Source: Candidatus Sulfomarinibacteraceae bacterium (GTDB lineage: Bacteria > Chloroflexota > Limnocylindria > Limnocylindrales > CSP1-4). Taken from it: DNA of 60,440 nt. A program made the translations under genes and the position numbers. How positions within the stretch are numbered: the stretch's first letter is position 1; each line of letters opens with the position of its first letter. Under the pieces are notes generated by a model that had not been told where the DNA came from, made no database searches, and was given only the letters and a program-made list of their open reading frames with translations. Location of the stretch: positions 1 to 60,440 of the forward strand of contig DATIUS010000052.1 in assembly GCA_035466655.1 (NCBI GenBank), in the 5' to 3' direction. Positions 1 through 60,440 of this stretch are shown here, in pieces.

Positions 1-100
1 AGGCCCGCGACCGCTCGTCGTTCGGATACGGGTTGCGGAAGATCGAACGCCAGACGGGGCTGCGGCGAATGGTGTTGTCCACCCGCTCGAGGAAACTCAC
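1..100 (-). CDS. 5-prime end of a CDS that runs off the window (hypothetical). The N-terminus VSFLERVDNTIRRSPVWRSIFRNPYPNDERSRA weakly resembles N-termini of cytochrome b-type membrane subunits.
   Basis: Not in the ORF track because it has no stop in the window. GTG at 100..98 overlaps the TGA stop (99..97) of the upstream gene as GTGA. The frame stays open to position 1 and third codon positions are G/C-rich. Confidence 0.5.
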   Translation of the reverse strand, partial: MSFLERVDNTIRRSPVWRSIFRNPYPNDERSRA

Positions 101-1932
101 CTGGATCCTCCTGCCACGCCGGCCGTACCGGCGAGCTGGGCATCACGGTACGACTCCTTGTAGAGCCGGCCGTCGCTCGAGACCTCCTGGAGCTCGAACC
201 GCTCCATCGTAATGGCGTCGAACGGGCATCGCTTGACGCACAGCGCGCAGCGGATGCAGCGCTCCTCGTCGAGGACCATCGCGGCGCCGTTCTCCCAGCC
301 GTACGCCTCCTCGACCTCGGGCAGGAGTCCCTCGCTCTTGAGCTGGTTGATGTCCACCATGTGGATGACGCCCTCCGGGCAGACGTCGGCGCAGGCGCCG
401 CACAGGACGCACCGGAACGGGTCGAACCAGATGTTGTAGTTGCACATCAGGCAGCGCGTGGACTCGGCGACGGCCGCCGTCGCGTCGTAGCCGAGCTCGA
501 CCGGGATGTTGAAGTTGACCTCCGGATCGGTCGACGACATCCGGTGCTGCTCCTGGGCCATCGGGATGTGCTGGCGCGGGAGGACGTCGTAGAACTCGGG
601 CATCTCGTGGCGCCAGGAGCTCGTGATCTTGACGTTGGTGCTGACGGTCACGTCGGCCCGGCCGGCGAGGTAGCGATCGATCGCGTAGGCGGCCTTCTTG
701 CCGTGGCCGGCGGCCTCGATCAGGGTCGTGGGGCCGGTCACGAAATCGCCGCAGGCGAAGACCCCGCGGACGTTCGTCGCGTAGGTGGCCGGATCGACCT
801 TGACCCGGCCGTGACTGACCTCGAAGGAGGACTCGACCCACAGGAAGGAGATGTCGGTCGCCTGGGAGACGGCGGGAATGACGGTCTGTGCCGGGATGAC
901 GAACTCGGAGCCCTCGATCGGGACCGGCGAGCGGCGGCCGGAGGCATCCGGGGCGCCGAGGCGGTTGCGGATGAACTTCACGCCGGCCACGTGCCCGTTC
1001 TCGCCGAGCACCTCGACCGGGCTGGCGAGGAACTCCATCCGGACGCCCTCACGCTCGGTTTCGCCGAGCTCCTCGTCGTCGACGACGAGCTCCGACCGGG
1101 TGCGCCGGTAGACGATCGAGACGCGCTCGGCGCCATGTCGCAGGCTCGTGCGCGAGCAGTCCATCGCGGTGTAGCCGCCGCCGATCACCACGACGTCGGT
1201 CCCGACGGTGAGCGGCTCGCCGAGGTTCGCGCGCTTCATGAAGTCGACGCCGTACTGGACGCCCTCGAGGTCCGACCCGGGGATGTCCAGCTCGATCGCG
1301 TTCATCGCCCCGGCCGTCAGCGCGATCGCGTCGTAGTCCCGCTGGAGCTGATCGAACGGGATGTCACGCCCGATGGTGGTGTTGTAGTGGAACCGCACGC
1401 CGAGCCGTTCGATGAGCCGGACGTCCATCTCGATGGCGGCCCTGGGCAGGCGGAAGGCCGGGACGCCGACGAGCATGAAGCCCCCGGCATAGGGCAGGCT
1501 GTCGAAGACGTCCACCTGGTAGCCCTTGACGGCCAGCTCGCGCGACACGGCGAGCCCGGCGGGGCCAGCTCCGACGACCGCGACCTTCTCCTGCCGCGGT
1601 GTGATGTGGGGCATGACGTCCGGGATCCCGGATGCCTCGTGCCACTCGACGAGGAAGCGCTTCATCGCCCGGATCGCGAGCGGCCGGTCGATGTCGCCGC
1701 GCCGGCAGGCGCGTTCGCACGGGGCCGAGCAGACGTAGGAGCACATCGCCGCGACGGGATTCGGCTCCCGCGACAGGATGTAGCCCTCCTCGAATCGGCC
1801 CTCGGCCGCGAGGTTCAGGTAGCCCCGGCAGTTGGTCCCGACCGGGCACGCCTCCTGGCACTCGATGTTGCACTGCAACCACGAGGCGTCGACGGGCTGG
1901 ACGAGGAACTCCTGGTGCGGATCGAGTGCCAA
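97..1932 (-). CDS. GltD-like NAD(P)H-dependent FeS flavoprotein (glutamate synthase small-subunit family) fused to a C-terminal 2x[4Fe-4S] ferredoxin domain
   Basis: N-terminal Cys cluster CQEACPVGTNC...CSAPCERAC. Two Rossmann motifs, VAVVGAGPAGLA and VVVIGGGYTAMD, plus ACGD. C-terminal CVLCGACADVCP and CIRCALCVKRCP. The track ORF extends to 2190, but homology starts near LALDPHQEF. TTG at 1932 is my best start guess and is uncertain. Confidence 0.85.
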   Translation of the reverse strand: MALDPHQEFLVQPVDASWLQCNIECQEACPVGTNCRGYLNLAAEGRFEEGYILSREPNPVAAMCSYVCSAPCERACRRGDIDRPLAIRAMKRFLVEWHEASGIPDVMPHITPRQEKVAVVGAGPAGLAVSRELAVKGYQVDVFDSLPYAGGFMLVGVPAFRLPRAAIEMDVRLIERLGVRFHYNTTIGRDIPFDQLQRDYDAIALTAGAMNAIELDIPGSDLEGVQYGVDFMKRANLGEPLTVGTDVVVIGGGYTAMDCSRTSLRHGAERVSIVYRRTRSELVVDDEELGETEREGVRMEFLASPVEVLGENGHVAGVKFIRNRLGAPDASGRRSPVPIEGSEFVIPAQTVIPAVSQATDISFLWVESSFEVSHGRVKVDPATYATNVRGVFACGDFVTGPTTLIEAAGHGKKAAYAIDRYLAGRADVTVSTNVKITSSWRHEMPEFYDVLPRQHIPMAQEQHRMSSTDPEVNFNIPVELGYDATAAVAESTRCLMCNYNIWFDPFRCVLCGACADVCPEGVIHMVDINQLKSEGLLPEVEEAYGWENGAAMVLDEERCIRCALCVKRCPFDAITMERFELQEVSSDGRLYKESYRDAQLAGTAGVAGGSR

Positions 1933-2159
1933 GACGCGGTGGTGCCTTTCTCGTCGTGGGCGCTGACCGGAGACGGGCGACAGGAGGATACCGGCGAGGT
2001 CGGCGGCCGGCGCCGGGAATCTACCATCCGCCGAAGCGCGCCTGCAAAACGAGGCCGGCGCGCGCACGCACACGATGGGTTGACGGGCTCCCCCGTCGCA
2101 GCTACGCTCCCGGCGGGACGGACGGTCGGAGGAGGATGCCCGACCGGGAAGGACGGAGG

Positions 2160-3356
2160 ATGACCGCGAGCGAGTTCGCCTTCCTGGCACTCGGTCTCGT
2201 GCTCGGCGTCGCCGGGGGTTCGGCGCTCGTCATGGCCCTCGGGAGCCACCGCCCGGCACGCGAGGTCAGGGTCACCGTCGGGCGCGATGCCGTGCCCCGT
2301 CGTGCGGCAACCCTGTCGTCGGACGCCTTCACGGCGCACGGCGAGCCGGCCCGCGGCGGACCCGCGGACCGGCGGCGCATGGACCGCGACATGCCCGCCA
2401 GCGACCCGCCACCGGTGCCGCACGGCTATCCCGGGATCCCGGTGATGGGCTCGGCGACCGAGGGTGCTGTTCCCGGGGCCCAACACGTCTCGGGGCCCCA
2501 GGTTCGAACGAGCGTTCCATTCAGCCTCCCGCGCGCGACCGGTCCGGACCCCGGAGCGGCGTCCGCCGTGGCAATCGACCCGGTCGCGCCGGAGCGGGAC
2601 CCGTCGCTCGACGCGCTGCGGGTCCAGGCGGTCCTGGCGGCCGAACGGGCGCAGCGAGCGGGGCTGCCGACGGCGATCGCCCTCCTCGAGAACCGGCCGG
2701 CCCCCGAACCCGGTCCGGCCGGGTCGCCCGCGACCGCGGCGGCGACAGACCCGTCGGCCGATCCATCGGCCGCCCCGGGCCACGCGCTCGAGGTCGACGG
2801 CACGCCGGCGATCCTGCGGATCCTGCGCGGCGACCAGCGCGCCCTCCTGCGCACGGTTGCGACGCTCGCAGCCGGGGACGACGCGATGCGACGGCCATGG
2901 CAGGCGGCGATCGCGGCCATCGCGGACGGCATCGTCGGGCGCGCCATCGTCCGGGGCGTCATCGACTTCCCGGTCGGCAACCCGTTCTGGGACACCTTCC
3001 CGACCAGCCAGTGCCGGACGATCGCGGCCGCCCTGGCGGCCATGGGGTTCCGGTTCGACGGCGTCGACGGCTGGGCGGAGGAGCGCGTTCCGGCCTACCG
3101 CGACCTCACGATCGCCGTGGCCGCGGCCGGTCTCGATCCACGACGCATCCGGGCATGGCCGACGCAGGAGGAGATCGCGGCCCTCTACCGGGAGGTGACG
3201 GTGGCAGCCGACGAGCTCGTGACCACCGACGCGCCCGACCTCGAGCTGGCCGCGGTCCAGGAGCTGGCCCGGACGCGCCTGGCCGAGGCCGAGCTCGCAT
3301 GGCGCCACTGGGAGATCGTCCGCCCGGTCCTCGACGGCCCGGTTCCGGCCGCCTGA
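2160..3356 (+). CDS. Hypothetical protein with an N-terminal membrane anchor and an Ala/Pro-rich linker
   Basis: ATG at 2160 is preceded by GGAAGGACGGAGGA. N-terminal TM segment FAFLALGLVLGVAGGSALVMAL. High GC3. The upstream part of track ORF 1632..3356 lies antisense to the GltD-like gene. Confidence 0.7.
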   Translation: MTASEFAFLALGLVLGVAGGSALVMALGSHRPAREVRVTVGRDAVPRRAATLSSDAFTAHGEPARGGPADRRRMDRDMPASDPPPVPHGYPGIPVMGSATEGAVPGAQHVSGPQVRTSVPFSLPRATGPDPGAASAVAIDPVAPERDPSLDALRVQAVLAAERAQRAGLPTAIALLENRPAPEPGPAGSPATAAATDPSADPSAAPGHALEVDGTPAILRILRGDQRALLRTVATLAAGDDAMRRPWQAAIAAIADGIVGRAIVRGVIDFPVGNPFWDTFPTSQCRTIAAALAAMGFRFDGVDGWAEERVPAYRDLTIAVAAAGLDPRRIRAWPTQEEIAALYREVTVAADELVTTDAPDLELAAVQELARTRLAEAELAWRHWEIVRPVLDGPVPAA

Positions 3357-3365
3357 CCTTCCCGG

Positions 3366-4160
3366 CTACTCCTTCGTTTCGGTGTGCATCGCCGCCGAAT
3401 CCGGGCCCTCGTCCTCGTCCTCGTCGATCACGATCAGCCGGAACGCCTCCGCGGCCGCGACGCCGATCGGCTCGCCCTCCGTCCTGGCCCAGTCGTGGAT
3501 CCGCTCGGCGAGCTGGTCCGGGTGGCGGATCTGGCTCGCGTGGGCCCGCAGCCCGTCGATCTTCCGCTCGATCGTGGCGCTGACGTCGATCCGGACCGTC
3601 GCGTGATTGGGCCAGAAGAGGTAGAGCCGGCGGACGCTGTGGGCCGCAAGGCCGGCACGCGCCAGCCACGGGAAGGACATCGGGTTGCGGGCAGCAGGGT
3701 AGACGGCATCCACCGCTGCCATTCCCGCAGCGCGGTGGTCGGCGTGGTTGATCCCGCCGTCACCGTAGAAGAGCACCTCGGGATCCGTGGCGAGGACGGC
3801 GTCCGGCCGGAAGGTCCGGATCTCGCGGACCAGGAGCTCGCGGAGGGCGAGATCGTTCGCGAGCGCTCCATCCGGCTGGTGGAGGAAGCTGACGCCGGCG
3901 TAGCCGACGATCGCCGCGGCTGCGCGCTGCTCGGCCTCCCGTCGCGCGGCGAGCGCCAGCGGGTCCGCGTCCGGATCGTCGCCCCCCGCGTCGCCGCTCG
4001 TGCAGCAGACGAGCCAGCCCGTGGAGCCGGCGTCGATCCAGCGTGCCGCGGTGGCCGCCGGCCCGAAATCCGCGTCGTCGGGGTGCGCGGCGATGACCAT
4101 GAACCGCGCCGGCCGCCATTCGTGCGGTGCGGATCCGCCGCTCGCGGATGCCGACGTCAT
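3366..4160 (-). CDS. PIG-L/LmbE family N-acetylglucosaminyl deacetylase
   Basis: Motifs VIAAHPDDADFG, HADH and CCTSGDAG are typical of the LmbE/MshB/Mca fold. The start ATG at 4160 overlaps the upstream stop as ATGA. Confidence 0.85.
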   Translation of the reverse strand: MTSASASGGSAPHEWRPARFMVIAAHPDDADFGPAATAARWIDAGSTGWLVCCTSGDAGGDDPDADPLALAARREAEQRAAAAIVGYAGVSFLHQPDGALANDLALRELLVREIRTFRPDAVLATDPEVLFYGDGGINHADHRAAGMAAVDAVYPAARNPMSFPWLARAGLAAHSVRRLYLFWPNHATVRIDVSATIERKIDGLRAHASQIRHPDQLAERIHDWARTEGEPIGVAAAEAFRLIVIDEDEDEGPDSAAMHTETKE

Positions 4161-4678
4161 CCTTCGGGCTCCGGCGCACCCGTCGGCTCCGCACCAGCCG
4201 AGCGCTCCGCCACGAGCGCTCGCAGCTCGGCCAGCACCTCGGCCGCGTGGCCCTCCGCCTTCACCTTCGGCCACGAACGGGCAATCCGTCCGTCCGGGTC
4301 GACGAGGAAGCTCGAGCGTTGGATCCCCATGGACGACGTCCCGTAGAGCGTCTTGAGCTGCCAGGCGCCATACCGCTCCGCGACGACGTGACCCTCGTCC
4401 GAGAGGAGCGTGAACGGCAGGCCGAACTTCTCGCGGAAGCGTCGGTGGCTCGCTGCGCCGTCAGGGCTGATGCCCCAGACGTCCGCCCCCTCGGCGCGGA
4501 TCGCCGGGTCCGCGTCGCGGAACTGGCACGACTCGATCGTGCAGCCGGGGGTGTCGTCCTTCGGGTAGAAGTAGACGATCGTCCAGCGGCCCCGCCGGTC
4601 GGCGAGCCGGTGGATCGTGCCCGTGTCGTCGGGGAGGGCGATCTCGGGGGCGAGGTCGCCGGGACCGGGTGCGCTCAT
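4157..4678 (-). CDS. bcp: Thioredoxin-dependent thiol peroxidase (peroxiredoxin Bcp)
   Basis: Motif FYPKDDTPGCTIESC, with peroxidatic and resolving Cys spaced as in Bcp/PrxQ. ATGA overlaps at both ends. Confidence 0.9.
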   Translation of the reverse strand: MSAPGPGDLAPEIALPDDTGTIHRLADRRGRWTIVYFYPKDDTPGCTIESCQFRDADPAIRAEGADVWGISPDGAASHRRFREKFGLPFTLLSDEGHVVAERYGAWQLKTLYGTSSMGIQRSSFLVDPDGRIARSWPKVKAEGHAAEVLAELRALVAERSAGAEPTGAPEPEG

Positions 4679-5367
4679 TCCGCGAGGGTAGCAGGGGCCT
4701 CGATGACGAGGATCCGCCCCTGGCGGACGCTGACCCAGGCCGCGGCCGCAGTCCGGACGTTGGACAGGCCGCGCGCCGGGCCGGCCGGCAGCGCCTCGTC
4801 GTGGAGCGGGAAGCGGAGGCCGGCGGTCGTGACCCCGGTTGCGCCCTCGACGGTGATGAGCGAGACGAGGTCGCCGACGCGACCCGGGAGGCCCAGGCGG
4901 GCCGGCCGGCCGTCCGGACCGGGCCCCGTGAGCAGGCGGACGCGAGCCCGGTCGTCGAGCAGGCGGACCGCGAGCCGGGCCGCCGCCGGGTGGGCCAGCA
5001 GGCCGAGGTTGGCGAGCTCGTGGTCAAGCCGCGGCCCGCCGAGCGCGCCGAGGATCGTGACCTCGCCCGCGCCGGCCCGGATCGCCGCGAGGAGGGCGAG
5101 CTCGGCGTCCGATTCGTCCTTGTCGGCGGGGGCGTGGGTGATCGGAACGCCGGCCCGCCGAAGCTCCTCGAGCTCGGCGGCGCCCAGGGAGTCGCCGTCT
5201 CCGACCCACGCGTCCACGCGCAACCCGAGCCGGCTCGCCAGGCGGGCCCCGCCATCGGCCGCGACGACGAGGTCGACGCCGTCGGCCCAGCCCGGCCAGG
5301 CGGCATCGAGGCCCGCGCGCGTGGGGGCGCCGCCGTCGGCCAGGATGATCGCCCGACGCGCCGTCAT
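4675..5367 (-). CDS. thiN: Thiamine pyrophosphokinase
   Basis: Motifs ADGGA, VGDGDS, ADKDESDAELAL and ILGALGGRLDH-like (ILGALGGPRLDHELAN). The C-terminal half resembles a thiamine-binding domain. The internal start at 5367 was chosen from homology and the ATGA overlap. Confidence 0.85.
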   Translation of the reverse strand: MTARRAIILADGGAPTRAGLDAAWPGWADGVDLVVAADGGARLASRLGLRVDAWVGDGDSLGAAELEELRRAGVPITHAPADKDESDAELALLAAIRAGAGEVTILGALGGPRLDHELANLGLLAHPAAARLAVRLLDDRARVRLLTGPGPDGRPARLGLPGRVGDLVSLITVEGATGVTTAGLRFPLHDEALPAGPARGLSNVRTAAAAWVSVRQGRILVIEAPATLAE

Positions 5368-6008
5368 TGCCCGTCGAGGAAGCCGTCCACCCAGCCGGCG
5401 ACCGACTCCGCGACCTCGGAGGCCCCGGCCGCGACCAGGTCCGCCCGATCGCCGAGGACCGACAGGATCCCGACCCCGAGCGCGCCGACGGCGCGGGCCA
5501 TCCGCATGTCGTCGAGAGCGTCGCCGACGTAGGCCGTCCGCTCCGGCACGGCCTCGAGGCCAAGCTCCGCGAGCGCCTTCCGGAGCGGCGCCGGATGCGG
5601 CTTCATCACCGGCAGGTCGCCGGCGCAGACCCGCACCGGGAGGTATCGCCCGAGCCCGGTCGAGACGAGCTGGGACTCCACGACGCCTCGTTCCCCGGCC
5701 GTCACGAGCCCCATCGAGAGGCCCGCGGCGGCGAGGCGCTCGAGCGCCTCGAGGGCGCCGTCGGTGACCTGGACCGTGCCGATGAGCCGCCGGTACGCAT
5801 CCAACCACCTGCCGGCCGCCTCGTCGATCTGCCCCGCCGGGACGCCGAGGCGCGCGTACATCAGCTGCCAATCCGGCGAGTACGCCTGGCGATAGGCGTC
5901 GAAGTCGAACGGGATGCCGTACGACGCGAGCACCTCGGCGTTGGCGAGGTTGATGGCGGGCAGCGAATCGACGAGCGTGCCGTCCCAGTCGAAGACGATG
6001 GCATCCAC
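5364..6008 (-). CDS. HAD-superfamily hydrolase (phosphoglycolate phosphatase-like, subfamily IA)
   Basis: Motif I DWDGTLVDS, motif II TAGER region, motif III/IV K...VGDALDD. Confidence 0.85.
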   Translation of the reverse strand: MDAIVFDWDGTLVDSLPAINLANAEVLASYGIPFDFDAYRQAYSPDWQLMYARLGVPAGQIDEAAGRWLDAYRRLIGTVQVTDGALEALERLAAAGLSMGLVTAGERGVVESQLVSTGLGRYLPVRVCAGDLPVMKPHPAPLRKALAELGLEAVPERTAYVGDALDDMRMARAVGALGVGILSVLGDRADLVAAGASEVAESVAGWVDGFLDGQ

Positions 6009-6087
6009 GTTGCCGATGCTATCGCCCCCCGGGCCCGGGCACCAAAGCCGGGTGGGCCCAGCCGGACCGGATGCTAGACTCGGGCTC

Positions 6088-6618
6088 GTGCCACCCTCGC
6101 TTGATCACCCCGCGGTTCGGCGCGTCCTCGAGGCCGCCCGGCGAAAGGGCGTCGAGCTCGAAGTGACCGTCTTTCCCGAGTCGACGCACACGGCCGAGGA
6201 AGCCGCCCGGGCCGTCGGCGCGGAGCTCGGCCAGATCGTCAAGTCCCTCGTCTTCGTCGCCACGGCCGAGGAGGACGGGCTCGAGCCGATCCTGTGCCTC
6301 GTGTCCGGCCCCAACCGCGTCGATCTCGCGCGGCTGGCGGCCGTGCTCGGGCGCTCGGACGTGCGCCGAGCGACCGCGAAGGAGGCGAACGAGCTGACCG
6401 GGTTCGTCATCGGCGGGATCCCACCCGTCGGTCACGCACGGCGCGTTCGCGTGGTGATGGACCCGGACCTCGGGCGCTTTCCGGTCGTCTGGGCGGCCGC
6501 CGGGCTGTCGACCGCGGTCTTCCCGGTGGCGCCGGGCGTCCTCCGGATGCTCGCCGACGCCACCGTCGCCCCGATCGCCGAGGAGCGCCGCCGAGCGGAC
6601 CTCCAGGCGGCGACATGA
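6088..6618 (+). CDS. YbaK/EbsC-type aminoacyl-tRNA trans-editing deacylase domain protein
   Basis: KSLVF, ILCLVSGPNRVDL and TGFVIGGIPPVGH are typical of the YbaK/ProX family. GTG at 6088 was chosen because homology starts there. The track ORF starts at 5914. Confidence 0.8.
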   Translation: MPPSLDHPAVRRVLEAARRKGVELEVTVFPESTHTAEEAARAVGAELGQIVKSLVFVATAEEDGLEPILCLVSGPNRVDLARLAAVLGRSDVRRATAKEANELTGFVIGGIPPVGHARRVRVVMDPDLGRFPVVWAAAGLSTAVFPVAPGVLRMLADATVAPIAEERRRADLQAAT

Positions 6619-6721
6619 GCCCGCGGCCCGGCCCGACACGCCGTCGTCGCGCCGCCGTGCCGTCCGAACGGGAGCCCACGAAACGCCGCCCCGTGGGAGC
6701 CGCGCGCCCGGACCCCGTGCC

Positions 6722-7294
6722 TTGAGCGCCGATCCCCGCGACGCGACCGTGACCTATCCCGGCGGGTTCCGGGCGCGCTGGCGATGGGGCGGGAGCGGTC
6801 AGGCGGCAGCGGTCTTCGCCCTGTCCGAAGCCGGCGGAACGCTGGCGGACCACGGCTCGCTCGTGGCCGACGATCCGGATGCGCGCTGCCGAGCGGAGCT
6901 TCGCGTGGATGGCCCCTCCGGCGCCTGGTCGGCACGGTTCGCCTCGACGCTCCACGACGAGCCGGCGGCGGTCTACTGGGACACCACCGGGTTGCTCGTC
7001 GTGAAGTACGGGTTTCATGCCTACGGCCTCGACGCGCGCGGCGGCGAGCTGCGCTGGAACCTCAGGTCGGCAACGCCGATCCTGGCGGTCCTCGGTTCGC
7101 CCCGGCTTCGTCACGTGCTCGTCCAGAGCGAACTCGAGACGTTCGCGCTGGAGGCCGACGGCTCCGTCGCCTGGCGGATCGCCCACAGCGACGTCGTGAC
7201 CGGGGCCGAGCTCGTCGGCGGCCGGCTGGTCCTGACGAGCTACGGGGGCCAGCACAACGCCCTCGATCCCGGGACCGGGCTCCCGGCAGCCTGA
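6722..7294 (+). CDS. Hypothetical protein with PQQ-like/BamB-like beta-propeller repeats
   Basis: Repeated G-x-L-x-W blade-like motifs (GGELRWNL, DGSVAWRI). High GC3. TTG start. Confidence 0.55.
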   Translation: MSADPRDATVTYPGGFRARWRWGGSGQAAAVFALSEAGGTLADHGSLVADDPDARCRAELRVDGPSGAWSARFASTLHDEPAAVYWDTTGLLVVKYGFHAYGLDARGGELRWNLRSATPILAVLGSPRLRHVLVQSELETFALEADGSVAWRIAHSDVVTGAELVGGRLVLTSYGGQHNALDPGTGLPAA

Positions 7295-7500
7295 CGCCCG
7301 GGGGGCCTCGCGGGCCCGGTCCCCGGTGTGGACGCCGGGTGGATAACCGCGCCGGATTCCGGGAACTTGGTGGACAGCGGCGGTTGACGCCGCCGTCGAC
7401 CCGGCCGTAGCGTTGTCACCAGCCCGGAGGGGCTGAGCGACACTAACGGCGGCGATCGCATCAACGCCCACGTGTCGGGTAGGTTCCTCCGGGCCTTTCC

Positions 7501-8478
7501 ATGTCCTCGGCCGGAGAGGCGCGGCCCTGCCCGCATGGTTGCGCCGGACCTCCCGTGCGATCATTCGCGCCCGTGGACGCCCTCCTTTCGATCCTTGCCG
7601 GCCTCGTCGCGCTCGGTGCAGCGACGATGGCGGTTCGTTCGCCGGGACCGCGCGGCCGCGTGGCACGGCTCCTGGCGTCGGCGCCGAGGGTCACGATCAC
7701 CGAGGCCGTGGCGCTGGCGAAGGGCGGGCGGGCCGTCTATGTCCGGCTGGCCGGCCGGATCGACAGCGAGGCGGAGTTCGAGGACGCCGACCACCGGCCG
7801 CTCGTGCTGCGGCGGACCCGCATCCAGGTGCTCCGCGACGGCCGCTGGGCCGATGTCGAGACCGCGTCGGAGATCGTGCCCTTCGAGCTCCGCGAGGGCC
7901 TCGACGGCATCGCCATCGACGGTGCGGCCCTCGGCGAGGGACTCGTCGTCGTGCCGCGCGAGAGCCTCGGCGTCGCGGCCGACCTCGGCGATCGCGTCGC
8001 CGACGACGTCCCGGACGACCTGCCGGCCCGGTTCGTCGTCGAGCATGTCTCGAGCGTGGAGCACGCGATCGCCCTCGGCGTCCCGACGCTCGATCCCGAG
8101 GGACGGCCCCGCCTGGGCCCCGGCCTCGGACGGCCGCTCATCCTGAGCACCCTGGAGCCCGCCGAGGCGATGCGAATCCTGGCGGGCCGCTCCCCGACCC
8201 GGACCCGGCTGGCGGCCGGGCTGCTCCTGGTGGCGGGGATCCTGCTGCTCCTCGGGATCCTCCTGCTCGTGGTCCCGGGTGATGCGCTGGCCGCGTCCCC
8301 CTCCCCGACCGCCATGACCGGCTCGGACACGCGGAGTCCGGGCGAGGGCCCCGGGTTCGTCGGCGCCATCGGCCCGGCGCTCCTCGGCGTCGCGGCGATC
8401 GCCGTCGTCACGATCGTCGCGACGCTCGCCTTCGTGCGCCTGACGGGCGGGAAGGCCGGTCGCTCGCGGGACCCCTGA
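7501..8478 (+). CDS. Membrane protein, possibly GIDE-domain-like (one N-terminal TM, a soluble middle, two C-terminal TMs)
   Basis: TM segments LLSILAGLVALGAATMAV, LAAGLLLVAGILLLLGILLLVV and LLGVAAIAVVTIVATLAFV. High GC3. Start uncertain. Confidence 0.65.
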   Translation: MSSAGEARPCPHGCAGPPVRSFAPVDALLSILAGLVALGAATMAVRSPGPRGRVARLLASAPRVTITEAVALAKGGRAVYVRLAGRIDSEAEFEDADHRPLVLRRTRIQVLRDGRWADVETASEIVPFELREGLDGIAIDGAALGEGLVVVPRESLGVAADLGDRVADDVPDDLPARFVVEHVSSVEHAIALGVPTLDPEGRPRLGPGLGRPLILSTLEPAEAMRILAGRSPTRTRLAAGLLLVAGILLLLGILLLVVPGDALAASPSPTAMTGSDTRSPGEGPGFVGAIGPALLGVAAIAVVTIVATLAFVRLTGGKAGRSRDP

Positions 8479-8489
8479 CCTTCGGCCTA

Positions 8490-11435
8490 TTGGCAGGATC
8501 TGTGGGGTTCGCAGAATGGGAACCGAACTTCACAAATCCTACCGGGGGACTGGTGATCTCGGGCGCTCTGCTCCGTCCTCGGCCGACCGACGCGACGCTC
8601 ACGGTGACGAAGGCCGCCCACGTGCTGGGTGTCCATCCGAACACGATCCGTGCGTGGAGCGACGCCGGGCGCCTCCGCTACTACCGGATCAACCCTCGCG
8701 GTGACCGGCGCTACCGGCTCGGCGACCTGCGGCGCTTCCTCGTGAGCGCGGCGAACGGGCCGGCCGTCGACGCGGAGCCCCGCGCCGGCACCGACGGGCA
8801 CCGGGCCAGCATCCGGGCGCGGGTCCCGGGGGCTCGACGCCCGGCCGGCGGCCCCGGCCGTGCCGGCCTCGATGTCCTGGCCGGGCTCGGGAAGATCGCC
8901 GCTTCTGTGATCGGGTCGGTGATCGACCCGGAGACCCTGCTCGGATCTGCCGCCCGGGTGATCCGGGAACGAGCCGGCCTGCGCCAGGTCTCCATCTGGC
9001 GGCTGGACGACACCCGCCTCGTGCCGGTCGGCGTCTCGGGGCCGCCCGGTGCTCGCCTCGTGGAGCGGCCACGCCACACGGGCGTCCTTGGCACGGCCCT
9101 CCGCAAACCCGCAGCGGCGGCGCCCGACGCAACCGGCCGCGAGATCGCGGCGGCGATCCCCGGAGCCGATGGGCCATGGGGCGTCCTCCTCGCGACGACG
9201 GAGGGCGACGGGCCGCCGGCTGCGGAGCTGCGCGATCTGGTCATTGCCGCCGCCGAGGCGATCGCGACGATCGTGCGGGCAGCCGGGGCCGCGGCCGAGG
9301 TCACCCACCACCTCCATCGAGCCGAAGCCCTCCAGCGGGTCGCCGGGGACATCGGGAGCCGCCTGGACCTGGACCAGATCCTGGCTGGCCTCGTGGAGCA
9401 CGCGGCCGGCCTGTTCGGCGGCGATCGCGCCGCGGTCCTGGTCACCCAGCCTGACGGCACGCGTCGCGCGGCGGCGTCGCGGGGCCTCTCGGCGGCCTAT
9501 CTCGCGGGGATCGAGAAGGTCACCAACCGAACCCTGGTCGCCTCCGCGCTCGAGGCAGCGGAGCCCGCCTTCTCGGTGAACTTCCGCGACGACCCGCGGG
9601 CCGCCGAGATCCGGGAGGCGGTCATCGAGGAGGGCTTCGACACGCTCTGCGTGGCCCCGCTCTTCGACGGCCCGGATCGTCCGGCGCTTGGCAGCCTGAA
9701 CATCTATCACGATCGTGCGCATCACTGGAGCCGAGACGAGATCGAGACCATGAGCGCGCTCGCGACCCAGGCCTCGGTCGCGATCCAGACGGCCAGGACG
9801 TACGCCCAGCTCGCGACCTGGGCGGCCCAGCTCCAGTCCATCCAGCAGCTCGGGACACGCCTGAGCCGGCTCGCCACGGTCGAGGAGATCGGGACGACGA
9901 TCGCGACGGAGCTTCAGCAGCTGATCGACTACCACAACGTCCGGGTCTACCGCGTCCGGGGGCACGACCTCGTGCCGGTCGCGATGCACGGCCGGATCGG
10001 CCAGTACGACCACGAGACCGCCGAGCAGATCCGGGTCCAGATCGGGACCGGAATCACCGGCTGGGTCGCCGAACACGGCGTGGCCCAGCTGCTCCACGAT
10101 GCGGCGGCCGACCCGCGGGCGGCCACCGTTCCGGGGACGGAGGCCGATCTCGACGAGTCGATGCTCCTCGCACCGATGATCCATGAGGACCAGGTCCTCG
10201 GCGTGCTCGTCCTCTCGAAGCTGGGGCTCCGCCAGTTCCGTGACGACGACCTTCGGCTGCTGGAGATCTACGCCAGCTTCGCCGGGCAGGCCATGGCGAA
10301 CGCCGACGCGACCGAGCGCCTGACTCGTCAATCGGCGACCCTCGAGCGGCAGATCCGGGGCCAGCGCGAGCTTCTCCAGATCACCGAGTCGATCCTGACC
10401 ACGCTCGACGTGCGGCGCATCCTCGAGGCCGTCGCCGATCGGCTCGGGGAGGTGGTCGGCTGGGACAACGTGGCGATCGAGCTGGTCGAAGGGGGCGACG
10501 GCGCGCTGAACCCGATCGTCGCCAAGGGCGCAGACGCCGCGTACTACCTCAAGCCGTGGCAGCCCGGCGAGGAGGGCCTCGCGACGTGGGTCCTCGCGAG
10601 GAACGAGCCGGTCCTGATCGCCGACCAGTACGGGGACCCGCGCGTGGCCCATCCCGACTCGGGGCCGGCCCACGGCAGCCTGATCTGCGTCCCGCTCCGC
10701 GGCCGGGACCGGGCGATCGGCGTGCTCACCCTGGAGCGAATCGGCGAGGGCCGCACGTTCACCGAGGAGGAGTTCGAGCTGGTGAAGCTCTTTGCGGCCC
10801 AGGTGTCGATCGCGATCCAGAACGCACGCGCGCACGGGGCGCTCGCCCGGCGGGCACAGACCGACGACCTGACCGGCCTGGGCAACCACGGCAGCTTCCG
10901 CGAGCGCCTCGCCGCGTCGGTGGTGGATGGGGCGCCGTTCAGCGTCCTGATGATCGATCTCGACGGGTTCAAGCTCGTCAACGACACGTTCGGCCACGCC
11001 GCGGGCAACGACCTCCTGGCCAAGATGGCTGCCGCGATCGTCGGGGCGAGCCGCGACGCCGACGCGGCGTTCCGGTACGGCGGCGACGAGTTCGCCGTGA
11101 TCCTCGCCGGGACGGACGCGGACCGGGCGGGCCCGGTGGCCGAGCGGATCCGCCGGTCCATCTCGCGGCTCGTCGGACGCGGGTCCGGCCTCCATGCCGC
11201 GGGCCTCCGGCTCGACGCCTCGGCCGGCGTCGCGACGTACCCGGTGGACGGATCGACAGCGGACGAAATCCTGCTCGCCGCCGACCGCGCCTGCTTCGTC
11301 GCGAAGCGGAGCGGCGGTGGACGTGTCGCGACCGCCGCCCAGGGACTGACCCTTGCCGGGGCGTTCGCGCTCCAGGTGCCGACCCCGATCGATCCCGCGC
11401 CCGGGGGCGACGCCGAGGCGCCGGCGGTGCTCTGA
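8490..11435 (+). CDS. Multidomain signalling protein: N-terminal MerR/excisionase-type HTH, four GAF domains, C-terminal GGDEF diguanylate cyclase
   Basis: HTH: LTVTKAAHVLGVHPNTIRAWSDAGRLRYYRINPRGDRRYRLGDLRRFL. Four GAF-like blocks each end in an ...SVAIQ(T/N)A-type helix. GGDEF domain: DDLTGLGNHGSF...DLDGFKLVNDTFGHAAGN...RDADAAFRYGGDEFAV, with an RxxD I-site five residues upstream of GGDEF. Start uncertain: TTG 8490 or a GTG about 60 nt downstream. Confidence 0.9.
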   Translation: MAGSVGFAEWEPNFTNPTGGLVISGALLRPRPTDATLTVTKAAHVLGVHPNTIRAWSDAGRLRYYRINPRGDRRYRLGDLRRFLVSAANGPAVDAEPRAGTDGHRASIRARVPGARRPAGGPGRAGLDVLAGLGKIAASVIGSVIDPETLLGSAARVIRERAGLRQVSIWRLDDTRLVPVGVSGPPGARLVERPRHTGVLGTALRKPAAAAPDATGREIAAAIPGADGPWGVLLATTEGDGPPAAELRDLVIAAAEAIATIVRAAGAAAEVTHHLHRAEALQRVAGDIGSRLDLDQILAGLVEHAAGLFGGDRAAVLVTQPDGTRRAAASRGLSAAYLAGIEKVTNRTLVASALEAAEPAFSVNFRDDPRAAEIREAVIEEGFDTLCVAPLFDGPDRPALGSLNIYHDRAHHWSRDEIETMSALATQASVAIQTARTYAQLATWAAQLQSIQQLGTRLSRLATVEEIGTTIATELQQLIDYHNVRVYRVRGHDLVPVAMHGRIGQYDHETAEQIRVQIGTGITGWVAEHGVAQLLHDAAADPRAATVPGTEADLDESMLLAPMIHEDQVLGVLVLSKLGLRQFRDDDLRLLEIYASFAGQAMANADATERLTRQSATLERQIRGQRELLQITESILTTLDVRRILEAVADRLGEVVGWDNVAIELVEGGDGALNPIVAKGADAAYYLKPWQPGEEGLATWVLARNEPVLIADQYGDPRVAHPDSGPAHGSLICVPLRGRDRAIGVLTLERIGEGRTFTEEEFELVKLFAAQVSIAIQNARAHGALARRAQTDDLTGLGNHGSFRERLAASVVDGAPFSVLMIDLDGFKLVNDTFGHAAGNDLLAKMAAAIVGASRDADAAFRYGGDEFAVILAGTDADRAGPVAERIRRSISRLVGRGSGLHAAGLRLDASAGVATYPVDGSTADEILLAADRACFVAKRSGGGRVATAAQGLTLAGAFALQVPTPIDPAPGGDAEAPAVL

Positions 11436-11518
11436 GGCGGGTGAGCCCGGGGAGCGGTCGGCGCCGGCTTCGCCCGCCCTCGTAACGCCGCGAACCCGAG
11501 TGGCGTCAGACTGGCGCC

Positions 11519-12757
11519 ATGGACGATCCCGAGCGCTCCGCGAGGTCCCCTCAGCCCGTGGCCACGTCCGCCGGCAACCCGCTCGCGACGCCGGCGGCGG
11601 CCGGCCTGCTCGCCGTCGTGCTCGTCGCCCTCGTCGGCGCGATCGTCGTGGCGCCAGGCCTCCTGCCGGGTTCGGCATCGGCCACGCCGGGCGGCGGCGC
11701 GGGCGTCTCGGCCGGATCCGCCGGCCCCGGCGGGACGTCGACCCCGGTGGGCTCGCCGGCGGATTCGCCCGGCTCCACCCCGATCCCGAGCTTCGTCCGG
11801 CCCACGCCGACGCCTGAGCCGACGTTCCGGAGCTATACCGTGCGGCCGGGTGACAGCCTCAATTCGATCGCGGACGCCTTCCTCACCTCCGCCCGCAGCC
11901 TCGCCTGGTGGAACCGCGGCACGTACCCGAACCTCGACCCGGAGTCCGAGGCGTACGACCCGGACCACATCGAGCCGGGCTGGGTGCTCGTCCTCATCCC
12001 CCGGGTGGTCGTCGACGACGCCGCGCCACCGACGCCCAGCCCGGGCCCGCCCTCGCCGGTGCCGACCCCGGCGGCGTCGGCCACGCCCTTCGCGACGCCC
12101 TTCGCCACGCCGACCGCCGGCGGCCCGGCGACCGTCATCAGCCACGGGCCCCGCGGCACCGACCAGGTGGCGCTGACCTTCGACATGGGCGGCCGGCTCG
12201 ATCCTGCGCTCGAGATCGTCGGGTGGCTGATCGACCACGAGATCCACGCGACGATCTTCCCGACCGGCAAGGCCGGCACGACCACCGCGGAAGGCCGCGC
12301 CGTGCTCGAGCTGGCCGCCACCCGGCCGGACCTGCTCGATGTGGGCAATCACTCGTGGGACCATCCTGATTTCACGACCCTGACGGCGGCGCAGGTCGCG
12401 GACCAGCTGGGCTCGACCGAGGACGCCGTCCGCGGTCTCGTCGGGACGTCGACGGCGCCCTGGTTCCGGCCGCCGTACGGCGCCTGGACGGAGGTGGTCA
12501 GGGAGCGAGTCGGAGTGGCCGGCTGGTCCCGGCTCGTGCTCTGGGACGTCGACACCATCGACTGGCGGAGCACGGCCGACGGCGGCCCGACCGCCGACGA
12601 CATCGTCACGAAGGTCGTCTCGACGGCGCAGGGCGGCTCGATCGTGCTCATGCACCTGGGCGGCTGGCACACCCTCGAGGCGCTACCCGGCCTGATCGCC
12701 GGCCTCGGCACGCGGCACCTGACGCCGGTGACCCTCGACGAGATGCTCGGCGGCTGA
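11519..12757 (+). CDS. Membrane-anchored LysM domain plus polysaccharide deacetylase (NodB homology) protein
   Basis: TM LLAVVLVALVGAIVVA. LysM: YTVRPGDSLNSIADAF. NodB motifs: ALTFDMG, HSWDHPDF, RPPYG, LMH. Confidence 0.9.
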   Translation: MDDPERSARSPQPVATSAGNPLATPAAAGLLAVVLVALVGAIVVAPGLLPGSASATPGGGAGVSAGSAGPGGTSTPVGSPADSPGSTPIPSFVRPTPTPEPTFRSYTVRPGDSLNSIADAFLTSARSLAWWNRGTYPNLDPESEAYDPDHIEPGWVLVLIPRVVVDDAAPPTPSPGPPSPVPTPAASATPFATPFATPTAGGPATVISHGPRGTDQVALTFDMGGRLDPALEIVGWLIDHEIHATIFPTGKAGTTTAEGRAVLELAATRPDLLDVGNHSWDHPDFTTLTAAQVADQLGSTEDAVRGLVGTSTAPWFRPPYGAWTEVVRERVGVAGWSRLVLWDVDTIDWRSTADGGPTADDIVTKVVSTAQGGSIVLMHLGGWHTLEALPGLIAGLGTRHLTPVTLDEMLGG

Positions 12758-13279
12758 GTCGTCCGCCGGATCGACGGGCGGCGGCCAGACCTTGTCGAAC
12801 CGCTCGAGGACGACCGGCGTCGCCTCGGTCAGGCGCGTGCCCACCGAATCGAAGTACCAGAGGTGACCGCGACACCAGTCGGCGAGGGTGCGGTCACCCT
12901 CCCCCTCATCCCAGGCGAACGCCTCGTCCACCTCGCCGAAGGGCCGGATCTCCACCGAGGCGGTGCGGACGATGCACAGCGGCCGGCCCTCGCCGTCCAG
13001 GATCACGGAGTGATCCCCGGGCCGAGGCATCGGCTCTCCCTCGCCGTAGTCGGCAACGAGCGACGTGGTCGCCCGCTTCGGGCCGTCCCGCACGAGCAGG
13101 CCGAGCTCGGTCATGAGCGCCGGCTTGCCGTCGTCGCCGAACCCCCAGGCCGTGTACGGCCCGGTTGCGCCGGAGGCGGCCGCGTACTCCGCCCAGAACC
13201 GCGCGACGGCGCCGGGATCCTCCTCGGTCACGGCTCGGGGCAGCTCACCGAGGCAGTATCGCGTCGGGGACCCAGACAT
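12683..13279 (-). CDS. ASCH (PUA-like) domain protein
   Basis: AWGFGDD...GPKRATTSL...PFGEVDEAFAWDEGEGDRTLADWCRGH matches the ASCH/YqfB-like pattern. The 5-prime end overlaps ecfT by 35 nt. The 3-prime end overlaps the convergent deacetylase gene by 75 nt. Confidence 0.8.
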   Translation of the reverse strand: MSGSPTRYCLGELPRAVTEEDPGAVARFWAEYAAASGATGPYTAWGFGDDGKPALMTELGLLVRDGPKRATTSLVADYGEGEPMPRPGDHSVILDGEGRPLCIVRTASVEIRPFGEVDEAFAWDEGEGDRTLADWCRGHLWYFDSVGTRLTEATPVVLERFDKVWPPPVDPADDSAAEHLVEGHRRQVPRAEAGDQAG

Positions 13280-14093
13280 CCGAGCTGGTGGTCGTGAAGC
13301 CCGCCACGGTCGCGACGACGAGCATCGTCACCAGCAGCGCCACGACGATCCGGTCGGTCCCGTCGAAGCGGAGCTCGCGGAGCCACGACCGCGGCCCCGT
13401 GCCAAACCCTCGAAGATCCATCGCGTCGATCGTGTCCTCGGCCCCGACGATGGCGTTGATGACGGTGGGTACGAGGATCGGCCCCTGGCGGCGGATCCGG
13501 CCGAAGAAGCCGCCGGCACCGCGGTCCAGCTCCAGGCCCCGGACGCGCTGGGCATCGATCGTCGTCTGCAGGTCGGCGGCAAGGGACGGGACGAACCGGA
13601 AGGTGAGGTCGATCGCGAACGCGAACCGGTCCGGGATCCCGAGGCGCGCGAACGTCACCCCGAAGTCGGCCGGATGCATCGCGAAGGCGAGCGGGAAGCC
13701 GACCGCGGCCATCGCGAGGAACCGGATCAGCTGGGTGAGCGCGTACATCAGCGACTCGGCCGACACGGGCGTCCCGATGAGCGGCAGGTGGAGGTACACG
13801 TGGAGCCGCTCGGACGGGATCCGCGGCACCTGGCCGCCGGCGATGACCCCGTTCACGAGCACGAGGAGCGTCACGAAGAAGATGACGAAGGCCCACTGAC
13901 GGCGCACTGCCCGGAACGGGATCGCAGCGCTCCGGTAGTAGACGAGGGCGATCCCCGCCAGGGCCAGCATCAGCCGCAGGTCCCACACCTGGATGGCGGT
14001 GAACACGAAGCAGACGACGGTGAGGACGAGCAGGCGGGGGTCCCGCCGGGACAGCCAGGACCCCCGCCCGAGGTAGCGCGGCGTGTAGTTCAC
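13245..14093 (-). CDS. ecfT: ECF transporter transmembrane (T) component, EcfT/CbiQ family
   Basis: Polytopic membrane protein with the conserved coupling region A...RVRGLELD (RG motif) and TIDAMDLRGF. GTG start. Confidence 0.85.
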   Translation of the reverse strand: MNYTPRYLGRGSWLSRRDPRLLVLTVVCFVFTAIQVWDLRLMLALAGIALVYYRSAAIPFRAVRRQWAFVIFFVTLLVLVNGVIAGGQVPRIPSERLHVYLHLPLIGTPVSAESLMYALTQLIRFLAMAAVGFPLAFAMHPADFGVTFARLGIPDRFAFAIDLTFRFVPSLAADLQTTIDAQRVRGLELDRGAGGFFGRIRRQGPILVPTVINAIVGAEDTIDAMDLRGFGTGPRSWLRELRFDGTDRIVVALLVTMLVVATVAGFTTTSSDVWVPDAILPR

Positions 14094-14123
14094 GGCCGGA
14101 CGTGACGCCGGGCCGTCGGCCGA

Positions 14124-14690
14124 TCAGCGGCCCATCCGCTCCTTCACCGGCTCCCACGCGTAGGTGAGCACCGGCACCAGGATGATCGTGGAGACGAGGT
14201 TGCCGATGACCACCGGGATGTACTCCGTGGTGATCACGGTGTTGACGTCGTAGCCGCTGAGGGCCATGTCGGTGAAGACGAACAGGAAGCCGACCAGGAC
14301 GCCGACAATGCCGGCGATCGCGCCTGCGATCGCCCGGTTCATCAGGGTGCCGCCCATCATCCCGGCGAGGTACATCGGTGCGAGGCCGGCGATGAGGCCG
14401 ACGAAGCCGTTCGCCAGGCTCCAGTTCCATGACGTGAGGAGACCCCAGCCGGAGATCTGGTCGCCGATCGCGTTCCCGACGAACCCGGTGAAGAAGCCGA
14501 CGATCGGGCCGAACGCGTAGCCGAAGAACGGAACCAGTGCGAAGGCCGGGCGGGCGCTGACGTCCTTCGTGCCGGGCACCGGCACCTGGAGGACGAGCAG
14601 GACCCCATAGAGCGCGGCACCGATGGCCGCGTAGACGATGACGCGCGAGTCGACGCTCCACATCGAGCGTGAGCTGGACATCGAGGACAT
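14124..14690 (-). CDS. ECF transporter substrate-specific (S) component; substrate unknown
   Basis: About 6-TM small membrane protein with Gly-rich helices (FGPIVGFFTGFVGNAIGD). ATG at 14690 is preceded by AAGGAGGGATCGG. It sits between the ecfA and ecfT genes. Confidence 0.8.
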   Translation of the reverse strand: MSSMSSSRSMWSVDSRVIVYAAIGAALYGVLLVLQVPVPGTKDVSARPAFALVPFFGYAFGPIVGFFTGFVGNAIGDQISGWGLLTSWNWSLANGFVGLIAGLAPMYLAGMMGGTLMNRAIAGAIAGIVGVLVGFLFVFTDMALSGYDVNTVITTEYIPVVIGNLVSTIILVPVLTYAWEPVKERMGR

Positions 14691-14730
14691 CCGATCCCTC
14701 CTTGGATACCCCATTTCAACAACGAGACGG

Positions 14731-16434
14731 TCAGCCAGCGCCGACGGCCGATCCTCCTTCCCTCGTGGTGCCGCCGCCCGGGGCGTCCAGGAGGACGCGA
14801 GCGGCAAGCGTCTCAGCGTCGAGGAACCCGCCGTCCTGGCGCGGCCATCGGGCGTTGGCGCGGATCAGCGACGTCGGGCGAAGGTTGCACGCGATCCAGC
14901 GATCGACGTCCTCGACGACAAGTGCGGGCGGGCCGTCGGCGACGACCTGACCGTCCCTGAACAGCAGGATACGGTCTGCGTGCGTCAATGCAAGGTCCAC
15001 GTCGTGGGTCACGAGGTAGATCGAATCGAGGCCCGGGATCGAGAGGACCTCGCGCATGAACCGCCGGGCGGTACGGTGATCCTGCCCGGCCGATGGCTCG
15101 TCGAGGATCAGGGTTGACGGTTCGAGGGCCAGTGCGATCGCCAGGGCGAGTCGCTTCTGCTGTCCGAAGGACAGCGTGAGCGGGGGTCGCTCGAGGATGT
15201 CCTCGAGCATGTCGAGCGAGGTCCGCCGGAGCGCGTCGGCCACGATCCGCTCGAACGTCGCGGGATCGCGTCCGAGGTTCCGCGGGCCGAAGACGAGCTC
15301 TTCGCGGACGGTCCGCGCGAACAGCATCTGGCTTGGGCTCTGGAAGACGTAGCCGAAGACCCCGGCCAGTTGGGCAACCGTCCGGCCCGTGATCGACGAG
15401 CCGTCGACCCGGATCTCCCCCGCGGTCATCGGGAGGAGCCGCATCGCGGCCCGGAACAGGGTCGTCTTGCCCGAGCCGTTCGGGCCGAGCACGGCGACGA
15501 CCTCGCGGCGTCCGAGCCGAGCATCGACGCCGTGGAGCACCTCGTGATCGCCGTAGCCGGCACGTACACCTGCGTACTCGAGTCGCGGGGCGACGTCCGG
15601 GGCTCCCGGTGGGCCGGGCGGGCGGGTCCGGGGCGGCTCCCCGGCCGCCGCGACGGCGAGGGCGGGCTCGGCCCGGTATCGCGCGAGGACGTCGTCGAAC
15701 GGAAGCTTCACGCCGTCCGGATCGGCGATCCGCAGGAACCCGGCGAGGTCGCCGAGGTAGCGCGCCTCCCCCTCCTCGAGGTAGAGCACCCGGTCCGGGC
15801 GGAGGTCGAGCGCCTCCTCGACGCGGTGCTCCACGATCACGATGGCGTGGCCCTCGTCGGCGAGCCCCCGGAGGATCGCGAGCAGGCGGGCGGCGCTCGC
15901 CGGATCGAGGTTGGCCAGGGGCTCGTCCACGACATAGAGCCGCGGTTCGAGCATGAGGATGCCGCCCATCGCCAGGATCTGGCGCTCGCCGCCCGACAGG
16001 GCCGACGTCTCGCGCCCGAGGAGCGGCCGGAGCCCGGCCCGGTCGGCGACGTCCCCGATCCGGCGCCGGATCTCGGTCCGGTGGATGCCCAGGTTCTCCG
16101 GCCCGAAGGCGAGCTCGGCCTCGACCGTCGCGCCGACGATCTGCTTCGCGGGGTCCTGGAGGACGGTGCCGACGAACCGCGAGATGTCGCGGAGCCGCTG
16201 CTCCCCCGTGGACATGCCGCCGACCCGGACGGCCCCGGAGAGCTCGCCCGGATAGGCGTGCGGGATCAGGCCGTTGATGGCCCGGATGAGCGTGCTCTTG
16301 CCACACCCCGATGGGCCGGCCACGAGGAGGACCTCGCCGGGCTCCACGGTGAGGCGGATGTTGCGGATCGCCGGCACGGTCGCCCGTCGGTAGCGGAAGG
16401 TCAGGTCATCGACCTCGACGATGTGCTCCGCCAC
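14731..16434 (-). CDS. ecfA: Fused double ABC ATPase of an ECF transporter (EcfA1-EcfA2 type)
   Basis: Two Walker A motifs (GPSGCGKST, GPNGSGKTT), two signature motifs (LSGGERQ, LSFGQQKR) and two Walker B motifs (LYVVDEP, TLILDEP). Confidence 0.92.
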   Translation of the reverse strand: MAEHIVEVDDLTFRYRRATVPAIRNIRLTVEPGEVLLVAGPSGCGKSTLIRAINGLIPHAYPGELSGAVRVGGMSTGEQRLRDISRFVGTVLQDPAKQIVGATVEAELAFGPENLGIHRTEIRRRIGDVADRAGLRPLLGRETSALSGGERQILAMGGILMLEPRLYVVDEPLANLDPASAARLLAILRGLADEGHAIVIVEHRVEEALDLRPDRVLYLEEGEARYLGDLAGFLRIADPDGVKLPFDDVLARYRAEPALAVAAAGEPPRTRPPGPPGAPDVAPRLEYAGVRAGYGDHEVLHGVDARLGRREVVAVLGPNGSGKTTLFRAAMRLLPMTAGEIRVDGSSITGRTVAQLAGVFGYVFQSPSQMLFARTVREELVFGPRNLGRDPATFERIVADALRRTSLDMLEDILERPPLTLSFGQQKRLALAIALALEPSTLILDEPSAGQDHRTARRFMREVLSIPGLDSIYLVTHDVDLALTHADRILLFRDGQVVADGPPALVVEDVDRWIACNLRPTSLIRANARWPRQDGGFLDAETLAARVLLDAPGGGTTREGGSAVGAG

Positions 16435-16456
16435 GGGCCCGTTGCGCCTCGTCCGG

Positions 16457-17284
16457 TCAGGCGGCGCGGATGCGCACCGGGCGGTCGAGCGCGAGGCCCA
16501 GCCGCTCCGCCGCGTTGCCCTGGTTATCCGCGAGCGAGAGATTCCCTTCGGAATCCTCCATCAGGAGCGAGGCACCCAGCGGAACGCTGCCGAACGTCCG
16601 CTCCCAGACCGTCGTCTCAACGACCGCGGGGCGCCCGTCGTGGGCGGGGAACTCCACGATGACCCGCCGCCCGGGGGTGAGCGGCCCGATCGCGGCCTCC
16701 AGGTCCGCAGTGGTGCCCGCGAAGGTGACGTTGCCGAAGATGAGGACGTGGGTGATCCGGCTCTCGAGCTCGCCCTCGCGGATCGTCGGGGTCGGGAGGT
16801 CGAGGCGGACGAGCGTCGCCGGATCGATCGCCGGGCCGACCGCCTCGAACGGCGACCCCATCGCCAGGTGCGCGGCAATCGGCGCGAAGACGTCGCGGCC
16901 GTGGAAGCTGCTCGTCACAACGGGCAGCATGAAAGCCCGGTTCTCGAGCGCGCGCGCCGCGACGATCCCGCCGAGCCGCTCGGCGGCGGGCAGGAGGAGC
17001 CCGTTGTCCGGCCCCAGGAGCATGTCGCCCCGGACGACCTTGAGCGCGATCCCCCGGCGGTCCGTCCCCACGCCGGGGTCCACGACAGCGACGTGAACAC
17101 CGATCGGCATGTACGGGAGGGCGAAGACCAGCGTACCGGCGCCCTCGCGGATCGCGTACCGCCGCACCTGGTGGCTGATGTCGATGATCAGCGCATCGGG
17201 TGCAATCCCGTACATGACGCCCCGACAGACCGCCGGGGCGGCCGGCCCGAAATCCGTGGTGAAGGTGATGACCGGGCGGGACAT
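16457..17284 (-). CDS. DUF62-family S-adenosyl-L-methionine hydrolase (SAM:hydroxide adenosyltransferase-like), paralog B
   Basis: ITFTTDFG, VVDPGVGTDRRGIAL, GPDNGLL, SSFHGRDVFAP and FGNV. The internal ATG at 17284 was chosen. Track ORF 16457..18442 reads through antisense or out-of-frame sequence. Confidence 0.88.
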   Translation of the reverse strand: MSRPVITFTTDFGPAAPAVCRGVMYGIAPDALIIDISHQVRRYAIREGAGTLVFALPYMPIGVHVAVVDPGVGTDRRGIALKVVRGDMLLGPDNGLLLPAAERLGGIVAARALENRAFMLPVVTSSFHGRDVFAPIAAHLAMGSPFEAVGPAIDPATLVRLDLPTPTIREGELESRITHVLIFGNVTFAGTTADLEAAIGPLTPGRRVIVEFPAHDGRPAVVETTVWERTFGSVPLGASLLMEDSEGNLSLADNQGNAAERLGLALDRPVRIRAA

Positions 17285-17292
17285 GGCGCTCC

Positions 17293-18123
17293 TCAGGTGG
17301 GCCGGACCCGAACGGAGCGCCCGGCGGTGATATCGAGCCGCGCCGCCGCATCGCCCTGGTTGTCCGCGATCGCAAGCTGCCCGAACGAGTTCTCGTAGAC
17401 GAGCGGTGCACCCGGCGGACGCTCCCCGAACGTCCGGGCCCAGGGCATGACCTGGGCAATCGCGGGCCGGCCCTCGTGGGGCGCGAACTCGACGCTGAGC
17501 GCCCGGCCGGGCGTGAGCGGGCCGATGGCGGCCTCGAGATCGGCTCGCTCGCCGGCCAGCCGGACGTTGCCGAAGGAATCCACGAACAGCACCGTCGTAT
17601 CGAGGCCGCCGTCCACCTCGACCGGGGCCGGGAACTCGAGGGCGACGAGGTTCGCCGGGGCGATGCTCGGACCGACCTCCTCGAAGGCACGCCCCGTGGC
17701 GAGGTGGCCGGCCATCGGCGCGAAGACGTCCCGACCGTGGAAGGTGGAGGTGGTCCGCGGCAGCATCATGGCTTGGTTGTCGAGGATTCGGGCCTCGGTG
17801 ATCCCTCCGAGCGCGGCCGCGGCCGGCATGAGGACCCCGTTGTCCGGGCCGATGAGGATGTCGCCGCGGGCCACCCGGAGACCGATCGGCAGCCGCGTCG
17901 TCCCGACTCCGGGATCCACGACCGTGACGTGCACCCCCACCGGCAGCCACGGGACCGCGGACCAGAGGAGGTACGCGCCGTCGCCGATCGCGAACTTCCG
18001 GACGCCGTGGCTGATGTCGATGATCTGAGCGTCGCGGGCGATCGACAGCATCACCCCGCGGCAGATGGCAGGCGCGGATTCCGGGCCGAAGTCGGTGAGG
18101 AAGCTGATGACGGGCCGGTCCAT
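17293..18123 (-). CDS. DUF62-family S-adenosyl-L-methionine hydrolase (SAM:hydroxide adenosyltransferase-like), paralog A
   Basis: ISFLTDFG, VVDPGVGTTR, GPDNGVL, STFHGRDVFAP and FGNV. ATG at 18123 (MDRPVISF). Confidence 0.88.
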   Translation of the reverse strand: MDRPVISFLTDFGPESAPAICRGVMLSIARDAQIIDISHGVRKFAIGDGAYLLWSAVPWLPVGVHVTVVDPGVGTTRLPIGLRVARGDILIGPDNGVLMPAAAALGGITEARILDNQAMMLPRTTSTFHGRDVFAPMAGHLATGRAFEEVGPSIAPANLVALEFPAPVEVDGGLDTTVLFVDSFGNVRLAGERADLEAAIGPLTPGRALSVEFAPHEGRPAIAQVMPWARTFGERPPGAPLVYENSFGQLAIADNQGDAAARLDITAGRSVRVRPT

Positions 18124-18230
18124 GGGCCGCGATGGTACAGAAGCGCCAAGGGAGCGAGCGCCCGGAATCGGCAATGGCGCCGGAAAGCGGCGGCGGACGC
18201 CCGCCCCGGCACACGTGCGCGGCCTGGAAT

Positions 18231-18267
18231 CCGAAGCGGCGCCCGGAGGAGGAGGGCGCCGCTTCGG
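18231..18267 (-). terminator. Strong GC-rich hairpin (14-bp perfect stem, 9-nt loop) between the small ORF and the DUF62 operon
   Basis: ccgaagcggcgccc / ggaggagga / gggcgccgcttcgg. It lies 55 nt downstream of the minus-strand ORF ending at 18322. On the minus-strand RNA it is followed by AUUCC. There is no long U tract. Confidence 0.45.
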
Positions 18268-18321
18268 AGGGTGGTTGCCGGCCCGCGGAGGAGGGCCACT
18301 GGCCGGCGAATGTGGTCGGGG

Positions 18322-18579
18322 CTACGTCGAGGCCGCCCCCGTCGGGATGGCCGGGATCGCCAGGCCGTCGTCCGCGCCGAGTCGGCCGGTTCGGCACAGG
18401 TCCCGGAGGAAGAGGAGCCGATCGATGTCCGCCAGGCGCCACGGGCGCCCCTGTCCCACCTCGATCCCCGCCATGTAGGCGGTCAGGTTCGCGGCCTCAC
18501 CGGGCGTGAACCCACGGACGAGCAGCGAGCGGTAGGTCGCTCGAGTCGTGAAGCCGTGGTCCGGGTCCTGCGTGGCCAT
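18322..18579 (-). CDS. Small conserved-looking hypothetical protein (85 aa)
   Basis: Third codon positions are almost all G/C by my own codon-by-codon reading. ATG at 18579. Sequence MATQDPDHGFTTRATYRSLLVRGFTPGEAANLTAYMAGIEV...LLFLRDLCRTGRL. Only the C-terminal part of track ORF 18322..18861 is used. Confidence 0.6.
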   Translation of the reverse strand: MATQDPDHGFTTRATYRSLLVRGFTPGEAANLTAYMAGIEVGQGRPWRLADIDRLLFLRDLCRTGRLGADDGLAIPAIPTGAAST

Positions 18580-18778
18580 CGGTGGAGCCCTGTCGATCCT
18601 CTGTGCTGCCGTAGCCGGGGCCGTCCCGGTCGGTTCGGTGGCGTCATGGTCGGACGATGGTCCCTGACCGGCGATGACCCGACGGTCCCGGTCGACCCGG
18701 TACTTCCGGCGGCCGCTGCACGACGGGGTCGGCGTTGTCGCCGCGGTCGTCCGGGTATGCTCGGCGCCAGGAGGCGAG

Positions 18779-19789
18779 ATGGGCGAGTTCCGCGAGGATG
18801 GGGGCTCCAGCGCGAAGCGAGACCGCGGCGCGCGGCTGCTCCGCGTCGCGAACCTCCTCAAGGCGCATCCCGACGGGATCCGCGCCGAGGAGATCGCCGA
18901 GCGGCTCGGGATCTCGCGCCGAACGGCCTACCGTGACCTCGTCGCGCTCGAAGGCGAGCTGGAGATGCCGACCTGGTCGGAGGACGGGCGCTGGGGGATG
19001 CTCGACGCGGCGTTCCTCCCGCCGCTCAAGCTCACGACGTCGGAGGCGATGGCCGTCTTCCTCGCCGCGCGGCTCATGGTCCGCTACGCCGACAAGTACG
19101 ACCCGGACCTCGCCTCGGCCTTCGAGAAGCTCACCGAGGGCCTCCCGGCGGCGCTGACCGAGCACGTCAACCGCTCGCTCGACGTGCTCCAGCGCGCCAG
19201 GCGCGATCCCGCCTTCGTCGAACACGTCCACGCCCTCACCCGCGCCTGGGCGGAACGCCGGGTCGTCGAGATCGACTACGCCGCCGCGCGCTACGAGGGC
19301 CGTCCCGGGACCGCGCGACGGGCGACCGTCCGTCCGTACCTCATCGAGCCGTCGACCCAGACCCATGCGCTCTACCTGATCGGGTTCGACGAGGGCCGGG
19401 ACGGGCTCCGGACGTTCAAGATCGAGCGGATCCGGTCCGTGGCCGTCACGCCGCGCCGCTTCGAGCCGCCCGAGCCGGGCACGGTGGAGACGATGCTCCG
19501 GCAGGCCTGGGACATCATCGCGGACCAGCCGTCGACGGAGATCGAGCTGCGGTTCGTGCCGGCGGTCGCCGGCCGGGTCGCGGAGACGATCTGGCACCCG
19601 ACGCAGCGCCTCGAGCCGCGGGCCGATGGCTCGCTCGTCTGGCGGGCCACCGTCAGCGGGACGATCGAGGTCCGGCTGTGGGTCCTGTCCTGGGGGGACG
19701 AGGTGGAGGTCCTCGCGCCAGCCTCGCTCCGCGACGATGTCCGCGCGACCCACGCTCGGGCGCTCGCGAAGCTCGGACCCGAGCGCTGA
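18779..19789 (+). CDS. HTH-WYL-WCX transcriptional regulator (PafBC/YafY-like)
   Basis: wHTH: RLLRVANLLKAHPDGIRAEEIAERLGISRRTAYRDLVALE. WYL-type core: VVEIDYAA...VRPYLIEPSTQTHALYLIGFDEGRDGLRTFKIERI. C-terminal extension domain. ATG at 18779 follows AGGAGG. Confidence 0.88.
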   Translation: MGEFREDGGSSAKRDRGARLLRVANLLKAHPDGIRAEEIAERLGISRRTAYRDLVALEGELEMPTWSEDGRWGMLDAAFLPPLKLTTSEAMAVFLAARLMVRYADKYDPDLASAFEKLTEGLPAALTEHVNRSLDVLQRARRDPAFVEHVHALTRAWAERRVVEIDYAAARYEGRPGTARRATVRPYLIEPSTQTHALYLIGFDEGRDGLRTFKIERIRSVAVTPRRFEPPEPGTVETMLRQAWDIIADQPSTEIELRFVPAVAGRVAETIWHPTQRLEPRADGSLVWRATVSGTIEVRLWVLSWGDEVEVLAPASLRDDVRATHARALAKLGPER

Positions 19790-19792
19790 GCG

Positions 19793-21241
19793 ATGCCCCG
19801 CCCAGCGCATCATCCGTTCTCGGCGGTCAACCTGATCAGCGATCCGATCCACGGCTACGTCGAGCTGACGAAGCGCCTGGCGCCGGACGAGGCGGCCGTG
19901 GCCGGGCTGGCGCCCGAGGATGCCGCCGAGGACGACCTGCTCGACACGGCGTGGGTCCAGCGGCTCCGGCGAATCAGCCAGCTCCAGAGCGCCCGCTGGG
20001 TCTTCCCGACGGCCGAGCACTCGCGGTTCACGCACGGCCTCGGCGTCATGCACGAAGCCGGACTCTGGGCGAGATCCCTCTACCCCACGCTCCGGGCCGT
20101 GCTCGCCGCCCGATCGGCGGGCGCGGCTGGCGACGCGGGTGACCGGAAACCGTCCGAGCCGATCCCGTCCGAGGGTCTCGTCGTCGAGACCCTCCGTGTC
20201 GCCGGGCTCCTCCACGATGTCGGGCACGGCCCGTTCGCCCACTACTTCGACGACCGGTTCCTCGCGGCGCTGCCGGCCCCACCGGATTCCCGGCGTCCCG
20301 GCGTGAAGTCTCTGTCACACGAGGACCTGAGCCAGCTGATCATCGAGCGGGAGCTGGCCCCGGTCATCGGCGCCCTCCGCCGCGCGCCGGGGAATGCCCC
20401 TGCGCGCGACTCGTTCGCGACCGGCGAGGCGATCGACCCGCGCTGGGTCTCGTTCATCGTCTCGAAGCCGGCGCTGGCCGACCCCTCGATGCCGCGCTGG
20501 GTGCGGCTCCTCCAGCCGCTCCTGTCAGGCGTCTTCACGGTCGACAACCTCGACTACGTCCGGCGAGACGCGCACTTCACCGGCGTCCAGGTCGGGATCG
20601 ACGCCGAGCGCCTCCGCCGCTACGCGTTCATGGGCGAACGGGGGCTCACGCTCTACGAGTCGGGCGTGCCGGCGCTCGAGGGGTTCCTCGGCGCGCGGCT
20701 GCTCCTGTACCAGCAGGTCTACTTCCACCGGACGGTCCGGGCGATCGACCTCGATCTCGCGGAGGTGTTCGCGCCGTCGATCCTGGCGATCTTCGGCGAC
20801 CGCTCGCCGGTCGACCGCCTCGGCGACTATGCCGACCTCGACGAGTACGCGCTCCTCCACCAGGCCGCCCGCTGGTCGCGCGGCGAGGACATCGCGGCCC
20901 CCGGGACGGCCCGGGCGGGCGACGGCCGGGTCGAGCGGACCGTCGCCGACGGATGGCGGGGGATCCTCCTTCGGCGGCCACGGTGGCGAGTGGACGGCGA
21001 GGTCCGGGCGGAGTTCGAGGCCGGCGCGTTCCCCGACGCCGTGGTCGCGACGCTCGGTGCGGCCGAGCCGGGGCGGGTGGCGATCGACCTTGCCCTGGTG
21101 GACGCCCGGCTGCCGGACGTCGAGGCCGCCGGCCGGCTCACGATCCAGCGACGGGATGGCTCGGTGCCGGCGCTGTCCGAGGCGCTCCCGAGGATTCCGG
21201 GCTATGCGCTGATCGCCCGGCGGTATCGCCGAACCGATTGA
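19793..21241 (+). CDS. HD-domain phosphohydrolase of the SAMHD1/dNTP triphosphohydrolase-like family
   Basis: HSRFTHGLGVMH, LLHDVGHGPFAHYFD and DNLDYVRRDAHFTGV. It starts 4 nt after the WYL gene stop. Confidence 0.85.
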   Translation: MPRPAHHPFSAVNLISDPIHGYVELTKRLAPDEAAVAGLAPEDAAEDDLLDTAWVQRLRRISQLQSARWVFPTAEHSRFTHGLGVMHEAGLWARSLYPTLRAVLAARSAGAAGDAGDRKPSEPIPSEGLVVETLRVAGLLHDVGHGPFAHYFDDRFLAALPAPPDSRRPGVKSLSHEDLSQLIIERELAPVIGALRRAPGNAPARDSFATGEAIDPRWVSFIVSKPALADPSMPRWVRLLQPLLSGVFTVDNLDYVRRDAHFTGVQVGIDAERLRRYAFMGERGLTLYESGVPALEGFLGARLLLYQQVYFHRTVRAIDLDLAEVFAPSILAIFGDRSPVDRLGDYADLDEYALLHQAARWSRGEDIAAPGTARAGDGRVERTVADGWRGILLRRPRWRVDGEVRAEFEAGAFPDAVVATLGAAEPGRVAIDLALVDARLPDVEAAGRLTIQRRDGSVPALSEALPRIPGYALIARRYRRTD

Positions 21242-21292
21242 GGGCACGGTCGTCCGGACGCCGGCGCGGGGTGGGAGGCGAGCCGCGGCGCG

Positions 21293-22222
21293 TCAGCGGA
21301 TCCCGGCGGTCTCGAGGGACGGAAGGACGAGCAGCGGGTCGATCCTCGCGGTGAGCTCGAGCGGCAGGAGCATGCGCCCGGCCGCCTCCGGGTCAAGTCC
21401 GAAGGTCGCGACCTCCTCCGGGGCGAACAGGCCGTAATGGAGGTGGCAGCCTGAGGCCCGGCCCGTGGCGCCCTCGTAGCCGAGCAGGTCGCCGGCCTCG
21501 ACGAGGTCGCCCGGCTTGACGACGACCTTTCTGAAGTGCGCATAGAGGCTTCGGTAGCCGTTCCCGTCGTCGATGACGACGACGATCGGGAGGGTGGCCC
21601 AGAGGCGCTCGGCGTCGAGCCGGTCCGTGTACGGCCCGAGGTCCCCCTGCCAGCCCATGTACTCGTCGTACCGGCGCCCGGCGGCGAGAACGATGCCGTC
21701 GTGGGCTGCCGTGATCCGGTCCCCGCAGAAGGTCGCGAGGTCCAGCCCGTCGTGGTACTTCTCACCGTTGACGAGCCGGGAGCCCCAGGGGGACGGCCCG
21801 AACGGAAGGGTCAGGCGGGCGTTCCGAATCGGCCACCCATAGCCGGTGAGCGTGCGGACCGACGGCACGAGTCCGCGCGCGGGCGACCGGCCCTCCCCGA
21901 TCGAGGCCGAACCCTGCCGCCAGAGGCGCGGTTCGGCGTCCGTCGTCAGCGGACCGGCTGGGGCGTCGTGGGCCGCGGTCGCAGCGGGCAGCGCGGCTGG
22001 AGCGTCCAGGGCTACCACGACGTGCGCCGCTTCGCCGACGTCCCCCGGGCTGGGAACCGGGGTGGCCACCACGCTGAGGACCTCGCTCGACGGCGGCGAG
22101 GGCGACCCGCCGAAGAGGATCGGGGCGAGCAGGAGGGCCGCCAGGCCCGCGATCGCGACCGGCAGCCGGCGAAGGACGGCATGCCGCCGGGACCGTCGAT
22201 TCGGGATTCGGCGTGCGTGCAC
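21293..22222 (-). CDS. M23 family metallopeptidase (LytM-like) with an N-terminal membrane/signal anchor
   Basis: HDGLDL, YRSLYAH and GATGRASGCHLHYG (HxxxD and HxH motifs). Anchor LPVAIAGLAALLLAPILF. Start uncertain: GTG 22222 or the upstream ATG at 22288. Confidence 0.85.
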   Translation of the reverse strand: MHARRIPNRRSRRHAVLRRLPVAIAGLAALLLAPILFGGSPSPPSSEVLSVVATPVPSPGDVGEAAHVVVALDAPAALPAATAAHDAPAGPLTTDAEPRLWRQGSASIGEGRSPARGLVPSVRTLTGYGWPIRNARLTLPFGPSPWGSRLVNGEKYHDGLDLATFCGDRITAAHDGIVLAAGRRYDEYMGWQGDLGPYTDRLDAERLWATLPIVVVIDDGNGYRSLYAHFRKVVVKPGDLVEAGDLLGYEGATGRASGCHLHYGLFAPEEVATFGLDPEAAGRMLLPLELTARIDPLLVLPSLETAGIR

Positions 22223-22588
22223 GGGCAGATTGTGGACTGCCGCAAGGCGGCCCGCGCAAGGGTCCCGTACAGGAGCCGGGGATGGCACCCCGGTGGCGAT
22301 CGGCCGGCGTCGCGCGTCGAGCGCGCGTGACCGGACCTGCTCGCGCCCGCCTCAGGGGAGCGCGCGAGCGGCCCGCCAGCGATGGATGTCCGGGTACGGC
22401 ATGACGATGACGTACTTGCCGGCGAGCGCCAGGGACCAGGCGGAGACGGGGCTGGACGTGCCGGTCCCTGCCCCGGCGACCGCCTCGGTGCCACCATGCG
22501 GGGGCTGTCGGGGGCGCGGGCCATGCGGAAACCGTACCGGATGGCCCCTCGGTTCGTTCCCGCCCCGGTCAATATCAGGCGAGTGCCA

Positions 22589-22960
22589 TCAGGCCAGCGC
22601 TTTCCGAATCGCCGGCACGTCCGAGCCGCCGATCACGAGGCGCCCGTCGACGGTCAGGTAGAGGAGGTCGACGTTGACCTCGGCGTCGGCGAGCCGCCGG
22701 AGGAGCCCAGCGGCGGCGCCCGGCATGTTCTCGACCGGGACGACGGCGACCTGCCGCTCCACCCGGAGCTCGAACCCGGCGTCGATCAGGGCGCGGCGCG
22801 CCCGCTCGGCGTCGATCACCAGCACGTGGTAGACACCCTGCTCCTCGCAGACGAAACCGCAGGCGCCCTCGATGTTGACGCCCGCCCGGCCGAGGACGTC
22901 GCTGGCCCTTGCGAGCGAGCCGGGCCGATCGACGAGCGCGACGGTCAGATCGGTTGTCAC
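22589..22960 (-). CDS. ACT domain protein
   Basis: Two ACT-like beta-alpha-beta-beta-alpha-beta halves (VDRPGSLARASDVLGRAGVNIEG, ENMPGAAAGLLRRLADAEVNVD). Confidence 0.8.
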   Translation of the reverse strand: MTTDLTVALVDRPGSLARASDVLGRAGVNIEGACGFVCEEQGVYHVLVIDAERARRALIDAGFELRVERQVAVVPVENMPGAAAGLLRRLADAEVNVDLLYLTVDGRLVIGGSDVPAIRKALA

Positions 22961-23056
22961 GGTGTGGTCTCCCCCGTTGCGATGATCGGATCGTAGCGTC
23001 GCCGGTCAACGCCTCTGGAGCTGCGACCGGAGCCGTGCGCTACCCTTGCGTTCCGC

Positions 23057-23133
23057 GCGCCCGTAGCTCAGCGGACCAGAGCATGTGGCTTCGGACCACA
23101 GGGTCGGGGGTTCGAATCCCTCCGGGCGCGCCA
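23057..23133 (+). tRNA. tRNA-Arg, anticodon UCG, with encoded CCA
   Basis: Hand-folded cloverleaf. Acceptor GCGCCCG/CGGGCGC; D stem GCTC/GAGC; anticodon stem TGTGG/CCACA with loop CT-TCG-GA; T arm GGGGG-TTCGAAT-CCCTC; discriminator G; CCA at 23131..23133. Confidence 0.9.
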
Positions 23134-23134
23134 A
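23119..23134 (+). repeat. att-like core, copy 1 (3-prime end of tRNA-Arg): cctccgggcgcgccaa
   Basis: Exact 16-nt direct repeat with 23354..23369. 14 of its nt, or 15 nt starting at 23118, recur at 38363..38377. Confidence 0.7.
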
Positions 23135-23136
23135 TG

Positions 23137-23281
23137 TCATGAGTCGCGACATCGGCGACACATGTGGTCAGCCAGTCGCTCGAGACCCCGGCCATCGGCT
23201 GATACGGCACTCGGCTGCTGCGGCGGTGACGGAAAGCTGCCCTGAGACGACCTTGAGGACGGCCACGCGGTGCTTCGACAT
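23137..23281 (-). mobile_element. Frameshifted, truncated N-terminal remnant of a transposase (HTH region; looks IS481/IS3-like)
   Basis: Minus-strand ATG at 23281 gives MSKHRVAVLKVVSGQLSVTAAAAECRISRWPGSRATG*. After a frameshift it continues ...ADGRGLERLADH..RR. This resembles the HTH plus GGLEAL...RSRRP N-termini of actinobacterial IS transposases. It ends abruptly at the tRNA boundary. Family assignment is from memory only. Confidence 0.45.
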
Positions 23282-23353
23282 GCGCGGCACTGTCACGCAT
23301 GTCCCGACTCAGGTGTGCCCTATCAGGTGTCACCTATGTCCTGAACTCAGACA

Positions 23354-23369
23354 CCTCCGGGCGCGCCAA
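23354..23369 (+). repeat. att-like core, copy 2: cctccgggcgcgccaa
   Basis: Exact 16-nt direct repeat of the tRNA-Arg 3-prime end, 235 bp downstream, enclosing the transposase remnant. Confidence 0.7.
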
Positions 23370-23711
23370 GGTATCGTCGGCCGCCGGACGAACGCCCTGG
23401 TCACGGACCTATTCCGCGGGCTCGGGGACCACGGGTCCGCTGCGTTGCTCGGATCCGAGCTCACACAATCGATCGTCCTCCTCGTGGTCTATCGCGCGGC
23501 GACTTGCGAAGCAGTGACGGGCAGAGGCGCGGCGGAACGAGAAGTCGATCCTCGACAGCGATCCGGACCTATCGATCCGGTGAACCGACCATCGTTCTGT
23601 CGGATGATCGATTCCCGACTATCGGCGACGCCGGGCGGATGCCCAGCCTGTTTCGGACGGTATGCTGGTGCCCTGGCCGCCTTCGCGCCAGGGAGAGCAC
23701 AGGTTCCCAAC

Positions 23712-24470
23712 GTGAGCTTCGATGTCGCCGCCGAGGCCTACGACGACTTCATGGGTCGATACTCGCGCTTGCTGTCTTGTCAACTGGCAGACCTCGCCTC
23801 GGTGCGCCGAGGGCAGCGAGTCATCGACGTCGGTTGCGGCACGGGCGCGCTCACCGGCGAGCTGGTTGCCCGGCTGGGGCCCGACGCAGTGGCGGCCGTC
23901 GATCCGTCCGAGCCGTTTGTTGCCGCGACGCAGGCGCGCCACCCCGGCGTCGACGTTCGACGCGCGGCTGCCGAACAGATTCCGTTCTCGGATGACGCCT
24001 TCGATGCCGCCCTCGCGCAGCTCGTCGTCCACTTCATGAAGGATCCGGTCGCGGGGCTGACCGAGATGGCCCGGGTGACCCGGCGCGGCGGTGTCGTCGC
24101 CGCGTGCGTGTGGGATCACGGCGGGGTCAATGGACCGCTCCACCTCTTCTGGGACGCTGCGCGTGCGCTCGACCCTGATGTCGACGATGAGTCCGACCTC
24201 CCGGGTGCCCGCGCAGGTCACCTGGCCGAGCTGTTCGGCGCCGCCGGGTTGCGTGAGGTTGCCGATACCGCTCTCTCCGTCCGCCTCGAACACCCGACGT
24301 TCGACGCTTGGTGGAAGCCGTTCACGGCTGGCGTTGGTCCCGCCGGCGCCTACCTGGCAAGCCTCGATGCGGACCAGCGCGTTGCGTTGCGCGACGAGTG
24401 CCGGCGAAGGGTGCCCTCGGAGCCGTTCCCGGTTACCGCCGTTGCGTGGGCGGCGCGCGGACTCGCGTAG
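23712..24470 (+). CDS. Class I SAM-dependent methyltransferase
   Basis: Motif I VIDVGCGTGALT, post-I VDPSE, and Methyltransf_11-like FDAALAQLVVHF. GTG at 23712 was chosen. The upstream part of the track ORF crosses the tRNA. Confidence 0.85.
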   Translation: MSFDVAAEAYDDFMGRYSRLLSCQLADLASVRRGQRVIDVGCGTGALTGELVARLGPDAVAAVDPSEPFVAATQARHPGVDVRRAAAEQIPFSDDAFDAALAQLVVHFMKDPVAGLTEMARVTRRGGVVAACVWDHGGVNGPLHLFWDAARALDPDVDDESDLPGARAGHLAELFGAAGLREVADTALSVRLEHPTFDAWWKPFTAGVGPAGAYLASLDADQRVALRDECRRRVPSEPFPVTAVAWAARGLA

Positions 24471-24557
24471 CGCGGAGCGAGAAGGCGTGCCAGAACAACA
24501 TCGTGGACTTCTCGAGTGGCGAGGCGCCTGCAACTGCGCCCGCCGAAGCGCCTACCG

Positions 24558-24896
24558 CTAGTAGTCCAGCCGCTGGATCCGAGACAGCTCGAAGTTCCGC
24601 AGCCAGACCGAGCCGTATGCCACCCCGATCTTGAGCCTGCCCCGGGCGGTCGGATACGTCGCCACGATGCGGTTCGAGGCGACGTCCACCCGATTGATCT
24701 CCTCCGAGCCGGCCAACCAGACTGCCTCGTCCGTGGCGAAGTTGGAATCCGTCACCCGCCTGGGCCTGGCTCAGCGGCAGGAAGGCCGATCCAGCACCGG
24801 AGATCGGATCGACCCGGAGTAGTCCCCTGGGAGTGCTCACCGCGCCTTCATCCCCAAACAGGGTGAGCCAGAGGGAGTCCGTGCCCTTGCCGCCAG
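24558..24896 (-). pseudogene. Frameshifted C-terminal fragment of a beta-propeller (NHL/YVTN-like) repeat protein
   Basis: Two frames join into blade-like repeats: SLWLTLFGDEGAVSTPRGLLRVDPISG, then AVWLAGSEEINRVDVASNRIVATYP, then GSVWLRNFELSRIQRLDY. No plausible N-terminus or start. Confidence 0.5.
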
Positions 24897-24914
24897 GCAG
24901 GTGCGCCTGCCCTC

Positions 24915-25545
24915 GTGCTTCACGCGACAGACCAGGTCTTCGATCTTTCGTTCGAAGCGCTGCCGTCCAGCCATCACTACGTCGGCCCGCTCGGCATCTG
25001 GGAGCCGCCCAGCATGCCGCCCGATTACCTGGCCGGGCCCGGCGACCCATGGGTGACTCGTCTCGATCAGCTCGCAGTTTCAGGACGACGTGCCGCTAGC
25101 CGAGGCCGCCCTGGAAGCACTCGCTGACCGCCCCGTGCGCGTGGTGCTGACGGTCGGGCCGGACCACAATCCCGGCGAGGTGTCGGCTGTCCCTGCCAAT
25201 ACTCGGGTCGAGCGAACGATCTCGCACGCGGCGGTGCTGCGGCACGGTGCGCTCCTCGTGAGCCATGCCGGCCACGGCTCGGTGATGAAGGCGCTCTGGC
25301 ATGGCCGACCCATGGTCCTGGTGCCATGGGGCCGCGACCAGCCGGGAGTGGTCGTGCGTGCCGCGGCACTCGGCGTCGCTGAGGTCGTGCCTCGTCAGGA
25401 GGCCTCCGGCGAGATGCTCGCCGCAGCGGTGGATCGGGCCCTGACGAACCAGCAGATGCGAGCGACCGCCGCGTGGCACGCGGCAAGACTCCAGGCGGCT
25501 GATCCTCCGAGCGTGGCTGCGACACGCATCGAGTCGCTCCTGTGA
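24915..25545 (+). pseudogene. 5-prime-truncated and frameshifted GT1-family (MGT/UDP-glycosyltransferase-like) glycosyltransferase
   Basis: Frame 1 gives HHYVGPLGIWEPP...GDPWV. After a frameshift near 25050-25060 it continues LVSISSQFQDDVPLAEAAL...VSHAGHGSVMKALWHGRPMVLVPWGRDQP (the C-terminal donor-binding domain). The whole N-terminal acceptor domain is absent. Confidence 0.6.
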
Positions 25546-25617
25546 ATCGGAGATCCAGCTCGCGGGTGAGGTCGAATGAAATCGCCTTGCACCCGCGGGG
25601 ACGGTCGCTGCGCGAGA

Positions 25618-25750
25618 CTTGACGAGCTCGAGGGCGAGGTCAGCTTCAGCCGGGCCGGCCAGACGATCAAGGCGCAGGCGGGAGACTGGACCCACGTCCC
25701 GAGAGGCGCCAGCCACTTCCAGACAGGCATGTCCGGCGCGAGCTACCTCG
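25618..25750 (+). pseudogene. Possible cupin-fold gene fragment
   Basis: EGEVSFSRAGQTIKAQAGDWTHVPRGASHFQ resembles cupin motif 2. There is no motif 1 and no credible start. It lies next to other fragments. Confidence 0.3.
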
Positions 25751-25858
25751 GCGCCATGCACGCCTGGCGGCGAGGAGCCGCGCTTCCGCGAGGTGGCCGC
25801 GAGTTCCGATCGCGAGTGAAGGCCATCGGGCGTGTGAGGCAACGCTCTGGCGCGGATG

Positions 25859-26344
25859 TCATGGGCGCGACGACAGATAGCCCTCCGGCACGGGTCCGAC
25901 GACCTCCATGGCGTACCGCTCGGCGAGAGCACCAAGGTCCTCCGCGGACACCCCCTTCCGGATCGCGTCTGCAAGTTCGTCGAAGTAGCCGACCATCCCG
26001 GCCGGGGTGTAGAGATTGAGCTTGCGACTGCCCGGTTCCACGCTTACGAACGTGTGCACCAATCCCTTCGGCACGTACACGAACGATCCCGAGGGGCAGT
26101 CGAGGTCATGGCCACCGAGATGCATGCGGTATCGACCGGCGAGCACGACGAACGACTCGGCGCAGTCGCGATGGATATGGAGCGGTGGACCCGTTCCGAC
26201 CTCCGTCTCAGTGGTCTCGATCAGGCTGAACGCGCCGTCGGTGAGCTCGCCGTCGGCGAGCACACCGACGACAAAGCTGCCCTCGTCGATCTGCCGACCC
26301 TGACCTCGGAGCAGGACGATGCCTCCGCCCTCGATCGCTGCCAC
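25859..26344 (-). CDS. Cupin domain protein
   Basis: GPPLHIHRDCAESFVVLAGR...SGSFVYVPKGLVHTF contains cupin motifs 1 and 2. Confidence 0.85.
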   Translation of the reverse strand: MAAIEGGGIVLLRGQGRQIDEGSFVVGVLADGELTDGAFSLIETTETEVGTGPPLHIHRDCAESFVVLAGRYRMHLGGHDLDCPSGSFVYVPKGLVHTFVSVEPGSRKLNLYTPAGMVGYFDELADAIRKGVSAEDLGALAERYAMEVVGPVPEGYLSSRP

Positions 26345-26467
26345 GTTCGTCCCTCACTCTCGCCCTCGGGCGACCGGAGGCCGTCGTTCGGCGCCCGCCT
26401 TCGCCACGTCACGGTCATCGAATCTACTCCCTGGCCCCCGTTCGCCTCGCAAAGTCAGCGGCGGGGC

Positions 26468-26486
26468 CCGAGGGCACGCCCCTCGG
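26468..26486 (-). terminator. Short hairpin just downstream of the last gene of the minus-strand operon
   Basis: ccgaggg-cacgc-ccctcgg (7-bp stem), 9 nt beyond the stop at 26495. No U tract. Weak call. Confidence 0.3.
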
Positions 26487-26494
26487 GACGATCG

Positions 26495-27322
26495 TCAATA
26501 CGGTTGGATCAGTGCTCGCCAGAGGAGCGCGATCCCGACCGCGGTCGCCTGGAGGTCGACGAGGATGTACGCGCGGCCGACGGGCTCGATGATAAGGAGG
26601 CCCCGCCCGCTCCGGTGGAGGATCGGGACCAGAGCCTGGATCCCGAGGGCCGTCGCGTTCAGCACGAAGACGACCAGCGTGAGCGCGAGCAGGTTCTCCG
26701 CGCCCGACCCGCCTGCGCCAAGGCCCGGTACGAAGACACTCGACAGCATGGCGAGGCAGATGCCGATGACCGGGAGGGCGAAGGCCTCGCGGGATCGCAA
26801 CATCCCGATGCGGACGCAGATGCTCGACACGATGAGCCAGCCACAGAGCGCGGCCGCTCCGAGCAGCCAGGCGAGCAGGTTCGCCGGTCCGGTGAGACCG
26901 AACGTATCCATCAACGGCTTCAGCGCCAACCACGCGAGGAACAGCGTCCGGTAGTGCTGGAGCCCCGCGACGGTGGCAAGGAGGCGCGGCAGCAGGGCCC
27001 CTTCGGACCCTCCTTCGATCGGCAGGAAGATCAGCTGGATCGCGAGGCCCACGAACGAGAGGAAAGCGACCAGGAACATCGTCAGGACCGTGTCGAAGGC
27101 CTGCGGATCGACCGTCGATTGATTGCGCACGAGCGTGACGAGGAGCACGATCGCGGTGACCGAGATCGCCGCCTGCCCGCTGATCAACGGGATCGTCCGT
27201 CGAGCGACATCAGCCAGGTCCCAGGGCGCGGGCGAAAGATCCACGCGCTCGTGCCGGCCGAGCCAGCTGGCCAGCGGCGTTGTGACTCCGACGATGACGA
27301 TCAGCGCAACGAAGGCAGGCAT
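26495..27322 (-). CDS. Polytopic integral membrane protein, hypothetical
   Basis: About 7 hydrophobic helices. ATG at 27322 (MPAFVALIVIV) is preceded by GGAGGAGCG. The track ORF starts upstream at 27433, so the start is uncertain. Confidence 0.7.
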   Translation of the reverse strand: MPAFVALIVIVGVTTPLASWLGRHERVDLSPAPWDLADVARRTIPLISGQAAISVTAIVLLVTLVRNQSTVDPQAFDTVLTMFLVAFLSFVGLAIQLIFLPIEGGSEGALLPRLLATVAGLQHYRTLFLAWLALKPLMDTFGLTGPANLLAWLLGAAALCGWLIVSSICVRIGMLRSREAFALPVIGICLAMLSSVFVPGLGAGGSGAENLLALTLVVFVLNATALGIQALVPILHRSGRGLLIIEPVGRAYILVDLQATAVGIALLWRALIQPY

Positions 27323-27505
27323 CGCTCCTCCGCGATCGTCGGCCGACCCATTGGCGGGAGGGCCGCGTCGCCGAACATCCTTGCGCGACTCGGACGCCAT
27401 GACAAGATCGTCCGGGGCCGCGCTCGACCCCATAGTGCGACGTTCCTTCGACCATCCGGTCGGCCCGGCGAAAGCCTGGCCCTCGTGCCGGGCGACGCGC
27501 CGTAC

Positions 27506-27985
27506 CTACTCGACGATCACGACTCCGCGCATGCGGGCATCCCAGTGACCCGGAACATGGCAGCCCAGCAGCACCTCGCCCGGCTGATCGAACGTCACGA
27601 TCAGCTCCGCGGTCTCGCCCGGCTCGACGAGCACGGCGATGCCGTGGTCGCGCATCTCCAGGGAGCCGGATCCATCGAAGAACAGGCGCATCTGCTGCTC
27701 GTGGCGCTCCTGTGCTTCGAGGTCGCCCACGGTCAGATCGTGGATCACCGCCCCGGCGTTGTGAACGACGATGCGCACCGTCTCCCCAAGCCGGACGACG
27801 ACGCTGTCCGGCTCGAAGCGCATCGCGTCGGTGGTCGTGAGCCGGACGATGCGTGGCTCGCCGCCGGGACTGCCTGCGGTCCCTCCGCCGATGTCGGTCG
27901 GTGCGGCACCGGCACTCCCGGGGCCGCACCCGCTGATGGCGGCCGCAAGGAGAGCCACGAGCGAGACACCGCTGCTCCCGGCCAT
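27506..27985 (-). CDS. Azurin/plastocyanin-like type-1 copper protein (cupredoxin), lipoprotein
   Basis: Lipobox LLAAAISGC. Candidate type-1 Cu ligands: H in VVHNAGAVIHDL, then CHVPGHWDARM (Cys-x4-His-x4-Met). Confidence 0.85.
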   Translation of the reverse strand: MAGSSGVSLVALLAAAISGCGPGSAGAAPTDIGGGTAGSPGGEPRIVRLTTTDAMRFEPDSVVVRLGETVRIVVHNAGAVIHDLTVGDLEAQERHEQQMRLFFDGSGSLEMRDHGIAVLVEPGETAELIVTFDQPGEVLLGCHVPGHWDARMRGVVIVE

Positions 27986-28008
27986 GTTCGCCGCCCGTGC
28001 CCCCGAGG

Positions 28009-29580
28009 CTACGGGGTGATCTCGAAGGCCAGATGGAACGCGGGCAGGACCTCACCCGGATGGTCGTCCGCGTAGGTGAGCTGCGGGATCCGGAAGTTGT
28101 ACACGCCCTCGACGTCGGTCCCCTTGTAGAGACCGGGGTAGAAGTCGATGTAGTGGATCCCGGGCTCGCCCGTCGCGGGCAGGAAGATCGTGATGTTGCC
28201 CTGGGCGGTCACTGAGCACGAGTACCCGAGCATCGCGTTGTCGTACACGAGCATCAAGATCTTGCCCGTGTCGGTGTCGTCGACGCCCTGGATGTTGATC
28301 TCGATCTCGGTGCCCACGGGTCCCCGGGCAGGCGAAAGCGCCAGCACGGACGGCCGGACGCGGAGCGCCGTGTTCGCGACGATCTTGTCTCCGCTGACCA
28401 GGGATATCTCGTGGCTGCCGCCCTTGTCCTTGGGAACCTCGAAGTCAGCCCGGAAGGCGCCCGAGGCGTCGCTCGTGACCGTGCCGATCTCCCAATCCGC
28501 GTCGGGGCGAGCCTGACCGGTGCCCCCGATGATCCCGGTGTCGACGCCGACCTGGGTCTTCCAGAGGACGTCGAACGTGGTCCTGGCCGGCAGGCCCGCC
28601 CCTTCCAGGACGAACGACGCGCCGACAGTGGCCTCGACGCGGTCGGGCCACACGACCGGGCCCGTTCCGGCCGGTCGCTCGGCTCGATCCGACGACACGA
28701 TCGCCTGCGTCTCGGCAGGCGGCGGCAGGATGGGCTGCCCGTCGGTGACGGTGAAGATCGCGGTGTAGGTCGGGCGGGTCGGATCCGGCGACTGAGCCGG
28801 GTTGAGGTAGGGGAACGTGAATGAGCCGTGGACGATCTTGATCACGTGCTTGCCAGGCCCGCCGGTGGCCGGGATGACCGCCCTGGCGTGCCCTTGGGTC
28901 GTGACCGACGACAGCCAGCCCGTGAAGCGGTTGTCGTAGGTGACGAGCCAGCTGCGCGTCAGGCCCGTCACGCCGACGCCCTTGACGTCGATCGTGATCG
29001 GCGTGCCCGGTGGGCCGCTCGACGGGGTGACGCTGAACTGCATGTCCACCTTGAAGGCTGCCTGGTTGCGAACGACGCCTTCCTCGAGAACTCGGACGTC
29101 GTGGCCGAAGCCAAACCCCTCGGGGACCTCGAACGAGGCGCTGAACGCCCCGCCCGCGTCAGTTCGGGCGGTGGTCAGGGGAACGAGCTCCTCGTCGTAG
29201 GCCCGCCCCTTGAAGTTGGCGGGATCGGCCATGTCAACCTTCCAGCTGCCGCGGAAGGCCTGCCACACCAGCTGCATCTCGACGTTCGGGCTGAAGCCGC
29301 TGCCGGAGGCGGTGACGTTCGTGCCCGGCTGGCCGTGCTTGGGCGCAAGCGCGAACTCACCGACGTATGCGATCGGGGCGGGGGTGGCGGGGGCGGCGGG
29401 GGCGGCGGTCGGCTGGCTTGCGGCGGTCGGCTGATTTGCGGCGCCAGCCGCCGGGGCAGTCGATCCGGGATCCTGGCCCGGCGTGCCGGCTGCCCCGGCG
29501 CCGACAGTCACTAGCCCTGCCCCGACCAGCGCGCCGAGGAGAAGCAGGGTCACACTTGACGGGATACGTGTGCGATCCAT
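28009..29580 (-). CDS. Secreted protein with repeated Ig-like (IPT/TIG-like) domains and an Ala/Pro/Thr-rich linker
   Basis: Signal/anchor VTLLLLGALVGAGLVTVGA. Linker NQPTAASQPTAAPAAPATPAP. Internal duplication: VTPSSGPPGTPITIDVKGVG...VTYDN...SVTTQGHARAVIPATGGPGKHVIKI versus LSPARGPVGTEIEINIQGVD...LVYDN...SVTAQGNITIFLPATGEPGIHYIDF. Confidence 0.8.
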   Translation of the reverse strand: MDRTRIPSSVTLLLLGALVGAGLVTVGAGAAGTPGQDPGSTAPAAGAANQPTAASQPTAAPAAPATPAPIAYVGEFALAPKHGQPGTNVTASGSGFSPNVEMQLVWQAFRGSWKVDMADPANFKGRAYDEELVPLTTARTDAGGAFSASFEVPEGFGFGHDVRVLEEGVVRNQAAFKVDMQFSVTPSSGPPGTPITIDVKGVGVTGLTRSWLVTYDNRFTGWLSSVTTQGHARAVIPATGGPGKHVIKIVHGSFTFPYLNPAQSPDPTRPTYTAIFTVTDGQPILPPPAETQAIVSSDRAERPAGTGPVVWPDRVEATVGASFVLEGAGLPARTTFDVLWKTQVGVDTGIIGGTGQARPDADWEIGTVTSDASGAFRADFEVPKDKGGSHEISLVSGDKIVANTALRVRPSVLALSPARGPVGTEIEINIQGVDDTDTGKILMLVYDNAMLGYSCSVTAQGNITIFLPATGEPGIHYIDFYPGLYKGTDVEGVYNFRIPQLTYADDHPGEVLPAFHLAFEITP

Positions 29581-29629
29581 CGCATCAACCTCGCTTACCT
29601 CGGCTGCTGGCCCTGGGTTTCTTCGCTGA

Positions 29630-30214
29630 CTACTCGGGGATGACCGGCCGCACGTCGTCGGTGACGGTCAACATGGCGAACGGGATCGGAAATTGCTCGA
29701 AGCTGCCCGTTCGGCCGTCAATCCCCTCCGCGGTGAGCGTGTAGGGGACGGTTCCGCTCGGGAAGCCCTCGGGCACGACCCAAGAGGTCGTCCAGAAGCT
29801 TTCGAGCGGGTTGTCACGCGGGTGGGGTCCATAGCGGAGCGCGAGCGTCTCGGTCGGGAGCTTGAGCTCGACCGAGGCCACGGCCGTGTCGTCCAGCCGC
29901 TCACCCGTCGCCCCGTCGATGACCCGGACGCGCCACACGATCTGCTCGTTGTGTGCGAACTTGTTCAACTGGATGCAGATCTTCTGCCCGCGCTCGGCCT
30001 CGGTCAGGTTCTTCGGCCCGAGGACCGTGTCGGTCTGGATCACCAGAGCGGCCGGCGGGACAGGCTCTTCCGTGGCAGCCACGGGCGACGGCGTCGGCGC
30101 CACGGTGGTGGGGCTAGCTGTAGCCCCGCCACCGGGTGGGGTTGCCGAGCCACAGGCCGCCACCAGCACCCCGATCATGAGTGCGGCGAACGTTGTCGGA
30201 ATCCAGCGTGTCAT
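29630..30214 (-). CDS. Lipoprotein, hypothetical (beta-rich/Ig-like)
   Basis: Lipobox GVLVAAC. ATG at 30214 is preceded by GGGAGGACGGTGC. High GC3. Confidence 0.75.
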   Translation of the reverse strand: MTRWIPTTFAALMIGVLVAACGSATPPGGGATASPTTVAPTPSPVAATEEPVPPAALVIQTDTVLGPKNLTEAERGQKICIQLNKFAHNEQIVWRVRVIDGATGERLDDTAVASVELKLPTETLALRYGPHPRDNPLESFWTTSWVVPEGFPSGTVPYTLTAEGIDGRTGSFEQFPIPFAMLTVTDDVRPVIPE

Positions 30215-30240
30215 GCACCGTCCTCCCTAGTCGCGAGGCC

Positions 30241-30852
30241 TCAGCGGCCCAGCAGCCTCTTGCTAAACCTGCCCTGTCGTTCCGCCCGACCGCCCGTCGC
30301 GGCGATAGCGCTCGCCCTGGAGATGCCGAGCACGACGCGAAGCAGCACGAGAACCAGAAGGCCCGACACGGACAGCGCAATGCCGGCCGCGACGGGACCT
30401 GCCCACGCCCCCACGACCGTCAGTCGCGCAGGGGGTGGGGCGAGTGGTGACACGGCATCGGCAACCTCGAGGACGGCCTCGTTGGAGACCGCCGTGCCGT
30501 CGTCGAACGAGGTTCGAGCGACGATCCGATGCAGTCCGTTCCACGTCGGCCGATAGGTGAACCTCGCCGTCCCGCTCGTGTCCGTTTCGCCCGTGCCGAG
30601 GAGGACCGGGCGGACGCCGAGGAACTCAACCGTCGCGCTGAACCTCACCAGGTGGCGGCCGATCGCTCCCGAGGATCGATCGCGGAGCCGGGCTTCAAGC
30701 AGCCATGCACCCTCGGCCATGGGCTGGGCGGACAGGCTGAACTCCGCGTTGGCGTGCGAGGCGGCCGCGGGCAGGACCGGCCCGAGCGCGAGCACGAGCA
30801 GCGCGGCGACGGCGGCCGACAAGACCAGGGTCACCGGTCCGAGGCGCTTCAT
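30241..30852 (-). CDS. Exported protein with a signal peptide, one Ig-like domain and a C-terminal TM anchor
   Basis: MKRLGPVTLVLSAAVAALLVLALGPVLPAAAS. C-terminal TM VAAGIALSVSGLLVLVLLRVVL. The start ATG overlaps the nrfD-like stop as TGATG. Confidence 0.75.
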   Translation of the reverse strand: MKRLGPVTLVLSAAVAALLVLALGPVLPAAASHANAEFSLSAQPMAEGAWLLEARLRDRSSGAIGRHLVRFSATVEFLGVRPVLLGTGETDTSGTARFTYRPTWNGLHRIVARTSFDDGTAVSNEAVLEVADAVSPLAPPPARLTVVGAWAGPVAAGIALSVSGLLVLVLLRVVLGISRASAIAATGGRAERQGRFSKRLLGR

Positions 30853-32234
30853 CAGGCGATACCTTCTGGCGTTGGTGCCGCGAGCGCCGGCCGTGGCGTG
30901 TCGTCGGCGGCCGCTTCGCCCCTCGCTGCGGCTTCGGCGGCCGCGGCTTCCTCGATCTCGTCGATCGCGAGGATCGGGACGAACCGGAACAGGAGCATCA
31001 GCCCGAGCGCGATCCCCGCCGTCGCGGCGGCCGTGATGAGCAGCGGGACCCAGGTGAAGACTGCCGTGCCCCATGGCCCGGCGTCATCGATCAACGGCAG
31101 CGTCGACGACGGCAGCGTGATCAACAGGCGCTTGAGCCACATGCCGACAACCGCGAAGGCCGCGGCCAGTGCGAGGGCCGCGACCCGGCGCCGGGTCGGC
31201 AGCGCGATCAGGGCGATCGGGGCCAGCAGGCCGAACGCAATGAAGCCCCAGAAGGCCGGGGCGTAGGCCCCCTCGAGCAGCGTGACCACGACCGGCAGCT
31301 CCTCTCGGGTGCCCGCGTAGGCCGTGGTGAGGAGCTCGGAGAATGTGAGGTACAGGTACACGAGCCCAAGGGCGGCCATCATCCAGGCCAGCGACAGGAT
31401 CTGGCGCGGCGTGATAAAGGCCTCGAGCCGATAGGCCCGCCGAAACGCGGCCACGACGAGAATGACCAGGCCGACGCCGGAGTACAGCGCCCCGACGACG
31501 AAGTAGGGCCCGAAGATCGTGCTGTGCCAGCCCGGCCGCGTCGTCATCGAGAACGTGTAGGCCAGCACCGAGTGGACTGACACGGCCAGCGGCACGACGA
31601 GAATGGCCACGATCGCGATCCCCCAGCGCAGCCGCTGTCGCTGTTCGTCGAGGCCCTGCCAGCGGATCGCCAGCATGCGGCTCAGGCGGCCCCGGAAGGA
31701 GGCCGTCGGCAGGCGGTCGCGCAGGCGTGCCATGTCCGGGATGAGCGGCAGATAGAGGAAGATCACTGTCGCGGTCAGGTAGATCGTGATGGCCAGGAAG
31801 TCCCACACGATCGGCGAGCTCAGGTTGCCGGAGATCAGGATCAGGAACACCCGCTCCGGCCGGCCGAGATGGACGATCGCGAAGGCGCCGCCGACGATGA
31901 GCGCCACGACCGCCATCGCCTCCGCCATTCGGCTGAGGGGCGCCCCCCAGCGCGCATTCACGAGGCGCAGGACCGCCGACACGACGGCTCCGCCATAGCT
32001 CACCCCGATGAACGCGACGAGGTTCGCCTCGTAGATGCCGTAGAAGGCGCGGTCGGAGTAGCCGGCGACCCACATGCCCTCGGTGAACTGGTAGACGAAC
32101 GCCGCCACGCCGCCGAGGACGATGATGGCCAGCAGGGCAGCGACCGGCCAGAACCAGCGACCGGGGGAGAAGATCGGCCGGAAGGCCGCCGCCTCGAGGG
32201 CGTCGGTGTCGAGTCGGGCAGGGTGTCCGATCAT
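30852..32234 (-). CDS. NrfD/PsrC/DmsC-family polytopic membrane subunit (quinone-interacting anchor of CISM-type complexes)
   Basis: About 10 TM helices with an NrfD-like pattern: long first loop, HLGRPERVF, WDF. ATG at 32234, 10 nt after the nrfC-like stop. Confidence 0.8.
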   Translation of the reverse strand: MIGHPARLDTDALEAAAFRPIFSPGRWFWPVAALLAIIVLGGVAAFVYQFTEGMWVAGYSDRAFYGIYEANLVAFIGVSYGGAVVSAVLRLVNARWGAPLSRMAEAMAVVALIVGGAFAIVHLGRPERVFLILISGNLSSPIVWDFLAITIYLTATVIFLYLPLIPDMARLRDRLPTASFRGRLSRMLAIRWQGLDEQRQRLRWGIAIVAILVVPLAVSVHSVLAYTFSMTTRPGWHSTIFGPYFVVGALYSGVGLVILVVAAFRRAYRLEAFITPRQILSLAWMMAALGLVYLYLTFSELLTTAYAGTREELPVVVTLLEGAYAPAFWGFIAFGLLAPIALIALPTRRRVAALALAAAFAVVGMWLKRLLITLPSSTLPLIDDAGPWGTAVFTWVPLLITAAATAGIALGLMLLFRFVPILAIDEIEEAAAAEAAARGEAAADDTPRPALAAPTPEGIA

Positions 32235-32244
32235 CGGCCTGTCC

Positions 32245-33105
32245 CTAGAACCCCAGATCCTCGCCGTGGCCGAGGATGTACCAGACCCGCGGGCCGGTGT
32301 TGAGCTCTTCGCGGTAGCGGAGCGCGTGGTGTTCCCGAAGGAACGTCGACAGGCGGACCGTCTCGGCGCCGTTGGTTGCCACGTCCGCGTCGAGGTCGCC
32401 GATGTAGATCGCCTCCATCGAGCATGCCGTGACGCACGCCGGCAACTCGCCGCGCGATGTCTGGTGGACGCAGAACGTGCACTTGCCCACGGTCCCCTTG
32501 CGCTGCGGCGCGGGGAACTCCGGAGTCGGAACAACCGGCAACGGTGGGCGGCGGGTCGGCTCAATCCAGTTGAAGTAGCGGGCCTCGTACGGGCAGGCCG
32601 CCATGCACAGCCGGCAGCCGATGCAGCGGTCCTGGTCGACGAGCACGGTCCCGCCGGCCGTCTTGAATGACGCTCCGACTGGGCAGACCCGGAGGCACGG
32701 TGCGTCCTCGCAGTGCATGCACAGGCGCGGCATGAAGTACTCGGTGCCGGCCTGGGTGTGGAGGTTGTAGACCTTCAGCCAGGTCTGTTCGGGCTCGAGA
32801 TAGTGGGTCGTCTGGCAGGCCTCGGTGCACTTCTCGCAGCCGTCGCAGCGGCGAAGGTCGATGACCATCGCCCAACGGCGCGTGGCGCCCTCCTGATCAG
32901 CCGAGGCGTGGGCCGGAGAGACGACGTCGAGGAGATCGACCAGCCCGCTGACGTGCGCCCCGGTCGCTCCGATGGCGGCGAGAGACGCTCCCGCGCCCAC
33001 GGCGGCCAGCGAGCGAAGCAGGGTGCGCCGAGAGACGGCCCTGGGAAGGCCCTGCTCGGCGACGGCGGAGATGGCGGCCGGCGGGGACGTCTCCCGTGTT
33101 TCCAT
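32245..33105 (-). CDS. Tat-exported 4x[Fe-S] ferredoxin subunit of the NrfC/HybA/DmsB family
   Basis: Twin-arginine signal SRRTLLRSLAAVGAGASLAA. Cys clusters CDGCEKCTEAC, CMHCEDAPCLRVCP, CIGCRLCMAACP and CTFC...CVTAC. Confidence 0.88.
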   Translation of the reverse strand: METRETSPPAAISAVAEQGLPRAVSRRTLLRSLAAVGAGASLAAIGATGAHVSGLVDLLDVVSPAHASADQEGATRRWAMVIDLRRCDGCEKCTEACQTTHYLEPEQTWLKVYNLHTQAGTEYFMPRLCMHCEDAPCLRVCPVGASFKTAGGTVLVDQDRCIGCRLCMAACPYEARYFNWIEPTRRPPLPVVPTPEFPAPQRKGTVGKCTFCVHQTSRGELPACVTACSMEAIYIGDLDADVATNGAETVRLSTFLREHHALRYREELNTGPRVWYILGHGEDLGF

Positions 33106-33264
33106 TGCAGCTCCCGGCGGAACGCAATGCCATCATCGAGGGCGGGGTTCGTCCGCTACATCCGTGAACCGCGCGAACCGTTCTGCGGCCGTCCGCAGGC
33201 CCGCGGCGGGAACCCGCACCTGCCGGCGGAGCGCGACGCGGTGTAGAGTCGGCCAAGGGATGCC

Positions 33265-33921
33265 GTGGACCGACTGACCGTCCTGCTGGCCGAAGACCAC
33301 GCCGTGGTCCGAGAGGGAATGCGCGAGATGATCGAGCGTGACCCTGGGATCTCGGTAATCGGCGAGGCGGCGGACGGCGCCGCGGCCGTGGCGCTGGCGG
33401 CCGAATTCGCGCCGGATCTCGTGCTCCTCGACCTGGGCCTGCCGGTTCTCAACGGCCTCGAGGCCGCGCGTCGCATCCGGCAGCTGCCGCGACCGCCGCG
33501 GATCCTGATGCTCAGCGCCTACGACGACGACGACTACGTCGTGGCGGCCATCGAGGCCGGCGCGAACGGCTATCTACTCAAGACGGCGCACATGAAGGAC
33601 ATCATCGCGGCGATCCGGTCCGTCGCCCTCGGCGAGGTCGTGCTCGACCCGGCCGTCGCGCGGAAGCTGATCGGCCGGAGCACCCAGCCGGCGACGACGG
33701 GTGACGTGCTGTCGGCTCGCGAGCTCCAGGTCCTCCGGCACGCGGCCCGAGGCGCACGGACGAAGGAGATCGGCAATCTCCTGTCGGTCAGCACGCGGAC
33801 CGTGGAGGCGCACTTCACCAGCATCTTCAACAAGCTCGGCGTCTCGAGTCGAACCGAGGCGATCGTCCACGCCGCGTCGCGGGGCTGGCTGGTCCTCGAG
33901 CGCGACTGGCCCCTGCAATGA
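33265..33921 (+). CDS. NarL/FixJ-family response regulator (REC plus LuxR-type HTH), canonical
   Basis: Acidic pocket LLAEDH, phospho-acceptor LVLLDLGLP, MLSAY, YLLK. HTH: LSARELQVLRHAARGARTKEIGNLLSVSTRTVEAHFTSIFNKLGV. GTG start. Confidence 0.9.
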   Translation: MDRLTVLLAEDHAVVREGMREMIERDPGISVIGEAADGAAAVALAAEFAPDLVLLDLGLPVLNGLEAARRIRQLPRPPRILMLSAYDDDDYVVAAIEAGANGYLLKTAHMKDIIAAIRSVALGEVVLDPAVARKLIGRSTQPATTGDVLSARELQVLRHAARGARTKEIGNLLSVSTRTVEAHFTSIFNKLGVSSRTEAIVHAASRGWLVLERDWPLQ

Positions 33922-35396
33922 CCAGCATCTCGATGCGGCTCGCGCGTCGCCGGCTCGCGTCGCCGCATCGCTGGCTGCGGATCGTGCTGCGGCGCTGGTG
34001 GCCGCCGCTCCGGCGACCGGAGTTCTGGGCGACGCAGGCGCTGGTATTCGTCATTGCAGCTGGTCACGTCGTGCTCGAGATGCTGGAAGTGCCCGGGCTC
34101 AAGCACCTCAACCTGGTCCCGGTCTCACTGTTCCTCGTCCCGGTGATCTATTCGGCGCTCAATTTCGGCCTGCGCGGCGCCGGCCCGACCGCGATCTGGT
34201 GCGGGCTGCTTGCGCTGCCCAACATCGTGTTCTTGCACCCAGGCGCCGATCGCTTCGCCGAGATCTGGCAGGCCGGCCTCGTCGTGGTCGTCGGCCTGGT
34301 CGTCGGACAGCGGATCGACCGGGAGCAGCGAGCGCGGGCGGACGCCCAGCGTCGCGAGCGGGCCAGGCGATCCTCTGAGGAGCGCTACCGGCGGCTGTTC
34401 GAGTCGACCGCGGATCCGATCATGCTGCTGCGGCACGGCGGGACGGTCGAGGAGGCGAACACCGCGGCGGCGATGCTGTTCGGGGTCGCCCGCAGCGATC
34501 TCGCCGGGCGCCGGTTGGAGGACCTCGCCGATCCCGAGCTGGCCATCGCGGTCGAGGCCGCCGACCCGGGCTCAGGCAGCGAGGAGGCCGTCCGCCTCGC
34601 CGACTCGACCGGCCGGATGCGCTGGTTCGAGCCGGTCGTCGCCGACTTCGAGGCCCGTCCCGGCCGGATCCAGGTCGTCCTGCGGGATGTCACCGCGCAG
34701 CAAGAGCGCCAGGCGGGGCTGGAGGCCTACACCCGGCAGACGATGGCTGCCCGCGAAGAGGAGCGCCGCCGGATCGCCCGCGACCTCCATGACGGACCGG
34801 TCCAGGAGCTGGTCCTGCTGTGGCGGGGCCTGGACGAGCTCGGCGACTCGGCTACGGGACAGAATCGCGTGCGGCTCGCGGACGCACGCGCCCTGGCCGA
34901 GCGAATCGCCAACGACCTGCGCCGCATCAGTCGCGACCTGCGACCGTCGCTGCTCGATGATCTCGGCCTCGGGCCGGCGCTGAACGCCGAGTGCGCGGCC
35001 TTCAGCGCATGCTCCGGGATCGCCGCACGCTACGTGGAGACTGGCGCGCCGCGCCGCCTGGCGACCGACATCGAGCTGATGCTGCTGCGCATCGCCCAAG
35101 AGGCGCTCCACAACGTCGACCGGCATGCCCGCGCTCGGACGGCGACGGTACGGCTGACCTTCCGGGCCGGATCGGTCCGTCTCTCGGTAACCGATGACGG
35201 CGTTGGCTTCAGCGGCTCGACGGACAACCGCGCCCTCCTCGCCGAGGGCAAGCTCGGCATCGTCGGGATGCGCGAGCGGGCGCGGCTTGCGGGCGGCGAG
35301 CTGACGCTCCGGAGCGCTCGCAACCGCCGGACCACCGTTTCGGTGCTCGTCCCCGCGTCGCGTCTAGCGGCCGTCCGTCCCGGGGGAGCAGCTTGA
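33918..35396 (+). CDS. Sensor histidine kinase (membrane N-terminus, PAS, HisKA_3, HATPase_c)
   Basis: Four N-terminal TM helices. PAS-like ERYRRLFESTADPIMLL. H-box EEERRRIARDLHDGPVQ. N/G boxes EALHNVDRHA and DDGVGF...GIVGMRERA. ATGA overlap with the response regulator gene. Confidence 0.9.
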   Translation: MTSISMRLARRRLASPHRWLRIVLRRWWPPLRRPEFWATQALVFVIAAGHVVLEMLEVPGLKHLNLVPVSLFLVPVIYSALNFGLRGAGPTAIWCGLLALPNIVFLHPGADRFAEIWQAGLVVVVGLVVGQRIDREQRARADAQRRERARRSSEERYRRLFESTADPIMLLRHGGTVEEANTAAAMLFGVARSDLAGRRLEDLADPELAIAVEAADPGSGSEEAVRLADSTGRMRWFEPVVADFEARPGRIQVVLRDVTAQQERQAGLEAYTRQTMAAREEERRRIARDLHDGPVQELVLLWRGLDELGDSATGQNRVRLADARALAERIANDLRRISRDLRPSLLDDLGLGPALNAECAAFSACSGIAARYVETGAPRRLATDIELMLLRIAQEALHNVDRHARARTATVRLTFRAGSVRLSVTDDGVGFSGSTDNRALLAEGKLGIVGMRERARLAGGELTLRSARNRRTTVSVLVPASRLAAVRPGGAA

Positions 35397-35683
35397 GGGG
35401 TCCCAACGCGACGCGTGGCGCGACGGAGGTCCTTTGGGCCCGGCAGGCCATGATCAATCAACATGGTGGCCGAGCCGGGCGAGGTCGGTGACGGCCTCGC
35501 CGACATCGTCGTGGGCGATATCGAGGTGCCGTCGATCACGGAGGACTGGAGGGCGGCCCAGGACCGGCGCGCGGTCTCGGTTTCGCAAGATCGACAGCTA
35601 CAGCATCGGATTTGCGGGACAGGGGCAGAACCTGCCGGCCGTACGTGGCAGGAACTCGCCGGAGTCGCGGAGGCAGTGCTCTG

Positions 35684-36250
35684 TCAGGCGGACGTGGCCG
35701 AGACCGGTCCGCGAAGCTGCAGACCCACCACGGACCACCCGATCCCGAACGGCAGGGCGGTGAGCGGGCTGAGCTCCGGTGCGATCGACCCAAGGAGCGT
35801 TCCCAGGACGATCGCCGTCACCGTGCCGAGGAGCACGAGCCACCCGCCGAGAGCCGGGATCGTGCCGCTTCGGACGAGGGCCAGGGCGAACCCCAGGCTG
35901 CCCAGCATCCAGGCCATCGAGGTCAGCATGAACGGGATCGCCAAAGGGTCGTCACTGCCGGCGCCCACAACAGCTGAGAACTGGTTCGTGACAATCGCAT
36001 AGCCGCCGACGACCACGACCATGATCCCGCCGAGCGCCGCGATCCAGGCCGAGAACCGGCCGAAACGCCCCGCTCCGCCACCGGCGACGAGCCTCGCACC
36101 AAGCACGCCGATGCCAATCGCGGGTGCGACGACAAAGAACCCATAGATCGCGGGCGACGCCGGAGCGACGGTCATGACCGCCAGGAGCACCGTCATCAGC
36201 GCCCCGCCGAGGATGAGGACGGAGGAACTTGATCGCGCCAACAGGCTCAT
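35684..36250 (-). CDS. Integral membrane protein, hypothetical
   Basis: ATG at 36250 is preceded by AAGAGGAGG. About 6 TM helices. The upstream part of track ORF 35684..36754 is Arg/Ser-rich nonsense. Confidence 0.7.
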   Translation of the reverse strand: MSLLARSSSSVLILGGALMTVLLAVMTVAPASPAIYGFFVVAPAIGIGVLGARLVAGGGAGRFGRFSAWIAALGGIMVVVVGGYAIVTNQFSAVVGAGSDDPLAIPFMLTSMAWMLGSLGFALALVRSGTIPALGGWLVLLGTVTAIVLGTLLGSIAPELSPLTALPFGIGWSVVGLQLRGPVSATSA

Positions 36251-36356
36251 CTGCAGCAACCTCCTCTTGTTGTGATCCGATCCGGTTTCCCGCGCCGGCC
36301 CGACCGCGCGCTCGCGTCGCCCGGCACGCGCTCGCCCGGATCTCCGAATGGGTCCA

Positions 36357-36998
36357 TCAGGATGAGCCCACGACGCGTTGGTCCAGGGCCGGTCGGAGTC
36401 GCGCCAGCCGGGCGTGGCCCTCGACGAGCACGACCGACGCCACCGCGACGACTCCGGCGAGGATGACGAGTTCCTTGGCCACCGCGGGCGTGCCGCCGAG
36501 CAGCGGGATGTTGTGGCCCGGGCCGATGGCGAAGGCAAAGGCGGCCAGGGCTGTCGCCCCGGTGGCCCGGCGGGTCCGGGCGATGAACCAACCGAGCCCG
36601 GCGCCCGTGATGGTCGCCGTGCCCAGCAACTCGACGACGACGATCGCCATAGCCTCCGCGCCCGGGACGAGGAAGGTCCCCCCACCGTCTTCGTCCATCG
36701 CGAAGATCGGCGCGCGAAGCTCCGCGATGACGAGGGCGGGGAGCAGGACTGCACCGACCAGGACGATCACGGCGATCGCGGTCCAGGGCCGTCGCGGAAG
36801 GTGGGGCCGCAGCTCCTCGTAGGCTGCGCCCACCGCCGCACCGCCAGCCGCTGCGACGAGGACACCGATAGGGGCGATGGACCAGATCGGGGCGATCCAT
36901 ACATGGTGGAGCAGCAGGAAGGTCACGAACCCTATGAGCCCCGCTGCCGCGCCGGCCTGCACCGACGCCACCCGCGACTGGCCTGCGTCCATCGCCAT
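36357..36998 (-). CDS. Integral membrane protein, hypothetical
   Basis: About 6 TM helices. High GC3. It starts 19 nt after the SRPBCC gene stop. Confidence 0.7.
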   Translation of the reverse strand: MAMDAGQSRVASVQAGAAAGLIGFVTFLLLHHVWIAPIWSIAPIGVLVAAAGGAAVGAAYEELRPHLPRRPWTAIAVIVLVGAVLLPALVIAELRAPIFAMDEDGGGTFLVPGAEAMAIVVVELLGTATITGAGLGWFIARTRRATGATALAAFAFAIGPGHNIPLLGGTPAVAKELVILAGVVAVASVVLVEGHARLARLRPALDQRVVGSS

Positions 36999-37017
36999 GC
37001 TTCCGAAGTCCTTGGCC

Positions 37018-37467
37018 CTACGAGACCGCGGGAGAGCTGGAGACGAGTGAGACCAGCCGGTCGACCTCGCGGTTACCTGCGGTGTGTGGCCCCGGCTCGA
37101 CCCATCGCCGATCGATCCAGCGGCCGATCGGACCGAGCGGGACCGTCCATTCAGTCGAGATCTCCAGGTCCGTGCCGCCGCCGTCCGGGGCCGAGAGCGT
37201 CGCGACCATGCGGTACGAGGCGCCGAGCGGGCCGGTCGCGACGATCTCGTACAGGCGTCCCGGTTCGGACCGGATCACCCGGGTGGAGAACCGCCAGGGC
37301 CCGCGGATGACCAGGGTGTACCGTGTCCCGGCGACATCGAGCGGGCCGGAGAGGTCGGCGACCGCCGACGCCTCCATCCAGTCCGCCACGAGGTCCGGGT
37401 CAGTGAAGCCGCGGAAGACCTGGTCGGGCGAGGCTCCGATTCGGCGGGTGTACCGATGCCGTCCCAC
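37018..37467 (-). CDS. SRPBCC (START/polyketide cyclase-dehydrase-like) family protein
   Basis: The pattern IGASPDQVFRGFTDPDLVADWM... is typical of the AHSA1/SRPBCC family. GTG start is preceded by AGGAGGAG. Confidence 0.75.
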   Translation of the reverse strand: MGRHRYTRRIGASPDQVFRGFTDPDLVADWMEASAVADLSGPLDVAGTRYTLVIRGPWRFSTRVIRSEPGRLYEIVATGPLGASYRMVATLSAPDGGGTDLEISTEWTVPLGPIGRWIDRRWVEPGPHTAGNREVDRLVSLVSSSPAVS

Positions 37468-37517
37468 GCTCTGGTCTCCTCCTGCTCGCGGGGCCTGCGG
37501 CAGCCCCGACGTGCGCA

Positions 37518-37546
37518 GTATTATTTACCTGACTATGGCAAGTCAA
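37518..37546 (-). promoter_or_regulatory. Candidate sigma70-type promoter (TTGACT-17 nt-TAATAC, minus strand) overlapping a palindrome, TGACTatggcaAGTCA, that could be the TetR operator
   Basis: This is the only AT-rich patch in the 96-bp divergent intergenic region between the SRPBCC operon and the tetR-like gene. Palindrome at 37530..37545. Confidence 0.4.
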
Positions 37547-37562
37547 CAGAATCATTGACGCG

Positions 37563-38192
37563 ATGCCCAGGAGCTATCGACTCGGTCTACGCGCGGCCCA
37601 GATCCAGGCAACTCGGGAGCGGATCGTCGAGGCTGCCATCGAGCTCTACACGGAGCTGGGAATCTCCGGCACCACGATCCGACAGGTTGGCCTGCGTGCG
37701 GACGTGGCGCCCGGGACGCTGCGGCACCACTTCCCCTCGCGCGAAGCGCTCGACGCAGCAATGGTCGAGCGCCTGACGGCCGAGGCGCCGCTTCCCGACC
37801 TCACCATCTTCGACGGCGCCCGGTCGATCGAGGAGCGCCTCGAGCGTCTCATCCTGGCGACCGGGACGTTCTTCGATCAGAGCGCACGGATCTACCGGAT
37901 GTGGCTTCGCGAGCGGATGCTCACCAGGGTCTGGACGGAGACCGGGGCCGCGTACGGGGCAAGGTGGGAGGAGCTGATCCAAGCAGCACTCGGGATCCTG
38001 ACCGATGATCCAGACGCCTCGGCGACCCTGCGAGCCATCCTCGATCCCCCACTGTTCGAGCGAATGCGCTCAGGCACGAGGACAACCGGGGAAGTGTGCG
38101 CCCTGATCACGTCGGTGATCACGCCGTGGTTCGCAGCCCGAGCCGCTGATCGCCACCGCGCGAGCGAGCGGGAGACCGTCGTCGACGACTGA
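37563..38192 (+). CDS. TetR/AcrR family transcriptional regulator
   Basis: N-terminal HTH: RERIVEAAIELYTELGISGTTIRQVGLRADVAPGTLRHHFPSREAL. Confidence 0.88.
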   Translation: MPRSYRLGLRAAQIQATRERIVEAAIELYTELGISGTTIRQVGLRADVAPGTLRHHFPSREALDAAMVERLTAEAPLPDLTIFDGARSIEERLERLILATGTFFDQSARIYRMWLRERMLTRVWTETGAAYGARWEELIQAALGILTDDPDASATLRAILDPPLFERMRSGTRTTGEVCALITSVITPWFAARAADRHRASERETVVDD

Positions 38193-38362
38193 CCTTCGGG
38201 ACGGCCATGGATCTTCGGGATGTGCACGGATACGCGGCTTCGCACCTCGAGGCGCACGAGCCCTGCTTGATCTGGGCCCGTTTGGCGTCAAGGCAGACCA
38301 GCCTGACGCACGTCATTCGCCGTGAAGCCGGCAAGCCGAGCGGGCCGTTCCTGCGCCCGACG

Positions 38363-38377
38363 CCCTCCGGGCGCGCC
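38363..38377 (+). repeat. att-like core, copy 3: ccctccgggcgcgcc (15-nt exact match to tRNA-Arg positions 23118..23132)
   Basis: Same orientation as the tRNA copy. It lies in a 440-bp non-coding stretch at the far edge of the accessory block. Confidence 0.5.
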
Positions 38378-38631
38378 TCCCCCCACAGTCGGGCCGGCAC
38401 CGCGGGGCCTGACGATCCGTCGAGCCGCGCGCGGTGCCGGACTCATGGCGGTCAGAGGCCGTACGAGAACGCCACGAGCATCTGGGCCCGGGCGGACGTG
38501 AACGCCATGATTCGTCCTCCAGCCCGACCCGGCTGCGCCGGCTGACACCTCATTCGGCCCGGGAATCCGGAGGTCGGCTGCCGGGGCGGGCAGCCGATCT
38601 CCGAAGGCGCTGCGATGGGACGCCGGGTTCC

Positions 38632-39135
38632 TCACGACAGCGCGGCGCAGATGTCCATCGTGATTCCGCTCACGGCCGTGACTGCGAAGTTGCCGGCGGC
38701 GTCGATGTCGATGACGACGCGGCCGACCTGGAGGGTCGTCGACGGGCCGGCCGGCACGTCGCTCGGGAAGAGGATCAGCACGTTCTGACCGATCAGGGTG
38801 AGCGTGGTGGTCCCGTCGGGGTGGTTCGCTGCCGCCTGAACCGCCCCCGTGGCGTCCAGGGAGAGCGTGGCGCCCGTCGCCACGTTCGTGAACGTCAGGT
38901 CATTGCCACGGCCCGCGGCGATCCACCACAGGACCTGGCCGGCGTCATCCGTGAACGCTCGGTAGTGCTGCGGGCCGCCGTCACCGACGTCGATCCCCAG
39001 CTCGAACCCGCACGCGATGCCCGCGGGGAAGGTGAGGTCGCTCGCGGCCACTGGAGCCGCGGCGAGTGGTGCCGCGAGGAGCACGCTCGAGGCGAGCATG
39101 GCGACTGCGGCGCGCCTGCGCAACGATCCGTACAT
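38632..39135 (-). CDS. Secreted hypothetical protein
   Basis: Signal peptide MLASSVLLAAPLAAAPVAAS. Beta-rich mature part. High GC3. Confidence 0.7.
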   Translation of the reverse strand: MYGSLRRRAAVAMLASSVLLAAPLAAAPVAASDLTFPAGIACGFELGIDVGDGGPQHYRAFTDDAGQVLWWIAAGRGNDLTFTNVATGATLSLDATGAVQAAANHPDGTTTLTLIGQNVLILFPSDVPAGPSTTLQVGRVVIDIDAAGNFAVTAVSGITMDICAALS

Positions 39136-39344
39136 CGTCCTGTCCTCCAGCCCGACGTTTCAGTGCACGAGAGCGGCCCGTCGGGCCGTGGACCGCTTCG
39201 CAGGGCCGATGCTCGGCGTCTGGGAGCGGCCCGCCATCGGGCGATCCCTCATTTCGATCCCGCCGCCCCCCTCATTCGCGTTGGTCGCACAGAGGGCCAG
39301 GCGGCCCTTCCCGACCGCCGGAGTCGTTCATACGCTCGGCGACG

Positions 39345-42300
39345 ATGAGCACCCGCCGCGCGAGCTCGCTCCTCGTCGGGCGCGAGGAGGAGCTCCTCGC
39401 CCTCGAGGCTGCCGTATCCGACCGTGCCTCCCGTCCCGTGACCCTCATCGCCGGGGAGGCCGGCGTCGGCAAGACCCGGCTTGTCGCGGAGTTCCTCGCT
39501 CGCCAGCCGACGGGGTCGCTGACGACGCTTGGAGCCTGCATCGAGCTCGGCGCCGACCTCGTCCCGTACGCCCCCTTCATCGATGCGATCGGGCGGCACC
39601 TCGAGGCCATCGACGAGGACTCGCCGGCGGCGGGCGCGGGGGTCGCCGGGGAGCTCCGGACGCTCCTGCCGGACCTCGGGGAGATCGTGCCGGACCTCGC
39701 GACGCTCCTCCCGGGTCTCGCGCCCGGCGGCACGGCGGGAGGCCCGGTCAGCCGGGGTCGGATGTACGAGGCGGTGCGGACCCTCCTCGACCGTGCACCA
39801 AGCCCCCTCGTCTGCGTGCTCGAAGACTTCCACTGGGCCGACAGGTCGAGCCTCGAGCTCCTCGCGTACCTCGCACGCCGCCTCCGGCACGGCAGGACCG
39901 CCATCGTCGTCACGTTCCGGACCGACGACCTGCATCGCCGGCATCCGCTCGTGCCGGTCCTGGCGGAGCTCGAGCGGAGCGGCCGCACGACCCGGATCGA
40001 CGTTGGGCGCCTCGACCGGGCCCGGGTCGCGACGCTCGTTCGTGAGATCCGGGGTGACGCCTCGGAGGCGCTCGTCGAGGCGATCGCTCGAAGGTCGCAG
40101 GGCATCCCGTTCCTCGCCGAGGAGCTGCTGGCCGTGGACGCCGGGGTCGGCGAACCCCTCCCCGAGACGTTGCGGGAGCTGCTGCTCGCCAGACTCGCCA
40201 CGCTCCACGACCAGGCGCGGGACGTGCTCGCGATCGTGGCCGCGGTGGAGCGGCCGGCGGACGGGGAACTGCTGGAAGCCGCGTGGGACGGGCCGCCACG
40301 GCGCTTCGAGGCGGGACTCCGTGAGGCCGTCGACCGGGGGATCCTCGTGATCGACCCGGCGACCGGCCGGGTGGCCTTCCGGCACGCGCTCCTCGGTGAG
40401 GCCGTGGTCGACGACCTCCTGCCGGGAGAGCGCGTTCGCCTTCATGCGACGCTCGCGCGGGTCCTCGCCGAACGGCCGGAGCTCGCGCGCCCGACCGCGG
40501 CCGGGGCGGCGGCCGAGGTCGCCCATCATCTCTTCAGGGCACGCGACCTCCCTGCTGCCCTCCGCGCGTCCGCGACCGCGGGCGACGCCGCCGTGACCGC
40601 ACGCGCGTACCCCGAGGCGCGAGAGCTGTACGAGCGCGCCCTGGAGCTGCTCGAACGGCTCCCGGATGCGGCCGACCGCGCACGGGTCGACCCCATCCGG
40701 CTCCTCGACGCCGCGGCCGAGGCGAGCTTCCACGCCGGCGACATCGCCCGCGCGGTCGCTCTCGGGAGTCGCGCCGCGGAGGCGAGCGAGGCGGAGGGGG
40801 ATCAGGCCCGAACCGGCTACCTCCTCGGCCGGCTCGTCGAGTGGACGGAGCTGTCCGGCGACTTCACCCGGGTCGCGGCGCTCGCCGAGCGAGCGGTCGC
40901 GCTCGTGCCGGATCTACCTCCGTCGCGCGAACGCGCGTACGCGCTCATCGGCCTGGCGGCGGCTCGGGGGCACGCCGGGCGAGCTCGCGAGTGCCTCGAG
41001 ATCGCCCGCGACGCGATCGAGGTCGCCGTCGCCTGCGGCGCGACCCCACAGGAGGCGGTCGCGAGATCGAACGCGGCCGCGGCCCTGGCGAAGCTCGGTC
41101 GCGATGCGGAGGCCGTGGCCGAGATCGACCGGGCCGTCCTCCTCGCCGACCGCTCCCGCGGGACCGAGGAGACCAGCGTGGTCCAGACCGACCGGGCGGT
41201 GATCCGCGCCACCGCCGCACGGTTCACCGACCTGGGCGACATCATCGACGAGGTTCGCGCCGCCCTCGATCGCGAGGGATCGCTCGAGGTCCACGACCCG
41301 TGGGTGGTCGCGCCGGAGACCGAGCTGCTCGCGTGGCAGGGGCGGTGGGCCGAGGCCGAGGCCCTGACGACCCGCCTCATCGAGGGGAATACCCGGCCGT
41401 GCCCCCTTGCCTCCCACCTCGTCATGCGCGGGAAGCTGCGCACCCGGACGGGCCGCCTCGACGATGCGACACGCGACCTGCGTGCCGCCATCGACGTCCG
41501 GCCGTCCGCCGAGCCGGACACTCGCGCGGATGCGCTCGGCTGCCTGGCCGAGGTGGAGCTGCTTCGGGCTGATCCTCGACGGTCCCTGGCACTGGTCGAC
41601 GAGGCGTTGGGAGTACTCGCGCCCACCGACGAACTGCCGCAGCGGGTCCATCTTCTCGCGCTCGGCCTCGAGGCCGCCGCCGACGTCCACGAATGGGCCC
41701 GCGCCCGGAGGGATGACGCCCGCTGCGCGGAGGCGGAGGCGGCCGGACGGCGGTACGCGGCAGCCCTCCGCGCTGCGGAGGCCGGCGAGCTCGTGGACGG
41801 CGGAGGGACCGAGGAGCGGATCCGCTCGAGGGTCGCGTGGGGGAAGGCGGAGGATGCTCGGCGCGCGGGCAGCGCCCCGCCCGACATCTGGGCGATTGCG
41901 GCGGCCGCATTGGCCGAGGCGGGCGAGCCGTACCTCTCCGCCACCTGCCGCGTGCGAGAGGCGGAGGCGGCCATCGCCTGCCTCGGCAATCGGGCGAGAA
42001 GCCGGGAGATCCTTCGAGAAACCCTGGCGTGGGCGCGGCAGGTCGGGGCGGCGCCGCTCTCGAGCTCGATCGAGGCCCTCGCCCGCCGGGCCCGGCTCGA
42101 CCTTGCGGGGCCCGAAGTCGACGCCGACGCCTCGGATGGAGCACGCCCGACGCGCGGGATCCCGCCCGACCCGTTCGGCCTCAGCGAGCGGGAACGCGAG
42201 GTTCTCGCGCTCCTCATCGACGGCCGGACGAACCGCGAGATCGGTGCGGAGCTGTTCATCAGCGAGAAGACCGCGAGCGTCCACGTCACCCACATCCTCG

Positions 42301-42380
42301 ACAAGATGGGGGTCGCCAGTCGCGGCGCCGCCGCCGCGCTCGCCGCACGGGGGCACCTGGCGGTACCGTCGCGAGACTGA
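39345..42380 (+). CDS. LAL-type (large ATP-binding LuxR/MalT-like) transcriptional regulator
   Basis: Walker A GEAGVGKT and Walker B VCVLEDFHWAD. A long TPR/helical-repeat middle. C-terminal LuxR HTH: LSEREREVLALLIDGRTNREIGAELFISEKTASVHVTHILDKMGV. ATG at 39345 was chosen. Confidence 0.9.
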   Translation: MSTRRASSLLVGREEELLALEAAVSDRASRPVTLIAGEAGVGKTRLVAEFLARQPTGSLTTLGACIELGADLVPYAPFIDAIGRHLEAIDEDSPAAGAGVAGELRTLLPDLGEIVPDLATLLPGLAPGGTAGGPVSRGRMYEAVRTLLDRAPSPLVCVLEDFHWADRSSLELLAYLARRLRHGRTAIVVTFRTDDLHRRHPLVPVLAELERSGRTTRIDVGRLDRARVATLVREIRGDASEALVEAIARRSQGIPFLAEELLAVDAGVGEPLPETLRELLLARLATLHDQARDVLAIVAAVERPADGELLEAAWDGPPRRFEAGLREAVDRGILVIDPATGRVAFRHALLGEAVVDDLLPGERVRLHATLARVLAERPELARPTAAGAAAEVAHHLFRARDLPAALRASATAGDAAVTARAYPEARELYERALELLERLPDAADRARVDPIRLLDAAAEASFHAGDIARAVALGSRAAEASEAEGDQARTGYLLGRLVEWTELSGDFTRVAALAERAVALVPDLPPSRERAYALIGLAAARGHAGRARECLEIARDAIEVAVACGATPQEAVARSNAAAALAKLGRDAEAVAEIDRAVLLADRSRGTEETSVVQTDRAVIRATAARFTDLGDIIDEVRAALDREGSLEVHDPWVVAPETELLAWQGRWAEAEALTTRLIEGNTRPCPLASHLVMRGKLRTRTGRLDDATRDLRAAIDVRPSAEPDTRADALGCLAEVELLRADPRRSLALVDEALGVLAPTDELPQRVHLLALGLEAAADVHEWARARRDDARCAEAEAAGRRYAAALRAAEAGELVDGGGTEERIRSRVAWGKAEDARRAGSAPPDIWAIAAAALAEAGEPYLSATCRVREAEAAIACLGNRARSREILRETLAWARQVGAAPLSSSIEALARRARLDLAGPEVDADASDGARPTRGIPPDPFGLSEREREVLALLIDGRTNREIGAELFISEKTASVHVTHILDKMGVASRGAAAALAARGHLAVPSRD

Positions 42381-42588
42381 TCCGGCCCAACGAGACCGGA
42401 TCGACATGATGTGCATTGCCTCGGCACCACGATGTGGTGCCACGACGCACCGGATCGCGTCGACACGCGAACCCGCCTCACCTATCCTTCGCCACCAAGC
42501 ACGGGCCCGGCCGCAACCCCCGCATTGCCACGTTGGCCGCTCGCGTGCGCAGTCCTCGGAGCTGCCCGAGGGGAGGAGGGATCACACC

Positions 42589-44115
42589 GTGGCCAAGTTC
42601 ATCAGGCTTCTGGCGCTCATGTCCCTGATCGCAGGAACGCTGGCGTACACGCCGGTGGCTCTGGCAGGCAGCGAATCCTGCGACTCACGCACCACGGACA
42701 ACCTCAAGAAGCTCCTGGCCTGCGTGACGCTGGACGGCGCGCGCGAGCATCAGGCGGCGCTCCAGGCGATCGCCGACGCGAACGGTGGGATCCGGACGTC
42801 CGGCACCCCCGGCTATGACGCCTCGGCCACCTACGCCGCCGGGATCTTCGCGGCGGCCGGCTACAACGTGGCCGTCCAGAACTTCCAGTTCCAGACGTTC
42901 ATCTCGCTCAGCCCGCCCGTCCTCGAGCAGGTCGCGCCGCCACCCGCGGGGCCGGTGGCGAACAACATCATGGCCTACTCCGGGAGCGGCGACGTCACGG
43001 CCGCGGTCAGCACCGTGAGCGACTTCCGTGGCTGCAACGCCGCCGACTTCGCCGGCTTCCCGGCCGGGAACATCGCGCTGATCAGCCGCGGCGTCTGCAC
43101 GTTCGCGATCAAGGCGACCAACGCCTACAACGCCGGCGCCTCCGGCGTGATCATCTACAACAACGCCGCCGGCGTGCTCAACGGCACACTCGGCAGCACC
43201 TTCACGCTGAACATCGGCGTCACCTCGGTCACGCAGGCTGTCGGCCAGCAGCTCGCGGCCACGCCCGGGCTCGTGATGCGCCTCAGGACCGACACCTTCC
43301 GCGGCATCGCGACGACGTCCAACGTCTTCGCCGAGTCCGTGGGCGGCGACCCGAACAATGTCGTGATGGTCGGGGCGCACCTCGACTCGGTCAACGCCGG
43401 CCCAGGGATCCAGGACAACGGCTCCGGCTCGGCCGCGATCCTCGAGACCGCCGAGCAGATGCGCAAGGTCAACCCGCGGAACAAGGTCCGCTTCGCGCTC
43501 TGGGGCGCCGAGGAGTCCGGCCTCGTCGGGTCCAGGTACTACGTGGCCAACCTCCCGGCGGAGGAGCTGGCGAAGATCACCCTGTACCTCAACTTCGACA
43601 TGATCGGCTCGCCGAACCACGTCTTCTTCGTCTACGACGGTGACGACTCGGATGCGGTGGGCGCGGGACCCGGGCCCGCTGGGTCGGCCCAGATCGAGAA
43701 GACGTTCGAGGCCTTCTACACGGCGCGCGGCCTGCCGTTCAAGGGCACGGACTTCAGCGGGCGTTCTGACTACGGCCCGTTCATCGAGGCGGGCATCCCG
43801 TCCGGGGGCCTGTTCACGGGTGCCGAAGGGATCAAGACCGCGGCGGAAGCCGCGCTGTGGGGCGGCACGGCCGGCCAGCAGTACGACCCGTGCTACCACC
43901 TCGCCTGTGACACCTACGCGAACATCAACCTGTCGGCCTTCGACGTGAACATCGATGCCGTTGCGTTCGCCACCCTCCAGTACGCGATGAGCACCGCGGA
44001 CATCAACAACGCGAAGGGCAAGGGGAACTTCCCGCCCCCGAGCGGCGGCGACCCGATCGCGGGCTCATCGGCCGATAGTGGCCTCCACGATGACCATGAG
44101 CTGGTGACCGAGTAG
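42589..44115 (+). CDS. Secreted M28-family aminopeptidase with an inserted PA domain
   Basis: Signal LLALMSLIAGTLAYTPVALA. PA domain: NIALISRGVCTFAIKATNAYNAGASGVIIYNN. M28 Zn motifs: GAHLDS, DNGSGSAA, WGAEESGL, NFDMIGS. GTG at 42589 is preceded by GGGAGGAGGG. Confidence 0.88.
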   Translation: MAKFIRLLALMSLIAGTLAYTPVALAGSESCDSRTTDNLKKLLACVTLDGAREHQAALQAIADANGGIRTSGTPGYDASATYAAGIFAAAGYNVAVQNFQFQTFISLSPPVLEQVAPPPAGPVANNIMAYSGSGDVTAAVSTVSDFRGCNAADFAGFPAGNIALISRGVCTFAIKATNAYNAGASGVIIYNNAAGVLNGTLGSTFTLNIGVTSVTQAVGQQLAATPGLVMRLRTDTFRGIATTSNVFAESVGGDPNNVVMVGAHLDSVNAGPGIQDNGSGSAAILETAEQMRKVNPRNKVRFALWGAEESGLVGSRYYVANLPAEELAKITLYLNFDMIGSPNHVFFVYDGDDSDAVGAGPGPAGSAQIEKTFEAFYTARGLPFKGTDFSGRSDYGPFIEAGIPSGGLFTGAEGIKTAAEAALWGGTAGQQYDPCYHLACDTYANINLSAFDVNIDAVAFATLQYAMSTADINNAKGKGNFPPPSGGDPIAGSSADSGLHDDHELVTE

Positions 44116-44183
44116 CACCACGCTCTCCGGCGGCACGCGGCTGTCCGGGGGGCTTTCGGCCTCCCGCCTGATCACGCTTCTTC

Positions 44184-44218
44184 GATGACGCCCGGCTCGG
44201 ACCGAGCCGGGCGTCATC
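44184..44218. terminator. Perfect 17-bp inverted repeat (gatgacgcccggctcgg a ccgagccgggcgtcatc) in a convergent intergenic region; candidate bidirectional terminator
   Basis: It lies 69 nt after the M28 gene stop. The next gene converges from 44545. No U tract, so it would be an I-shaped terminator as is common in high-GC genomes. Confidence 0.5.
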
Positions 44219-44544
44219 GTGCCGCCCTCGTGCACCGTAACCCCTCACGCCTGGCGGGCACGCGCCAGGGCCCTGGTCAGCATGGTCGAGCTCCGGGACT
44301 ACCGGAACCCCGGCGCGGCCAGCCACAGCCCGCTGACGATCAGCGCCACGTGGATTCCGATCTGGGAGTCATCTCGCCCCGAGGCCGGCGGTCACCGCGG
44401 AGACGAAGATCCAGCCGGGTCCGGCCATTCCCAGCTCGCAGGCCCAGGCCAGTCTCGTTCGAGCGGCCGCCCGGCCGCGCCGCCAGAAGAAACCGTCCTG
44501 GGAGGAGGCAGCGCCGGTGCGCATGCCTCCCCCAGGGTTGTCGA

Positions 44545-44955
44545 TCAGCGCGGGGTCAGCCTGTAGTAGACGGTGAACCCGCCGCTCGGGGCCAACGCAG
44601 TCCACCCATTCGGCGCGGGGGCATCGGAAGCGTTGACCTGCAGATGGATGATGTAGGACTCGTTCTGGCAATGCCCCGCGGCCTGTTTCGCGCCGCCGTC
44701 ACCGCCGACGAGGCCCTTGTCCGTCGCATCGGTGCAGTAGGCCCACAGTGACGGGGTCGAGGCATAGCCCGAGCCGAAGATCTGCGGGAAGAACACCAGA
44801 CCGCGGTGGGTGAGGCCAGTCGCATCGACCGTCCCGGATCCTCCGTCATGCACGTGCCAGTTGTTCCACGAGCCGCGTTCGGCACTCACGGGAGCCGGAG
44901 CGGCAGCCAGGGCCACGAGCCCGACGAGGACCAGAACGAGACGCAGCTTTCTCAT
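44545..44955 (-). CDS. Small secreted hypothetical protein
   Basis: ATG at 44955 is preceded by AAGGAGGTAACGGAC. Signal peptide MRKLRLVLVLVGLVALAAAPAPVSA. Confidence 0.75.
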   Translation of the reverse strand: MRKLRLVLVLVGLVALAAAPAPVSAERGSWNNWHVHDGGSGTVDATGLTHRGLVFFPQIFGSGYASTPSLWAYCTDATDKGLVGGDGGAKQAAGHCQNESYIIHLQVNASDAPAPNGWTALAPSGGFTVYYRLTPR

Positions 44956-45311
44956 GTCCGTTACCTCCTTGCCGAGGCGCGGGAGACGGGGACGACCGCT
45001 CGGCGAGAGCCGGCCGACTTCGGCAAAGGTGCCATGGCACCCCTTTCTGGGCGCAGCAGCGCCCACGCGGAACGGCCGGTCTCGCCATTGGCACAGCGCG
45101 ACGGTCGTGGCGACCGTGGTTGGGACGCCGCGCTGGTGGAGCCCTCCCCCAGAAGGGGTCCGAGCCTCCTGTCCGAGTCGTGGAGCATGCCACTTCATGG
45201 ACGGAATGAGAAGTGGGTTATCTGGCAAGGTGTGCCCTCCGCGCAGGCCCTCCAGTCCCGGTCTCGGCGATTGGGACAACCGGGGTCGACGGCGGCCGCT
45301 ACGCTTCCGCC

Positions 45312-45923
45312 ATGACCCGTCGCGCCAATCCGTGGCCCCGCCCCGCGAAGGTCGCGTTCATCGGCTCGCACGGGATTCGCAAGACATCGGCGGCCCTCGC
45401 GTTCGCGGCCACGGTCCAGCAGGCCGGGCGGTCCGTCGAGCTTGGACGGGAGGTCGTGCGCGACAACCCGCTCGGCTTCAACGAGCGGGCGACCGGCGAG
45501 GCCCAGCTATGGGTCCTCGTCTCGCAGATCCGCCAGGAGCTCGAGCTGGCCCACAAGGCGGACGTCCTCATCCTCGATCGCGGGGTCATGGACAACTTCG
45601 CCTACTACCTGCGCGCCTGCGGCGGGACGGACCGGTTCAGCGTGGAGCCCCTCGTCCGATCGTGGTCGGACACGTATGACCTCGTGGTCCGGCTCCTCCC
45701 GGACGTCGAGCTCCAGGCCGACGGCGTCCGCAGCACGAACGACGCCTTCCGGAACGAGATCGAGGCCATCCTGGACCGGACCCTTCCGGACTTCGATCTC
45801 GCGGACCGCATGCTCACGATGAATGCTTCGCAGGTCACGAGCCGGACCGACTGGTTCGAGGTCCTCGAGCGGCTCGCCATGCGCATCGGCGGCGCAGTGA
45901 CCGCCCCGACCATCTGGACCTGA
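45312..45923 (+). CDS. P-loop NTPase-like protein (AAA_28/NadR-kinase-like) with a deviant Walker A
   Basis: KVAFIGSHGIRKTS (GxxGxRKT instead of GxxGxGKT) and a Walker B-like VLILDRG. ATG at 45312. Confidence 0.65.
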   Translation: MTRRANPWPRPAKVAFIGSHGIRKTSAALAFAATVQQAGRSVELGREVVRDNPLGFNERATGEAQLWVLVSQIRQELELAHKADVLILDRGVMDNFAYYLRACGGTDRFSVEPLVRSWSDTYDLVVRLLPDVELQADGVRSTNDAFRNEIEAILDRTLPDFDLADRMLTMNASQVTSRTDWFEVLERLAMRIGGAVTAPTIWT

Positions 45924-46039
45924 GGCGGCTGATTCGGCGCCGGTGCCGGCGGGCGCGGATCCCTCCGCCACGGTCGCTAGGATGGGGCGGTCCGAGCTGA
46001 AGGGACGAGGTGTCGGCTCGGCAAAGGGAGGGTCGCGAT

Positions 46040-46594
46040 ATGGGTTGGATGGCCGGGGCGGCCGGGTTGGCCTTCGGGGCGGCGCTGGTCCTGCTGGCCT
46101 CGTTCTTCGCCACGAAGAACGAGCGCTTCGACCGCGCTGCGGAGTGGCTGTTCGTCGCCTTCGCGGTGCTCGCGATTCCGATCATGGTGACGACGGCCGG
46201 ACGCCTGTCGAGCGAGGGCCTCACGGTCGGCGTCATCACCGTTGTCGGGATCGTCGGCGTGGCGGTGCTCGGGCTCGGCGAGCTCGGCACCACCCTGAAG
46301 CTCCTTGACTTTCGGCGAATTGCCCCGGCGATGACGATCGGGTTTTTGGCGTTCCTGGCCTGGATCGGCGCCGTTTCGATCCTGACGATCACCGGCGGCG
46401 GACTGCCGGCGGAGCTCGGCTGGTTCGGGCTCGGCACCATCGCCGTCGGGATCGCGATCGTCCTATGGATCATCCGGGTGCCCGGGGTCATGACCGGCGC
46501 CCGGGAGCCGGACGCGAGGCAGATGACCGTCTTCTTCGTGCCGATGGCCGGGATCGTCGCCTGGATGGTCTGGCTGGGCGTGAACCTCGGGTAG
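46040..46594 (+). CDS. Integral membrane protein, hypothetical
   Basis: ATG at 46040 is preceded by AAGGGAGGG. About 6 TM helices. Confidence 0.7.
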   Translation: MGWMAGAAGLAFGAALVLLASFFATKNERFDRAAEWLFVAFAVLAIPIMVTTAGRLSSEGLTVGVITVVGIVGVAVLGLGELGTTLKLLDFRRIAPAMTIGFLAFLAWIGAVSILTITGGGLPAELGWFGLGTIAVGIAIVLWIIRVPGVMTGAREPDARQMTVFFVPMAGIVAWMVWLGVNLG

Positions 46595-46606
46595 GGGGCT
46601 GCCGGC

Positions 46607-48046
46607 ATGTCGAGCCCCGGGGGGACGAATCGGCCGAGGCCGGGGCCGCCGATCGACCCCGCGACGATCCCCTCACCGCCGGTCGGCAGCCGCCTCCTCG
46701 GCCATCAGCCTGCCTACGCGGCCGATCCGCTCGGGACCTTCAGCTCGTGGACCTTGGCCCATGGCGAGGCTGTTCGCCTCCGGTTTGGCCCGATCCGGGT
46801 CCTCCTGCTCACGGGCCCGCAGGCGGCCGAGGACGTGCTCCTTCATGAAGCCGCGGCGTTCCACAAGGCGCCCGTCATCCGGCGTGCGTCGCGGGCGGTG
46901 ATCGGCCATTCGGTCTTCGCCGCGGAGGACGATGATTGGTCGCGCCAGCGGACGGTCCTCGATGGGTTCTTCAGCCCGGACCGAATGGCGGTGCACGTCC
47001 CGGTCATCGCCGACGAGGTCGCAGCGGCGGCGCGTGGATGGTCGGCCCGGGTCACGATCGAGACGCTCCGCGAGACGATGGCGCTCTCGCAGCGGATCGG
47101 CGCGAAGGTACTCTTCGGCGCCGCGGCCACCGACGCCGACGTGACGCGGGTCGAGGCGGCGCTCGCGGTGACAGCGGCCGACTTCCAGGCCCGGGTCAAC
47201 TCGGTCGCCCACCTGCTTCTGCCCGACTGGGTGCCGACGCCAGGAGCCATCCGGCGGCGGCGGGCGGTCTCGATCCTCGACGACATCACCTACCGGCTGA
47301 TTGCCGAGCGCCGGCGGCGGCCATCCGGTGGTCCAGATCTGCTTGGCGAGCTGCTCAGCGAGCAGCGGGAGCTCCCGTGGCTCGACGATCGGCTTCTTCG
47401 CGACAACATCGTCACGCTGCTGGTGGACAGCCGTGAGAACCCCGCGCTCCTGCTCACGTGGGCGCTGTACCTGCTGGCCCGCCACCCCGATGTCGCCGAT
47501 CGGCTGGCGGCCGAGGTCGACGACTCGCTCGGTGGGCGCCCGCCGGAGGCGGCGGACCTGCCGCGGCTGCGGCTCGTCGCGGGCGTCCTTCGCGAGACGC
47601 TCCGCCTCTACCCGCCCGTCTACGCCACGGGCCGGCAGGCGATCCGCGACTGCACGGTGGCCGGGATCTCCGTCCGGCGGGGCACGGTCGTCCTGGTCAG
47701 TCCGGCCGTCACGCATCGAGACCCCCGCTGGTTCCCAGATCCCGACGCCTTCCGCCCGGATCGCTGGCTGGACTCCGCGATCGCGGGCCGCCCATCTGGC
47801 GGGTACCTGCCGTTTGGAATCGGCCCGCGGCGCTGTCTTGGCGAACACCTCGCCTGGACGATCGGGCTGGTCGGGCTGGCGATGCTCGTGCGCGATCATC
47901 GGCTCGAAGCGGTGGACCCGACCCCCGTGGAGCCCCGGGTCCTGCTGAGCCTCCAGCCAGCACGCGAGGTCATGCTCCGGGTCAAGCCGCGCCCTTCCCG
48001 GGCACGTGGCGGAACTCCCGCTGAGACCCACCGGCTCGACGGCTAG
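46607..48046 (+). CDS. Cytochrome P450
   Basis: Haem-binding loop FGIGPRRCLGEHLA, ExxR (ETLR) and a PERF-like FRPDRW. Confidence 0.92.
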   Translation: MSSPGGTNRPRPGPPIDPATIPSPPVGSRLLGHQPAYAADPLGTFSSWTLAHGEAVRLRFGPIRVLLLTGPQAAEDVLLHEAAAFHKAPVIRRASRAVIGHSVFAAEDDDWSRQRTVLDGFFSPDRMAVHVPVIADEVAAAARGWSARVTIETLRETMALSQRIGAKVLFGAAATDADVTRVEAALAVTAADFQARVNSVAHLLLPDWVPTPGAIRRRRAVSILDDITYRLIAERRRRPSGGPDLLGELLSEQRELPWLDDRLLRDNIVTLLVDSRENPALLLTWALYLLARHPDVADRLAAEVDDSLGGRPPEAADLPRLRLVAGVLRETLRLYPPVYATGRQAIRDCTVAGISVRRGTVVLVSPAVTHRDPRWFPDPDAFRPDRWLDSAIAGRPSGGYLPFGIGPRRCLGEHLAWTIGLVGLAMLVRDHRLEAVDPTPVEPRVLLSLQPAREVMLRVKPRPSRARGGTPAETHRLDG

Positions 48047-48102
48047 TATCGAGACTGGCTGCTCGATCGCGCGGTGGCCCAATCAGCGGGGAGGTGCACG
48101 CC

Positions 48103-50628
48103 GTGACGACAGCGATGAGCTCGGCGGTGGAAAGCGCGCCGGCCCGGGAGCCCGAGGCGTTTGCCAGCGGCCCGGAGCTGCTGCCCGAACGCGCTCGGGT
48201 CGTGATCGTGGGCGGCGGCGTCATCGGCGCCAGCATCGCCTACCACCTCACCAAGCTGGGCTGGCGCGATGTCGTGGTGCTGGAACGCAGGCAGCTGACC
48301 GCCGGGACCACCTGGCATGCGGCGGGGCTGATCACGTCCGCGGGCTGCGCCACCGAGAGCCTGCTCTGGATGTCCCGCTACACCCGCGACCTGTGCACCT
48401 CGCTCGAGGCCGAGACCGGCCAGGCCACCGGCTTCCGTCCGATCGGCCACCTTCACCTGGCGACCACGCCCGGACGCCTGGAGGCACTCCGTCGCGAAGC
48501 GGCGTTCGTTCGTGGGTTCGGCGTGGACAACCAGGAGCTCTCGGCTCGCGAGTTCGGCCGGCTGTGGCCGGAGGCCAGGACGGACGACGTCCTCGGTGCC
48601 TTCTACGTCGCCGACGAGGGCCGGGTCAATCCCGCCGACCTCACCATGGCCTACGCGAAGGGCGCGAGGATGCGCGGCGCGCGGATCATGGAGGGCGTCG
48701 CCGCAACCGGCTTCACCCGGGCGCGGGGCCGCGTCACCGGCGTGATCACCGACCGCGGCACGATCGGCGCGGAGTACGTGGTCAACGCCGCCGGCATGTG
48801 GGCGCGAGAGGTCGGCGCGTTGGCCGGCGTGTCCGTCCCCCTCCAGGCGGCCGAGCATTACTACCTGATCACCGACACCGTTGATTGGGCGCATCCCGAC
48901 CTCCCGGTCATCGAGGAACCGGACCGCCACGGCTACTACCGGGAGGAGGGCGGCGGGATCCTCGTCGGGCTGTTCGAGCCCGTGGCCGGACCGTGGTCGC
49001 TCGATGGCATCTCGGGCGAAGTGGCATTCGCAAGCCTGCCGCCCGACTGGGAGCGCGTCGGTCCCTACCTGGTCCGCGCCATGGACCGCATCCCCCCGCT
49101 CCACGAGGCCGGCGTCCGGACCATGTTCTGCGGACCGGAGAGCTTCACCTCCGACATCGGCCCGCTGCTCGGCGAGGCCCCCGAGCTCGGGGGCTTCTTC
49201 GTCGCGGCCGGGATGAACTCGCTCGGCATCCTCCTGAGCGGCGGCGTGGGGAGCATCATCGCCGACTGGATCGTGAACGGCGTCGCACCGGTCGACATGA
49301 CCGGCATGGGGATCGACCGGACGCAGCCGTTCGAGACGAGCCGCCGTTTCCGTGCGGACCGGACCGTCGAGCAGCTCGGGGTGCTGTTCGCCGACGCGGC
49401 CTGGCCGAACTGGCACCCGAGGACGGCTCGCAACGTCCGCCGCTCGGCGATCCACGACCGGCTGGCCGCGGCGGGCGCCCACTTCGCCGTCTCGTCGGGC
49501 TGGGAGTACCCGGAGTGGTTCGCGCCCGACGGCGCGCCGATGGAGGACGAGCTCGGCTGGGGACGCACCGGTTCGTTCCCGCTCCAGGCGGCCGAGCACC
49601 TCGCCGTGCGCGAAGCCGTGGGCATGATCGACATGTCGCTGATGGCGAAGATCCTCGTCCAGGGGCGCGACGCGGAGGCCGTCCTGAACCGGATCTCCGC
49701 GAACGACGTGGCGGTGCCGGTCGGCCGCGTCGTCTATACCCAATGGCTCAACGAGCGGGGCGGCATCGAGGCGGACCTTACGGTCACCCGCCTCGGCGAG
49801 GAGCGGTTCCTCGTCGTCGTGACGGACTTCATCGGTCGCCGGATCGGGCCCTGGATCGAGCGGCACACGCCGGACGGCGCCCACGTGACGGTCACCGACG
49901 TGACCTCCGGGACGACACTCATGACCGTCCAGGGCCCGCGGTCCCGCGACCTGCTCGGGCGGCTGACGAGCGCCGATCTGTCGAACGACGCGTTCCCCTA
50001 CCTCACCGCCGCGGAGATCGACCTGCACTACGCCCGGGTGCTTGCGATGCGGGTCACCTATGTCGGGGAGCTGGGCTGGGAGCTCCACGTCCCGGCCGAG
50101 TTCTCGCTCACCGTATACGACGCACTGACGGGGGCCGGAACCGACCTCGGGTACCGAGACGTCGGCCTCGGCGCGATGAACAGCCTCCGGCTCGAGAAGG
50201 CGTACCGAGACTACGGCCTGGACATCGACAACACCGACACGCCGCTCGACGTGGGCCTCGGCTTCGTCGTCGCCTGGGACAAGCCCGGCGGGTTCCTCGG
50301 GCGCGAGGCCCTCCTGGCGGCACGCGCGAGGCCCGGGCCGCCGACGCGGCGCCTCGTCCCGGTCCTGGTGGAGGACCCCGAACCACTCCTCCACGGTGGC
50401 GAGCCGGTGCTCCGCGACGGCCGCCGGCTCGGGCACGTGCGCGCGGGGGCGTACGGGCACACGCTCGGCGGCGCGGTGGGGCTGGCGATGATCGAGGACG
50501 CGGCCGGGCTGCCGGCCGAGGCGATTGACGGAACCGCGTTCGAGGTCGACATCGCCGGCGTCCGCTACCCGGCCCGGGCCTCCGTCCGGCCGATGTATGA
50601 CCCGGACCGGCGACGCATCAGGGCCTGA
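48103..50628 (+). CDS. Dimethylglycine/sarcosine dehydrogenase-like enzyme: FAD-dependent oxidoreductase fused to a GcvT-type folate-binding aminomethyltransferase domain
   Basis: FAD motif VVIVGGGVIGASIAYHL. C-terminal GcvT-like blocks: DMSLMAKILVQG, YTQWLNERGGIEADLTV, GELGWELHV, RLEKAYRDYG. Start is GTG 48103 (7 nt after GGAGG) or 48094. Confidence 0.9.
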   Translation: MTTAMSSAVESAPAREPEAFASGPELLPERARVVIVGGGVIGASIAYHLTKLGWRDVVVLERRQLTAGTTWHAAGLITSAGCATESLLWMSRYTRDLCTSLEAETGQATGFRPIGHLHLATTPGRLEALRREAAFVRGFGVDNQELSAREFGRLWPEARTDDVLGAFYVADEGRVNPADLTMAYAKGARMRGARIMEGVAATGFTRARGRVTGVITDRGTIGAEYVVNAAGMWAREVGALAGVSVPLQAAEHYYLITDTVDWAHPDLPVIEEPDRHGYYREEGGGILVGLFEPVAGPWSLDGISGEVAFASLPPDWERVGPYLVRAMDRIPPLHEAGVRTMFCGPESFTSDIGPLLGEAPELGGFFVAAGMNSLGILLSGGVGSIIADWIVNGVAPVDMTGMGIDRTQPFETSRRFRADRTVEQLGVLFADAAWPNWHPRTARNVRRSAIHDRLAAAGAHFAVSSGWEYPEWFAPDGAPMEDELGWGRTGSFPLQAAEHLAVREAVGMIDMSLMAKILVQGRDAEAVLNRISANDVAVPVGRVVYTQWLNERGGIEADLTVTRLGEERFLVVVTDFIGRRIGPWIERHTPDGAHVTVTDVTSGTTLMTVQGPRSRDLLGRLTSADLSNDAFPYLTAAEIDLHYARVLAMRVTYVGELGWELHVPAEFSLTVYDALTGAGTDLGYRDVGLGAMNSLRLEKAYRDYGLDIDNTDTPLDVGLGFVVAWDKPGGFLGREALLAARARPGPPTRRLVPVLVEDPEPLLHGGEPVLRDGRRLGHVRAGAYGHTLGGAVGLAMIEDAAGLPAEAIDGTAFEVDIAGVRYPARASVRPMYDPDRRRIRA

Positions 50629-50655
50629 TTCTGGCCTCCACCGGGCGGCGGTCGA

Positions 50656-51573
50656 TCAGGATCGGTCGGCGTGGAGGAGCTCGAGGACCGGGGCCATCGC
50701 GTCGAGCGCGGCGGCCGTCGGCGGCCAGAGGACGACCTCGAGCTGCGTGAAGCCGGCGTCGCGAAAGACGCGGAAGCCGTCGGCGATCTCCCCGGCGGAG
50801 CCGCGCACCGGCGTCCCGATGACCCCTGCCGAGCCCGTGAACGCGGTCGGCTCCACGACGATGCCGGCCGACCGGCCGATCGTCGCGGGATCGCGGCCGA
50901 CCTCGAGGCAGGCATCCTCGAGCGCCGCGAGCCGCGGCCCGAACTCCCCGATGTCGCTCCGCTCCTCGACGTACCAGCTCCAGATGTCTGCATGGAGGGC
51001 GGCCAGGCGGAGCATTCGCGGGCCCTTGGCGCCGATCATGATCGGGATCCGCCCGGGACGCGGCCCGACGGGCCGGTGCTCGAGGTCACGGGCGGCGTGG
51101 AACGCGCCGTCGAAGTCGGCTCGGCCCTGCCGCAGGAGCGGGACGATGATCTGGACCGCTTCCTCGAAGCGGCCGACGACGTGGTCCTCGGGCAACCCGA
51201 AGGCGTGGGCCTGGCGACCGGCGTGCCCGGAGCCGAGGCCGAGCACGAAGCGTCCGGCGCTGATCTCATCGAGCGTCTCGACGGCCTTGGCGGTGATCCC
51301 GGGGTTCCGGTGGAGCGCGGACAGGACCCATGTGCCGACCTTCACTCGCGTGGTCGCGGCGGCGACCGCGCCGGTCATGGCGACACACTCCCACCACCCG
51401 TTCACCGGACCGTCGGGCTGACGCCACAGCAGTTCGTCCGCCACCCAGACCGTGTCGAACCCGGTCTCCTCCGCCCGGATCGCGAGGTCGCGGATCTCGG
51501 TCCATCGGACGGTCGCACCGTCGACGAACGACTCCCCCATCGGGAGCACGAGACCGATCTCGAGCGTTGGCAC
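50656..51573 (-). CDS. Luciferase-like monooxygenase (LLM) class flavin/F420-dependent oxidoreductase
   Basis: FDTVWVADEL, RFVLGLGSGH, and TIM-barrel LLM pattern throughout. GTG start. Confidence 0.85.
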   Translation of the reverse strand: MPTLEIGLVLPMGESFVDGATVRWTEIRDLAIRAEETGFDTVWVADELLWRQPDGPVNGWWECVAMTGAVAAATTRVKVGTWVLSALHRNPGITAKAVETLDEISAGRFVLGLGSGHAGRQAHAFGLPEDHVVGRFEEAVQIIVPLLRQGRADFDGAFHAARDLEHRPVGPRPGRIPIMIGAKGPRMLRLAALHADIWSWYVEERSDIGEFGPRLAALEDACLEVGRDPATIGRSAGIVVEPTAFTGSAGVIGTPVRGSAGEIADGFRVFRDAGFTQLEVVLWPPTAAALDAMAPVLELLHADRS

Positions 51574-51575
51574 GG

Positions 51576-51600
51576 GGGCCTCCGAGGGTGACGGAGGCCC
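51576..51600 (-). promoter_or_regulatory. Hairpin (9-bp stem) whose 3-prime arm contains the Shine-Dalgarno GGAGG of the LLM gene
   Basis: Minus-strand RNA: GGGCCUCCG-UCACCCU-CGGAGGCCC-CC-GUG. It may also terminate the upstream S1 protease transcript. Confidence 0.4.
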
Positions 51601-51641
51601 AGTCTACGGAATCGAGGCGTCGATCGAACCGCGGGCGGCGA

Positions 51642-52391
51642 TCAGGGCAACGTCACGAACCCCGAAAGGAATGCTCGGGCGGAAGCCGAGTCCGTGCGGT
51701 AGGTCACGTTCGTCGAGCGGCAGATCGCGTCGCCCGTGATCGTCGTGGCCGCAACGATGTCCGTGGCACCGAGGAAGTTCGGCCCGCCGGAGTCGCCATA
51801 GCAGGTGCCACCGTTCCCGAGCGACGGGTTCATCGAGATCCGCAGCCAGGCCTTGTTCGTGCTGTTGAGGGTCCCGGTCGCGACCATCCGGACGTCGTTG
51901 TACAGGTACTGGTGGCCGCCCGGCTCGTTCGTGACCTCGTAGGCGCCGTACCCGACCGACGTGAACAGCTGGTTGGACGGCAGGCGTGACAGTGAGCTCG
52001 CCGCGGGAAGGCGCGCCGGGGTGATCCCGTTGACGTACCGATCGAGGACGACGACCGCGATGTCATGCGGGTCGCTTTCGGGTCCGGGGTAGGCCGGGTC
52101 CGCGTGGAACGTTCCCGAATACGTCCGGTCGCCCGCGACGTACGCGGTGTCGAACGTGACAACCACGGACTCGCCGTCCTCGCCGCAGTGGGCAGCCGTC
52201 AGGAAGACGTCGCGAGCGATGAGCGTCCCGGAGCAGTAGAGCCAGGTCCCGTCTGAGTACTGCTTCGGCGAGACGAGTCCCCCGACGTTCGGGTGCGCGG
52301 TCCCGTCCGCGACGCCGAAGGTGATGGCACCGACGGGCGCGGCCGAGGCGAAGACCGTGAGCAGGGTGAGCGCGATGACGGCGCGTCGCAT
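51642..52391 (-). CDS. Secreted trypsin-like serine protease (S1 family)
   Basis: Signal peptide ALTLLTVFASAAPVGA. Catalytic motifs LTAAHC, DIAVV and GDSGGP. Confidence 0.9.
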   Translation of the reverse strand: MRRAVIALTLLTVFASAAPVGAITFGVADGTAHPNVGGLVSPKQYSDGTWLYCSGTLIARDVFLTAAHCGEDGESVVVTFDTAYVAGDRTYSGTFHADPAYPGPESDPHDIAVVVLDRYVNGITPARLPAASSLSRLPSNQLFTSVGYGAYEVTNEPGGHQYLYNDVRMVATGTLNSTNKAWLRISMNPSLGNGGTCYGDSGGPNFLGATDIVAATTITGDAICRSTNVTYRTDSASARAFLSGFVTLP

Positions 52392-52537
52392 GATCGATCT
52401 CCAGCAGGATGGCGAAGGAGGACGATCGTACGCCCCCCGGAAGTCCCGTCTCTACGGCTCGAGGGCGGCGGCGCACCACCAACCGGGGCATCCCGCGGCC
52501 ATGCATGCGGGATTCCGGTGCACGAACGCACCATTCG

Positions 52538-54601
52538 CTACGACGTCCCTGGCTCGCCCGCCTGTTCCGGACCGATCCGGAACGGTCGCATCATCTCGTT
52601 GTCCTCGTGCTCGACGATGTGGCAGTGCCAGACGTACTGGCCGGGCACCAGGAACTGGGCGCGGACGCGCGTCACCTGCCCCGGGTAGGCGATGACCGTG
52701 TCCTTGAACCCGGTCTCGTTCGGCTCCGGTGGCGTGACTTCGCCATCGAGCTCGATGGGCACCTTGACCTCGTCGTCCGCATCGAGCACGAGACCCTCAC
52801 GGTTCACGACCTCGAAGACGAGCTCGTGGACATGCATCGGATGCGCGTCGCCAGTGGTGTTGTAGAACTCCCAGATCTCCGTCGCGCCGACGGCCGGGTT
52901 CTCGGTCACCGGATCCATCCACCTGCGCTCGGTCCAGACACCGTCGACGACCGTCCCGAGGAGCGCCTCGACGGGCCCTTCGATCTCCTCGTCTTCCTCG
53001 CTGAAGCCCGTCCCCATCTTCTCGATGAGGGCGAGCGGCCGAATGGCGGTCTCCTGTGGCAGCGGGATGATGGCCGGGAGCCCCAGGAACGCCGGCGGCG
53101 TCGTACGGTCCCGCCCGATCCTGGGCCCGACGCGGAACTGGAGGACCTGGCCGGTCGAATGCTCGTCCGCGGGCTCGAAGTCCTTTCCGGGCACACCGCC
53201 GCCGAACGGCTCGTCCGGCCCGACGTTCGCCAGGATGTATTCCCCGCGAGGCACGTTCGTGAAGTCAACGATGACGTCGGCACGCTCGGCCAGGCCCATC
53301 AGGATCCGGTTGCCGCCCGCGGTCACGTTCACCGGCGCCGAGAGGAAGCCGCCCTCGTTGCCGATCTGCCAGACCTCGACGCCCGGGATCCCGTTGAAGT
53401 CGAGGATGAGGAACCGGGACTGGCAGCCGTTCAGGAACCGGAACCGATAGCGGCGCTGCTCGACGGCCTGGAAGGGCCAGGTGGCGCCGTTGGCAATGAT
53501 GGTGTTGCCGAAGAACTCGGGGTTCCAGATCGGCGAGAACTCCCCGTCCGGGACGTAGCCCCCGGCAATCCCGTCGAACAGGACGCGCATGTCCGGGTAG
53601 AAGAGCGAGCCGTCCGCGTTGAACGAGCGGTCCTGGATCGCGATCGGGATCTCGTGGTAGGTCGTCCCGGCGAGGTCGCCCAGGGCAGGCGCCGGTCCAG
53701 GAAGGGTGGCGGCACCGCCCGTCCGGAGGTCGGTGACCACGTCGCCCGGACCGCCCCGGATGATGAAGAAGCCGGCAGGCCCGGCGTAGACGTTGAGCCG
53801 GGTCATGCCCAGGGTGTGGTCGTGATACCAGATCGTCGAGGCCCGGTTGTGGTTCGGGTACTGGAACGTCGCGAACCCCGGACCCCAGATCTCACCATAG
53901 CTTGACGCGGCCTTGCCGGCGAAGAAGTCGTACCAGGTGCCACGGTCCGCGTACCCGTACGGCAGCTTCGTACCCAGGTCGGGCAGGTACCAGGCCTCCG
54001 CGTAGCCGTCGCTCTCGTCACCGACGCCGACGGCGCCGTGGACGTGGGTCACCATGGGGACGGGTCCCGTGTACCGGCCGGGCGTGGTGCTGAAGGTCGG
54101 CCGCGTGTCGCGGTGGTCCATCCCGCCGGGCGGGTTCGCCCAGTGGAGCGTCGGGTCGACCGGGAGCAGGTGCGGAAGAAAGTCCCCGTTCGCGTCGAGG
54201 AGCTGGTTGATCCACTTGACCCGGACGGGCTTGTGCCACTTCGCCTCGATCGTGAGCGACGGCGCGTTGAAGATCGCCGGCCCGTTCTGAGCGGCCACGG
54301 GGCCGTAGCCCCAGACCGTGGTGGGGGGCAGGCCGGACGGCAGGATCTGCTGCTGGAACTGGCGGACGGCGATCTCGTAGTAGTCGATGTTCTTGCCGCC
54401 GGAAACCCGCACTTTGCCGGCACGCGGCATCGCCGGCGGGATGAGCAACGGCGTTGCGAACTTCGCGATGCTGGCCGGGTCCAGCGAGGGGCCGGGGGCC
54501 ACCGCGCGGACGACCTTCGCGCCGCCGACGAACTGGTACAGGAAGAGGCTGGTGCCGGCTGCGGCCGAACCAACGAGGAACTGTCGTCTGGACAGGGGCA
54601 T
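52538..54601 (-). CDS. Tat-exported three-domain multicopper oxidase (CotA/bilirubin oxidase-like)
   Basis: Twin-arginine signal MPLSRRQFLVGSAAAG. Copper motifs HVHG, WYHDH, HPMHVH and HCHIVEHEDNEMM. ATG at 54601 is preceded by GGAGG. Confidence 0.92.
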   Translation of the reverse strand: MPLSRRQFLVGSAAAGTSLFLYQFVGGAKVVRAVAPGPSLDPASIAKFATPLLIPPAMPRAGKVRVSGGKNIDYYEIAVRQFQQQILPSGLPPTTVWGYGPVAAQNGPAIFNAPSLTIEAKWHKPVRVKWINQLLDANGDFLPHLLPVDPTLHWANPPGGMDHRDTRPTFSTTPGRYTGPVPMVTHVHGAVGVGDESDGYAEAWYLPDLGTKLPYGYADRGTWYDFFAGKAASSYGEIWGPGFATFQYPNHNRASTIWYHDHTLGMTRLNVYAGPAGFFIIRGGPGDVVTDLRTGGAATLPGPAPALGDLAGTTYHEIPIAIQDRSFNADGSLFYPDMRVLFDGIAGGYVPDGEFSPIWNPEFFGNTIIANGATWPFQAVEQRRYRFRFLNGCQSRFLILDFNGIPGVEVWQIGNEGGFLSAPVNVTAGGNRILMGLAERADVIVDFTNVPRGEYILANVGPDEPFGGGVPGKDFEPADEHSTGQVLQFRVGPRIGRDRTTPPAFLGLPAIIPLPQETAIRPLALIEKMGTGFSEEDEEIEGPVEALLGTVVDGVWTERRWMDPVTENPAVGATEIWEFYNTTGDAHPMHVHELVFEVVNREGLVLDADDEVKVPIELDGEVTPPEPNETGFKDTVIAYPGQVTRVRAQFLVPGQYVWHCHIVEHEDNEMMRPFRIGPEQAGEPGTS

Positions 54602-54959
54602 CGGACCAACCTCCACACGTCCATCCACCTTGCGGCGGCATTCCGTCGGGTGGGAGGTGCGGGCGTGACGATGGGCCTGGCGCAGGTCAGGCCGACCGAG
54701 CAGAACGGCCTCCTCGACCGACAAACCGTCCCCCGGTCGGATTCATGCCGAACCTACCGAGGAGGCGAGACCCTCGTCTTCGGCCGAATGGCATCGTTGA
54801 CGCGGGCCGCAGGTCACGGCCGACCATCGCCGGCTGACGGCATCCGCCACGGGGGCCGAGGGGTCGATCGCGTGGCCCGGCGAACGGGTCGTTTGGCACT
54901 TCTCGGGCACGGGCCCCGCTGGCATCAAGGCGGCATGCTCACCGTGCGCGGGTAGGCGC

Positions 54960-56477
54960 GTGAACCTCGCGGTCCTCGGCGCGAGCGGCTACGTCGGCGG
55001 CCGGCTCGTCGCGCGGCTCCTCGGTGCCGGCCACTCGGTCACGCTCATCGCGCGGGAAGCGGCGCCGCTGGCGGATCGCTTCCCGGCCGCCCGAGTCGTG
55101 AGCGGCGACGCGCTGGTTCCGGGGAGCCTGGCGGACGGGCTCCGCGGGATCGAGACCCTCTACTACCTCGTCTACGCGGCGAGCCGGGGCGCGGGAAGCC
55201 GGGCGGCCCGCACGGCGGGAGCGGACGGGGCCACCGAGCGGGATCTCCGGGCCGCACGGAACGTGGCAGCCGCTGCCGCTGAAGCCGGCGTGGCCCGGAT
55301 CATCCACCTCGCCGGCCTCGACGCCGATCGCGGTTCGGGGCAGGCAATCACGTCTGGCCCGGGCCTCGGCGAAGGCTCCATCGGCGGCGCGCTCGCCGGG
55401 ACCGGCATCCCCGTCACCGAGTTCCGGACCGCCGTGATCATCGGCTCCGGCAGCGCGTCGTTCGAGATCGTGCGCCACCTGACCGAGCGCCTGCCCGTGA
55501 TGCTCACGCCGCGCTGGGTGGAGACGAACTGCCAGCCGATCGGGATCGGGAACGTCCTCGACTACCTCGTCGAGGTGCTCGATCGTCCAGAGGTCCAAGG
55601 CGTCGTCGAGATCGGCGGGCCGGACGTGCTGTCCACCCGCGAGATGATGCTGATCTACGCGCGCGTGCGCGGCCTGCGCCGGCTGATCGTCCGGGTGCCG
55701 GTCGTGGCGCCCGGCCTCAGCGCGCGGTGGCTCGGCCTGGTGACCCCGGTGCCGGCGTGGATCGCTCGGCCGCTCGTCGAACGGCTCCGCGACGAGCTCG
55801 TCGTCCGGGATCCGGGACCCGCCGCCGCGTTCGCGGTCCGTCCGATCGGCGTCGAGGCGGCGCTCCGGCGGGCCCTCGACCGGACGATCGGCAACGAAGT
55901 CGAGTCGACATGGTTCGACGCCTATTCGGTCAGCCACCACGGCCGCGCGGCGCCGCCGCTCGAGCTCGGCGAGGGAATGCTGATCGACCGTCGGTCGACA
56001 ACGGTCGAGGCGCCGCGCGAACTGGTCTTCGCGGAGGTCGAGGGCGTCGGCGGTTCCAACGGCTGGCCGTTCGCCGACACGCTCTGGCGGATCCGGGGCC
56101 TGGTCGACCGCCTCACGGGGGGCGTGGGCATGCGCCTCGGCCGTCGCGACCCGACGCGGGTCCGGGTCGGGGATGCGCTCGACTTCTGGCGGGTGGAGGC
56201 GATCCGTCGCCCGGAGCTGCTCCGGCTGCGCGCGGAGATGCGTACGCCCGGGCGAGCCTGGCTCCAGTACGAGGTCGAGGAGTCGCCCGGAGGTTCCCGG
56301 CTGGTCCAGACGGCGTTCTTCGAGCCCAGGGGGCTGGGCGGCTTCGCCTACTGGTACGCCCTGCTCCCGATCCACGTGGTGATCTTCCGGGGCATGGTGA
56401 CCACGCTCGCCGCTCGGTCGGGCGAACGGGCAAAGGTGACCAATGTCACTACCCGAGACCCGGAGCCGGGCGAATGA
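54960..56477 (+). CDS. NAD(P)-binding SDR/NmrA-like domain fused to a DUF2867-like C-terminal domain
   Basis: Rossmann motif VLGASGYVGGRLV. The C-terminal half has the SRPBCC-like DUF2867 pattern (GDALDFWRVE). GTG start. Confidence 0.8.
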   Translation: MNLAVLGASGYVGGRLVARLLGAGHSVTLIAREAAPLADRFPAARVVSGDALVPGSLADGLRGIETLYYLVYAASRGAGSRAARTAGADGATERDLRAARNVAAAAAEAGVARIIHLAGLDADRGSGQAITSGPGLGEGSIGGALAGTGIPVTEFRTAVIIGSGSASFEIVRHLTERLPVMLTPRWVETNCQPIGIGNVLDYLVEVLDRPEVQGVVEIGGPDVLSTREMMLIYARVRGLRRLIVRVPVVAPGLSARWLGLVTPVPAWIARPLVERLRDELVVRDPGPAAAFAVRPIGVEAALRRALDRTIGNEVESTWFDAYSVSHHGRAAPPLELGEGMLIDRRSTTVEAPRELVFAEVEGVGGSNGWPFADTLWRIRGLVDRLTGGVGMRLGRRDPTRVRVGDALDFWRVEAIRRPELLRLRAEMRTPGRAWLQYEVEESPGGSRLVQTAFFEPRGLGGFAYWYALLPIHVVIFRGMVTTLAARSGERAKVTNVTTRDPEPGE

Positions 56478-56526
56478 TGGCGGTCACAAGATCCGATCGG
56501 CGGAGTCCTGTGACGGGAGGGAACTC

Positions 56527-57939
56527 GTGACGGCATCGGCCGCGGTGGATGCGGGCGCCCGAGAGGGCGTCGGCGCCGATCTCACGCTGGCCGACGGGTC
56601 GCGGATCGCGGTCGTCGGCAGCGGTCCTGCCGGCTCGCTGTTCACCTGCTTCCTGCTCGAGATGGCCGAACGGGTCGGCCTGAAGCTGGCCGTGGACATC
56701 TACGAGCCGAGGGCGTTCGCCCAGCCCGGACCGACCGGTTGCAACATGTGCGGCGGGATCATCTCCGAGACCCTCGTCCAGAACCTCGCCATCGACGGCG
56801 TCAACCTGCCGCCCGGGGTCATCCAACGGGGCATCGATTCGTACGTCCTCCACATGGACGTCGGCAGCGTCCGGATCGCGACCCCGGCCCAGGAGATGCG
56901 GATCGGGGCGGTCCACCGCGGCGGGGGACCGCGCGACGTCACCGAGTCGAGCTGGCGGAGCTTCGACGGGCACCTCCAGGGTCTCGCCCTCGAGCGCGGT
57001 GCGCGGCTCGTCGCGACCCGGGTCGACGAGGTCGGCCGCGAGGACGGGCGCCCGGTCCTCCGCGCGCGCGACGGAACGGCGGAGCGCTACGACCTCGTCG
57101 TGATCGCGGCCGGCGTCAACACCGGGATCCTCAAGACGTTCGAAGGCCTGGGCATCGGCTACGAACGCCCGAAGGTGACCAAGACGCTGATCCGTGAATA
57201 TCACCTCGGCGCCGAGGCGATCAACACCCACCTCGGCGCGTCCATGCACGTGTTCCTGCTCAACATCCCGCGCCTCGAGTTCGCCGCCCTGATCCCGAAG
57301 GGCGACTACGTGACGATGTGCCTCCTGGGCGAGGAGATCGACAACGCGCTCGGCGACCAGTTCGCCGACGCGCCCGAGGTGCGCGCGGTGATGCCGCCGG
57401 GCTGGCAGCCGAACGAGAAGTCGTGCCAGTGCATCCCGCACATCAACATCCACGGCGTCGCCAAGCCGTTCGCCGACCGGATCGTGTTCATCGGCGACAG
57501 CGGCGTCACCCGCCTCTACAAGGACGGGATCGGGGCGGCCTACCGGACCGCGAAGGCGGCCGCGCGCGTGGCCGTGTTCGAGGGCGTGTCCGAGGCGGCG
57601 TTCCGGGAGCACTACCTCCCGATCTGCCGCTCGATCATGACCGACAACCGGATCGGCGGGCTCGCCTTCATCCTCACTCGCGTCGCCCAGCGGGTCCGTC
57701 CGGTTCGCCGGCTCATCCTCCGGCAGACAGCCCGGGAGCAGGCGATCCGGGAGCGGAACGGAGGCTCCGGGAGCGCGGCCCTCAGCTCCATCCTGTGGGA
57801 CATGTTCTCGGGCAGTGCGCCCTACTCGGACATCTTCCGGCGCATGCTCAGCCCCGGGCTCATGGCCAGGCTCGCGCTGGGGGCGCCGGGCGCCCTGCTG
57901 CCGGGCCGGCGGCGGGAACCAGCGGAGGTCGCGCGATGA
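56527..57939 (+). CDS. FAD-dependent oxidoreductase (geranylgeranyl reductase/GR2-like fold)
   Basis: Dinucleotide motif IAVVGSGPAGS, CNMCGGII and IGDSG. GTG at 56527 is preceded by GGGAGGG. Confidence 0.8.
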   Translation: MTASAAVDAGAREGVGADLTLADGSRIAVVGSGPAGSLFTCFLLEMAERVGLKLAVDIYEPRAFAQPGPTGCNMCGGIISETLVQNLAIDGVNLPPGVIQRGIDSYVLHMDVGSVRIATPAQEMRIGAVHRGGGPRDVTESSWRSFDGHLQGLALERGARLVATRVDEVGREDGRPVLRARDGTAERYDLVVIAAGVNTGILKTFEGLGIGYERPKVTKTLIREYHLGAEAINTHLGASMHVFLLNIPRLEFAALIPKGDYVTMCLLGEEIDNALGDQFADAPEVRAVMPPGWQPNEKSCQCIPHINIHGVAKPFADRIVFIGDSGVTRLYKDGIGAAYRTAKAAARVAVFEGVSEAAFREHYLPICRSIMTDNRIGGLAFILTRVAQRVRPVRRLILRQTAREQAIRERNGGSGSAALSSILWDMFSGSAPYSDIFRRMLSPGLMARLALGAPGALLPGRRREPAEVAR

Positions 57940-58343
57940 TTGACCAGGGGGCCCTGGGCCGGGTCTACGAGCCCGGTGAGCTGATCGTTCGCCAGGGTGA
58001 CGTGGGCGACTGCATGTACGTGATCCAGGACGGCGAGGTGGAGATCCTGGCCGAGCGGGACGGCACGGAGGCGCTCCTGCGGGTGGCCGGCCGGAACGAG
58101 ATCCTCGGTGAGATGGCGGTCTTCGAGCACCAGCGTCGATCGGCCACGGTGCGGGCGCGGACCCGGGCGCGCGTGCTCACCCTCGACAAGCGGAATTTCC
58201 TGCGCCGCATCAACGAGGATCCGTCGCTTGCCTTCAACATCGTGGAGACGATGTCGCGCCGGGTCCGGGAGCTCAGCCAGGAAGTGGTCGAGCTCCAGGC
58301 GGCCCTCAAGGCGGCGCGCGACGAGGCGGGGGTCCGCGGCTAG
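57936..58343 (+). CDS. Stand-alone cyclic-nucleotide-binding (CAP effector) domain protein with a C-terminal helix
   Basis: GELIVRQGDVGDCMYVIQDGEVEI...LGEMAVFEHQRRSATVRA (the phosphate-binding-cassette-like FGE..RSAT region). ATGA overlap with the preceding gene. Confidence 0.85.
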   Translation: MIDQGALGRVYEPGELIVRQGDVGDCMYVIQDGEVEILAERDGTEALLRVAGRNEILGEMAVFEHQRRSATVRARTRARVLTLDKRNFLRRINEDPSLAFNIVETMSRRVRELSQEVVELQAALKAARDEAGVRG

Positions 58344-58432
58344 CGCCGCACGGCCGGGGCACCGCCGGGCGCTGTCGAGGACGACCTCCGGCCAGGCGAC
58401 GGCCAGCGCGAGCGAGACGACGATCCTGGGCG

Positions 58433-58600
58433 CCTCGACCGTCGTCGCCGATCCGACGGCCGTGGGTGCAGCAGCAACGACCGTTGTTGGCTGAGCAACG
58501 ACCGTGGCTCGGAATCCAACGACCGTAGGTGAAGGGGCACCGGCCGTCGTACCGAAGCCAACGACGGGCGTGGCAAGTCACGGCGCCCGTCGGCGCAACT
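58433..58600. repeat. Phased 21-nt tandem repeat array (about 8 units; core CAACGACCGTnG), apparently non-coding
   Basis: Exact 10-mers caacgaccgt at 58475, 58496 and 58517. Degenerate units at 58433 (cctcgaccgt), 58454 (cgacggccgt), 58538 (caccggccgt), 58559 (caacgacggg) and 58580. All are in strict 21-nt register. Confidence 0.8.
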
Positions 58601-58703
58601 CGGAACGTGCGTGCCGTACCAATCCGCGGCGGGTGGACCTAGCCTCGGGACAGATGCGTCGACGTCGAAACGACGGACGCTCCAACCGAGAAGGGACAGA
58701 CGG

Positions 58704-59033
58704 ATGGACGGCATCGAAGCGTTCTGGGGAGTCCTCTTCTGGGCTGCGCTGATCCTCGTGCTGCTGTACCTGGGTCCGATGCAGGCCCATCGCGCGCCGG
58801 GGCGGGTGACCCAGGTGGCGACCTGGCTCCTGCTCACGATCCTGTCGCTCGCCTACGGCGGGCTGCTGGTCTTCCTCGTCGTCCACCTCCTCCTGTTCAC
58901 CCTCGGAACGGGCGTGGCCGCCTTCGGGCTCTTCCTGAGCGCGGTCCTGCTGCTCGCCACGCCGGTCGGGTGGTGGATCGGCGTGCGAGCCGTGGCGCAC
59001 CGGATGGATCCCCATGGCCGGGCGCGCGGCTGA
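58704..59033 (+). CDS. Small membrane protein (3 TM), hypothetical
   Basis: ATG at 58704 is preceded by AGAAGGGACAGACGG. TM helices FWGVLFWAALILVLLYL, VATWLLLTILSLAYGGLLVFLVV and AAFGLFLSAVLLLATPV. Confidence 0.65.
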   Translation: MDGIEAFWGVLFWAALILVLLYLGPMQAHRAPGRVTQVATWLLLTILSLAYGGLLVFLVVHLLLFTLGTGVAAFGLFLSAVLLLATPVGWWIGVRAVAHRMDPHGRARG

Positions 59034-59070
59034 GGCCGGCAAGGAGCACGTGGCGGGGAACGGGTCGGAC

Positions 59071-59748
59071 ATGCGCGACGGGACGCTCCGCGTCCTGCTC
59101 GCGATCTTCGATTTCCCGCTCGTCAACGCCGGCCTCCGGGTGGCGATCGACACCGAGCCGGACATGCGGGTTGTCGGGGAGGCGACGAGCCAGGCCGGGC
59201 TGCGAACGCTCATCGAGACGATCCAGGCCGACGCGATCGTCACCGAGTGCCAGCCCTACCCCGACGGCCGCCCGGCCTTCCAGTCGATCGAGGTGGCCCG
59301 GAGCGTGACGCCGGCGCTCAAGATCCTCGCCCTCGAGTGCCGGACCGGGGCCGAGCAGTTCAGCCTGGCCCTGAAGGCCGGGGCTGATGGCTTCCTGACC
59401 AGGGAGGCCCAGCCGGTCGACGTGGTGGCCGCCCTCCGATGCATCCAGCGGGGCGAGACGTACGTGAGCCCGGCGCTCGTGACGAAACTGGTCAACACGT
59501 ACGTCCTGCGCAACCCAGAGCACTCCCTCGAGGACGCGTACGAAACGCTGAGCGACAAGGAGCGCGAGGTCCTCCTCCTTGCCGCCGTCGGGCACACCAA
59601 TCGCGAGATCGCCAAGGCCCTCCACCTGAGCGAGCGGGCCGTCCACTCCAAGCGCTCCAGCATGATGGAGAAGCTCGGCTTCCACGACCGGGTCGATCTC
59701 TTGAAGTTCGCCCTTCGTCGGGGTGTCGTGGGGGTCGGCGAGCTGTGA
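59071..59748 (+). CDS. Atypical NarL/LuxR-family regulator with a pseudo-receiver domain (no phospho-acceptor Asp)
   Basis: Aligned by eye against the canonical response regulator at 33265. Phospho-acceptor D becomes E (AIVTECQP), conserved S/T becomes E (LALEC), conserved K becomes R (FLTRE), and the acidic pair ED becomes FD. The LuxR HTH is intact: LSDKEREVLLLAAVGHTNREIAKALHLSERAVHSKRSSMMEKLG. Confidence 0.8.
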   Translation: MRDGTLRVLLAIFDFPLVNAGLRVAIDTEPDMRVVGEATSQAGLRTLIETIQADAIVTECQPYPDGRPAFQSIEVARSVTPALKILALECRTGAEQFSLALKAGADGFLTREAQPVDVVAALRCIQRGETYVSPALVTKLVNTYVLRNPEHSLEDAYETLSDKEREVLLLAAVGHTNREIAKALHLSERAVHSKRSSMMEKLGFHDRVDLLKFALRRGVVGVGEL

Positions 59749-60440
59749 CCGACCGGGATGGGGTTGGACAGGCCGCCGGGCGCTTCCGCTCCAGCCGTGC
59801 CTGGCTCGCGGTTCACTCGACCGCTTCCGGCGTCCGTCGCGGCATCGCCGCCGGCGCGCGCCGCATCCTCGCCGCGGGTCGAGGCCTCGCCGGGGCCATC
59901 CGCGACCTGGCGAGCCGCGTGGGGCGCGGCATCCGACGTGTCTGGTCAGCCGTCGCGGACTTCTGGCGGAGCGTCCGTCCGACCACTCGTCGAGGCGGCG
60001 CTCTCGGGATCCTCTGGATCATGGGGGGCGCGGTCTTCCTTGCGGTGGGCCTCTTCGTCGGCGCCGCCATCGCCTGGTCGCCGTACCTCGAGTCGGTCGT
60101 CCACCCCGACGCCAACCCACGAGCCTGGGCGGCCCTCGAGCCCGCCTTCGCCGGGACGAGCACCTGCGGGGACTGCCACGCGCCCGAGGCCGCGAAGGCG
60201 TCGGACGCCCGCCACGCCGGGATCGGCTGCGAAAGTTGCCACGGGGCGCTCCTCGACCACTCGCTGATCGACCCGGAGACGCCGGCCGGCGAGGTCGACC
60301 TCGACGTCCCGACCGACGACATCTGCGTCCGGTGCCATGCGGCCGCCGCCGGCCGCCCGACCGAGATCCGCCAGGTCATCGTCTCCGGCCACTACGTCGA
60401 GTTCTGCCTGCAGTGCCACGACCCGCACACGGGGATCTCG
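59745..60440 (+). CDS. Membrane-anchored multihaem c-type cytochrome (at least four CxxCH), 3-prime partial
   Basis: Absent from the ORF track because it has no stop in the window. My translation from GTG 59745 is open to 60440. TM: ALGILWIMGGAVFLAVGLFVGAAIAW. Haem motifs: CGDCH (60165..60179), CESCH (60228..60242), CVRCH (60324..60338) and CLQCH (60405..60419). The GTG overlaps the regulator stop as GTGA. An alternative start is ATG 60021. Confidence 0.8.
   Translation, partial: MTDRDGVGQAAGRFRSSRAWLAVHSTASGVRRGIAAGARRILAAGRGLAGAIRDLASRVGRGIRRVWSAVADFWRSVRPTTRRGGALGILWIMGGAVFLAVGLFVGAAIAWSPYLESVVHPDANPRAWAALEPAFAGTSTCGDCHAPEAAKASDARHAGIGCESCHGALLDHSLIDPETPAGEVDLDVPTDDICVRCHAAAAGRPTEIRQVIVSGHYVEFCLQCHDPHTGIS

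What the first reader, a model, noticed from the sequence alone, without database searches (positions are those of the whole stretch)
13245..18123. Two tandem DUF62 SAM-hydrolase paralogs lead an ECF transporter operon that ends in an ASCH-domain gene
The minus-strand order is DUF62-A (17293..18123), DUF62-B (16457..17284), fused EcfA1A2, an S component, EcfT, then an ASCH protein that overlaps ecfT by 35 nt. Gaps are 8, 22, 40 and 30 nt.

Both DUF62 copies keep the residues I recall as the Asp-Arg-His triad of SAM:hydroxide adenosyltransferases (DPGVGTxR and FHGRD). These are not the halide-pocket residues of fluorinase or chlorinase. Their N-terminal motif CRGVM(Y/L) nevertheless looks closer to the halogenase CKG(V/L)MY than to the usual archaeal DUF62 motif.

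The physiological role of DUF62 enzymes is unresolved. Coupling two paralogs (possibly a heterotrimer, since active sites sit at subunit interfaces) to a vitamin-type ECF importer suggests a salvage route. The S component would import SAM or a 5-prime-substituted adenosine-like compound, which would be cleaved intracellularly to adenosine plus methionine or an analogue. The ASCH protein has a PUA-like fold known to act on or bind modified nucleosides and might process a co-product.
Basis: partly seen in the sequence, partly recalled or inferred. Interest (0 to 1): 0.7.

Follow-up and report, generated by a model that had tools for sequence, protein, structure and literature searches.

The report
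SAM-hydrolase genes coupled to ECF importer
Two neighbouring copies of an enzyme that splits the cofactor SAM into adenosine and methionine sit in one operon with a dedicated vitamin-type (ECF) importer of unknown cargo; the pairing is conserved across two bacterial phyla, which gives a testable clue to what both the enzyme and the transporter do in the cell.

Summary
On the minus strand lie DUF62-A (17293-18123), DUF62-B (16457-17284), a fused EcfA1A2, a 188-aa S component, EcfT and an ASCH gene. The gaps and the 35-nt overlap are exactly as stated. Both DUF62 copies keep the Asp-Arg-His triad of SAM hydrolases, not the halogenase residues.

The DUF62-ECF link is not local chance. DUF62 lies directly upstream of ecfA in 35/35 Limnocylindria genome loci, 3/4 Anaerolineae loci and 29/42 Anaerolineae-type metagenome loci. 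It also sits next to a 28-32% identical S component in Sphaerochaeta (Spirochaetota), with a different gene order.

Actinomycetota orthologues lack DUF62. All 28 instead carry a COG0402-type deaminase straight after ecfT. Its nearest solved relatives deaminate 5'-substituted adenosines, among other purines.

The S component has the ECF S fold but matches no characterised specificity.

The tandem duplication is variable: there are three paralogue types, most loci have one copy, and some second copies are decaying. ASCH occurs in only 3 loci.

Best reading: a dedicated importer for SAM or a related 5'-substituted adenosine, with intracellular cleavage by DUF62. This is inferred, not shown. The obligatory-heterotrimer and ASCH ideas are not supported. 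I found no description of this coupling in the papers I could read.

The parts
17293..18123 (-). DUF62-A, a SAM hydroxide adenosyltransferase / (R)-SAM hydrolase family protein (276 aa), 'A-type' paralogue
   Evidence: Pfam PF01887 (148 bits) and PF20257 (57 bits). Triad D70/R77/H129. NJ clade A.
16457..17284 (-). DUF62-B, second copy (275 aa), 61% identical to A. 'B-type' paralogue, the type present in most related loci.
   Evidence: Pfam, BLASTP, triad kept, clade B. SD-like GAGGAG upstream.
14731..16434 (-). Fused EcfA1-EcfA2 ATPase (567 aa)
   Evidence: Two ABC_tran domains. TIGR04520 at 319 bits (cut-off 315) and TIGR04521 at 312 bits (cut-off 330).
14124..14690 (-). ECF S component (188 aa), PF07155 type, specificity unknown
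   Evidence: PF07155 at 77 bits. NF010182 at 77 bits, below its cut-off of 99. AF2 model pLDDT 83. The Foldseek top 24 hits are all ECF S components. No sequence match to solved S components beyond E about 0.004. Strong SD AAGGAGG upstream.
13245..14093 (-). EcfT transmembrane component (282 aa)
   Evidence: PF02361 CbiQ at 75 bits. Conserved after S in all related loci.
12683..13279 (-). ASCH-domain protein (198 aa), a sporadic accessory gene overlapping ecfT by 35 nt
   Evidence: PF04266 at 56 bits. PDB 1t62 at E 8e-20. Present only in L007 and L041 among the related loci.
18132..18137 (-). Conserved TACCAT (-10-like, TAnnAT) 8 nt upstream of the DUF62-A ATG, with no SD. Suggests a promoter for a leaderless operon mRNA (inference).
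   Evidence: (G)TAC(C/T)ATC is conserved 7-9 nt before the first DUF62 start in nearly all Limnocylindria loci.
18231..18307 (-). Two conserved hairpins (18277-18307 and 18231-18267) with CCUCCUCC-type loops, lying between the small ORF and the operon
   Evidence: Fold gives -55.5 kcal/mol, z = -7.0. Hairpin 2 has 14 pairs, 6 with compensatory changes, and an invariant loop. One copy per locus in 28 loci and one in the window. It stays with the small ORF in L017.
18322..18579 (-). Conserved small ORF (85 aa) upstream of the operon, with no family match
   Evidence: tblastn finds it (43-81% identity) upstream of DUF62 in most Limnocylindria loci. Genes of 82-88 aa are called there in L001/L003/L004. 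No Pfam hit.
18674..19789 (+). Divergent HTH-WYL-WCX regulator. It is a conserved neighbour and a candidate regulator of the operon (inference only).
   Evidence: Pfam. Conserved on the opposite strand upstream in nearly all Limnocylindria loci.

Best explanation
The core is a conserved four-gene module: DUF62, EcfA1A2, a PF07155-type S component and EcfT. It is a dedicated (group-I) ECF importer transcribed together with the cytoplasmic enzyme that processes its cargo.

Proposed mechanism:
1. The S component binds an extracellular adenosine-5'-substituted metabolite. The most likely cargo is S-adenosylmethionine, which outside cells is a mixture of the active (S,S) and inactive (R,S) sulfonium epimers.
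2. EcfT and EcfA1A2 drive uptake with ATP.
3. Inside the cell, DUF62 uses its Asp-Arg-His triad to activate water for SN2 attack on C5'. This releases adenosine and L-methionine. It salvages both halves and removes the (R,S) epimer.

Shown: gene identities, the intact catalytic triad in both copies, operon-like spacing, and conservation of the pairing across Chloroflexota classes and in Spirochaetota. Inferred: the cargo, the direction of the metabolic link, and co-transcription.

The second DUF62 copy is a lineage-variable duplicate, possibly differing in epimer or analogue preference. It is not an obligatory partner. ASCH is a recent add-on.
For: 1. DUF62 lies directly upstream of ecfA (median gap 47 nt) in 35/35 assessable Limnocylindria genome loci and 3/4 Anaerolineae loci. 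It does so in 29/42 Anaerolineae-type metagenome loci, where S, EcfA, EcfT and DUF62 are the only recurrent genes.
2. The link survives rearrangement. In Sphaerochaeta globosa (CP002541) and two related contigs the order is DUF62, then S, then a fused EcfA1A2T. The S component there is only 28-32% identical to the window's.
3. In 28/28 Actinomycetota orthologous ECF loci, DUF62 is absent. A COG0402 amidohydrolase follows ecfT directly. Its best solved relatives include DR_0824, MTA/SAH deaminases (4dyk, 4f0r) and aminofutalosine deaminase (7lkj). These enzymes act on 5'-substituted adenosines (the DR_0824 activity is recalled from memory).
4. Both DUF62 copies, and 56/56 intact homologues, keep the triad that defines SAM hydrolases (PMC10491745, PMC4859513).
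5. The S component has the ECF S fold but no assignable vitamin specificity.
6. Residues invariant between the window S and the distant UPF0397-type S include Y28, D77, W90 and D141. These would suit a cationic ligand. This is a weak inference, because pocket location was not checked.
Against: - No SAM or other riboswitch lies upstream in the window or in 11 related loci, and no methionine or SAM genes occur in the 60-kb window. Nothing but adjacency links the transporter to SAM.
- PF07155 also holds PdxU and PdxU2/HmpT, which are vitamin B6 transporters (PMC9997740). The lowest-rmsd structural match is HmpT 4hzu (rmsd 3.7, TM-score 0.68 normalised to the target, 16% identity).
- 13/42 Anaerolineae-type loci, Vibrio, and all Actinomycetota loci lack DUF62.
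- DUF62 enzymes are slow in vitro, and one group doubts that (R,S)-SAM hydrolysis is their physiological role (PMC12120602).
- COG0402 deaminases also act on guanine, 8-oxoguanine, pterins and triazines. No equivalog threshold was reached.
Confidence: 0.4

Rival explanations
1. The transporter imports a different adenosine-type or purine compound, such as MTA, SAH, 5'-deoxyadenosine, aminofutalosine-like nucleosides, or an unknown sulfonium or 5'-modified adenosine. DUF62 cleaves that compound, or a SAM analogue, rather than SAM itself.
For: The Actinomycetota orthologues carry a deaminase whose solved relatives act on MTA, SAH and aminofutalosine. PMC12120602 argues that some DUF62 enzymes may have another, unknown physiological substrate. 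Three paralogue types exist, with few type-specific positions: 42, 43 and 45, plus 127 next to the catalytic His.
Against: The only activity ever shown for triad-bearing DUF62 enzymes is SAM hydrolysis (PMC10491745; bioRxiv 10.1101/2025.08.29.672840). MTA, SAH and 5'-dA lack a good leaving group for SN2 at C5'. All 69 family-invariant positions are the same in the three paralogue types.
Confidence: 0.2
2. The ECF module is an ordinary vitamin importer, for a B6 vitamer or riboflavin as the Pfam and NCBI names suggest. DUF62 is a housekeeping (R,S)-SAM repair enzyme that merely shares a promoter with it, with no metabolic link between cargo and enzyme.
For: PF07155 contains PdxU and PdxU2/HmpT (PMC9997740). 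NCBI names the sister family PRK13661 an 'ECF-type riboflavin transporter'. The top Foldseek hit by E-value is TmRibU and the lowest rmsd is HmpT. Many homologous ECF modules have no DUF62.
Against: The adjacency is kept across S components only about 30% identical, across two phyla, and through gene-order change and gene fusion. That is hard to explain without selection for co-expression. The window S scores below the PRK13661 cut-off (77 vs 99 bits). Profiles of the family match RibU, FolT and HmpT only at E 0.004-0.04 or not at all. No FMN or other riboswitch is present.
Confidence: 0.2
3. Corrinoid-related reading. The module takes up an adenosylated corrinoid, and DUF62 removes the 5'-deoxyadenosyl upper ligand by attack at C5'. 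This would be the reverse chemistry of the cobalamin adenosyltransferases.
For: In Sphaerochaeta (L166, L168) the DUF62-S-EcfA1A2T genes directly follow cobT, cobU, cobS and a HAD phosphatase on the same strand. In L169 a His_Phos_1 (CobC-family) gene follows.
Against: No cob genes lie near the module in any Chloroflexota or Actinomycetota locus. No cobalamin riboswitch was found in L166 or elsewhere. The S component shows no similarity to CbrT or BtuM-type proteins in the PDB searches. No such activity is known for DUF62.
Confidence: 0.04
4. One reading: the two paralogues form an obligatory heterotrimer, and the ASCH protein processes a nucleoside co-product of the imported compound.
For: Active sites of this family lie at subunit interfaces (PMC4859513). 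At least 10 of 35 Limnocylindria loci have tandem pairs. ASCH overlaps ecfT by 35 nt in the window and overlaps it similarly in L007. Its solved relatives are ASCH proteins.
Against: Single-copy loci are the majority, and each of the A, B and C types occurs alone. Pair composition varies (A+B, B+C, A'+C). A 62-aa remnant (L002) and frameshifted copies (L021, L073) show loss of the second copy. ASCH is absent from the closest relative L006 and from all but two other loci.
Confidence: 0.08

Closest known systems
DUF62 / SAM hydroxide adenosyltransferases, i.e. (R)-S-adenosyl-L-methionine hydrolases (PH0463, TTHA0338, StDUF62, SaciSAMH)
   Same: Both Pfam domains and the Asp-Arg-His triad are present. 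The TDFG, PDNG and FGN motifs are conserved. Lengths are 275-276 aa.
   Different: The copies score far below the NCBIfam equivalog cut-offs (142-145 vs 350 bits). By sequence they are closer to the SalL chlorinase clade than to the Thermotoga or archaeal enzymes. They occur in tandem, in up to three paralogue types, and are embedded in a transporter operon. That context is not mentioned in the DUF62 papers I could read.
SalL chlorinase / FlA fluorinase (SAM-dependent halogenases)
   Same: Same fold family. SalL is the best PDB hit (E 7e-37) and shares the C(K/R)GVM N-terminal motif.
   Different: The halide-pocket residues are absent. SalL has Y/T/Y where these proteins have D/R/H. The fluorinase model scores 64 bits against a cut-off of 400.
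Group-I (dedicated) ECF transporters with a fused EcfA1A2, such as YkoEDC, and the orphan or predicted systems MtsTUV (TCDB 3.A.1.29, 'methionine precursor') and HtsTUV (3.A.1.31, unknown substrate)
   Same: Architecture: one S component, a duplicated ATPase in one polypeptide and a T component, all in one operon. TCDB lists Mts and Hts as ECF families with a methionine-related and an unknown substrate respectively (PMC3654945).
   Different: I could not obtain reference sequences, so identity with Mts or Hts is untested. The S-box riboswitch control that I recall for Mts is absent here. Rodionov et al. 2009 was not readable.
PF07155 S components: UPF0397/PRK13661 ('ECF-type riboflavin transporter'), PdxU, PdxU2/HmpT
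   Same: Same Pfam family (77 bits). Shared motif RPA..FFG..FGP.VGF..GF.GN...D and the six-helix S fold. UPF0397-type members in Sphaerochaeta also sit next to DUF62.
   Different: Below the PRK13661 cut-off (77 vs 99 bits). Identity to PRK13661 members is 28-32%. The match to HmpT (4hzu) is only E 0.043 with 16% identity. Substrate specificity cannot be transferred.
Transporter-plus-catabolic-enzyme salvage operons, e.g. nucleoside or vitamin-precursor uptake coupled to a hydrolase
   Same: The logic of an importer co-transcribed with the first intracellular processing enzyme, and swapping of the enzyme partner between lineages (DUF62 vs COG0402 deaminase).
   Different: I know of no ECF-type SAM importer that has been described. 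The known bacterial SAM carriers in Rickettsia and Chlamydia belong to another transporter family. Both statements are from memory, not tested.

Membership tests
DUF62 / SAM hydroxide adenosyltransferase (PF01887 + PF20257) | N- and C-terminal domains above the Pfam gathering scores | tested here: met
   A scores 148 and 57 bits, B scores 145 and 40 bits, against cut-offs of 26.3 and 25.5.
DUF62 / SAM hydroxide adenosyltransferase | Conserved Asp-Arg-His triad (D68/R75/H127 in PH0463; PMC4859513, PMC10491745) | tested here: met
   D70/R77/H129 in A and the equivalent residues in B. DRH is kept in 56/56 intact homologues from related loci.
(R)-S-adenosyl-L-methionine hydrolase equivalogs (NCBIfam NF058624, NF053629) | Score above the curated equivalog cut-off | tested here: not met
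   142 and 145 bits vs 350, and 103 and 107 bits vs 470. They are family members but not equivalogs of the characterised enzymes.
(R)-S-adenosyl-L-methionine hydrolase | Hydrolysis of SAM to adenosine + methionine with (R,S) selectivity; homotrimer | not testable with these tools
   Needs enzyme assays with both epimers and oligomer analysis.
SAM-dependent halogenases (SalL, FlA) | Halide-pocket residues (Y70/G131 in SalL; T80/S158 in FlA) and absence of the triad | tested here: not met
   D/R/H stand at the columns where SalL and 7ccg have Y/T/Y. TIGR04507 scores 64 and 59 bits against a cut-off of 400.
ECF transporter, dedicated (group I) module | EcfA ATPase pair, EcfT and an S component encoded together | tested here: met
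   Two ABC_tran domains. TIGR04520 scores 319 bits (cut-off 315) and TIGR04521 scores 312 bits (cut-off 330, just below). CbiQ scores 75 bits. S hits PF07155. Gaps are 40 and 30 nt.
ECF S component fold | Six-helix S-component fold | tested here: met
   AF2 model with pLDDT 83 and pTM 0.80. The Foldseek PDB top 24 are all ECF S components, with TM 0.5-0.68.
RibU / PRK13661 'ECF-type riboflavin transporter S component' | Score above the NF010182 cut-off, or detectable similarity to solved RibU | tested here: not met
   77 bits vs a cut-off of 99. No PDB hit for the single sequence. RibU at E 0.009 with profile A1, and no hits at all with profile A4.
PdxU / PdxU2 (HmpT) vitamin B6 S components | Specific similarity to HmpT (4hzu) beyond shared Pfam membership | tested here: inconclusive
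   Same Pfam family according to PMC9997740. 4hzu_S at E 0.043. Foldseek TM 0.61/0.68, rmsd 3.7, 16% identity.
MtsTUV / HtsTUV (TCDB 3.A.1.29 / 3.A.1.31) | Orthology of S to MtsT or HtsT; S-box riboswitch control (Mts; recalled from memory) | tested here: inconclusive
   No reference sequences were available, so orthology is untested. No SAM riboswitch in the window or in 11 related loci.
ASCH domain (PF04266) | Domain above the gathering score | tested here: met
   56 bits vs 21.2. PDB 1t62 at E 8e-20 and 3s9x at E 9e-14.
ASCH as part of the DUF62-ECF module | Conserved presence next to the module | tested here: not met
   Found only in the window, L007 and L041. It is absent from L006 (S 91% identical) and from all other loci.

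The most novel reading that the evidence does not exclude
The PF07155/UPF0397-like S components linked to DUF62 are the first ECF-type importers of S-adenosylmethionine. DUF62 is their epimer-proofreading partner. Environmental SAM arrives partly racemised, the (S,S) form is used directly as cofactor, and the (R,S) form is hydrolysed to adenosine and methionine. The A, B and C paralogues differ in epimer or analogue preference. This would give DUF62 a physiological context (processing of imported, not only endogenous, damaged SAM). It would also assign a substrate to a widespread orphan ECF family, with the Actinomycetota variant deaminating the same or a related adenosyl compound.
Probability: 0.2. 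Interest if true: 0.75.

Novelty: new variant of a known kind. Interest (0 to 1): 0.55.

Why it matters
DUF62 enzymes occur throughout bacteria and archaea, yet their cellular role is still debated: (R,S)-SAM repair versus an unknown function. The PF07155/UPF0397-type ECF S components are mostly orphans that carry a nominal 'riboflavin' label. A gene pairing conserved across phyla ties the two problems together and turns both into simple experiments: ligand binding and uptake for one small membrane protein, and epimer-resolved SAM hydrolysis for two soluble enzymes. If the cargo is SAM, this would be a new route of cofactor scavenging in abundant soil and freshwater Chloroflexota. It would also correct a widespread annotation. 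If the cargo is a vitamin, the finding reduces to an unexplained but ordinary co-transcription.

Tried and rejected
- Riboswitch control. Rfam at gathering threshold on the window, at E-value threshold on the leader, and on 11 related loci gave nothing except tRNAs and weak CcsR1/Scr3202-like hits.
- Sequence assignment of the S component to a solved S component. The single sequence gave no hit. Profile A1 gave only FolT at E 0.004 and RibU at E 0.009. Profile A4 gave nothing.
- The first genome scan with the 35-sequence alignment failed because it had no conserved stretch. It was repeated with 11 sequences.
- Other recurrent neighbours. All-vs-all ORF clustering in 85 loci found only S, EcfA, EcfT and DUF62. 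Loci lacking DUF62 have unrelated neighbours: saccharopine-dehydrogenase-like, MFS, luciferase-like, and a frameshifted PALP gene in L082.
- Met/SAM genes elsewhere in the window: none found.
- Paralogue-specific catalytic differences. Only positions 42, 43, 45, 127 and 246 differ consistently, and all 69 invariant positions are shared. There is no evidence for a dead or regulatory subunit.
- Literature. Rodionov 2009, Kornfuehrer 2020, Eustaquio 2008 and Deng 2009 are not held. Searches for DUF62 + ECF, COG1912, UPF0397 and Hts/Mts gave no paper describing the coupling. So 'not described' means not found in the accessible library.
- Simple promoter/terminator consensus scan: nothing useful in this 72% GC DNA.
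- Halogenase reading: rejected on the triad columns.

Full report
**Source and observation.** The window is about 72% G+C. Its closest relatives are MAGs labelled Candidatus Limnocylindrales, phylum Chloroflexota. Their family assignments are confirmed by Pfam and NCBIfam:
- two full-length DUF62 proteins (SAM_HAT_N + SAM_HAT_C);
- a fused EcfA1A2 with two ABC domains (TIGR04520 at 319 bits vs a cut-off of 315);
- a 188-aa S component of Pfam family PF07155, whose start at 14690 is supported by the lengths of about 120 homologues;
- EcfT (CbiQ);
- an ASCH protein.

**The DUF62 copies are hydrolase-type.** The two copies are 61% identical. Both carry the Asp-Arg-His triad that distinguishes SAM hydrolases from the halogenases (PMC10491745; PMC4859513). 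SalL and the chlorinase-like 7ccg have Tyr/Thr/Tyr in those columns. SalL is the best PDB hit (E 7e-37). In a small NJ tree SalL and 7ccg sit next to the Limnocylindria DUF62 clade, not with the Thermotoga enzyme. This reflects relatedness, not halogenase chemistry.

**Is the DUF62-ECF adjacency more than chance?** I collected 80 genome loci with homologues of the S component and 80 metagenome loci of a more distant branch, about 40% identical, whose cluster is named Anaerolineaceae. I located the window's proteins in them by tblastn and counted:
- Limnocylindria genome loci: DUF62 lies directly upstream of ecfA, same strand, median gap 47 nt, in 35 of 35 assessable loci.
- Anaerolineae genome loci: 3 of 4, with DUF62 only 36-40% identical.
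- Anaerolineae-type metagenome loci: 29 of 42. An all-against-all ORF clustering found S, EcfA, EcfT and DUF62 to be the only recurrent genes there.
- Spirochaetota: in Sphaerochaeta globosa (CP002541) and two related contigs the order is DUF62, then S, then a fused EcfA1A2T polypeptide. The S component there is of the UPF0397/PRK13661 type and 28-32% identical to the window's.

An association that survives this much sequence divergence, a change of gene order and a gene fusion is good evidence for a functional link. A Vibrio member of the same S family has no DUF62.

**An independent clue from Actinomycetota.** The orthologous ECF operons of Sphaerisporangium, Streptosporangium, Microtetraspora and Rathayibacter (S 44-49% identical) never have DUF62 within 7 kb (0/28). 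All 28 have an Amidohydro_1 gene starting at or overlapping the ecfT stop. It belongs to the COG0402 deaminase group. It reaches no NCBIfam equivalog cut-off. Its best solved relatives are DR_0824, 3hpa, 4dyk, 4gbd, the MTA/SAH deaminase 4f0r and the aminofutalosine deaminase 7lkj. Many of these act on 5'-substituted adenosines; others act on 8-oxoguanine or guanine. So two different partner enzymes, in two phyla, both point towards an adenosine- or purine-type cargo.

**What the S component is.** It is not a recognisable RibU, FolT, ThiT, BioY, PanT or CbrT.
- The single sequence has no PDB match.
- A 35-sequence profile reaches only FolT (E 0.004), RibU (E 0.009) and HmpT (E 0.043).
- A second profile that includes UPF0397 proteins finds nothing.
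- An AlphaFold model (pLDDT 83) matches ECF S components in all of the top 24 Foldseek hits. TM-scores are similar and modest, and identity is at most 20%.
- It scores below the NCBIfam PRK13661 cut-off (77 vs 99 bits).

PF07155 is heterogeneous. According to PMC9997740 it also contains the vitamin B6 components PdxU and PdxU2/HmpT. The 'riboflavin' label is therefore nominal. A vitamin cargo cannot be excluded, but it is not supported either. Neither half is met.

**The duplication.** A tree of 56 DUF62 genes from these loci shows three paralogue types, A, B and C.
- B is present almost everywhere.
- Tandem pairs are A+B (the window, L004, L006, L007, L041), B+C (L009, L015-18, L025, L043) or other combinations (L019, L040).
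- Most loci have one copy, and each type can be the only copy.
- L002 keeps a 62-aa remnant, and L021 and L073 have disrupted copies.
- All 69 positions invariant in the family, including the triad and the substrate-binding motifs, are the same in the three types. Only five positions differ consistently.

So both window copies are predicted to be competent enzymes. An obligatory heterotrimer is unlikely. Mixed trimers or divergent epimer or analogue preference remain possible but cannot be tested here.

**ASCH.** The protein is a genuine ASCH domain, with 1t62 at E 8e-20. The gene is found after ecfT only in the window, L007 and L041. It is missing from L006, whose S component is 91% identical. 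It is best regarded as a recent accessory or hitch-hiker.

**Regulation and surroundings.**
- No known riboswitch precedes the operon, here or in relatives.
- A conserved TACCAT lies 8 nt before the DUF62-A ATG, and there is no Shine-Dalgarno sequence. Internal genes do have them: GAGGAG before DUF62-B and AAGGAGG before S. This suggests a promoter giving a leaderless mRNA, which is an inference.
- Upstream lie a conserved 85-aa ORF without family and two very stable hairpins with CCUCCUCC-type loops. The fold has z = -7.0. Hairpin 2 has 14 pairs, six of them with compensatory changes.
- The hairpin motif occurs once per locus. In L017 it stays with the small ORF rather than with DUF62.
- A divergent HTH-WYL-WCX regulator and an HD-domain protein are conserved neighbours.
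- Nothing else in the 60-kb window concerns methionine or SAM.

**Interpretation.** The best-supported reading is a dedicated ECF importer whose cargo is processed by the co-encoded enzyme. The most economical candidate for the DUF62-linked modules is SAM, including its inactive (R,S) epimer, cleaved to adenosine and methionine. I put this at about 0.4. Another adenosyl compound gets about 0.2. An unrelated vitamin importer with a co-transcribed housekeeping DUF62 also gets about 0.2. A corrinoid-related reading, suggested only by the cob genes next to the Sphaerochaeta module, is a long shot.

All parts belong to known families, and transporter-enzyme coupling is a familiar logic. I therefore rate it as a new variant of a known kind. 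The papers on DUF62 that I could read do not mention a transporter context.

Noticed in passing
window 18231-18307 (-) and 18322-18579 (-): A conserved 85-aa ORF with no family match is followed by two stable hairpins whose loops read CCUCCUCC (anti-Shine-Dalgarno-like). The fold has z = -7.0. Hairpin 2 has 6 of 14 pairs with compensatory changes and an invariant loop. The motif occurs once per locus in 28 Limnocylindria loci and once in the window. It gives weak Rfam hits to CcsR1 (RF02791) and Scr3202. It resembles the Rhodobacter arrangement of a small ORF followed by CcsR 'CCUCCUCCC' RNAs (recalled from memory). In L017 the hairpins stay with the small ORF, about 900 nt from DUF62.
   Followed up: partly
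window 18132-18137 (-): A conserved TAC(C/T)AT lies 7-9 nt upstream of the first DUF62 start codon in nearly all Limnocylindria loci, with no SD sequence. It is a likely -10 box of a leaderless transcript.
   Followed up: partly
L047-L084 (Actinomycetota loci), e.g. L071 8368-9684 (+): Orthologous ecfA1A2-S-ecfT operons in Sphaerisporangium, Streptosporangium, Microtetraspora and Rathayibacter lack DUF62. All 28 carry a COG0402-type amidohydrolase directly after ecfT. Its best PDB relatives are DR_0824, MTA/SAH deaminases and aminofutalosine deaminase.
   Followed up: partly
L166 (Sphaerochaeta globosa CP002541) 988-9240; L168; L169: DUF62, a UPF0397-type S component and a single fused EcfA1A2-EcfT polypeptide (870-878 aa) lie in a row. 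In L166 and L168 they lie directly downstream of cobT, an AP_endonuc_2 gene, cobU, cobS and a HAD phosphatase. In L169 a His_Phos_1 (CobC-family) gene follows.
   Followed up: no
L002 6014-6202; L021 3532-5199; L073 4372-5268: A 62-aa remnant and frameshifted or degenerate second DUF62 copies indicate ongoing loss of the duplicate in some Limnocylindria lineages.
   Followed up: partly
window 18674-21241 (+): A divergently transcribed HTH-WYL-WCX regulator followed by an HD-domain protein (HD + HD_assoc_2). Both are conserved in this position in nearly all Limnocylindria loci. Some relatives have a CAP-domain gene between them. In L003 the gene caller merged WYL, CAP and HD into one 699-aa product, where tblastn shows broken reading frames.
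   Followed up: no
window 12683-12757: The 3' end of the ASCH gene (-) overlaps by 75 nt the 3' end of the convergent LysM-polysaccharide deacetylase gene (11519-12757, +). In relatives lacking ASCH the deacetylase or LysM gene directly follows ecfT.
   Followed up: no
L082 4174-5207 (+): In the one Anaerolineae genome locus without DUF62 (Ca. Villigracilis vicinus), a PALP-family gene (the fold type that includes cysteine synthases) split into two ORFs lies upstream of ecfA.
   Followed up: no
window 23057-23130 (+): A tRNA gene (Rfam 66 bits) is the only Rfam match at gathering threshold in the window.
   Followed up: no
window 8490-11435 (+): A large HTH-GAF-GAF-GAF-GGDEF protein (981 aa) is conserved near the module in Limnocylindria relatives (981-aa and 972-aa products in L001, L002 and L004).
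   Followed up: no

What the first reader, a model, noticed from the sequence alone, without database searches (positions are those of the whole stretch)
23057..38377. About 15 kb tRNA-Arg-linked island bracketed by copies of the tRNA 3-prime end, with decayed mobility genes
The last 16 nt of tRNA-Arg plus one flanking base (cctccgggcgcgccaa, 23119..23134) recur exactly at 23354..23369. A 15-nt version (ccctccgggcgcgcc, matching 23118..23132) recurs in the same orientation at 38363..38377, inside a 440-bp gene-free stretch.

I made a rough estimate assuming independent bases at about 35% each for G and C. A specific 15-mer of this composition should then occur by chance on the order of 0.01 times in both strands of a 60-kb window. 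GC-rich motif bias makes that figure optimistic.

Between copies 1 and 2 lies a frameshifted transposase HTH remnant. Just upstream of copy 3, the + strand reads MDLRDVHGYAASHLEAHEPCLIWARLASRQTSLTHV. This loosely resembles the C-terminal box II of tyrosine recombinases (HxLRH...LLEAG...LLGH...YTHV) and could be an integrase relic.

The bracketed block has the lower-GC patches, four gene fragments, and the NrfCD-cupredoxin operon with its own two-component system. This is the classic footprint of site-specific integration into a tRNA gene followed by decay.
Basis: partly seen in the sequence, partly recalled or inferred. Interest (0 to 1): 0.6.

Follow-up and report, generated by a model that had tools for sequence, protein, structure and literature searches.

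The report
IS481 scar at tRNA-Arg, not island
The two close copies of the tRNA-Arg end are the footprint of a small, gutted jumping gene that lands right behind tRNA genes. The third copy 15 kb away has nothing to show it is the far edge of an inserted island, so the "island" is better read as an ordinary, much-rearranged stretch next to a tRNA.

Summary
All three repeats exist at the stated coordinates.

**Copies 1 and 2** (23119 and 23354, 16 nt) are the target-site duplication of a 219-bp, internally deleted IS481-family element (23135-23353). It keeps TGT...ACA inverted repeats and the first 34 transposase codons. Full 1.3-kb relatives carry an HTH + rve transposase. They sit 25-26 nt after the start of the T-loop box, about 1 nt past the CCA, of many different tRNA genes, flanked by 15-17-nt duplications. 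This scan already noted this tRNA-targeting IS481 behaviour on other DNA (e1-4628656, e1-2258873). I did not find it described in the papers I could search.

**Copy 3** (38363, 15 nt) is not part of a repeat family, but it is weak evidence.
- Equally long matches occur inside genes, including one at 41700 in this window.
- My chance estimate is 0.01-0.05.
- No IS end, integrase remnant or longer tRNA similarity adjoins it.

**The block itself** does not behave as one insertion.
- The composition anomaly covers only 22.5-32.5 kb, and codon usage of the real genes is normal.
- The TetR trio is also linked to tRNA-Arg in another species.
- The Nrf-like/two-component module is a separate unit that sits elsewhere in a related contig.

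A single 15-kb integrase-borne island is therefore not supported. No closely related genome without the block was available.

The parts
23057..23133 (+). tRNA-Arg(TCG), intact, CCA encoded
   Evidence: ARAGORN. Syntenic with the left-flank genes in more than 10 species of the genus.
23119..23134 (+). Copy 1: last 15 nt of the tRNA plus 1 nt; left copy of the target-site duplication
23135..23353 (-). Internally deleted IS481-family element (219 bp). Left inverted repeat 23135-23160, right inverted repeat 23328-23353, deletion joint near 23196-23199. About 1.1 kb is missing, including the DDE domain.
   Evidence: Both ends align to the 1.3-kb copy in G043:C28 and to 10+ other full copies at 80-91%. 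Termini are TGT...ACA.
23195..23296 (-). First 34 codons of the transposase (HTH part), then truncated
   Evidence: tblastn with the G043 transposase: 85% over residues 1-34. The full protein has HTH_32/HTH_28 + rve + rve_3.
23354..23369 (+). Copy 2: right copy of the 16-bp target-site duplication
   Evidence: Relatives show 15-17-nt duplications of whichever tRNA end they sit behind.
23712..24470 (+). Intact class I SAM methyltransferase, the only copy in the genome
   Evidence: Pfam Methyltransf_11 at 8e-21. Single copy. Its best relative in G068 sits behind a 49-nt tRNA-Arg fragment.
24912..25542 (+). Pseudogene: C-terminal 210 residues of a GT1/GT28-type glycosyltransferase, frameshift near 25055, N-terminal half missing
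   Evidence: tblastn with the 383-aa G048 homologue gives 73% in two frames. Pfam on the homologue.
25862..26353 (-). Cupin gene, apparently intact
   Evidence: Cupin_2 at 1e-9. Aligns at 54% identity to residues 7-156 of a 157-aa relative.
26495..35396 (.). Accessory module: NrfC/NrfD-like pair, three exported proteins and a cupredoxin (- strand), with a divergent LuxR-type response regulator and PAS histidine kinase (+ strand)
   Evidence: Pfam. Kept as one unit in two metagenome contigs. NrfD is found in only 7 of 65 other genus genomes, at <=41%.
36357..38192 (.). Conserved trio: unknown membrane protein, SRPBCC protein and divergent TetR regulator
   Evidence: Pfam. Found as a trio in G037, G006 and six metagenome contigs (the other four are too short or show TetR only). 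In G037 it lies 6.7 kb downstream of tRNA-Arg(TCG).
38363..38377 (+). Copy 3: 15-nt match to tRNA positions 61-75, sitting in a hairpin (7-nt arms, 8-nt loop); origin unresolved, probably chance
   Evidence: Fold z-score 0.47. No Rfam hit. No similarity to an IS end.

Best explanation
**What happened at the tRNA.** An IS481-family insertion sequence with a DDE transposase landed 1 nt behind the CCA end of tRNA-Arg(TCG). Its staggered cut duplicated the last 15 nt of the tRNA plus one base, which produced copies 1 and 2. The element then lost about 1.1 kb of its interior. What remains is a 219-bp shell with both inverted repeats and 34 transposase codons.

**How the family targets tRNAs.** Across two phyla the element sits at a fixed 25-26 nt from the start of the T-loop box (GGTTCGAxTCC). 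I infer from this that the transposase reads that conserved DNA. This step is inferred, not shown.

**What the 15 kb is.** It is not one inserted element but a mosaic:
- a methyltransferase gene that lies at other loci in other species;
- a 1.4-kb stretch of gene debris;
- a self-contained accessory Nrf-like/two-component module;
- a conserved TetR trio.

**Copy 3.** It is most likely a chance match inside a G+C-rich hairpin of a convergent intergenic region.
For: **Anatomy of the element**
- Both ends match full-length copies, with TGT...ACA termini and a perfect 16-nt flanking duplication.
- The full-length transposase has HTH_32/HTH_28 + rve + rve_3.

**Targeting of tRNA ends**
- In the genus, 11 of 17 left ends abut an ARAGORN-called tRNA: Arg-TCG, Arg-CCG, Arg-TCT, Lys, Val, Ala and Gln. 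One of these is on contig C224 of this genome.
- Among 79 relatives from Chloroflexota and Actinomycetota, 51 abut a called tRNA.
- 66 of the 79 start 25-26 nt from the T-loop box. Exact 15-17-nt duplications flank 36 of the 72 copies with both ends found.
- TSDs of about 15 bp and TGT...ACA termini are known for an IS481 subgroup (PMC10045372).

**Against one island**
- No PF00589 hit in the window at E<=10. The ORF at 38207 has no Pfam hit.
- Only the 5-kb windows spanning 22.5-32.5 kb are atypical in composition (lowest 4-8% of the genome for GC); the next window, 30-35 kb, is at the 22nd GC percentile and the 90th for tetranucleotide distance.
- The Nrf genes have normal GC3 (0.86-0.91) and normal codon bias.
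- The trio lies downstream of tRNA-Arg in G037 too.
- The Nrf module sits next to homologues of window 56.6-58.3 kb in contig L107.
- 15-nt matches also occur inside genes.
Against: - Copy 3 is the only intergenic 15-nt match in the genome. It is in direct orientation downstream of the tRNA, with a chance estimate of 0.01-0.05.
- G037 has a similar 14-nt intergenic direct copy 4.2 kb downstream of its tRNA-Arg. Such copies may therefore be scars rather than chance.
- Synteny breaks right after the TetR gene in G037, which is where copy 3 lies in the window.
- No genome closer than about 80% nucleotide identity (apart from a 99.8% twin) was available, so an empty site could not be looked for.
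- Recognition of the T-loop box by the transposase is inferred from positions only.
Confidence: 0.65

Rival explanations
1. A 15.2-kb island integrated by a tyrosine recombinase into the 3' end of tRNA-Arg. Copy 3 is the distal att repeat and the integrase has decayed beyond recognition. The IS landed at the rebuilt tRNA end later.
For: - Copy 3 is direct, intergenic and unique.
- GC is low next to the tRNA.
- The Nrf operon is patchy in the genus.
- A 49-nt tRNA-Arg 3' fragment in G068, beside an Mrr-type nuclease gene, shows that longer tRNA-end scars of the kind integrases leave occur at this tRNA in the genus.
Against: - There is no integrase signal at E<=10 and no Pfam hit for the proposed relic.
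- Identity stops dead at 15 nt; a decayed longer repeat would show scattered mismatches instead.
- The composition anomaly ends 5 kb before copy 3, and codon usage is normal.
- The trio at the supposed right end is linked to tRNA-Arg in G037, with no repeat after it.
- None of about 15 relatives has the right-hand flank genes behind this tRNA.
Confidence: 0.1
2. Copy 3 is an orphan target duplication of the same IS family. A second copy once lay to its left and was lost after an IS-mediated insertion or recombination. On this reading the block was assembled behind the tRNA by the IS, not by an integrase.
For: - Tandem arrays of the form IS-duplication-IS occur in G006:C43, G074 and L107.
- Several full copies are flanked by the ends of two different tRNAs (L108, L124, L126, L127, L134, L136). 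This is what recombination between copies at different tRNA genes would produce, and it moves orphan duplications around.
- L107 carries an IS scar with a tRNA-Gln-type duplication right beside the Nrf module.
- G037 has 12- and 14-nt copies behind IS remnants.
Against: - No IS-end similarity exists on either side of the block: not at 23370 and not left of 38363.
- A perfect 15-nt duplication beside a completely erased inverted repeat is unlikely.
- Copy 3 lacks the final A of the CCA, which every duplication behind a CCA-encoding tRNA gene includes.
Confidence: 0.17

Closest known systems
IS481 family insertion sequences, the subgroup with ~15-bp target duplications (and eukaryotic IS481EU)
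   Same: - A single HTH + rve (DDE) transposase, TGT...ACA termini and a size of about 1.3 kb.
- 15-17-bp duplications.
- These traits are described for part of the family in PMC10045372.
   Different: - Classical IS481/IS1002 make 6-bp duplications at NCTAGN (own knowledge).
- Here the target is the 3' end of tRNA genes at a fixed distance from the T-loop box. I did not find this described in three literature searches.
- The window copy is a 219-bp deletion derivative.
tRNA-linked genomic islands and integrative elements (tyrosine recombinase, attL/attR from the tRNA 3' part)
   Same: An intact tRNA with a direct repeat of its 3' end downstream; variable DNA behind the tRNA.
   Different: - No integrase.
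- The well-supported repeat pair brackets 219 bp, not 15 kb.
- The duplication is made by a staggered DDE cut rather than by crossover within a shared core.
Casposons (Cas1-driven transposons)
   Same: They insert at the 3' end of a tRNA gene with a 14-15-bp target duplication (own knowledge; strong site preference reported in PMC5137440, seen).
   Different: Unrelated enzyme (Cas1 rather than an RNase-H-fold DDE), much larger elements, one preferred tRNA.
Eukaryotic tRNA-gene-targeting retrotransposons and Dada DNA transposons (Ty3, Dictyostelium TRE, Dada)
   Same: They use tRNA genes as safe landing sites at fixed distances (titles and abstracts of PMC5006619, PMC5911963 and PMC3706591).
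   Different: Targeting there goes through Pol III factors or the RNA gene body. Here it is a bacterial DNA element landing just behind the gene, which stays intact.

Membership tests
tRNA-integrated genomic island (tyrosine-recombinase type) | Intact tRNA gene at one boundary | tested here: met
   tRNA-Arg(TCG) at 23057-23133
tRNA-integrated genomic island (tyrosine-recombinase type) | Distal direct repeat of the tRNA 3' part, clearly beyond chance | tested here: inconclusive
   15 nt at 38363. The genome holds two other 15-nt and three 14-nt chance matches, one of the 15-nt ones inside the LAL gene of this window. Estimate 0.01-0.05.
tRNA-integrated genomic island (tyrosine-recombinase type) | Integrase gene or recognisable remnant | tested here: not met
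   PF00589 six-frame search finds nothing in the window at E<=10. The ORF at 38207-38545 has no Pfam hit at E<=1.
tRNA-integrated genomic island (tyrosine-recombinase type) | Empty site (flanks adjacent) in relatives | tested here: inconclusive
   66 genus genomes were searched. None is close, except a 99.8% twin with the same layout. No relative has the right-flank genes behind tRNA-Arg.
tRNA-integrated genomic island (tyrosine-recombinase type) | Foreign composition across the whole block | tested here: not met
   Only the 5-kb windows spanning 22.5-32.5 kb are clearly atypical; the windows from 32.5 kb on are ordinary. Gene-level GC3 and codon bias are normal.
IS481 family insertion sequence | Single transposase with N-terminal HTH and rve DDE core | tested here: met
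   The full copy in G043 has HTH_32, HTH_28, rve and rve_3. The window keeps only codons 1-34.
IS481 family insertion sequence | Terminal inverted repeats starting TGT and ending ACA | tested here: met
   23135 begins TGTCATGAG and 23353 ends CTCAGACA, with ~26-nt imperfect repeats.
IS481 family insertion sequence | Flanking target-site duplication of family-typical length (6 bp, or ~15 bp in a subgroup) | tested here: met
   16 bp here. Relatives: 15 nt in 13, 16 nt in 21 and 17 nt in 2. Literature: PMC10045372.
MITE (amplified non-autonomous derivative) | The same short derivative present in many copies | tested here: not met
   The genome holds only this copy plus a solo left repeat with transposase debris on C224. 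Short forms in relatives have different deletion joints.

The most novel reading that the evidence does not exclude
A subgroup of IS481 transposases reads the T-loop box of tRNA genes and inserts 1 nt behind the CCA. By repeated landing, recombination between copies at different tRNA genes, and decay, it builds tRNA-linked variable regions that mimic integrase islands. On this reading copy 3, and the extra copies in G037, are orphan duplications of lost elements.
Probability: 0.17. Interest if true: 0.6.

Novelty: new variant of a known kind. Interest (0 to 1): 0.35.

Why it matters
**For annotation.** A short direct repeat of a tRNA 3' end is routinely taken as proof of an integrase-borne island. 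Here the well-supported repeat pair is made by a DDE transposase and brackets 219 bp. Island callers that rely on tRNA-end repeats would mis-size or invent islands in Chloroflexota and Actinomycetota that carry this IS family.

**For biology.**
- A bacterial IS that lands at a fixed distance from the T-loop box of almost any tRNA gene, and leaves the gene intact, uses the same safe-landing-site strategy as eukaryotic tRNA-targeting retroelements.
- Its mixed-flank copies suggest that it drives rearrangements between tRNA loci.

The 15-kb block itself is ordinary.

Tried and rejected
- **Unusable tblastx.** tblastx without low-complexity filtering on this 72% G+C DNA gave only noise. I replaced it with ORF-based blastp and tblastn.
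- **Inversion hypothesis.** I asked whether the methyltransferase plus a beta-propeller fragment (24561-24770) are an inverted copy of the tRNA/ORF5xx/MT arrangement seen in G060 and G012. The fragment does not match those genes, so I dropped it.
- **Methyltransferase as native flank.** I first read the methyltransferase as the ancestral neighbour of tRNA-Arg. This was weakened on three counts:
  - The gene lies in at least three other contexts in the genus and is missing from its MsrA/phosphatase locus here.
  - The tRNA-adjacent copies in G060, G017 and G012 are a more distant group.
  - The spacers in G068 and in the window do not align.
- **Luciferase-like gene as ancestral neighbour.** The homologue of 50656-51573 near tRNA-Arg in G006 is a paralogue; the orthologue lies elsewhere.
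- **Copy 3 region.** Rfam search and folding found nothing significant.
- **Metagenome scan with TetR.** It returned only short contigs with a variable downstream side.


Full report
**Setting**

The window is contig C52 of a 2.67-Mb, 329-contig metagenome-assembled genome with 71.7% G+C. The best matches of its mobile element and of its NrfD gene are in Chloroflexota (Candidatus Limnocylindrales and Chloroflexia MAGs). I did not establish the organism's taxonomy independently.

- ARAGORN finds one tRNA, Arg(TCG), at 23057-23133.
- The 16-mer made of its last 15 nt plus one base recurs at 23354.
- A 15-mer shifted by one base recurs at 38363, in a 439-bp gene-free spacer between the convergent TetR gene (ends 38192) and a 167-aa gene (38632-39135, - strand).

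**Copies 1 and 2 are a transposase footprint**

- Sequence 23135-23199 and 23196-23353 recur in many contigs of the genus, often exactly at contig ends, as multi-copy repeats do.
- In G043:C28 the two pieces are separated by about 1.1 kb. That stretch encodes a 328-aa protein with HTH_32/HTH_28, rve and rve_3 domains, which is the IS481-type layout.
- The window element is therefore a 219-bp internal-deletion derivative. It keeps both ~26-nt inverted repeats (TGT...ACA) and, on the - strand, transposase codons 1-34 (85% identity).
- The 16-mers abut its two ends without a spacer.

**The family lands behind tRNA genes**

- In the genus, 11 of 17 left ends follow the CCA of a called tRNA by one base: Arg-TCG, Arg-CCG, Arg-TCT, Lys-CTT, Val-TAC, Ala-CGC and Gln-CTG. 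The tRNA-Gln case is on contig C224 of this genome.
- The right junctions carry a 15-16-nt copy of whichever tRNA end is at the left.
- A scan of one genome per species returned 80 relatives (66-87% protein identity) from Limnocylindrales/Chloroflexia, Solirubrobacterales, Microbacterium and others.
  - 51 of the 79 with a recognisable left repeat abut a called tRNA.
  - 66 of the 79 start 25-26 nt from the first G of the T-loop box.
  - Exact duplications of 15-17 nt flank 36 of the 72 copies with both ends found.
- The distance holds even where the tRNA gene does not encode CCA. The measure is therefore taken from the T-arm, not from the CCA. That the transposase reads the box is my inference.
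- Termini of TGT...ACA and ~15-bp duplications are documented for part of the IS481 family (PMC10045372).
- tRNA targeting did not turn up in three literature searches.
- Two earlier notes of this scan report the same behaviour on other genomes.

**Copy 3 is weak**

- It is not part of a repeat family: there are only five 14-mer occurrences genome-wide.
- Matches of equal length to the tRNA's last 25 nt lie at 41700-41714 (- strand, inside the LAL regulator gene) and at C228:12497. Three 14-nt matches lie inside genes.
- From those rates I expect 0.01-0.05 such matches in the window.
- Upstream of copy 3, similarity to the tRNA ends abruptly. A 7-nt complement of the acceptor strand lies 8 nt upstream, so the 15-mer sits in a local hairpin. 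That fold is no better than shuffled sequence (z 0.47), and Rfam finds nothing.
- Neither side of the supposed island resembles an IS end.
- The proposed integrase relic gives no Pfam hit at E<=1. A six-frame PF00589 search finds only two Xer-like genes on other contigs.

**The block is a mosaic**

- *Composition.* 5-kb windows spanning 22.5-32.5 kb fall in the lowest 4-8% of the genome for GC and the top 4-6% for tetranucleotide distance. The 30-35 kb window is intermediate (22nd GC percentile, 90th for tetranucleotide distance), and windows from 32.5 to 40 kb are ordinary.
- *Codon usage.* The Nrf-operon genes have GC3 of 0.86-0.91 and unremarkable codon bias. The dip comes from low first-position GC in exported and membrane proteins, and from the 24.5-25.9 kb stretch without clean frames.
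- *Debris.* That stretch holds the C-terminal 210 residues of a GT1/GT28 glycosyltransferase with a frameshift. The cupin gene at 25862-26353 appears intact.
- *Methyltransferase (23712-24470).* It is intact and single-copy. It is absent from the MsrA/phosphatase locus where two other species keep it. Its nearest relative, a frameshifted copy in G068, lies 123 nt behind a 49-nt 3' fragment of tRNA-Arg that has an Mrr-type nuclease gene on its other side.
- *Nrf-like operon with its divergent two-component system.* It is kept as a unit in two metagenome contigs at about 74% nucleotide identity. In one of them (L107) it is followed by an IS right end, a tRNA-Gln-type duplication and another left repeat, and then by homologues of window 56.6-58.3 kb. 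The module therefore occupies different places in related genomes. In the genus, NrfD occurs in 7 of 65 other species, at <=41%.
- *Trio 36357-38192.* It is conserved widely. In G037 it lies 6.7 kb downstream of the same tRNA-Arg, behind different genes. G037 also shows an IS left remnant and 12- and 14-nt partial copies of the tRNA end, but none after its TetR gene.
- *Region behind this tRNA in other species.* It differs in every other species examined.
- *Same-species twin.* An ENA contig of the same species (99.8%) has the identical layout.

**Verdict**

The site-specific insertion that the repeats record is a gutted tRNA-targeting IS481 element of 219 bp. A single 15-kb integrase-borne island is not supported.

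A middle reading is that copy 3 is an orphan duplication left by a lost IS copy. It gains plausibility from tandem arrays, and from IS copies flanked by the ends of two different tRNAs, but it has no direct support at this locus.

Noticed in passing
L108, L124, L126, L127, L134, L136 (full IS copies in Chloroflexota MAGs): These IS copies have the 3' end of one tRNA at the left and the duplicated end of a different tRNA at the right (for example Arg-CCG on the left and Arg-TCG or Gln on the right). This is the pattern expected after recombination between IS copies sitting at different tRNA genes, that is, large rearrangements.
   Followed up: partly
L046 (G068:C287) 5114-5161: A 49-nt 3' fragment of tRNA-Arg(TCG), from the anticodon stem to the CCA, that ARAGORN does not call as a tRNA. 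An Mrr_cat nuclease gene lies upstream and a frameshifted methyltransferase downstream. It looks like a true integrase-type att scar. No island integrase was found in this 66%-complete genome.
   Followed up: partly
own genome, contig C224 519-913: tRNA-Gln(CTG) is followed 1 nt later by a solo left inverted repeat of the same IS, and then by decayed transposase fragments (residues 92-141).
   Followed up: partly
window 38458-38511 (- strand): An 17-codon ORF (MAFTSARAQMLVAFSYGL) with a GGAGG 6 nt upstream. It lies just downstream of the 167-aa gene on the same strand. It could be a small peptide gene or leader. Not tested.
   Followed up: no
L107 (ENA farmland contig) 7050-7480: Right behind the last gene of the Nrf-like operon there is a transposase HTH remnant, an IS right end, a tRNA-Gln-type 16-nt duplication and a second left repeat. 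The contig has no tRNA.
   Followed up: partly
window 29417: The 99.8% identical ENA strain has an extra 18 bp in frame in the 523-aa Ig/TIG-domain protein.
   Followed up: no
window 41700-41714 (- strand): A 15-nt match to the tRNA-Arg T-loop/T-stem/acceptor segment lies inside the LAL regulator gene. It serves as a useful internal control for chance matches.
   Followed up: yes
L018 (G006:C43) 126-200: A 39-bp mini-element made only of a left repeat fused to the last bases of the right repeat. It is flanked by tRNA-Arg-type duplications and sits in tandem behind a larger copy.
   Followed up: partly
window 26495-33105: The closest named relatives of the NrfD-like protein are Chloroflexota (52-56%). 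Unnamed metagenome proteins reach 81%. The operon lacks a catalytic molybdopterin subunit and ends in a cupredoxin.
   Followed up: no

What the first reader, a model, noticed from the sequence alone, without database searches (positions are those of the whole stretch)
27506..33105. NrfC/NrfD pair without a catalytic subunit, co-operonic with an azurin-like lipoprotein and three exported Ig-fold proteins: candidate quinol-cupredoxin electron-transfer module
Six tightly spaced minus-strand genes lie between 33105 and 27506, and a seventh, polytopic membrane gene (26495..27322) probably belongs to the same unit:
- a Tat-signal 4x[Fe-S] protein (NrfC/HybA-like)
- an NrfD-like 10-TM subunit
- a signal-plus-C-terminal-TM Ig-like protein, whose start overlaps the previous stop as TGATG
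- a lipoprotein
- a 523-aa protein with duplicated IPT-like domains
- a lipoprotein cupredoxin with His/Cys/His/Met ligands

No molybdopterin, haem or NiFe catalytic partner is encoded in or beside the operon. In established systems (NrfABCD, PsrABC, DmsABC, Hyb, alternative complex III) the NrfC/NrfD pair couples the quinone pool to a periplasmic redox partner. In Chloroflexus, alternative complex III reduces the blue copper protein auracyanin.

Inference: this could be a minimal two-subunit quinol:cupredoxin (or cupredoxin:quinone) oxidoreductase with cell-surface scaffold proteins, regulated by the divergent NarL-type two-component system at 33265..35396. I do not recognise this gene combination as a described system.
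Basis: partly seen in the sequence, partly recalled or inferred. Interest (0 to 1): 0.8.

Follow-up and report, generated by a model that had tools for sequence, protein, structure and literature searches.

The report
Haem-free quinone–copper protein electron module
A conserved, undescribed gene cluster in soil Chloroflexota-type bacteria pairs a stripped-down relative of respiratory alternative complex III with a blue-copper protein and three antibody-fold surface proteins, probably forming a new route for electrons between the membrane quinone pool and the cell surface.

Summary
Six tightly packed minus-strand genes (33105..27506) encode a Tat-exported 16-Cys NrfC, a 10-segment NrfD, a signal+Ig+C-terminal-TM protein (p203), a lipoprotein (lipo194), a four-Ig-domain protein (IPT523) and a lipoprotein cupredoxin. 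No Mo, haem or NiFe subunit lies in the 60 kb window. The proposed seventh gene (26495..27322) is not conserved and is dropped.

- The NrfD is closest to ActC, the quinol-oxidising subunit of alternative complex III (E 2.5e-54).
- NrfC-NrfD-p203 is a conserved core (p203 in 39 of 43 loci), often beside a NarL-type two-component system.
- A cupredoxin gene lies within 6 kb in 11 of 23 well-flanked loci. It is absent from all 41 loci of the neighbouring cytochrome-c-linked NrfCD clade, and present in 2 of 72 loci without NrfD.
- lipo194+IPT523 is a separate two-gene module found mostly in Alphaproteobacteria MAGs without NrfCD. In one lineage it sits in front of a Rieske/cytochrome b-c complex.

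Best reading: a haem-free "mini-ACIII" linking menaquinol to cupredoxin. Direction and end-user are unproven. The CopI-like cupredoxin keeps a Cu(I)-oxidation reading alive. I found no description in the literature searched. It is a new variant of a known kind.

The parts
32245..33105 (-). NrfC-type periplasmic iron-sulfur subunit (286 aa): own Tat signal (SRRTLL), 16 Cys for four cubane clusters, no TM helix
   Evidence: Pfam Fer4_11 at 3.4e-20. NCBIfam DsrO at 198.1 bits against a cutoff of 200, then TtrB, ArrB, QrcC and NrfC. PDB matches ArrB, PsrB and the ActB C-terminal domain. Cys positions.
30852..32234 (-). NrfD-family integral membrane quinone-interacting subunit (460 aa, 10 hydrophobic segments), ActC-like
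   Evidence: Pfam NrfD at 118.7 bits. Best PDB hits are ACIII ActC: 6f0k_C at 2.5e-54 over residues 24-432, then 6btm_C, 6lod_C and 8k9e_C. The equivalents of ActC His139 and Asp169 are kept as H122 and D145; Asp253 is T227.
30241..30852 (-). p203: signal peptide + Big_1/Big_3_5-like Ig domain + C-terminal TM anchor. Third conserved subunit; no conserved Cys/His
   Evidence: TGATG overlap with the nrfD stop. Follows NrfCD in 39 of 43 clade loci. Homologues hit Big_1/Big_3_5. Alignment. Fused to DOMON or NHL domains in other lineages.
29630..30214 (-). lipo194: lipoprotein with a long Pro/Ala/Thr linker and one Ig-like beta-sandwich. Invariant C80, W141 and near-invariant H131
   Evidence: No Pfam or NCBIfam hit. 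AF2 pLDDT 86.5, with only generic Foldseek hits. Conservation across 84 homologues. Always directly upstream of the IPT523 homologue.
28009..29580 (-). IPT523: exported or anchored protein of four Ig-like domains. Domains 2 and 4 are paralogous (YDN...PATGxPGxH motifs). Near-invariant H160, H245, H390, H476, H507, C455, D216, D447, D506, E510
   Evidence: Pfam TIG at 23.2 bits. AF2 pLDDT 80.7 and pTM 0.76. Foldseek gives only multi-Ig proteins. Alignment and conservation. 271 clusters at E<=1e-30 among 1.84 billion representatives.
27506..27985 (-). Lipoprotein cupredoxin (159 aa). Type-1 ligand set H82/C142/H147/M152, plus a His/Met-containing insertion (H95, M99, M111, H114). CopI-like
   Evidence: Pfam Copper-bind at 28.3 bits, plus Cupredoxin_1 and Cu-oxidase_2. 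NCBIfam CopI at 5.7e-22, below cutoff. PDB matches MCO T1 domains and auracyanin A over the full length at 7.8e-4. Alignment of associated cupredoxins.
33265..33921 (+). Divergently transcribed NarL/GerE-type response regulator
   Evidence: Homologues carry Response_reg + GerE and sit divergently beside NrfC in L002, L003, L004, L088 and others.
33918..35396 (+). Membrane-anchored PAS + HisKA_3 + HATPase_c sensor kinase, overlapping the regulator gene
   Evidence: Pfam PAS, HisKA_3 and HATPase_c. Three N-terminal hydrophobic segments. Homologues at 37-51% identity lie beside the cluster in related loci.

Best explanation
**Proposed complex.** The cluster encodes a haem-free, molybdopterin-free three-subunit membrane complex:
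- an ActC-type NrfD that binds menaquinol/menaquinone at the outer face;
- a Tat-exported NrfC that carries a wire of four [4Fe-4S] clusters;
- a single-pass Ig-domain subunit, p203.

The complex exchanges electrons between the quinone pool and a lipid-anchored type-1 copper protein outside the cytoplasmic membrane.

**Proposed direction.** The most likely direction is quinol to cupredoxin. That would make it a 'mini alternative complex III', in which the cupredoxin plays the part auracyanin plays for ACIII.

**The lipo194/IPT523 pair.** This is a distinct, conserved two-protein surface module inserted between the complex genes and the cupredoxin gene. It is most likely a partner or end-user of the same electron chain, because another lineage places it in front of a Rieske/cytochrome b-c complex instead. 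Its chemistry is unknown.

**Regulation.** The adjacent NarL-type PAS kinase and regulator probably control expression.

**Shown versus inferred.** Family memberships, fold types, gene order and its conservation are shown. Electron transfer, its direction, copper loading and the role of the pair are inferred.
For: 1. NrfD is closest to ACIII ActC. The match runs 188 bits over almost its full length, and the top four PDB hits are all ActC. The His and first Asp of the ActC quinol pocket are retained.
2. NrfC has 16 Cys in four cluster motifs and its own Tat signal, as E. coli NrfC and DsrO do (own knowledge). So it need not hitch-hike on a catalytic subunit.
3. NrfC-NrfD-p203 is a conserved unit across 51 non-redundant loci at 36-64% NrfD identity. 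p203 is present in 39 of 43.
4. A cupredoxin lies within 6 kb in 11 of 23 well-flanked loci, and in 7 of 14 when only NrfD-anchored loci are counted. The figure is 0 of 41 loci (315 kb) in the sister NrfCD clade that is followed by cytochromes c. It is 2 of 72 loci (1.09 Mb) without NrfD, and one of those two is the truncated orthologue L006.
5. Minimal versions exist that contain only the TCS, a cupredoxin, NrfC, NrfD and p203 (L100, L101, L112).
6. L087 has four tandem cupredoxins and a second NrfC-NrfD-Big_1-cupredoxin set.
7. In L132, the p203 homologue carries a DOMON domain at 45.5 bits against a cutoff of 32.7. DOMON is a known extracytoplasmic electron-transfer domain, which places this subunit on an electron path.
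8. The lipo/IPT pair is co-operonic either with NrfCD-p203 or with Rieske + cytochrome b-c, 17 nt apart (L004/L005). This is non-homologous displacement between two types of quinol-oxidising module.
9. The cupredoxin aligns weakly but end to end with auracyanin A.
Against: - There is no experimental or expression data.
- About half of the well-flanked loci have no cupredoxin gene nearby, though divergent ones may be missed.
- The third ActC quinol-site residue (Asp253) is Thr here. The His is Asp in several clade members.
- The cupredoxin's best annotated relative is CopI, a copper-tolerance protein, not a respiratory carrier.
- No terminal oxidase or reductase that would use reduced cupredoxin is adjacent in any locus inspected.
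- Direct [4Fe-4S]-to-type-1-copper transfer from an NrfC-type subunit has no precedent that I know of (own knowledge).
- In Alphaproteobacteria the lipo/IPT pair occurs without any conserved redox neighbour.
Confidence: 0.5

Rival explanations
1. Reverse direction: a copper (or other metal) detoxifying oxidase. The CopI-like cupredoxin would bind Cu(I) in its His/Met loop and oxidise it at the type-1 site. NrfC-NrfD would then be the oxygen-independent electron sink into the quinone pool, possibly pulled by proton motive force. The Cys/His-bearing Ig proteins would bind or hand over the metal.
For: - The best NCBIfam hit of the cupredoxin is CopI (5.7e-22).
- Window-type cupredoxins next to this NrfCD clade share an insertion with a conserved Q..H and Met/His-rich acidic loop. 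The insertion is extreme in L112.
- Published CopI model: Cu(I) is bound in the His/Met region and then oxidised at the cupredoxin centre, with a role under low oxygen. The term 'electron acceptor' does not occur in that paper (PMC13308877).
- The C-terminal ligand loop is most similar to multicopper oxidases.
- lipo194 and IPT523 carry invariant Cys/His.
Against: - The CopI score is far below the family cutoff (78 against 280 bits).
- No copper-homeostasis genes (CopA, CopZ, CsoR, CopC/D) appear in any inspected neighbourhood.
- The regulators are NarL-type PAS/GAF kinases. They are not the OmpR-type CopRS sensors.
- Other associated cupredoxins lack the insertion.
- Cu(I) to menaquinone is thermodynamically uphill (own knowledge).
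Confidence: 0.2
2. The lipo194/IPT523 heterodimer is itself the missing catalytic unit. It would be a new extracytoplasmic metallo-redox enzyme (terminal reductase or substrate oxidase). Depending on lineage, it would be fed through cupredoxin by NrfCD-p203, by a Rieske/cytochrome b-c complex, or by soluble carriers.
For: - The pair is the most widely conserved element: about 80 species-level loci in several phyla.
- It is co-operonic with two unrelated types of quinol-oxidising module.
- Five His, one Cys and several Asp/Glu in IPT523 are near-invariant, as are Cys80 and His131 in lipo194, at only 40-80% overall identity.
- The conserved loops are modelled with low confidence, as unliganded metal sites often are (the comparison is own knowledge).
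- A NosD-like beta-helix protein follows the pair in L086.
Against: - There is no known cofactor motif.
- Both proteins are plain Ig-like sandwiches with only generic structural neighbours.
- In Alphaproteobacteria there is no conserved redox neighbour at all.
- Several conserved His sit in motifs (PGxHxI) that could be structural.
- Most NrfD-anchored loci of the clade lack the pair (2 of 14).
Confidence: 0.15
3. Ordinary NrfCD whose catalytic partner (molybdoenzyme, multihaem cytochrome) is encoded elsewhere in the genome. The cupredoxin and Ig-like genes would be merely co-located envelope proteins with no electron exchange.
For: - NrfC scores just under the DsrO cutoff (198.1 against 200).
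- The rest of the genome could not be inspected.
- Half of the loci lack a nearby cupredoxin.
Against: - Gene order NrfC-NrfD-p203-(lipo-IPT)-cupredoxin, with overlapping or very short gaps, is kept down to 45% identity.
- Cupredoxin enrichment is specific to this clade.
- NrfD matches ActC (188 bits, PDB) much better than the DsrP model (86.5 bits, far below its cutoff of 350).
- No dsrMKJ, nrfA or Mo subunit appears in any of the more than 50 loci.
Confidence: 0.1

Closest known systems
Alternative complex III (ActABCDEF) with auracyanin as acceptor (Chloroflexus/Roseiflexus; Rhodothermus, Flavobacterium structures 6f0k, 6btm, 6lod, 8k9e)
   Same: - The NrfD here is most similar to ActC, the quinol-oxidising 10-helix subunit. 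The pocket His and first Asp are kept.
- The iron-sulfur subunit is homologous to the C-terminal half of ActB.
- The partner is a membrane-anchored blue copper protein. The phylum context is Chloroflexota.
   Different: - There is no pentahaem ActA and no monohaem ActE.
- There is no ActD, no second NrfD-type subunit ActF, and no molybdopterin-like ActB1 domain.
- All four clusters have four Cys, whereas R. marinus ACIII is described with a [3Fe-4S] FeS1 (own knowledge).
- An Ig+TM subunit (p203) is present instead.
- ActC Asp253 is not conserved.
NrfCD-type 'dimeric redox module' of NrfABCD, DsrMKJOP (DsrOP), QrcABCD (QrcCD), HmcBC, PsrBC/TtrBC
   Same: It has the same two-protein architecture: a Tat-exported four-cluster ferredoxin docked on a cofactor-less NrfD membrane subunit. 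NrfC scores 198 bits on the DsrO model.
   Different: All described members pass electrons to or from haem c or Mo/W subunits. The 2021 catalogue of NrfD complexes contains no mention of copper (PMC8076601). Here no such subunit is nearby, and cupredoxins are the enriched neighbours.
CopI, periplasmic copper-tolerance cupredoxin (Rubrivivax gelatinosus, Pseudomonas, Vibrio)
   Same: It is the best NCBIfam match of the window cupredoxin. Both have a type-1-like ligand set and an internal His/Met-containing insertion after the first His ligand (PMC13308877).
   Different: - The score is far below the CopI cutoff (78 against 280 bits).
- The lipoprotein anchor is not a described CopI feature (own knowledge).
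- The NrfCD neighbourhood is not a described CopI context. No NrfD or NrfC hit came up in my paper searches.
- The regulators belong to a different family.
FtrABCD iron uptake system (cupredoxin FtrB + membrane polyferredoxin FtrD)
   Same: It is an analogy only: an extracytoplasmic cupredoxin is genetically coupled to a membrane-associated iron-sulfur electron sink (PMC11966278, abstract; the details are own knowledge).
   Different: There is no Ftr1-type permease and no P19 protein. FtrD is a NapH-like polyferredoxin. It is not an NrfC/NrfD pair.
Rieske/cytochrome b (bc-type) complexes
   Same: They are functionally analogous quinol:periplasmic-acceptor oxidoreductases. In L004/L005 such a complex occupies the place next to the lipo/IPT pair that NrfCD-p203 occupies in the window.
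   Different: There is no sequence relationship. Cofactors are haems b/c and a 2Fe-2S centre.

Membership tests
NrfD / PsrC family (PF03916) | Polytopic 8-10 helix membrane protein matching the NrfD profile above the gathering score | tested here: met
   118.7 bits against a cutoff of 25.8. 10 hydrophobic segments.
Alternative complex III | ActC-like quinol subunit with the conserved pocket residues His139, Asp169 and Asp253 (R. marinus numbering) | tested here: inconclusive
   Best PDB hits are ActC. His maps to H122 and Asp169 to D145, both kept. Asp253 maps to T227. The His is Asp in 4 of 6 clade members aligned.
Alternative complex III | Presence of the other defining subunits: pentahaem ActA, ActB with N-terminal molybdopterin-like domain, ActD, monohaem ActE, second NrfD-like ActF | tested here: not met
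   The window has a single NrfD. NrfC is 286 aa with no B1 domain. The other cluster proteins gave no haem-related Pfam hit, and no cytochrome gene lies nearby. The same holds in related loci.
NrfC / four-cluster ferredoxin (CISM beta-subunit type) | Four Cys groups for four cubane clusters; periplasmic location | tested here: met
   16 Cys at positions 87-97, 129-141, 161-171 and 209-228. Fer4_11 at 72.5 bits. Twin-arginine motif SRRTLL.
DsrO (NF045797) of DsrMKJOP | Score at or above the curated cutoff, with dsrMKJP context | tested here: not met
   198.1 bits against a cutoff of 200. The NrfD scores only 86.5 against 350 on the DsrP model. No dsrM/K/J is in the window or in related loci.
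Type-1 (blue) copper protein / cupredoxin | Cupredoxin profile match plus His...Cys-x4-His-x4-Met ligand pattern | tested here: met
   Copper-bind at 28.3 bits against a cutoff of 21.2. H82, C142, H147 and M152. Copper binding itself cannot be tested here.
CopI (NF051440 / NF047895) | Score above the curated cutoff; internal His/Met-rich region | tested here: not met
   78.4 bits against 280, and 44.7 against 200. An insertion with 2 His and 2 Met is present at the corresponding place.
IPT/TIG Ig-like fold | Ig-like beta-sandwich domains | tested here: met
   TIG at 23.2 bits against a cutoff of 20.9. The AF2 model shows four all-beta domains. Foldseek hits are multi-Ig proteins only.
Histidine-brace copper proteins (YcnI/CopC/LPMO-like) for p203 | Invariant N-terminal His of the mature protein | tested here: not met
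   The window protein may start with His after cleavage, but homologues have Asp, Glu or Ala there.

The most novel reading that the evidence does not exclude
The lipo194/IPT523 pair is a previously unrecognised extracytoplasmic metallo-redox enzyme built only from Ig-like domains, with its active site formed by the invariant His/Cys/Asp residues. Different lineages would wire it to the quinone pool through interchangeable modules: a haem-free NrfC-NrfD-p203-cupredoxin chain here, a Rieske/cytochrome b-c complex elsewhere. The window would then hold a complete new respiratory branch whose substrate is unknown.
Probability: 0.15. Interest if true: 0.9.

Novelty: new variant of a known kind. Interest (0 to 1): 0.66.

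Why it matters
Every characterised NrfD-family complex hands electrons to haem or molybdenum/tungsten subunits.

A conserved version with only iron-sulfur clusters and a copper protein would be a new, very small way of connecting the quinone pool to the outside of the membrane. It would also give a simple system for studying how ActC-type subunits couple quinol chemistry to proton movement.

It may fill one of two gaps:
- how abundant soil and freshwater Chloroflexota of the Limnocylindria type reduce their cupredoxins;
- if it runs in reverse, where the electrons of CopI-type copper detoxification go when oxygen is scarce.

It also flags a widespread two-protein surface module (about 100 species-level hits; 271 sequence clusters at E<=1e-30) with no annotation and a striking set of invariant His/Cys residues.

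Tried and rejected
- **GTDB scan with the single IPT523 protein.** It found nothing. It worked only with an alignment.
- **Homologue search with p203.** It gave only 13 close hits, so the breadth of p203 was judged from loci instead.
- **Foldseek of both AF2 models.** It gave only generic Ig-fold neighbours: complement MG domains, S-layer proteins and the sulfite oxidase dimerisation domain. No functional lead came from it.
- **Profile search of IPT523 against PDB sequences.** Nothing.
- **Histidine-brace idea for p203** (mature N-terminal His, Ig domain, C-terminal TM, as in YcnI). Rejected because the His is not conserved.
- **Apparent covariation.** IPT-like proteins without a lipo partner seemed to have lost Cys455. 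I rejected this on reading L132. The protein has its domain halves in swapped order and keeps the YDNAFLGFAC motif, so the 'loss' was a misalignment.
- **Seventh membrane gene.** Rejected as a component: no homologue in any locus. The same-length membrane protein at the same place in L002 is unrelated.
- **Conserved neighbours of the pair in Alphaproteobacteria.** Only generic genes turned up: ABC ATPase, luciferase-like, RecQ, a Bug-type binding protein, SDR and CoA-transferase.
- **Literature searches** for NrfD with cupredoxin, blue copper, Limnocylindria or ACIII-like. No description of this system was found.
- **Model coordinates.** They were not available to me, so I could not check whether the invariant residues cluster in space.

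Full report
**1. What is in the sequence**

The window has about 70% G+C. Between 33105 and 27506 there are six minus-strand genes.

- NrfC-like protein, 32245..33105, 286 aa. It matches the four-cluster ferredoxin profiles (Fer4_11 at 3.4e-20). Among NCBIfam models it is closest to DsrO (198.1 bits, cutoff 200), then TtrB, ArrB, QrcC and NrfC. It has an SRRTLL twin-arginine motif, 16 cysteines in four motif groups and no hydrophobic segment.
- NrfD protein, 30852..32234, 460 aa. It starts 10 nt after the NrfC stop. Pfam NrfD scores 118.7 bits. It has ten hydrophobic segments.
- p203, 30241..30852. Its ATG overlaps the NrfD stop as TGATG. It has a signal peptide and a C-terminal membrane helix. 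Homologues hit Big_1 and Big_3_5 weakly.
- lipo194, 29630..30214, a lipoprotein.
- IPT523, 28009..29580.
- Cupredoxin, 27506..27985, a lipoprotein. Pfam Copper-bind scores 28.3 bits. The candidate ligands are H82, C142, H147 and M152.

The last three genes follow with gaps of 26, 49 and 23 nt. No terminator-like site lies between genes; the single minus-strand hit, inside the p203 gene, is within what shuffles give.

Pfam scans of 40 long ORFs of the window found no molybdopterin, haem or NiFe subunit.

The one exception is the proposed seventh gene (26495..27322). It has no homologue in any related locus, including L006, whose IPT523 is 80% identical. It is also unrelated to the equally long membrane protein at the same place in L002.

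**2. What the parts resemble**

*NrfD.* Against all PDB sequences, the NrfD matches only alternative complex III subunits. The four best hits are ActC of Rhodothermus (6f0k_C, 2.5e-54, residues 24-432), Flavobacterium, Roseiflexus and Chloroflexus. ActF follows weakly. PsrC does not appear at E<=0.01.

Three charged residues are assigned to the ActC quinol pocket (PMC5928083):
- His139 corresponds to H122;
- Asp169 corresponds to D145, which is invariant in the clade;
- Asp253 corresponds to T227.

The His is Asp in several clade members.

*NrfC.* It matches ArrB, PsrB and the C-terminal half of ActB.

*Cupredoxin.* Its best NCBIfam match is CopI (5.7e-22, far below cutoff). In the PDB it matches type-1 domains of multicopper oxidases and, end to end but weakly, auracyanin A.

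*IPT523.* AlphaFold2 gives four Ig-like domains (pLDDT 80.7, pTM 0.76).

*lipo194.* AlphaFold2 gives one Ig-like sandwich behind a long linker (pLDDT 86.5).

Foldseek finds only generic Ig-fold neighbours for both models.

**3. Comparative genomics**

*Source and relatives.* IPT523 has hundreds of unannotated homologues. NCBI labels the source as a Candidatus Sulfomarinibacteraceae MAG, which belongs to Acidobacteriota. The closest loci are labelled Candidatus Limnocylindrales, Chloroflexota. The contig may be mis-binned.

*The lipo/IPT pair.* A GTDB scan returned 98 species-level hits, of which 80 loci were kept. In almost all of them a lipo194 homologue lies directly upstream of the IPT523 homologue. 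Most are Alphaproteobacteria MAGs (Stellaceae, Xanthobacteraceae, Micropepsaceae, Beijerinckiaceae). In those there is no NrfCD and no conserved neighbour.

*The full cluster.* NrfC-NrfD-p203 plus a NarL-type kinase/regulator accompanies the pair only in a Chloroflexota subset, plus one MAG labelled Firmicutes (L019). These are L002, L003, L012, L016, L017, L019, L020, L023, L024, L027, L079, L087, L088 and L169.

*A displaced module.* In L004/L005 the pair and the same type of regulator are followed, 17 nt later, by a Rieske protein and a cytochrome b-c fusion instead.

*The converse scan.* I scanned metagenome contigs with an NrfD alignment. The relatives fall into two groups.
- The closer clade has an NrfC scoring at least 200 bits and is followed by p203 in 39 of 43 loci.
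- The more distant clade has an NrfC scoring about 120 bits and is followed by c-type cytochromes.

*Cupredoxin enrichment.* In the closer clade a cupredoxin gene lies within 6 kb in 11 of 23 well-flanked non-redundant loci, and in 7 of 14 if only NrfD-anchored loci are counted. The figure is 0 of 41 in the cytochrome clade. It is 2 of 72 in loci without NrfD, and one of those two is the truncated orthologue L006.

*Other frequencies.* The lipo/IPT pair is present in only 2 of the 14 NrfD-anchored loci. The two-component system lies within 3.5 kb upstream in 17 of 30 loci.

*Variants.*
- Minimal loci hold only regulator genes, a cupredoxin, NrfC, NrfD and p203: L100, L101 and L112.
- L087 carries four tandem cupredoxins and a second NrfC-NrfD-Big_1-cupredoxin set.
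- p203 is fused to NHL propeller repeats in L102 and to a DOMON domain in L132.

**4. Interpretation**

The conserved core is a three-subunit complex: NrfC, an ActC-type NrfD, and p203. Its statistically associated partner is a cupredoxin.

ActC is the quinol-oxidising subunit of a complex whose acceptor in Chloroflexus relatives is the blue copper protein auracyanin. The simplest model is therefore a haem-free mini-ACIII:

menaquinol -> NrfD site -> four [4Fe-4S] clusters of NrfC -> type-1 copper

p203 has no conserved Cys or His. It is probably a structural membrane-anchored subunit. Its fusions to DOMON show that the position it occupies can carry an extra redox domain.

The lipo/IPT pair is a separate module. 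It associates with two unrelated kinds of quinol-oxidising module, which argues that it uses or serves that electron chain. It also has near-invariant H160, H245, H390, H476, H507, C455, D216, D447, D506 and E510 in IPT523, and C80, H131 and W141 in lipo194. These would suit a metal site. There is no direct evidence for a cofactor, and in Alphaproteobacteria the pair stands alone.

**5. Rival readings**

The cupredoxins nearest to the window share an insertion with a conserved Q..H and a Met/His-containing acidic loop. This resembles CopI. For CopI, a model of Cu(I) capture followed by oxidation at the cupredoxin centre under low oxygen has been proposed, and the term 'electron acceptor' does not occur in that paper (PMC13308877).

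NrfCD could be that electron sink, which would reverse the direction of flow. Against this:
- the CopI score is low;
- no copper-homeostasis genes are nearby;
- the regulators are of the PAS/GAF NarL type;
- Cu(I) to menaquinone is an uphill step.

A hidden conventional catalytic subunit elsewhere in the genome cannot be excluded. It is made unlikely by the conserved tight operon and by the clade-specific cupredoxin enrichment.

**6. Novelty**

The 2021 catalogue of NrfD-containing complexes contains no mention of copper (PMC8076601). Full-text searches for the combination found nothing.

The parts belong to known families, but the assembly fails the membership tests for ACIII, DsrMKJOP and CopI. 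I class it as a new variant of a known kind. The lipo/IPT pair is an unannotated family of unknown function inside it: 271 clusters at E<=1e-30 among 1.84 billion representatives.

All mechanistic statements are inferences from homology and neighbourhood. None is tested.

Noticed in passing
window 26495..27433 (-): A polytopic membrane ORF (6 hydrophobic segments, no Pfam/NCBIfam hit) lies downstream of the cupredoxin. It is not conserved in any related locus, including L006. L002 has an unrelated 275-aa membrane protein at the same relative position.
   Followed up: yes
window, whole contig: NCBI labels the source MAG Candidatus Sulfomarinibacteraceae (Acidobacteriota). The nearest homologous loci (80% and 76% identity for IPT523 and lipo194) are labelled Candidatus Limnocylindrales (Chloroflexota). 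The cause could be mis-binning or lateral transfer.
   Followed up: partly
window 52538..54742 (-): A 734-aa ORF with a C-terminal multicopper-oxidase domain (Cu-oxidase_2, 1.9e-19) lies about 20 kb from the cluster. It is a second copper redox protein on the same contig.
   Followed up: no
window 23700..24470 (+); L002 14836..15624; L170 2328..3095: A UbiE/COQ5-family-like methyltransferase lies within a few kb of the lipo/IPT pair in three loci that share only about 45-50% IPT523 identity. In L170 it lies about 190 nt after the IPT gene. It may be chance, or a link to menaquinone methylation.
   Followed up: no
L004 9367..14052 and L005 2521..7206: The lipo/IPT pair, with the same divergent NarL-type regulator, is followed after 17 nt by a Rieske protein and a 664-aa cytochrome b/cytochrome c fusion, then by tatA/tatC. 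There is no NrfCD.
   Followed up: partly
L087 1650..15194: The locus holds NrfC-NrfD-p203-lipo-IPT, then four tandem cupredoxin genes (some with an N-terminal TM anchor and long Cys...His loops), then a second NrfC-NrfD-Big_1 protein-cupredoxin set. The adjacent kinase has GAF domains.
   Followed up: partly
L132 9164..13439 (also L114): The p203 homologue has an N-terminal DOMON domain (45.5 bits). Further downstream lies an IPT523-like protein with its two halves in swapped order and a C-terminal TM anchor. No lipo194 homologue is present.
   Followed up: partly
L102 9326..12729 (similar long p203 ORFs in L096, L097, L105, L106): In L102, p203 is fused to a C-terminal NHL-repeat beta-propeller and is followed by a second NHL-repeat protein. 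These take the place of the lipo/IPT pair.
   Followed up: partly
L086 7474..10497: The lipo/IPT pair is followed by a 329-aa NosD-like right-handed beta-helix protein. Upstream, the two-component genes are co-directional, and there is a large MauE/DoxX-thioredoxin fusion.
   Followed up: no
L100 5159..5716: The cupredoxin upstream of NrfC has a C-x3-C-x6-H-x3-M pattern (FCALPCDKWAMAHNGFM) instead of a plain type-1 loop. This is reminiscent of a binuclear CuA-like site.
   Followed up: no
window 25090..25545 (+): A 151-aa ORF matches only the C-terminal domain of GT1/GT28-type glycosyltransferases. It is possibly a truncated gene.
   Followed up: no
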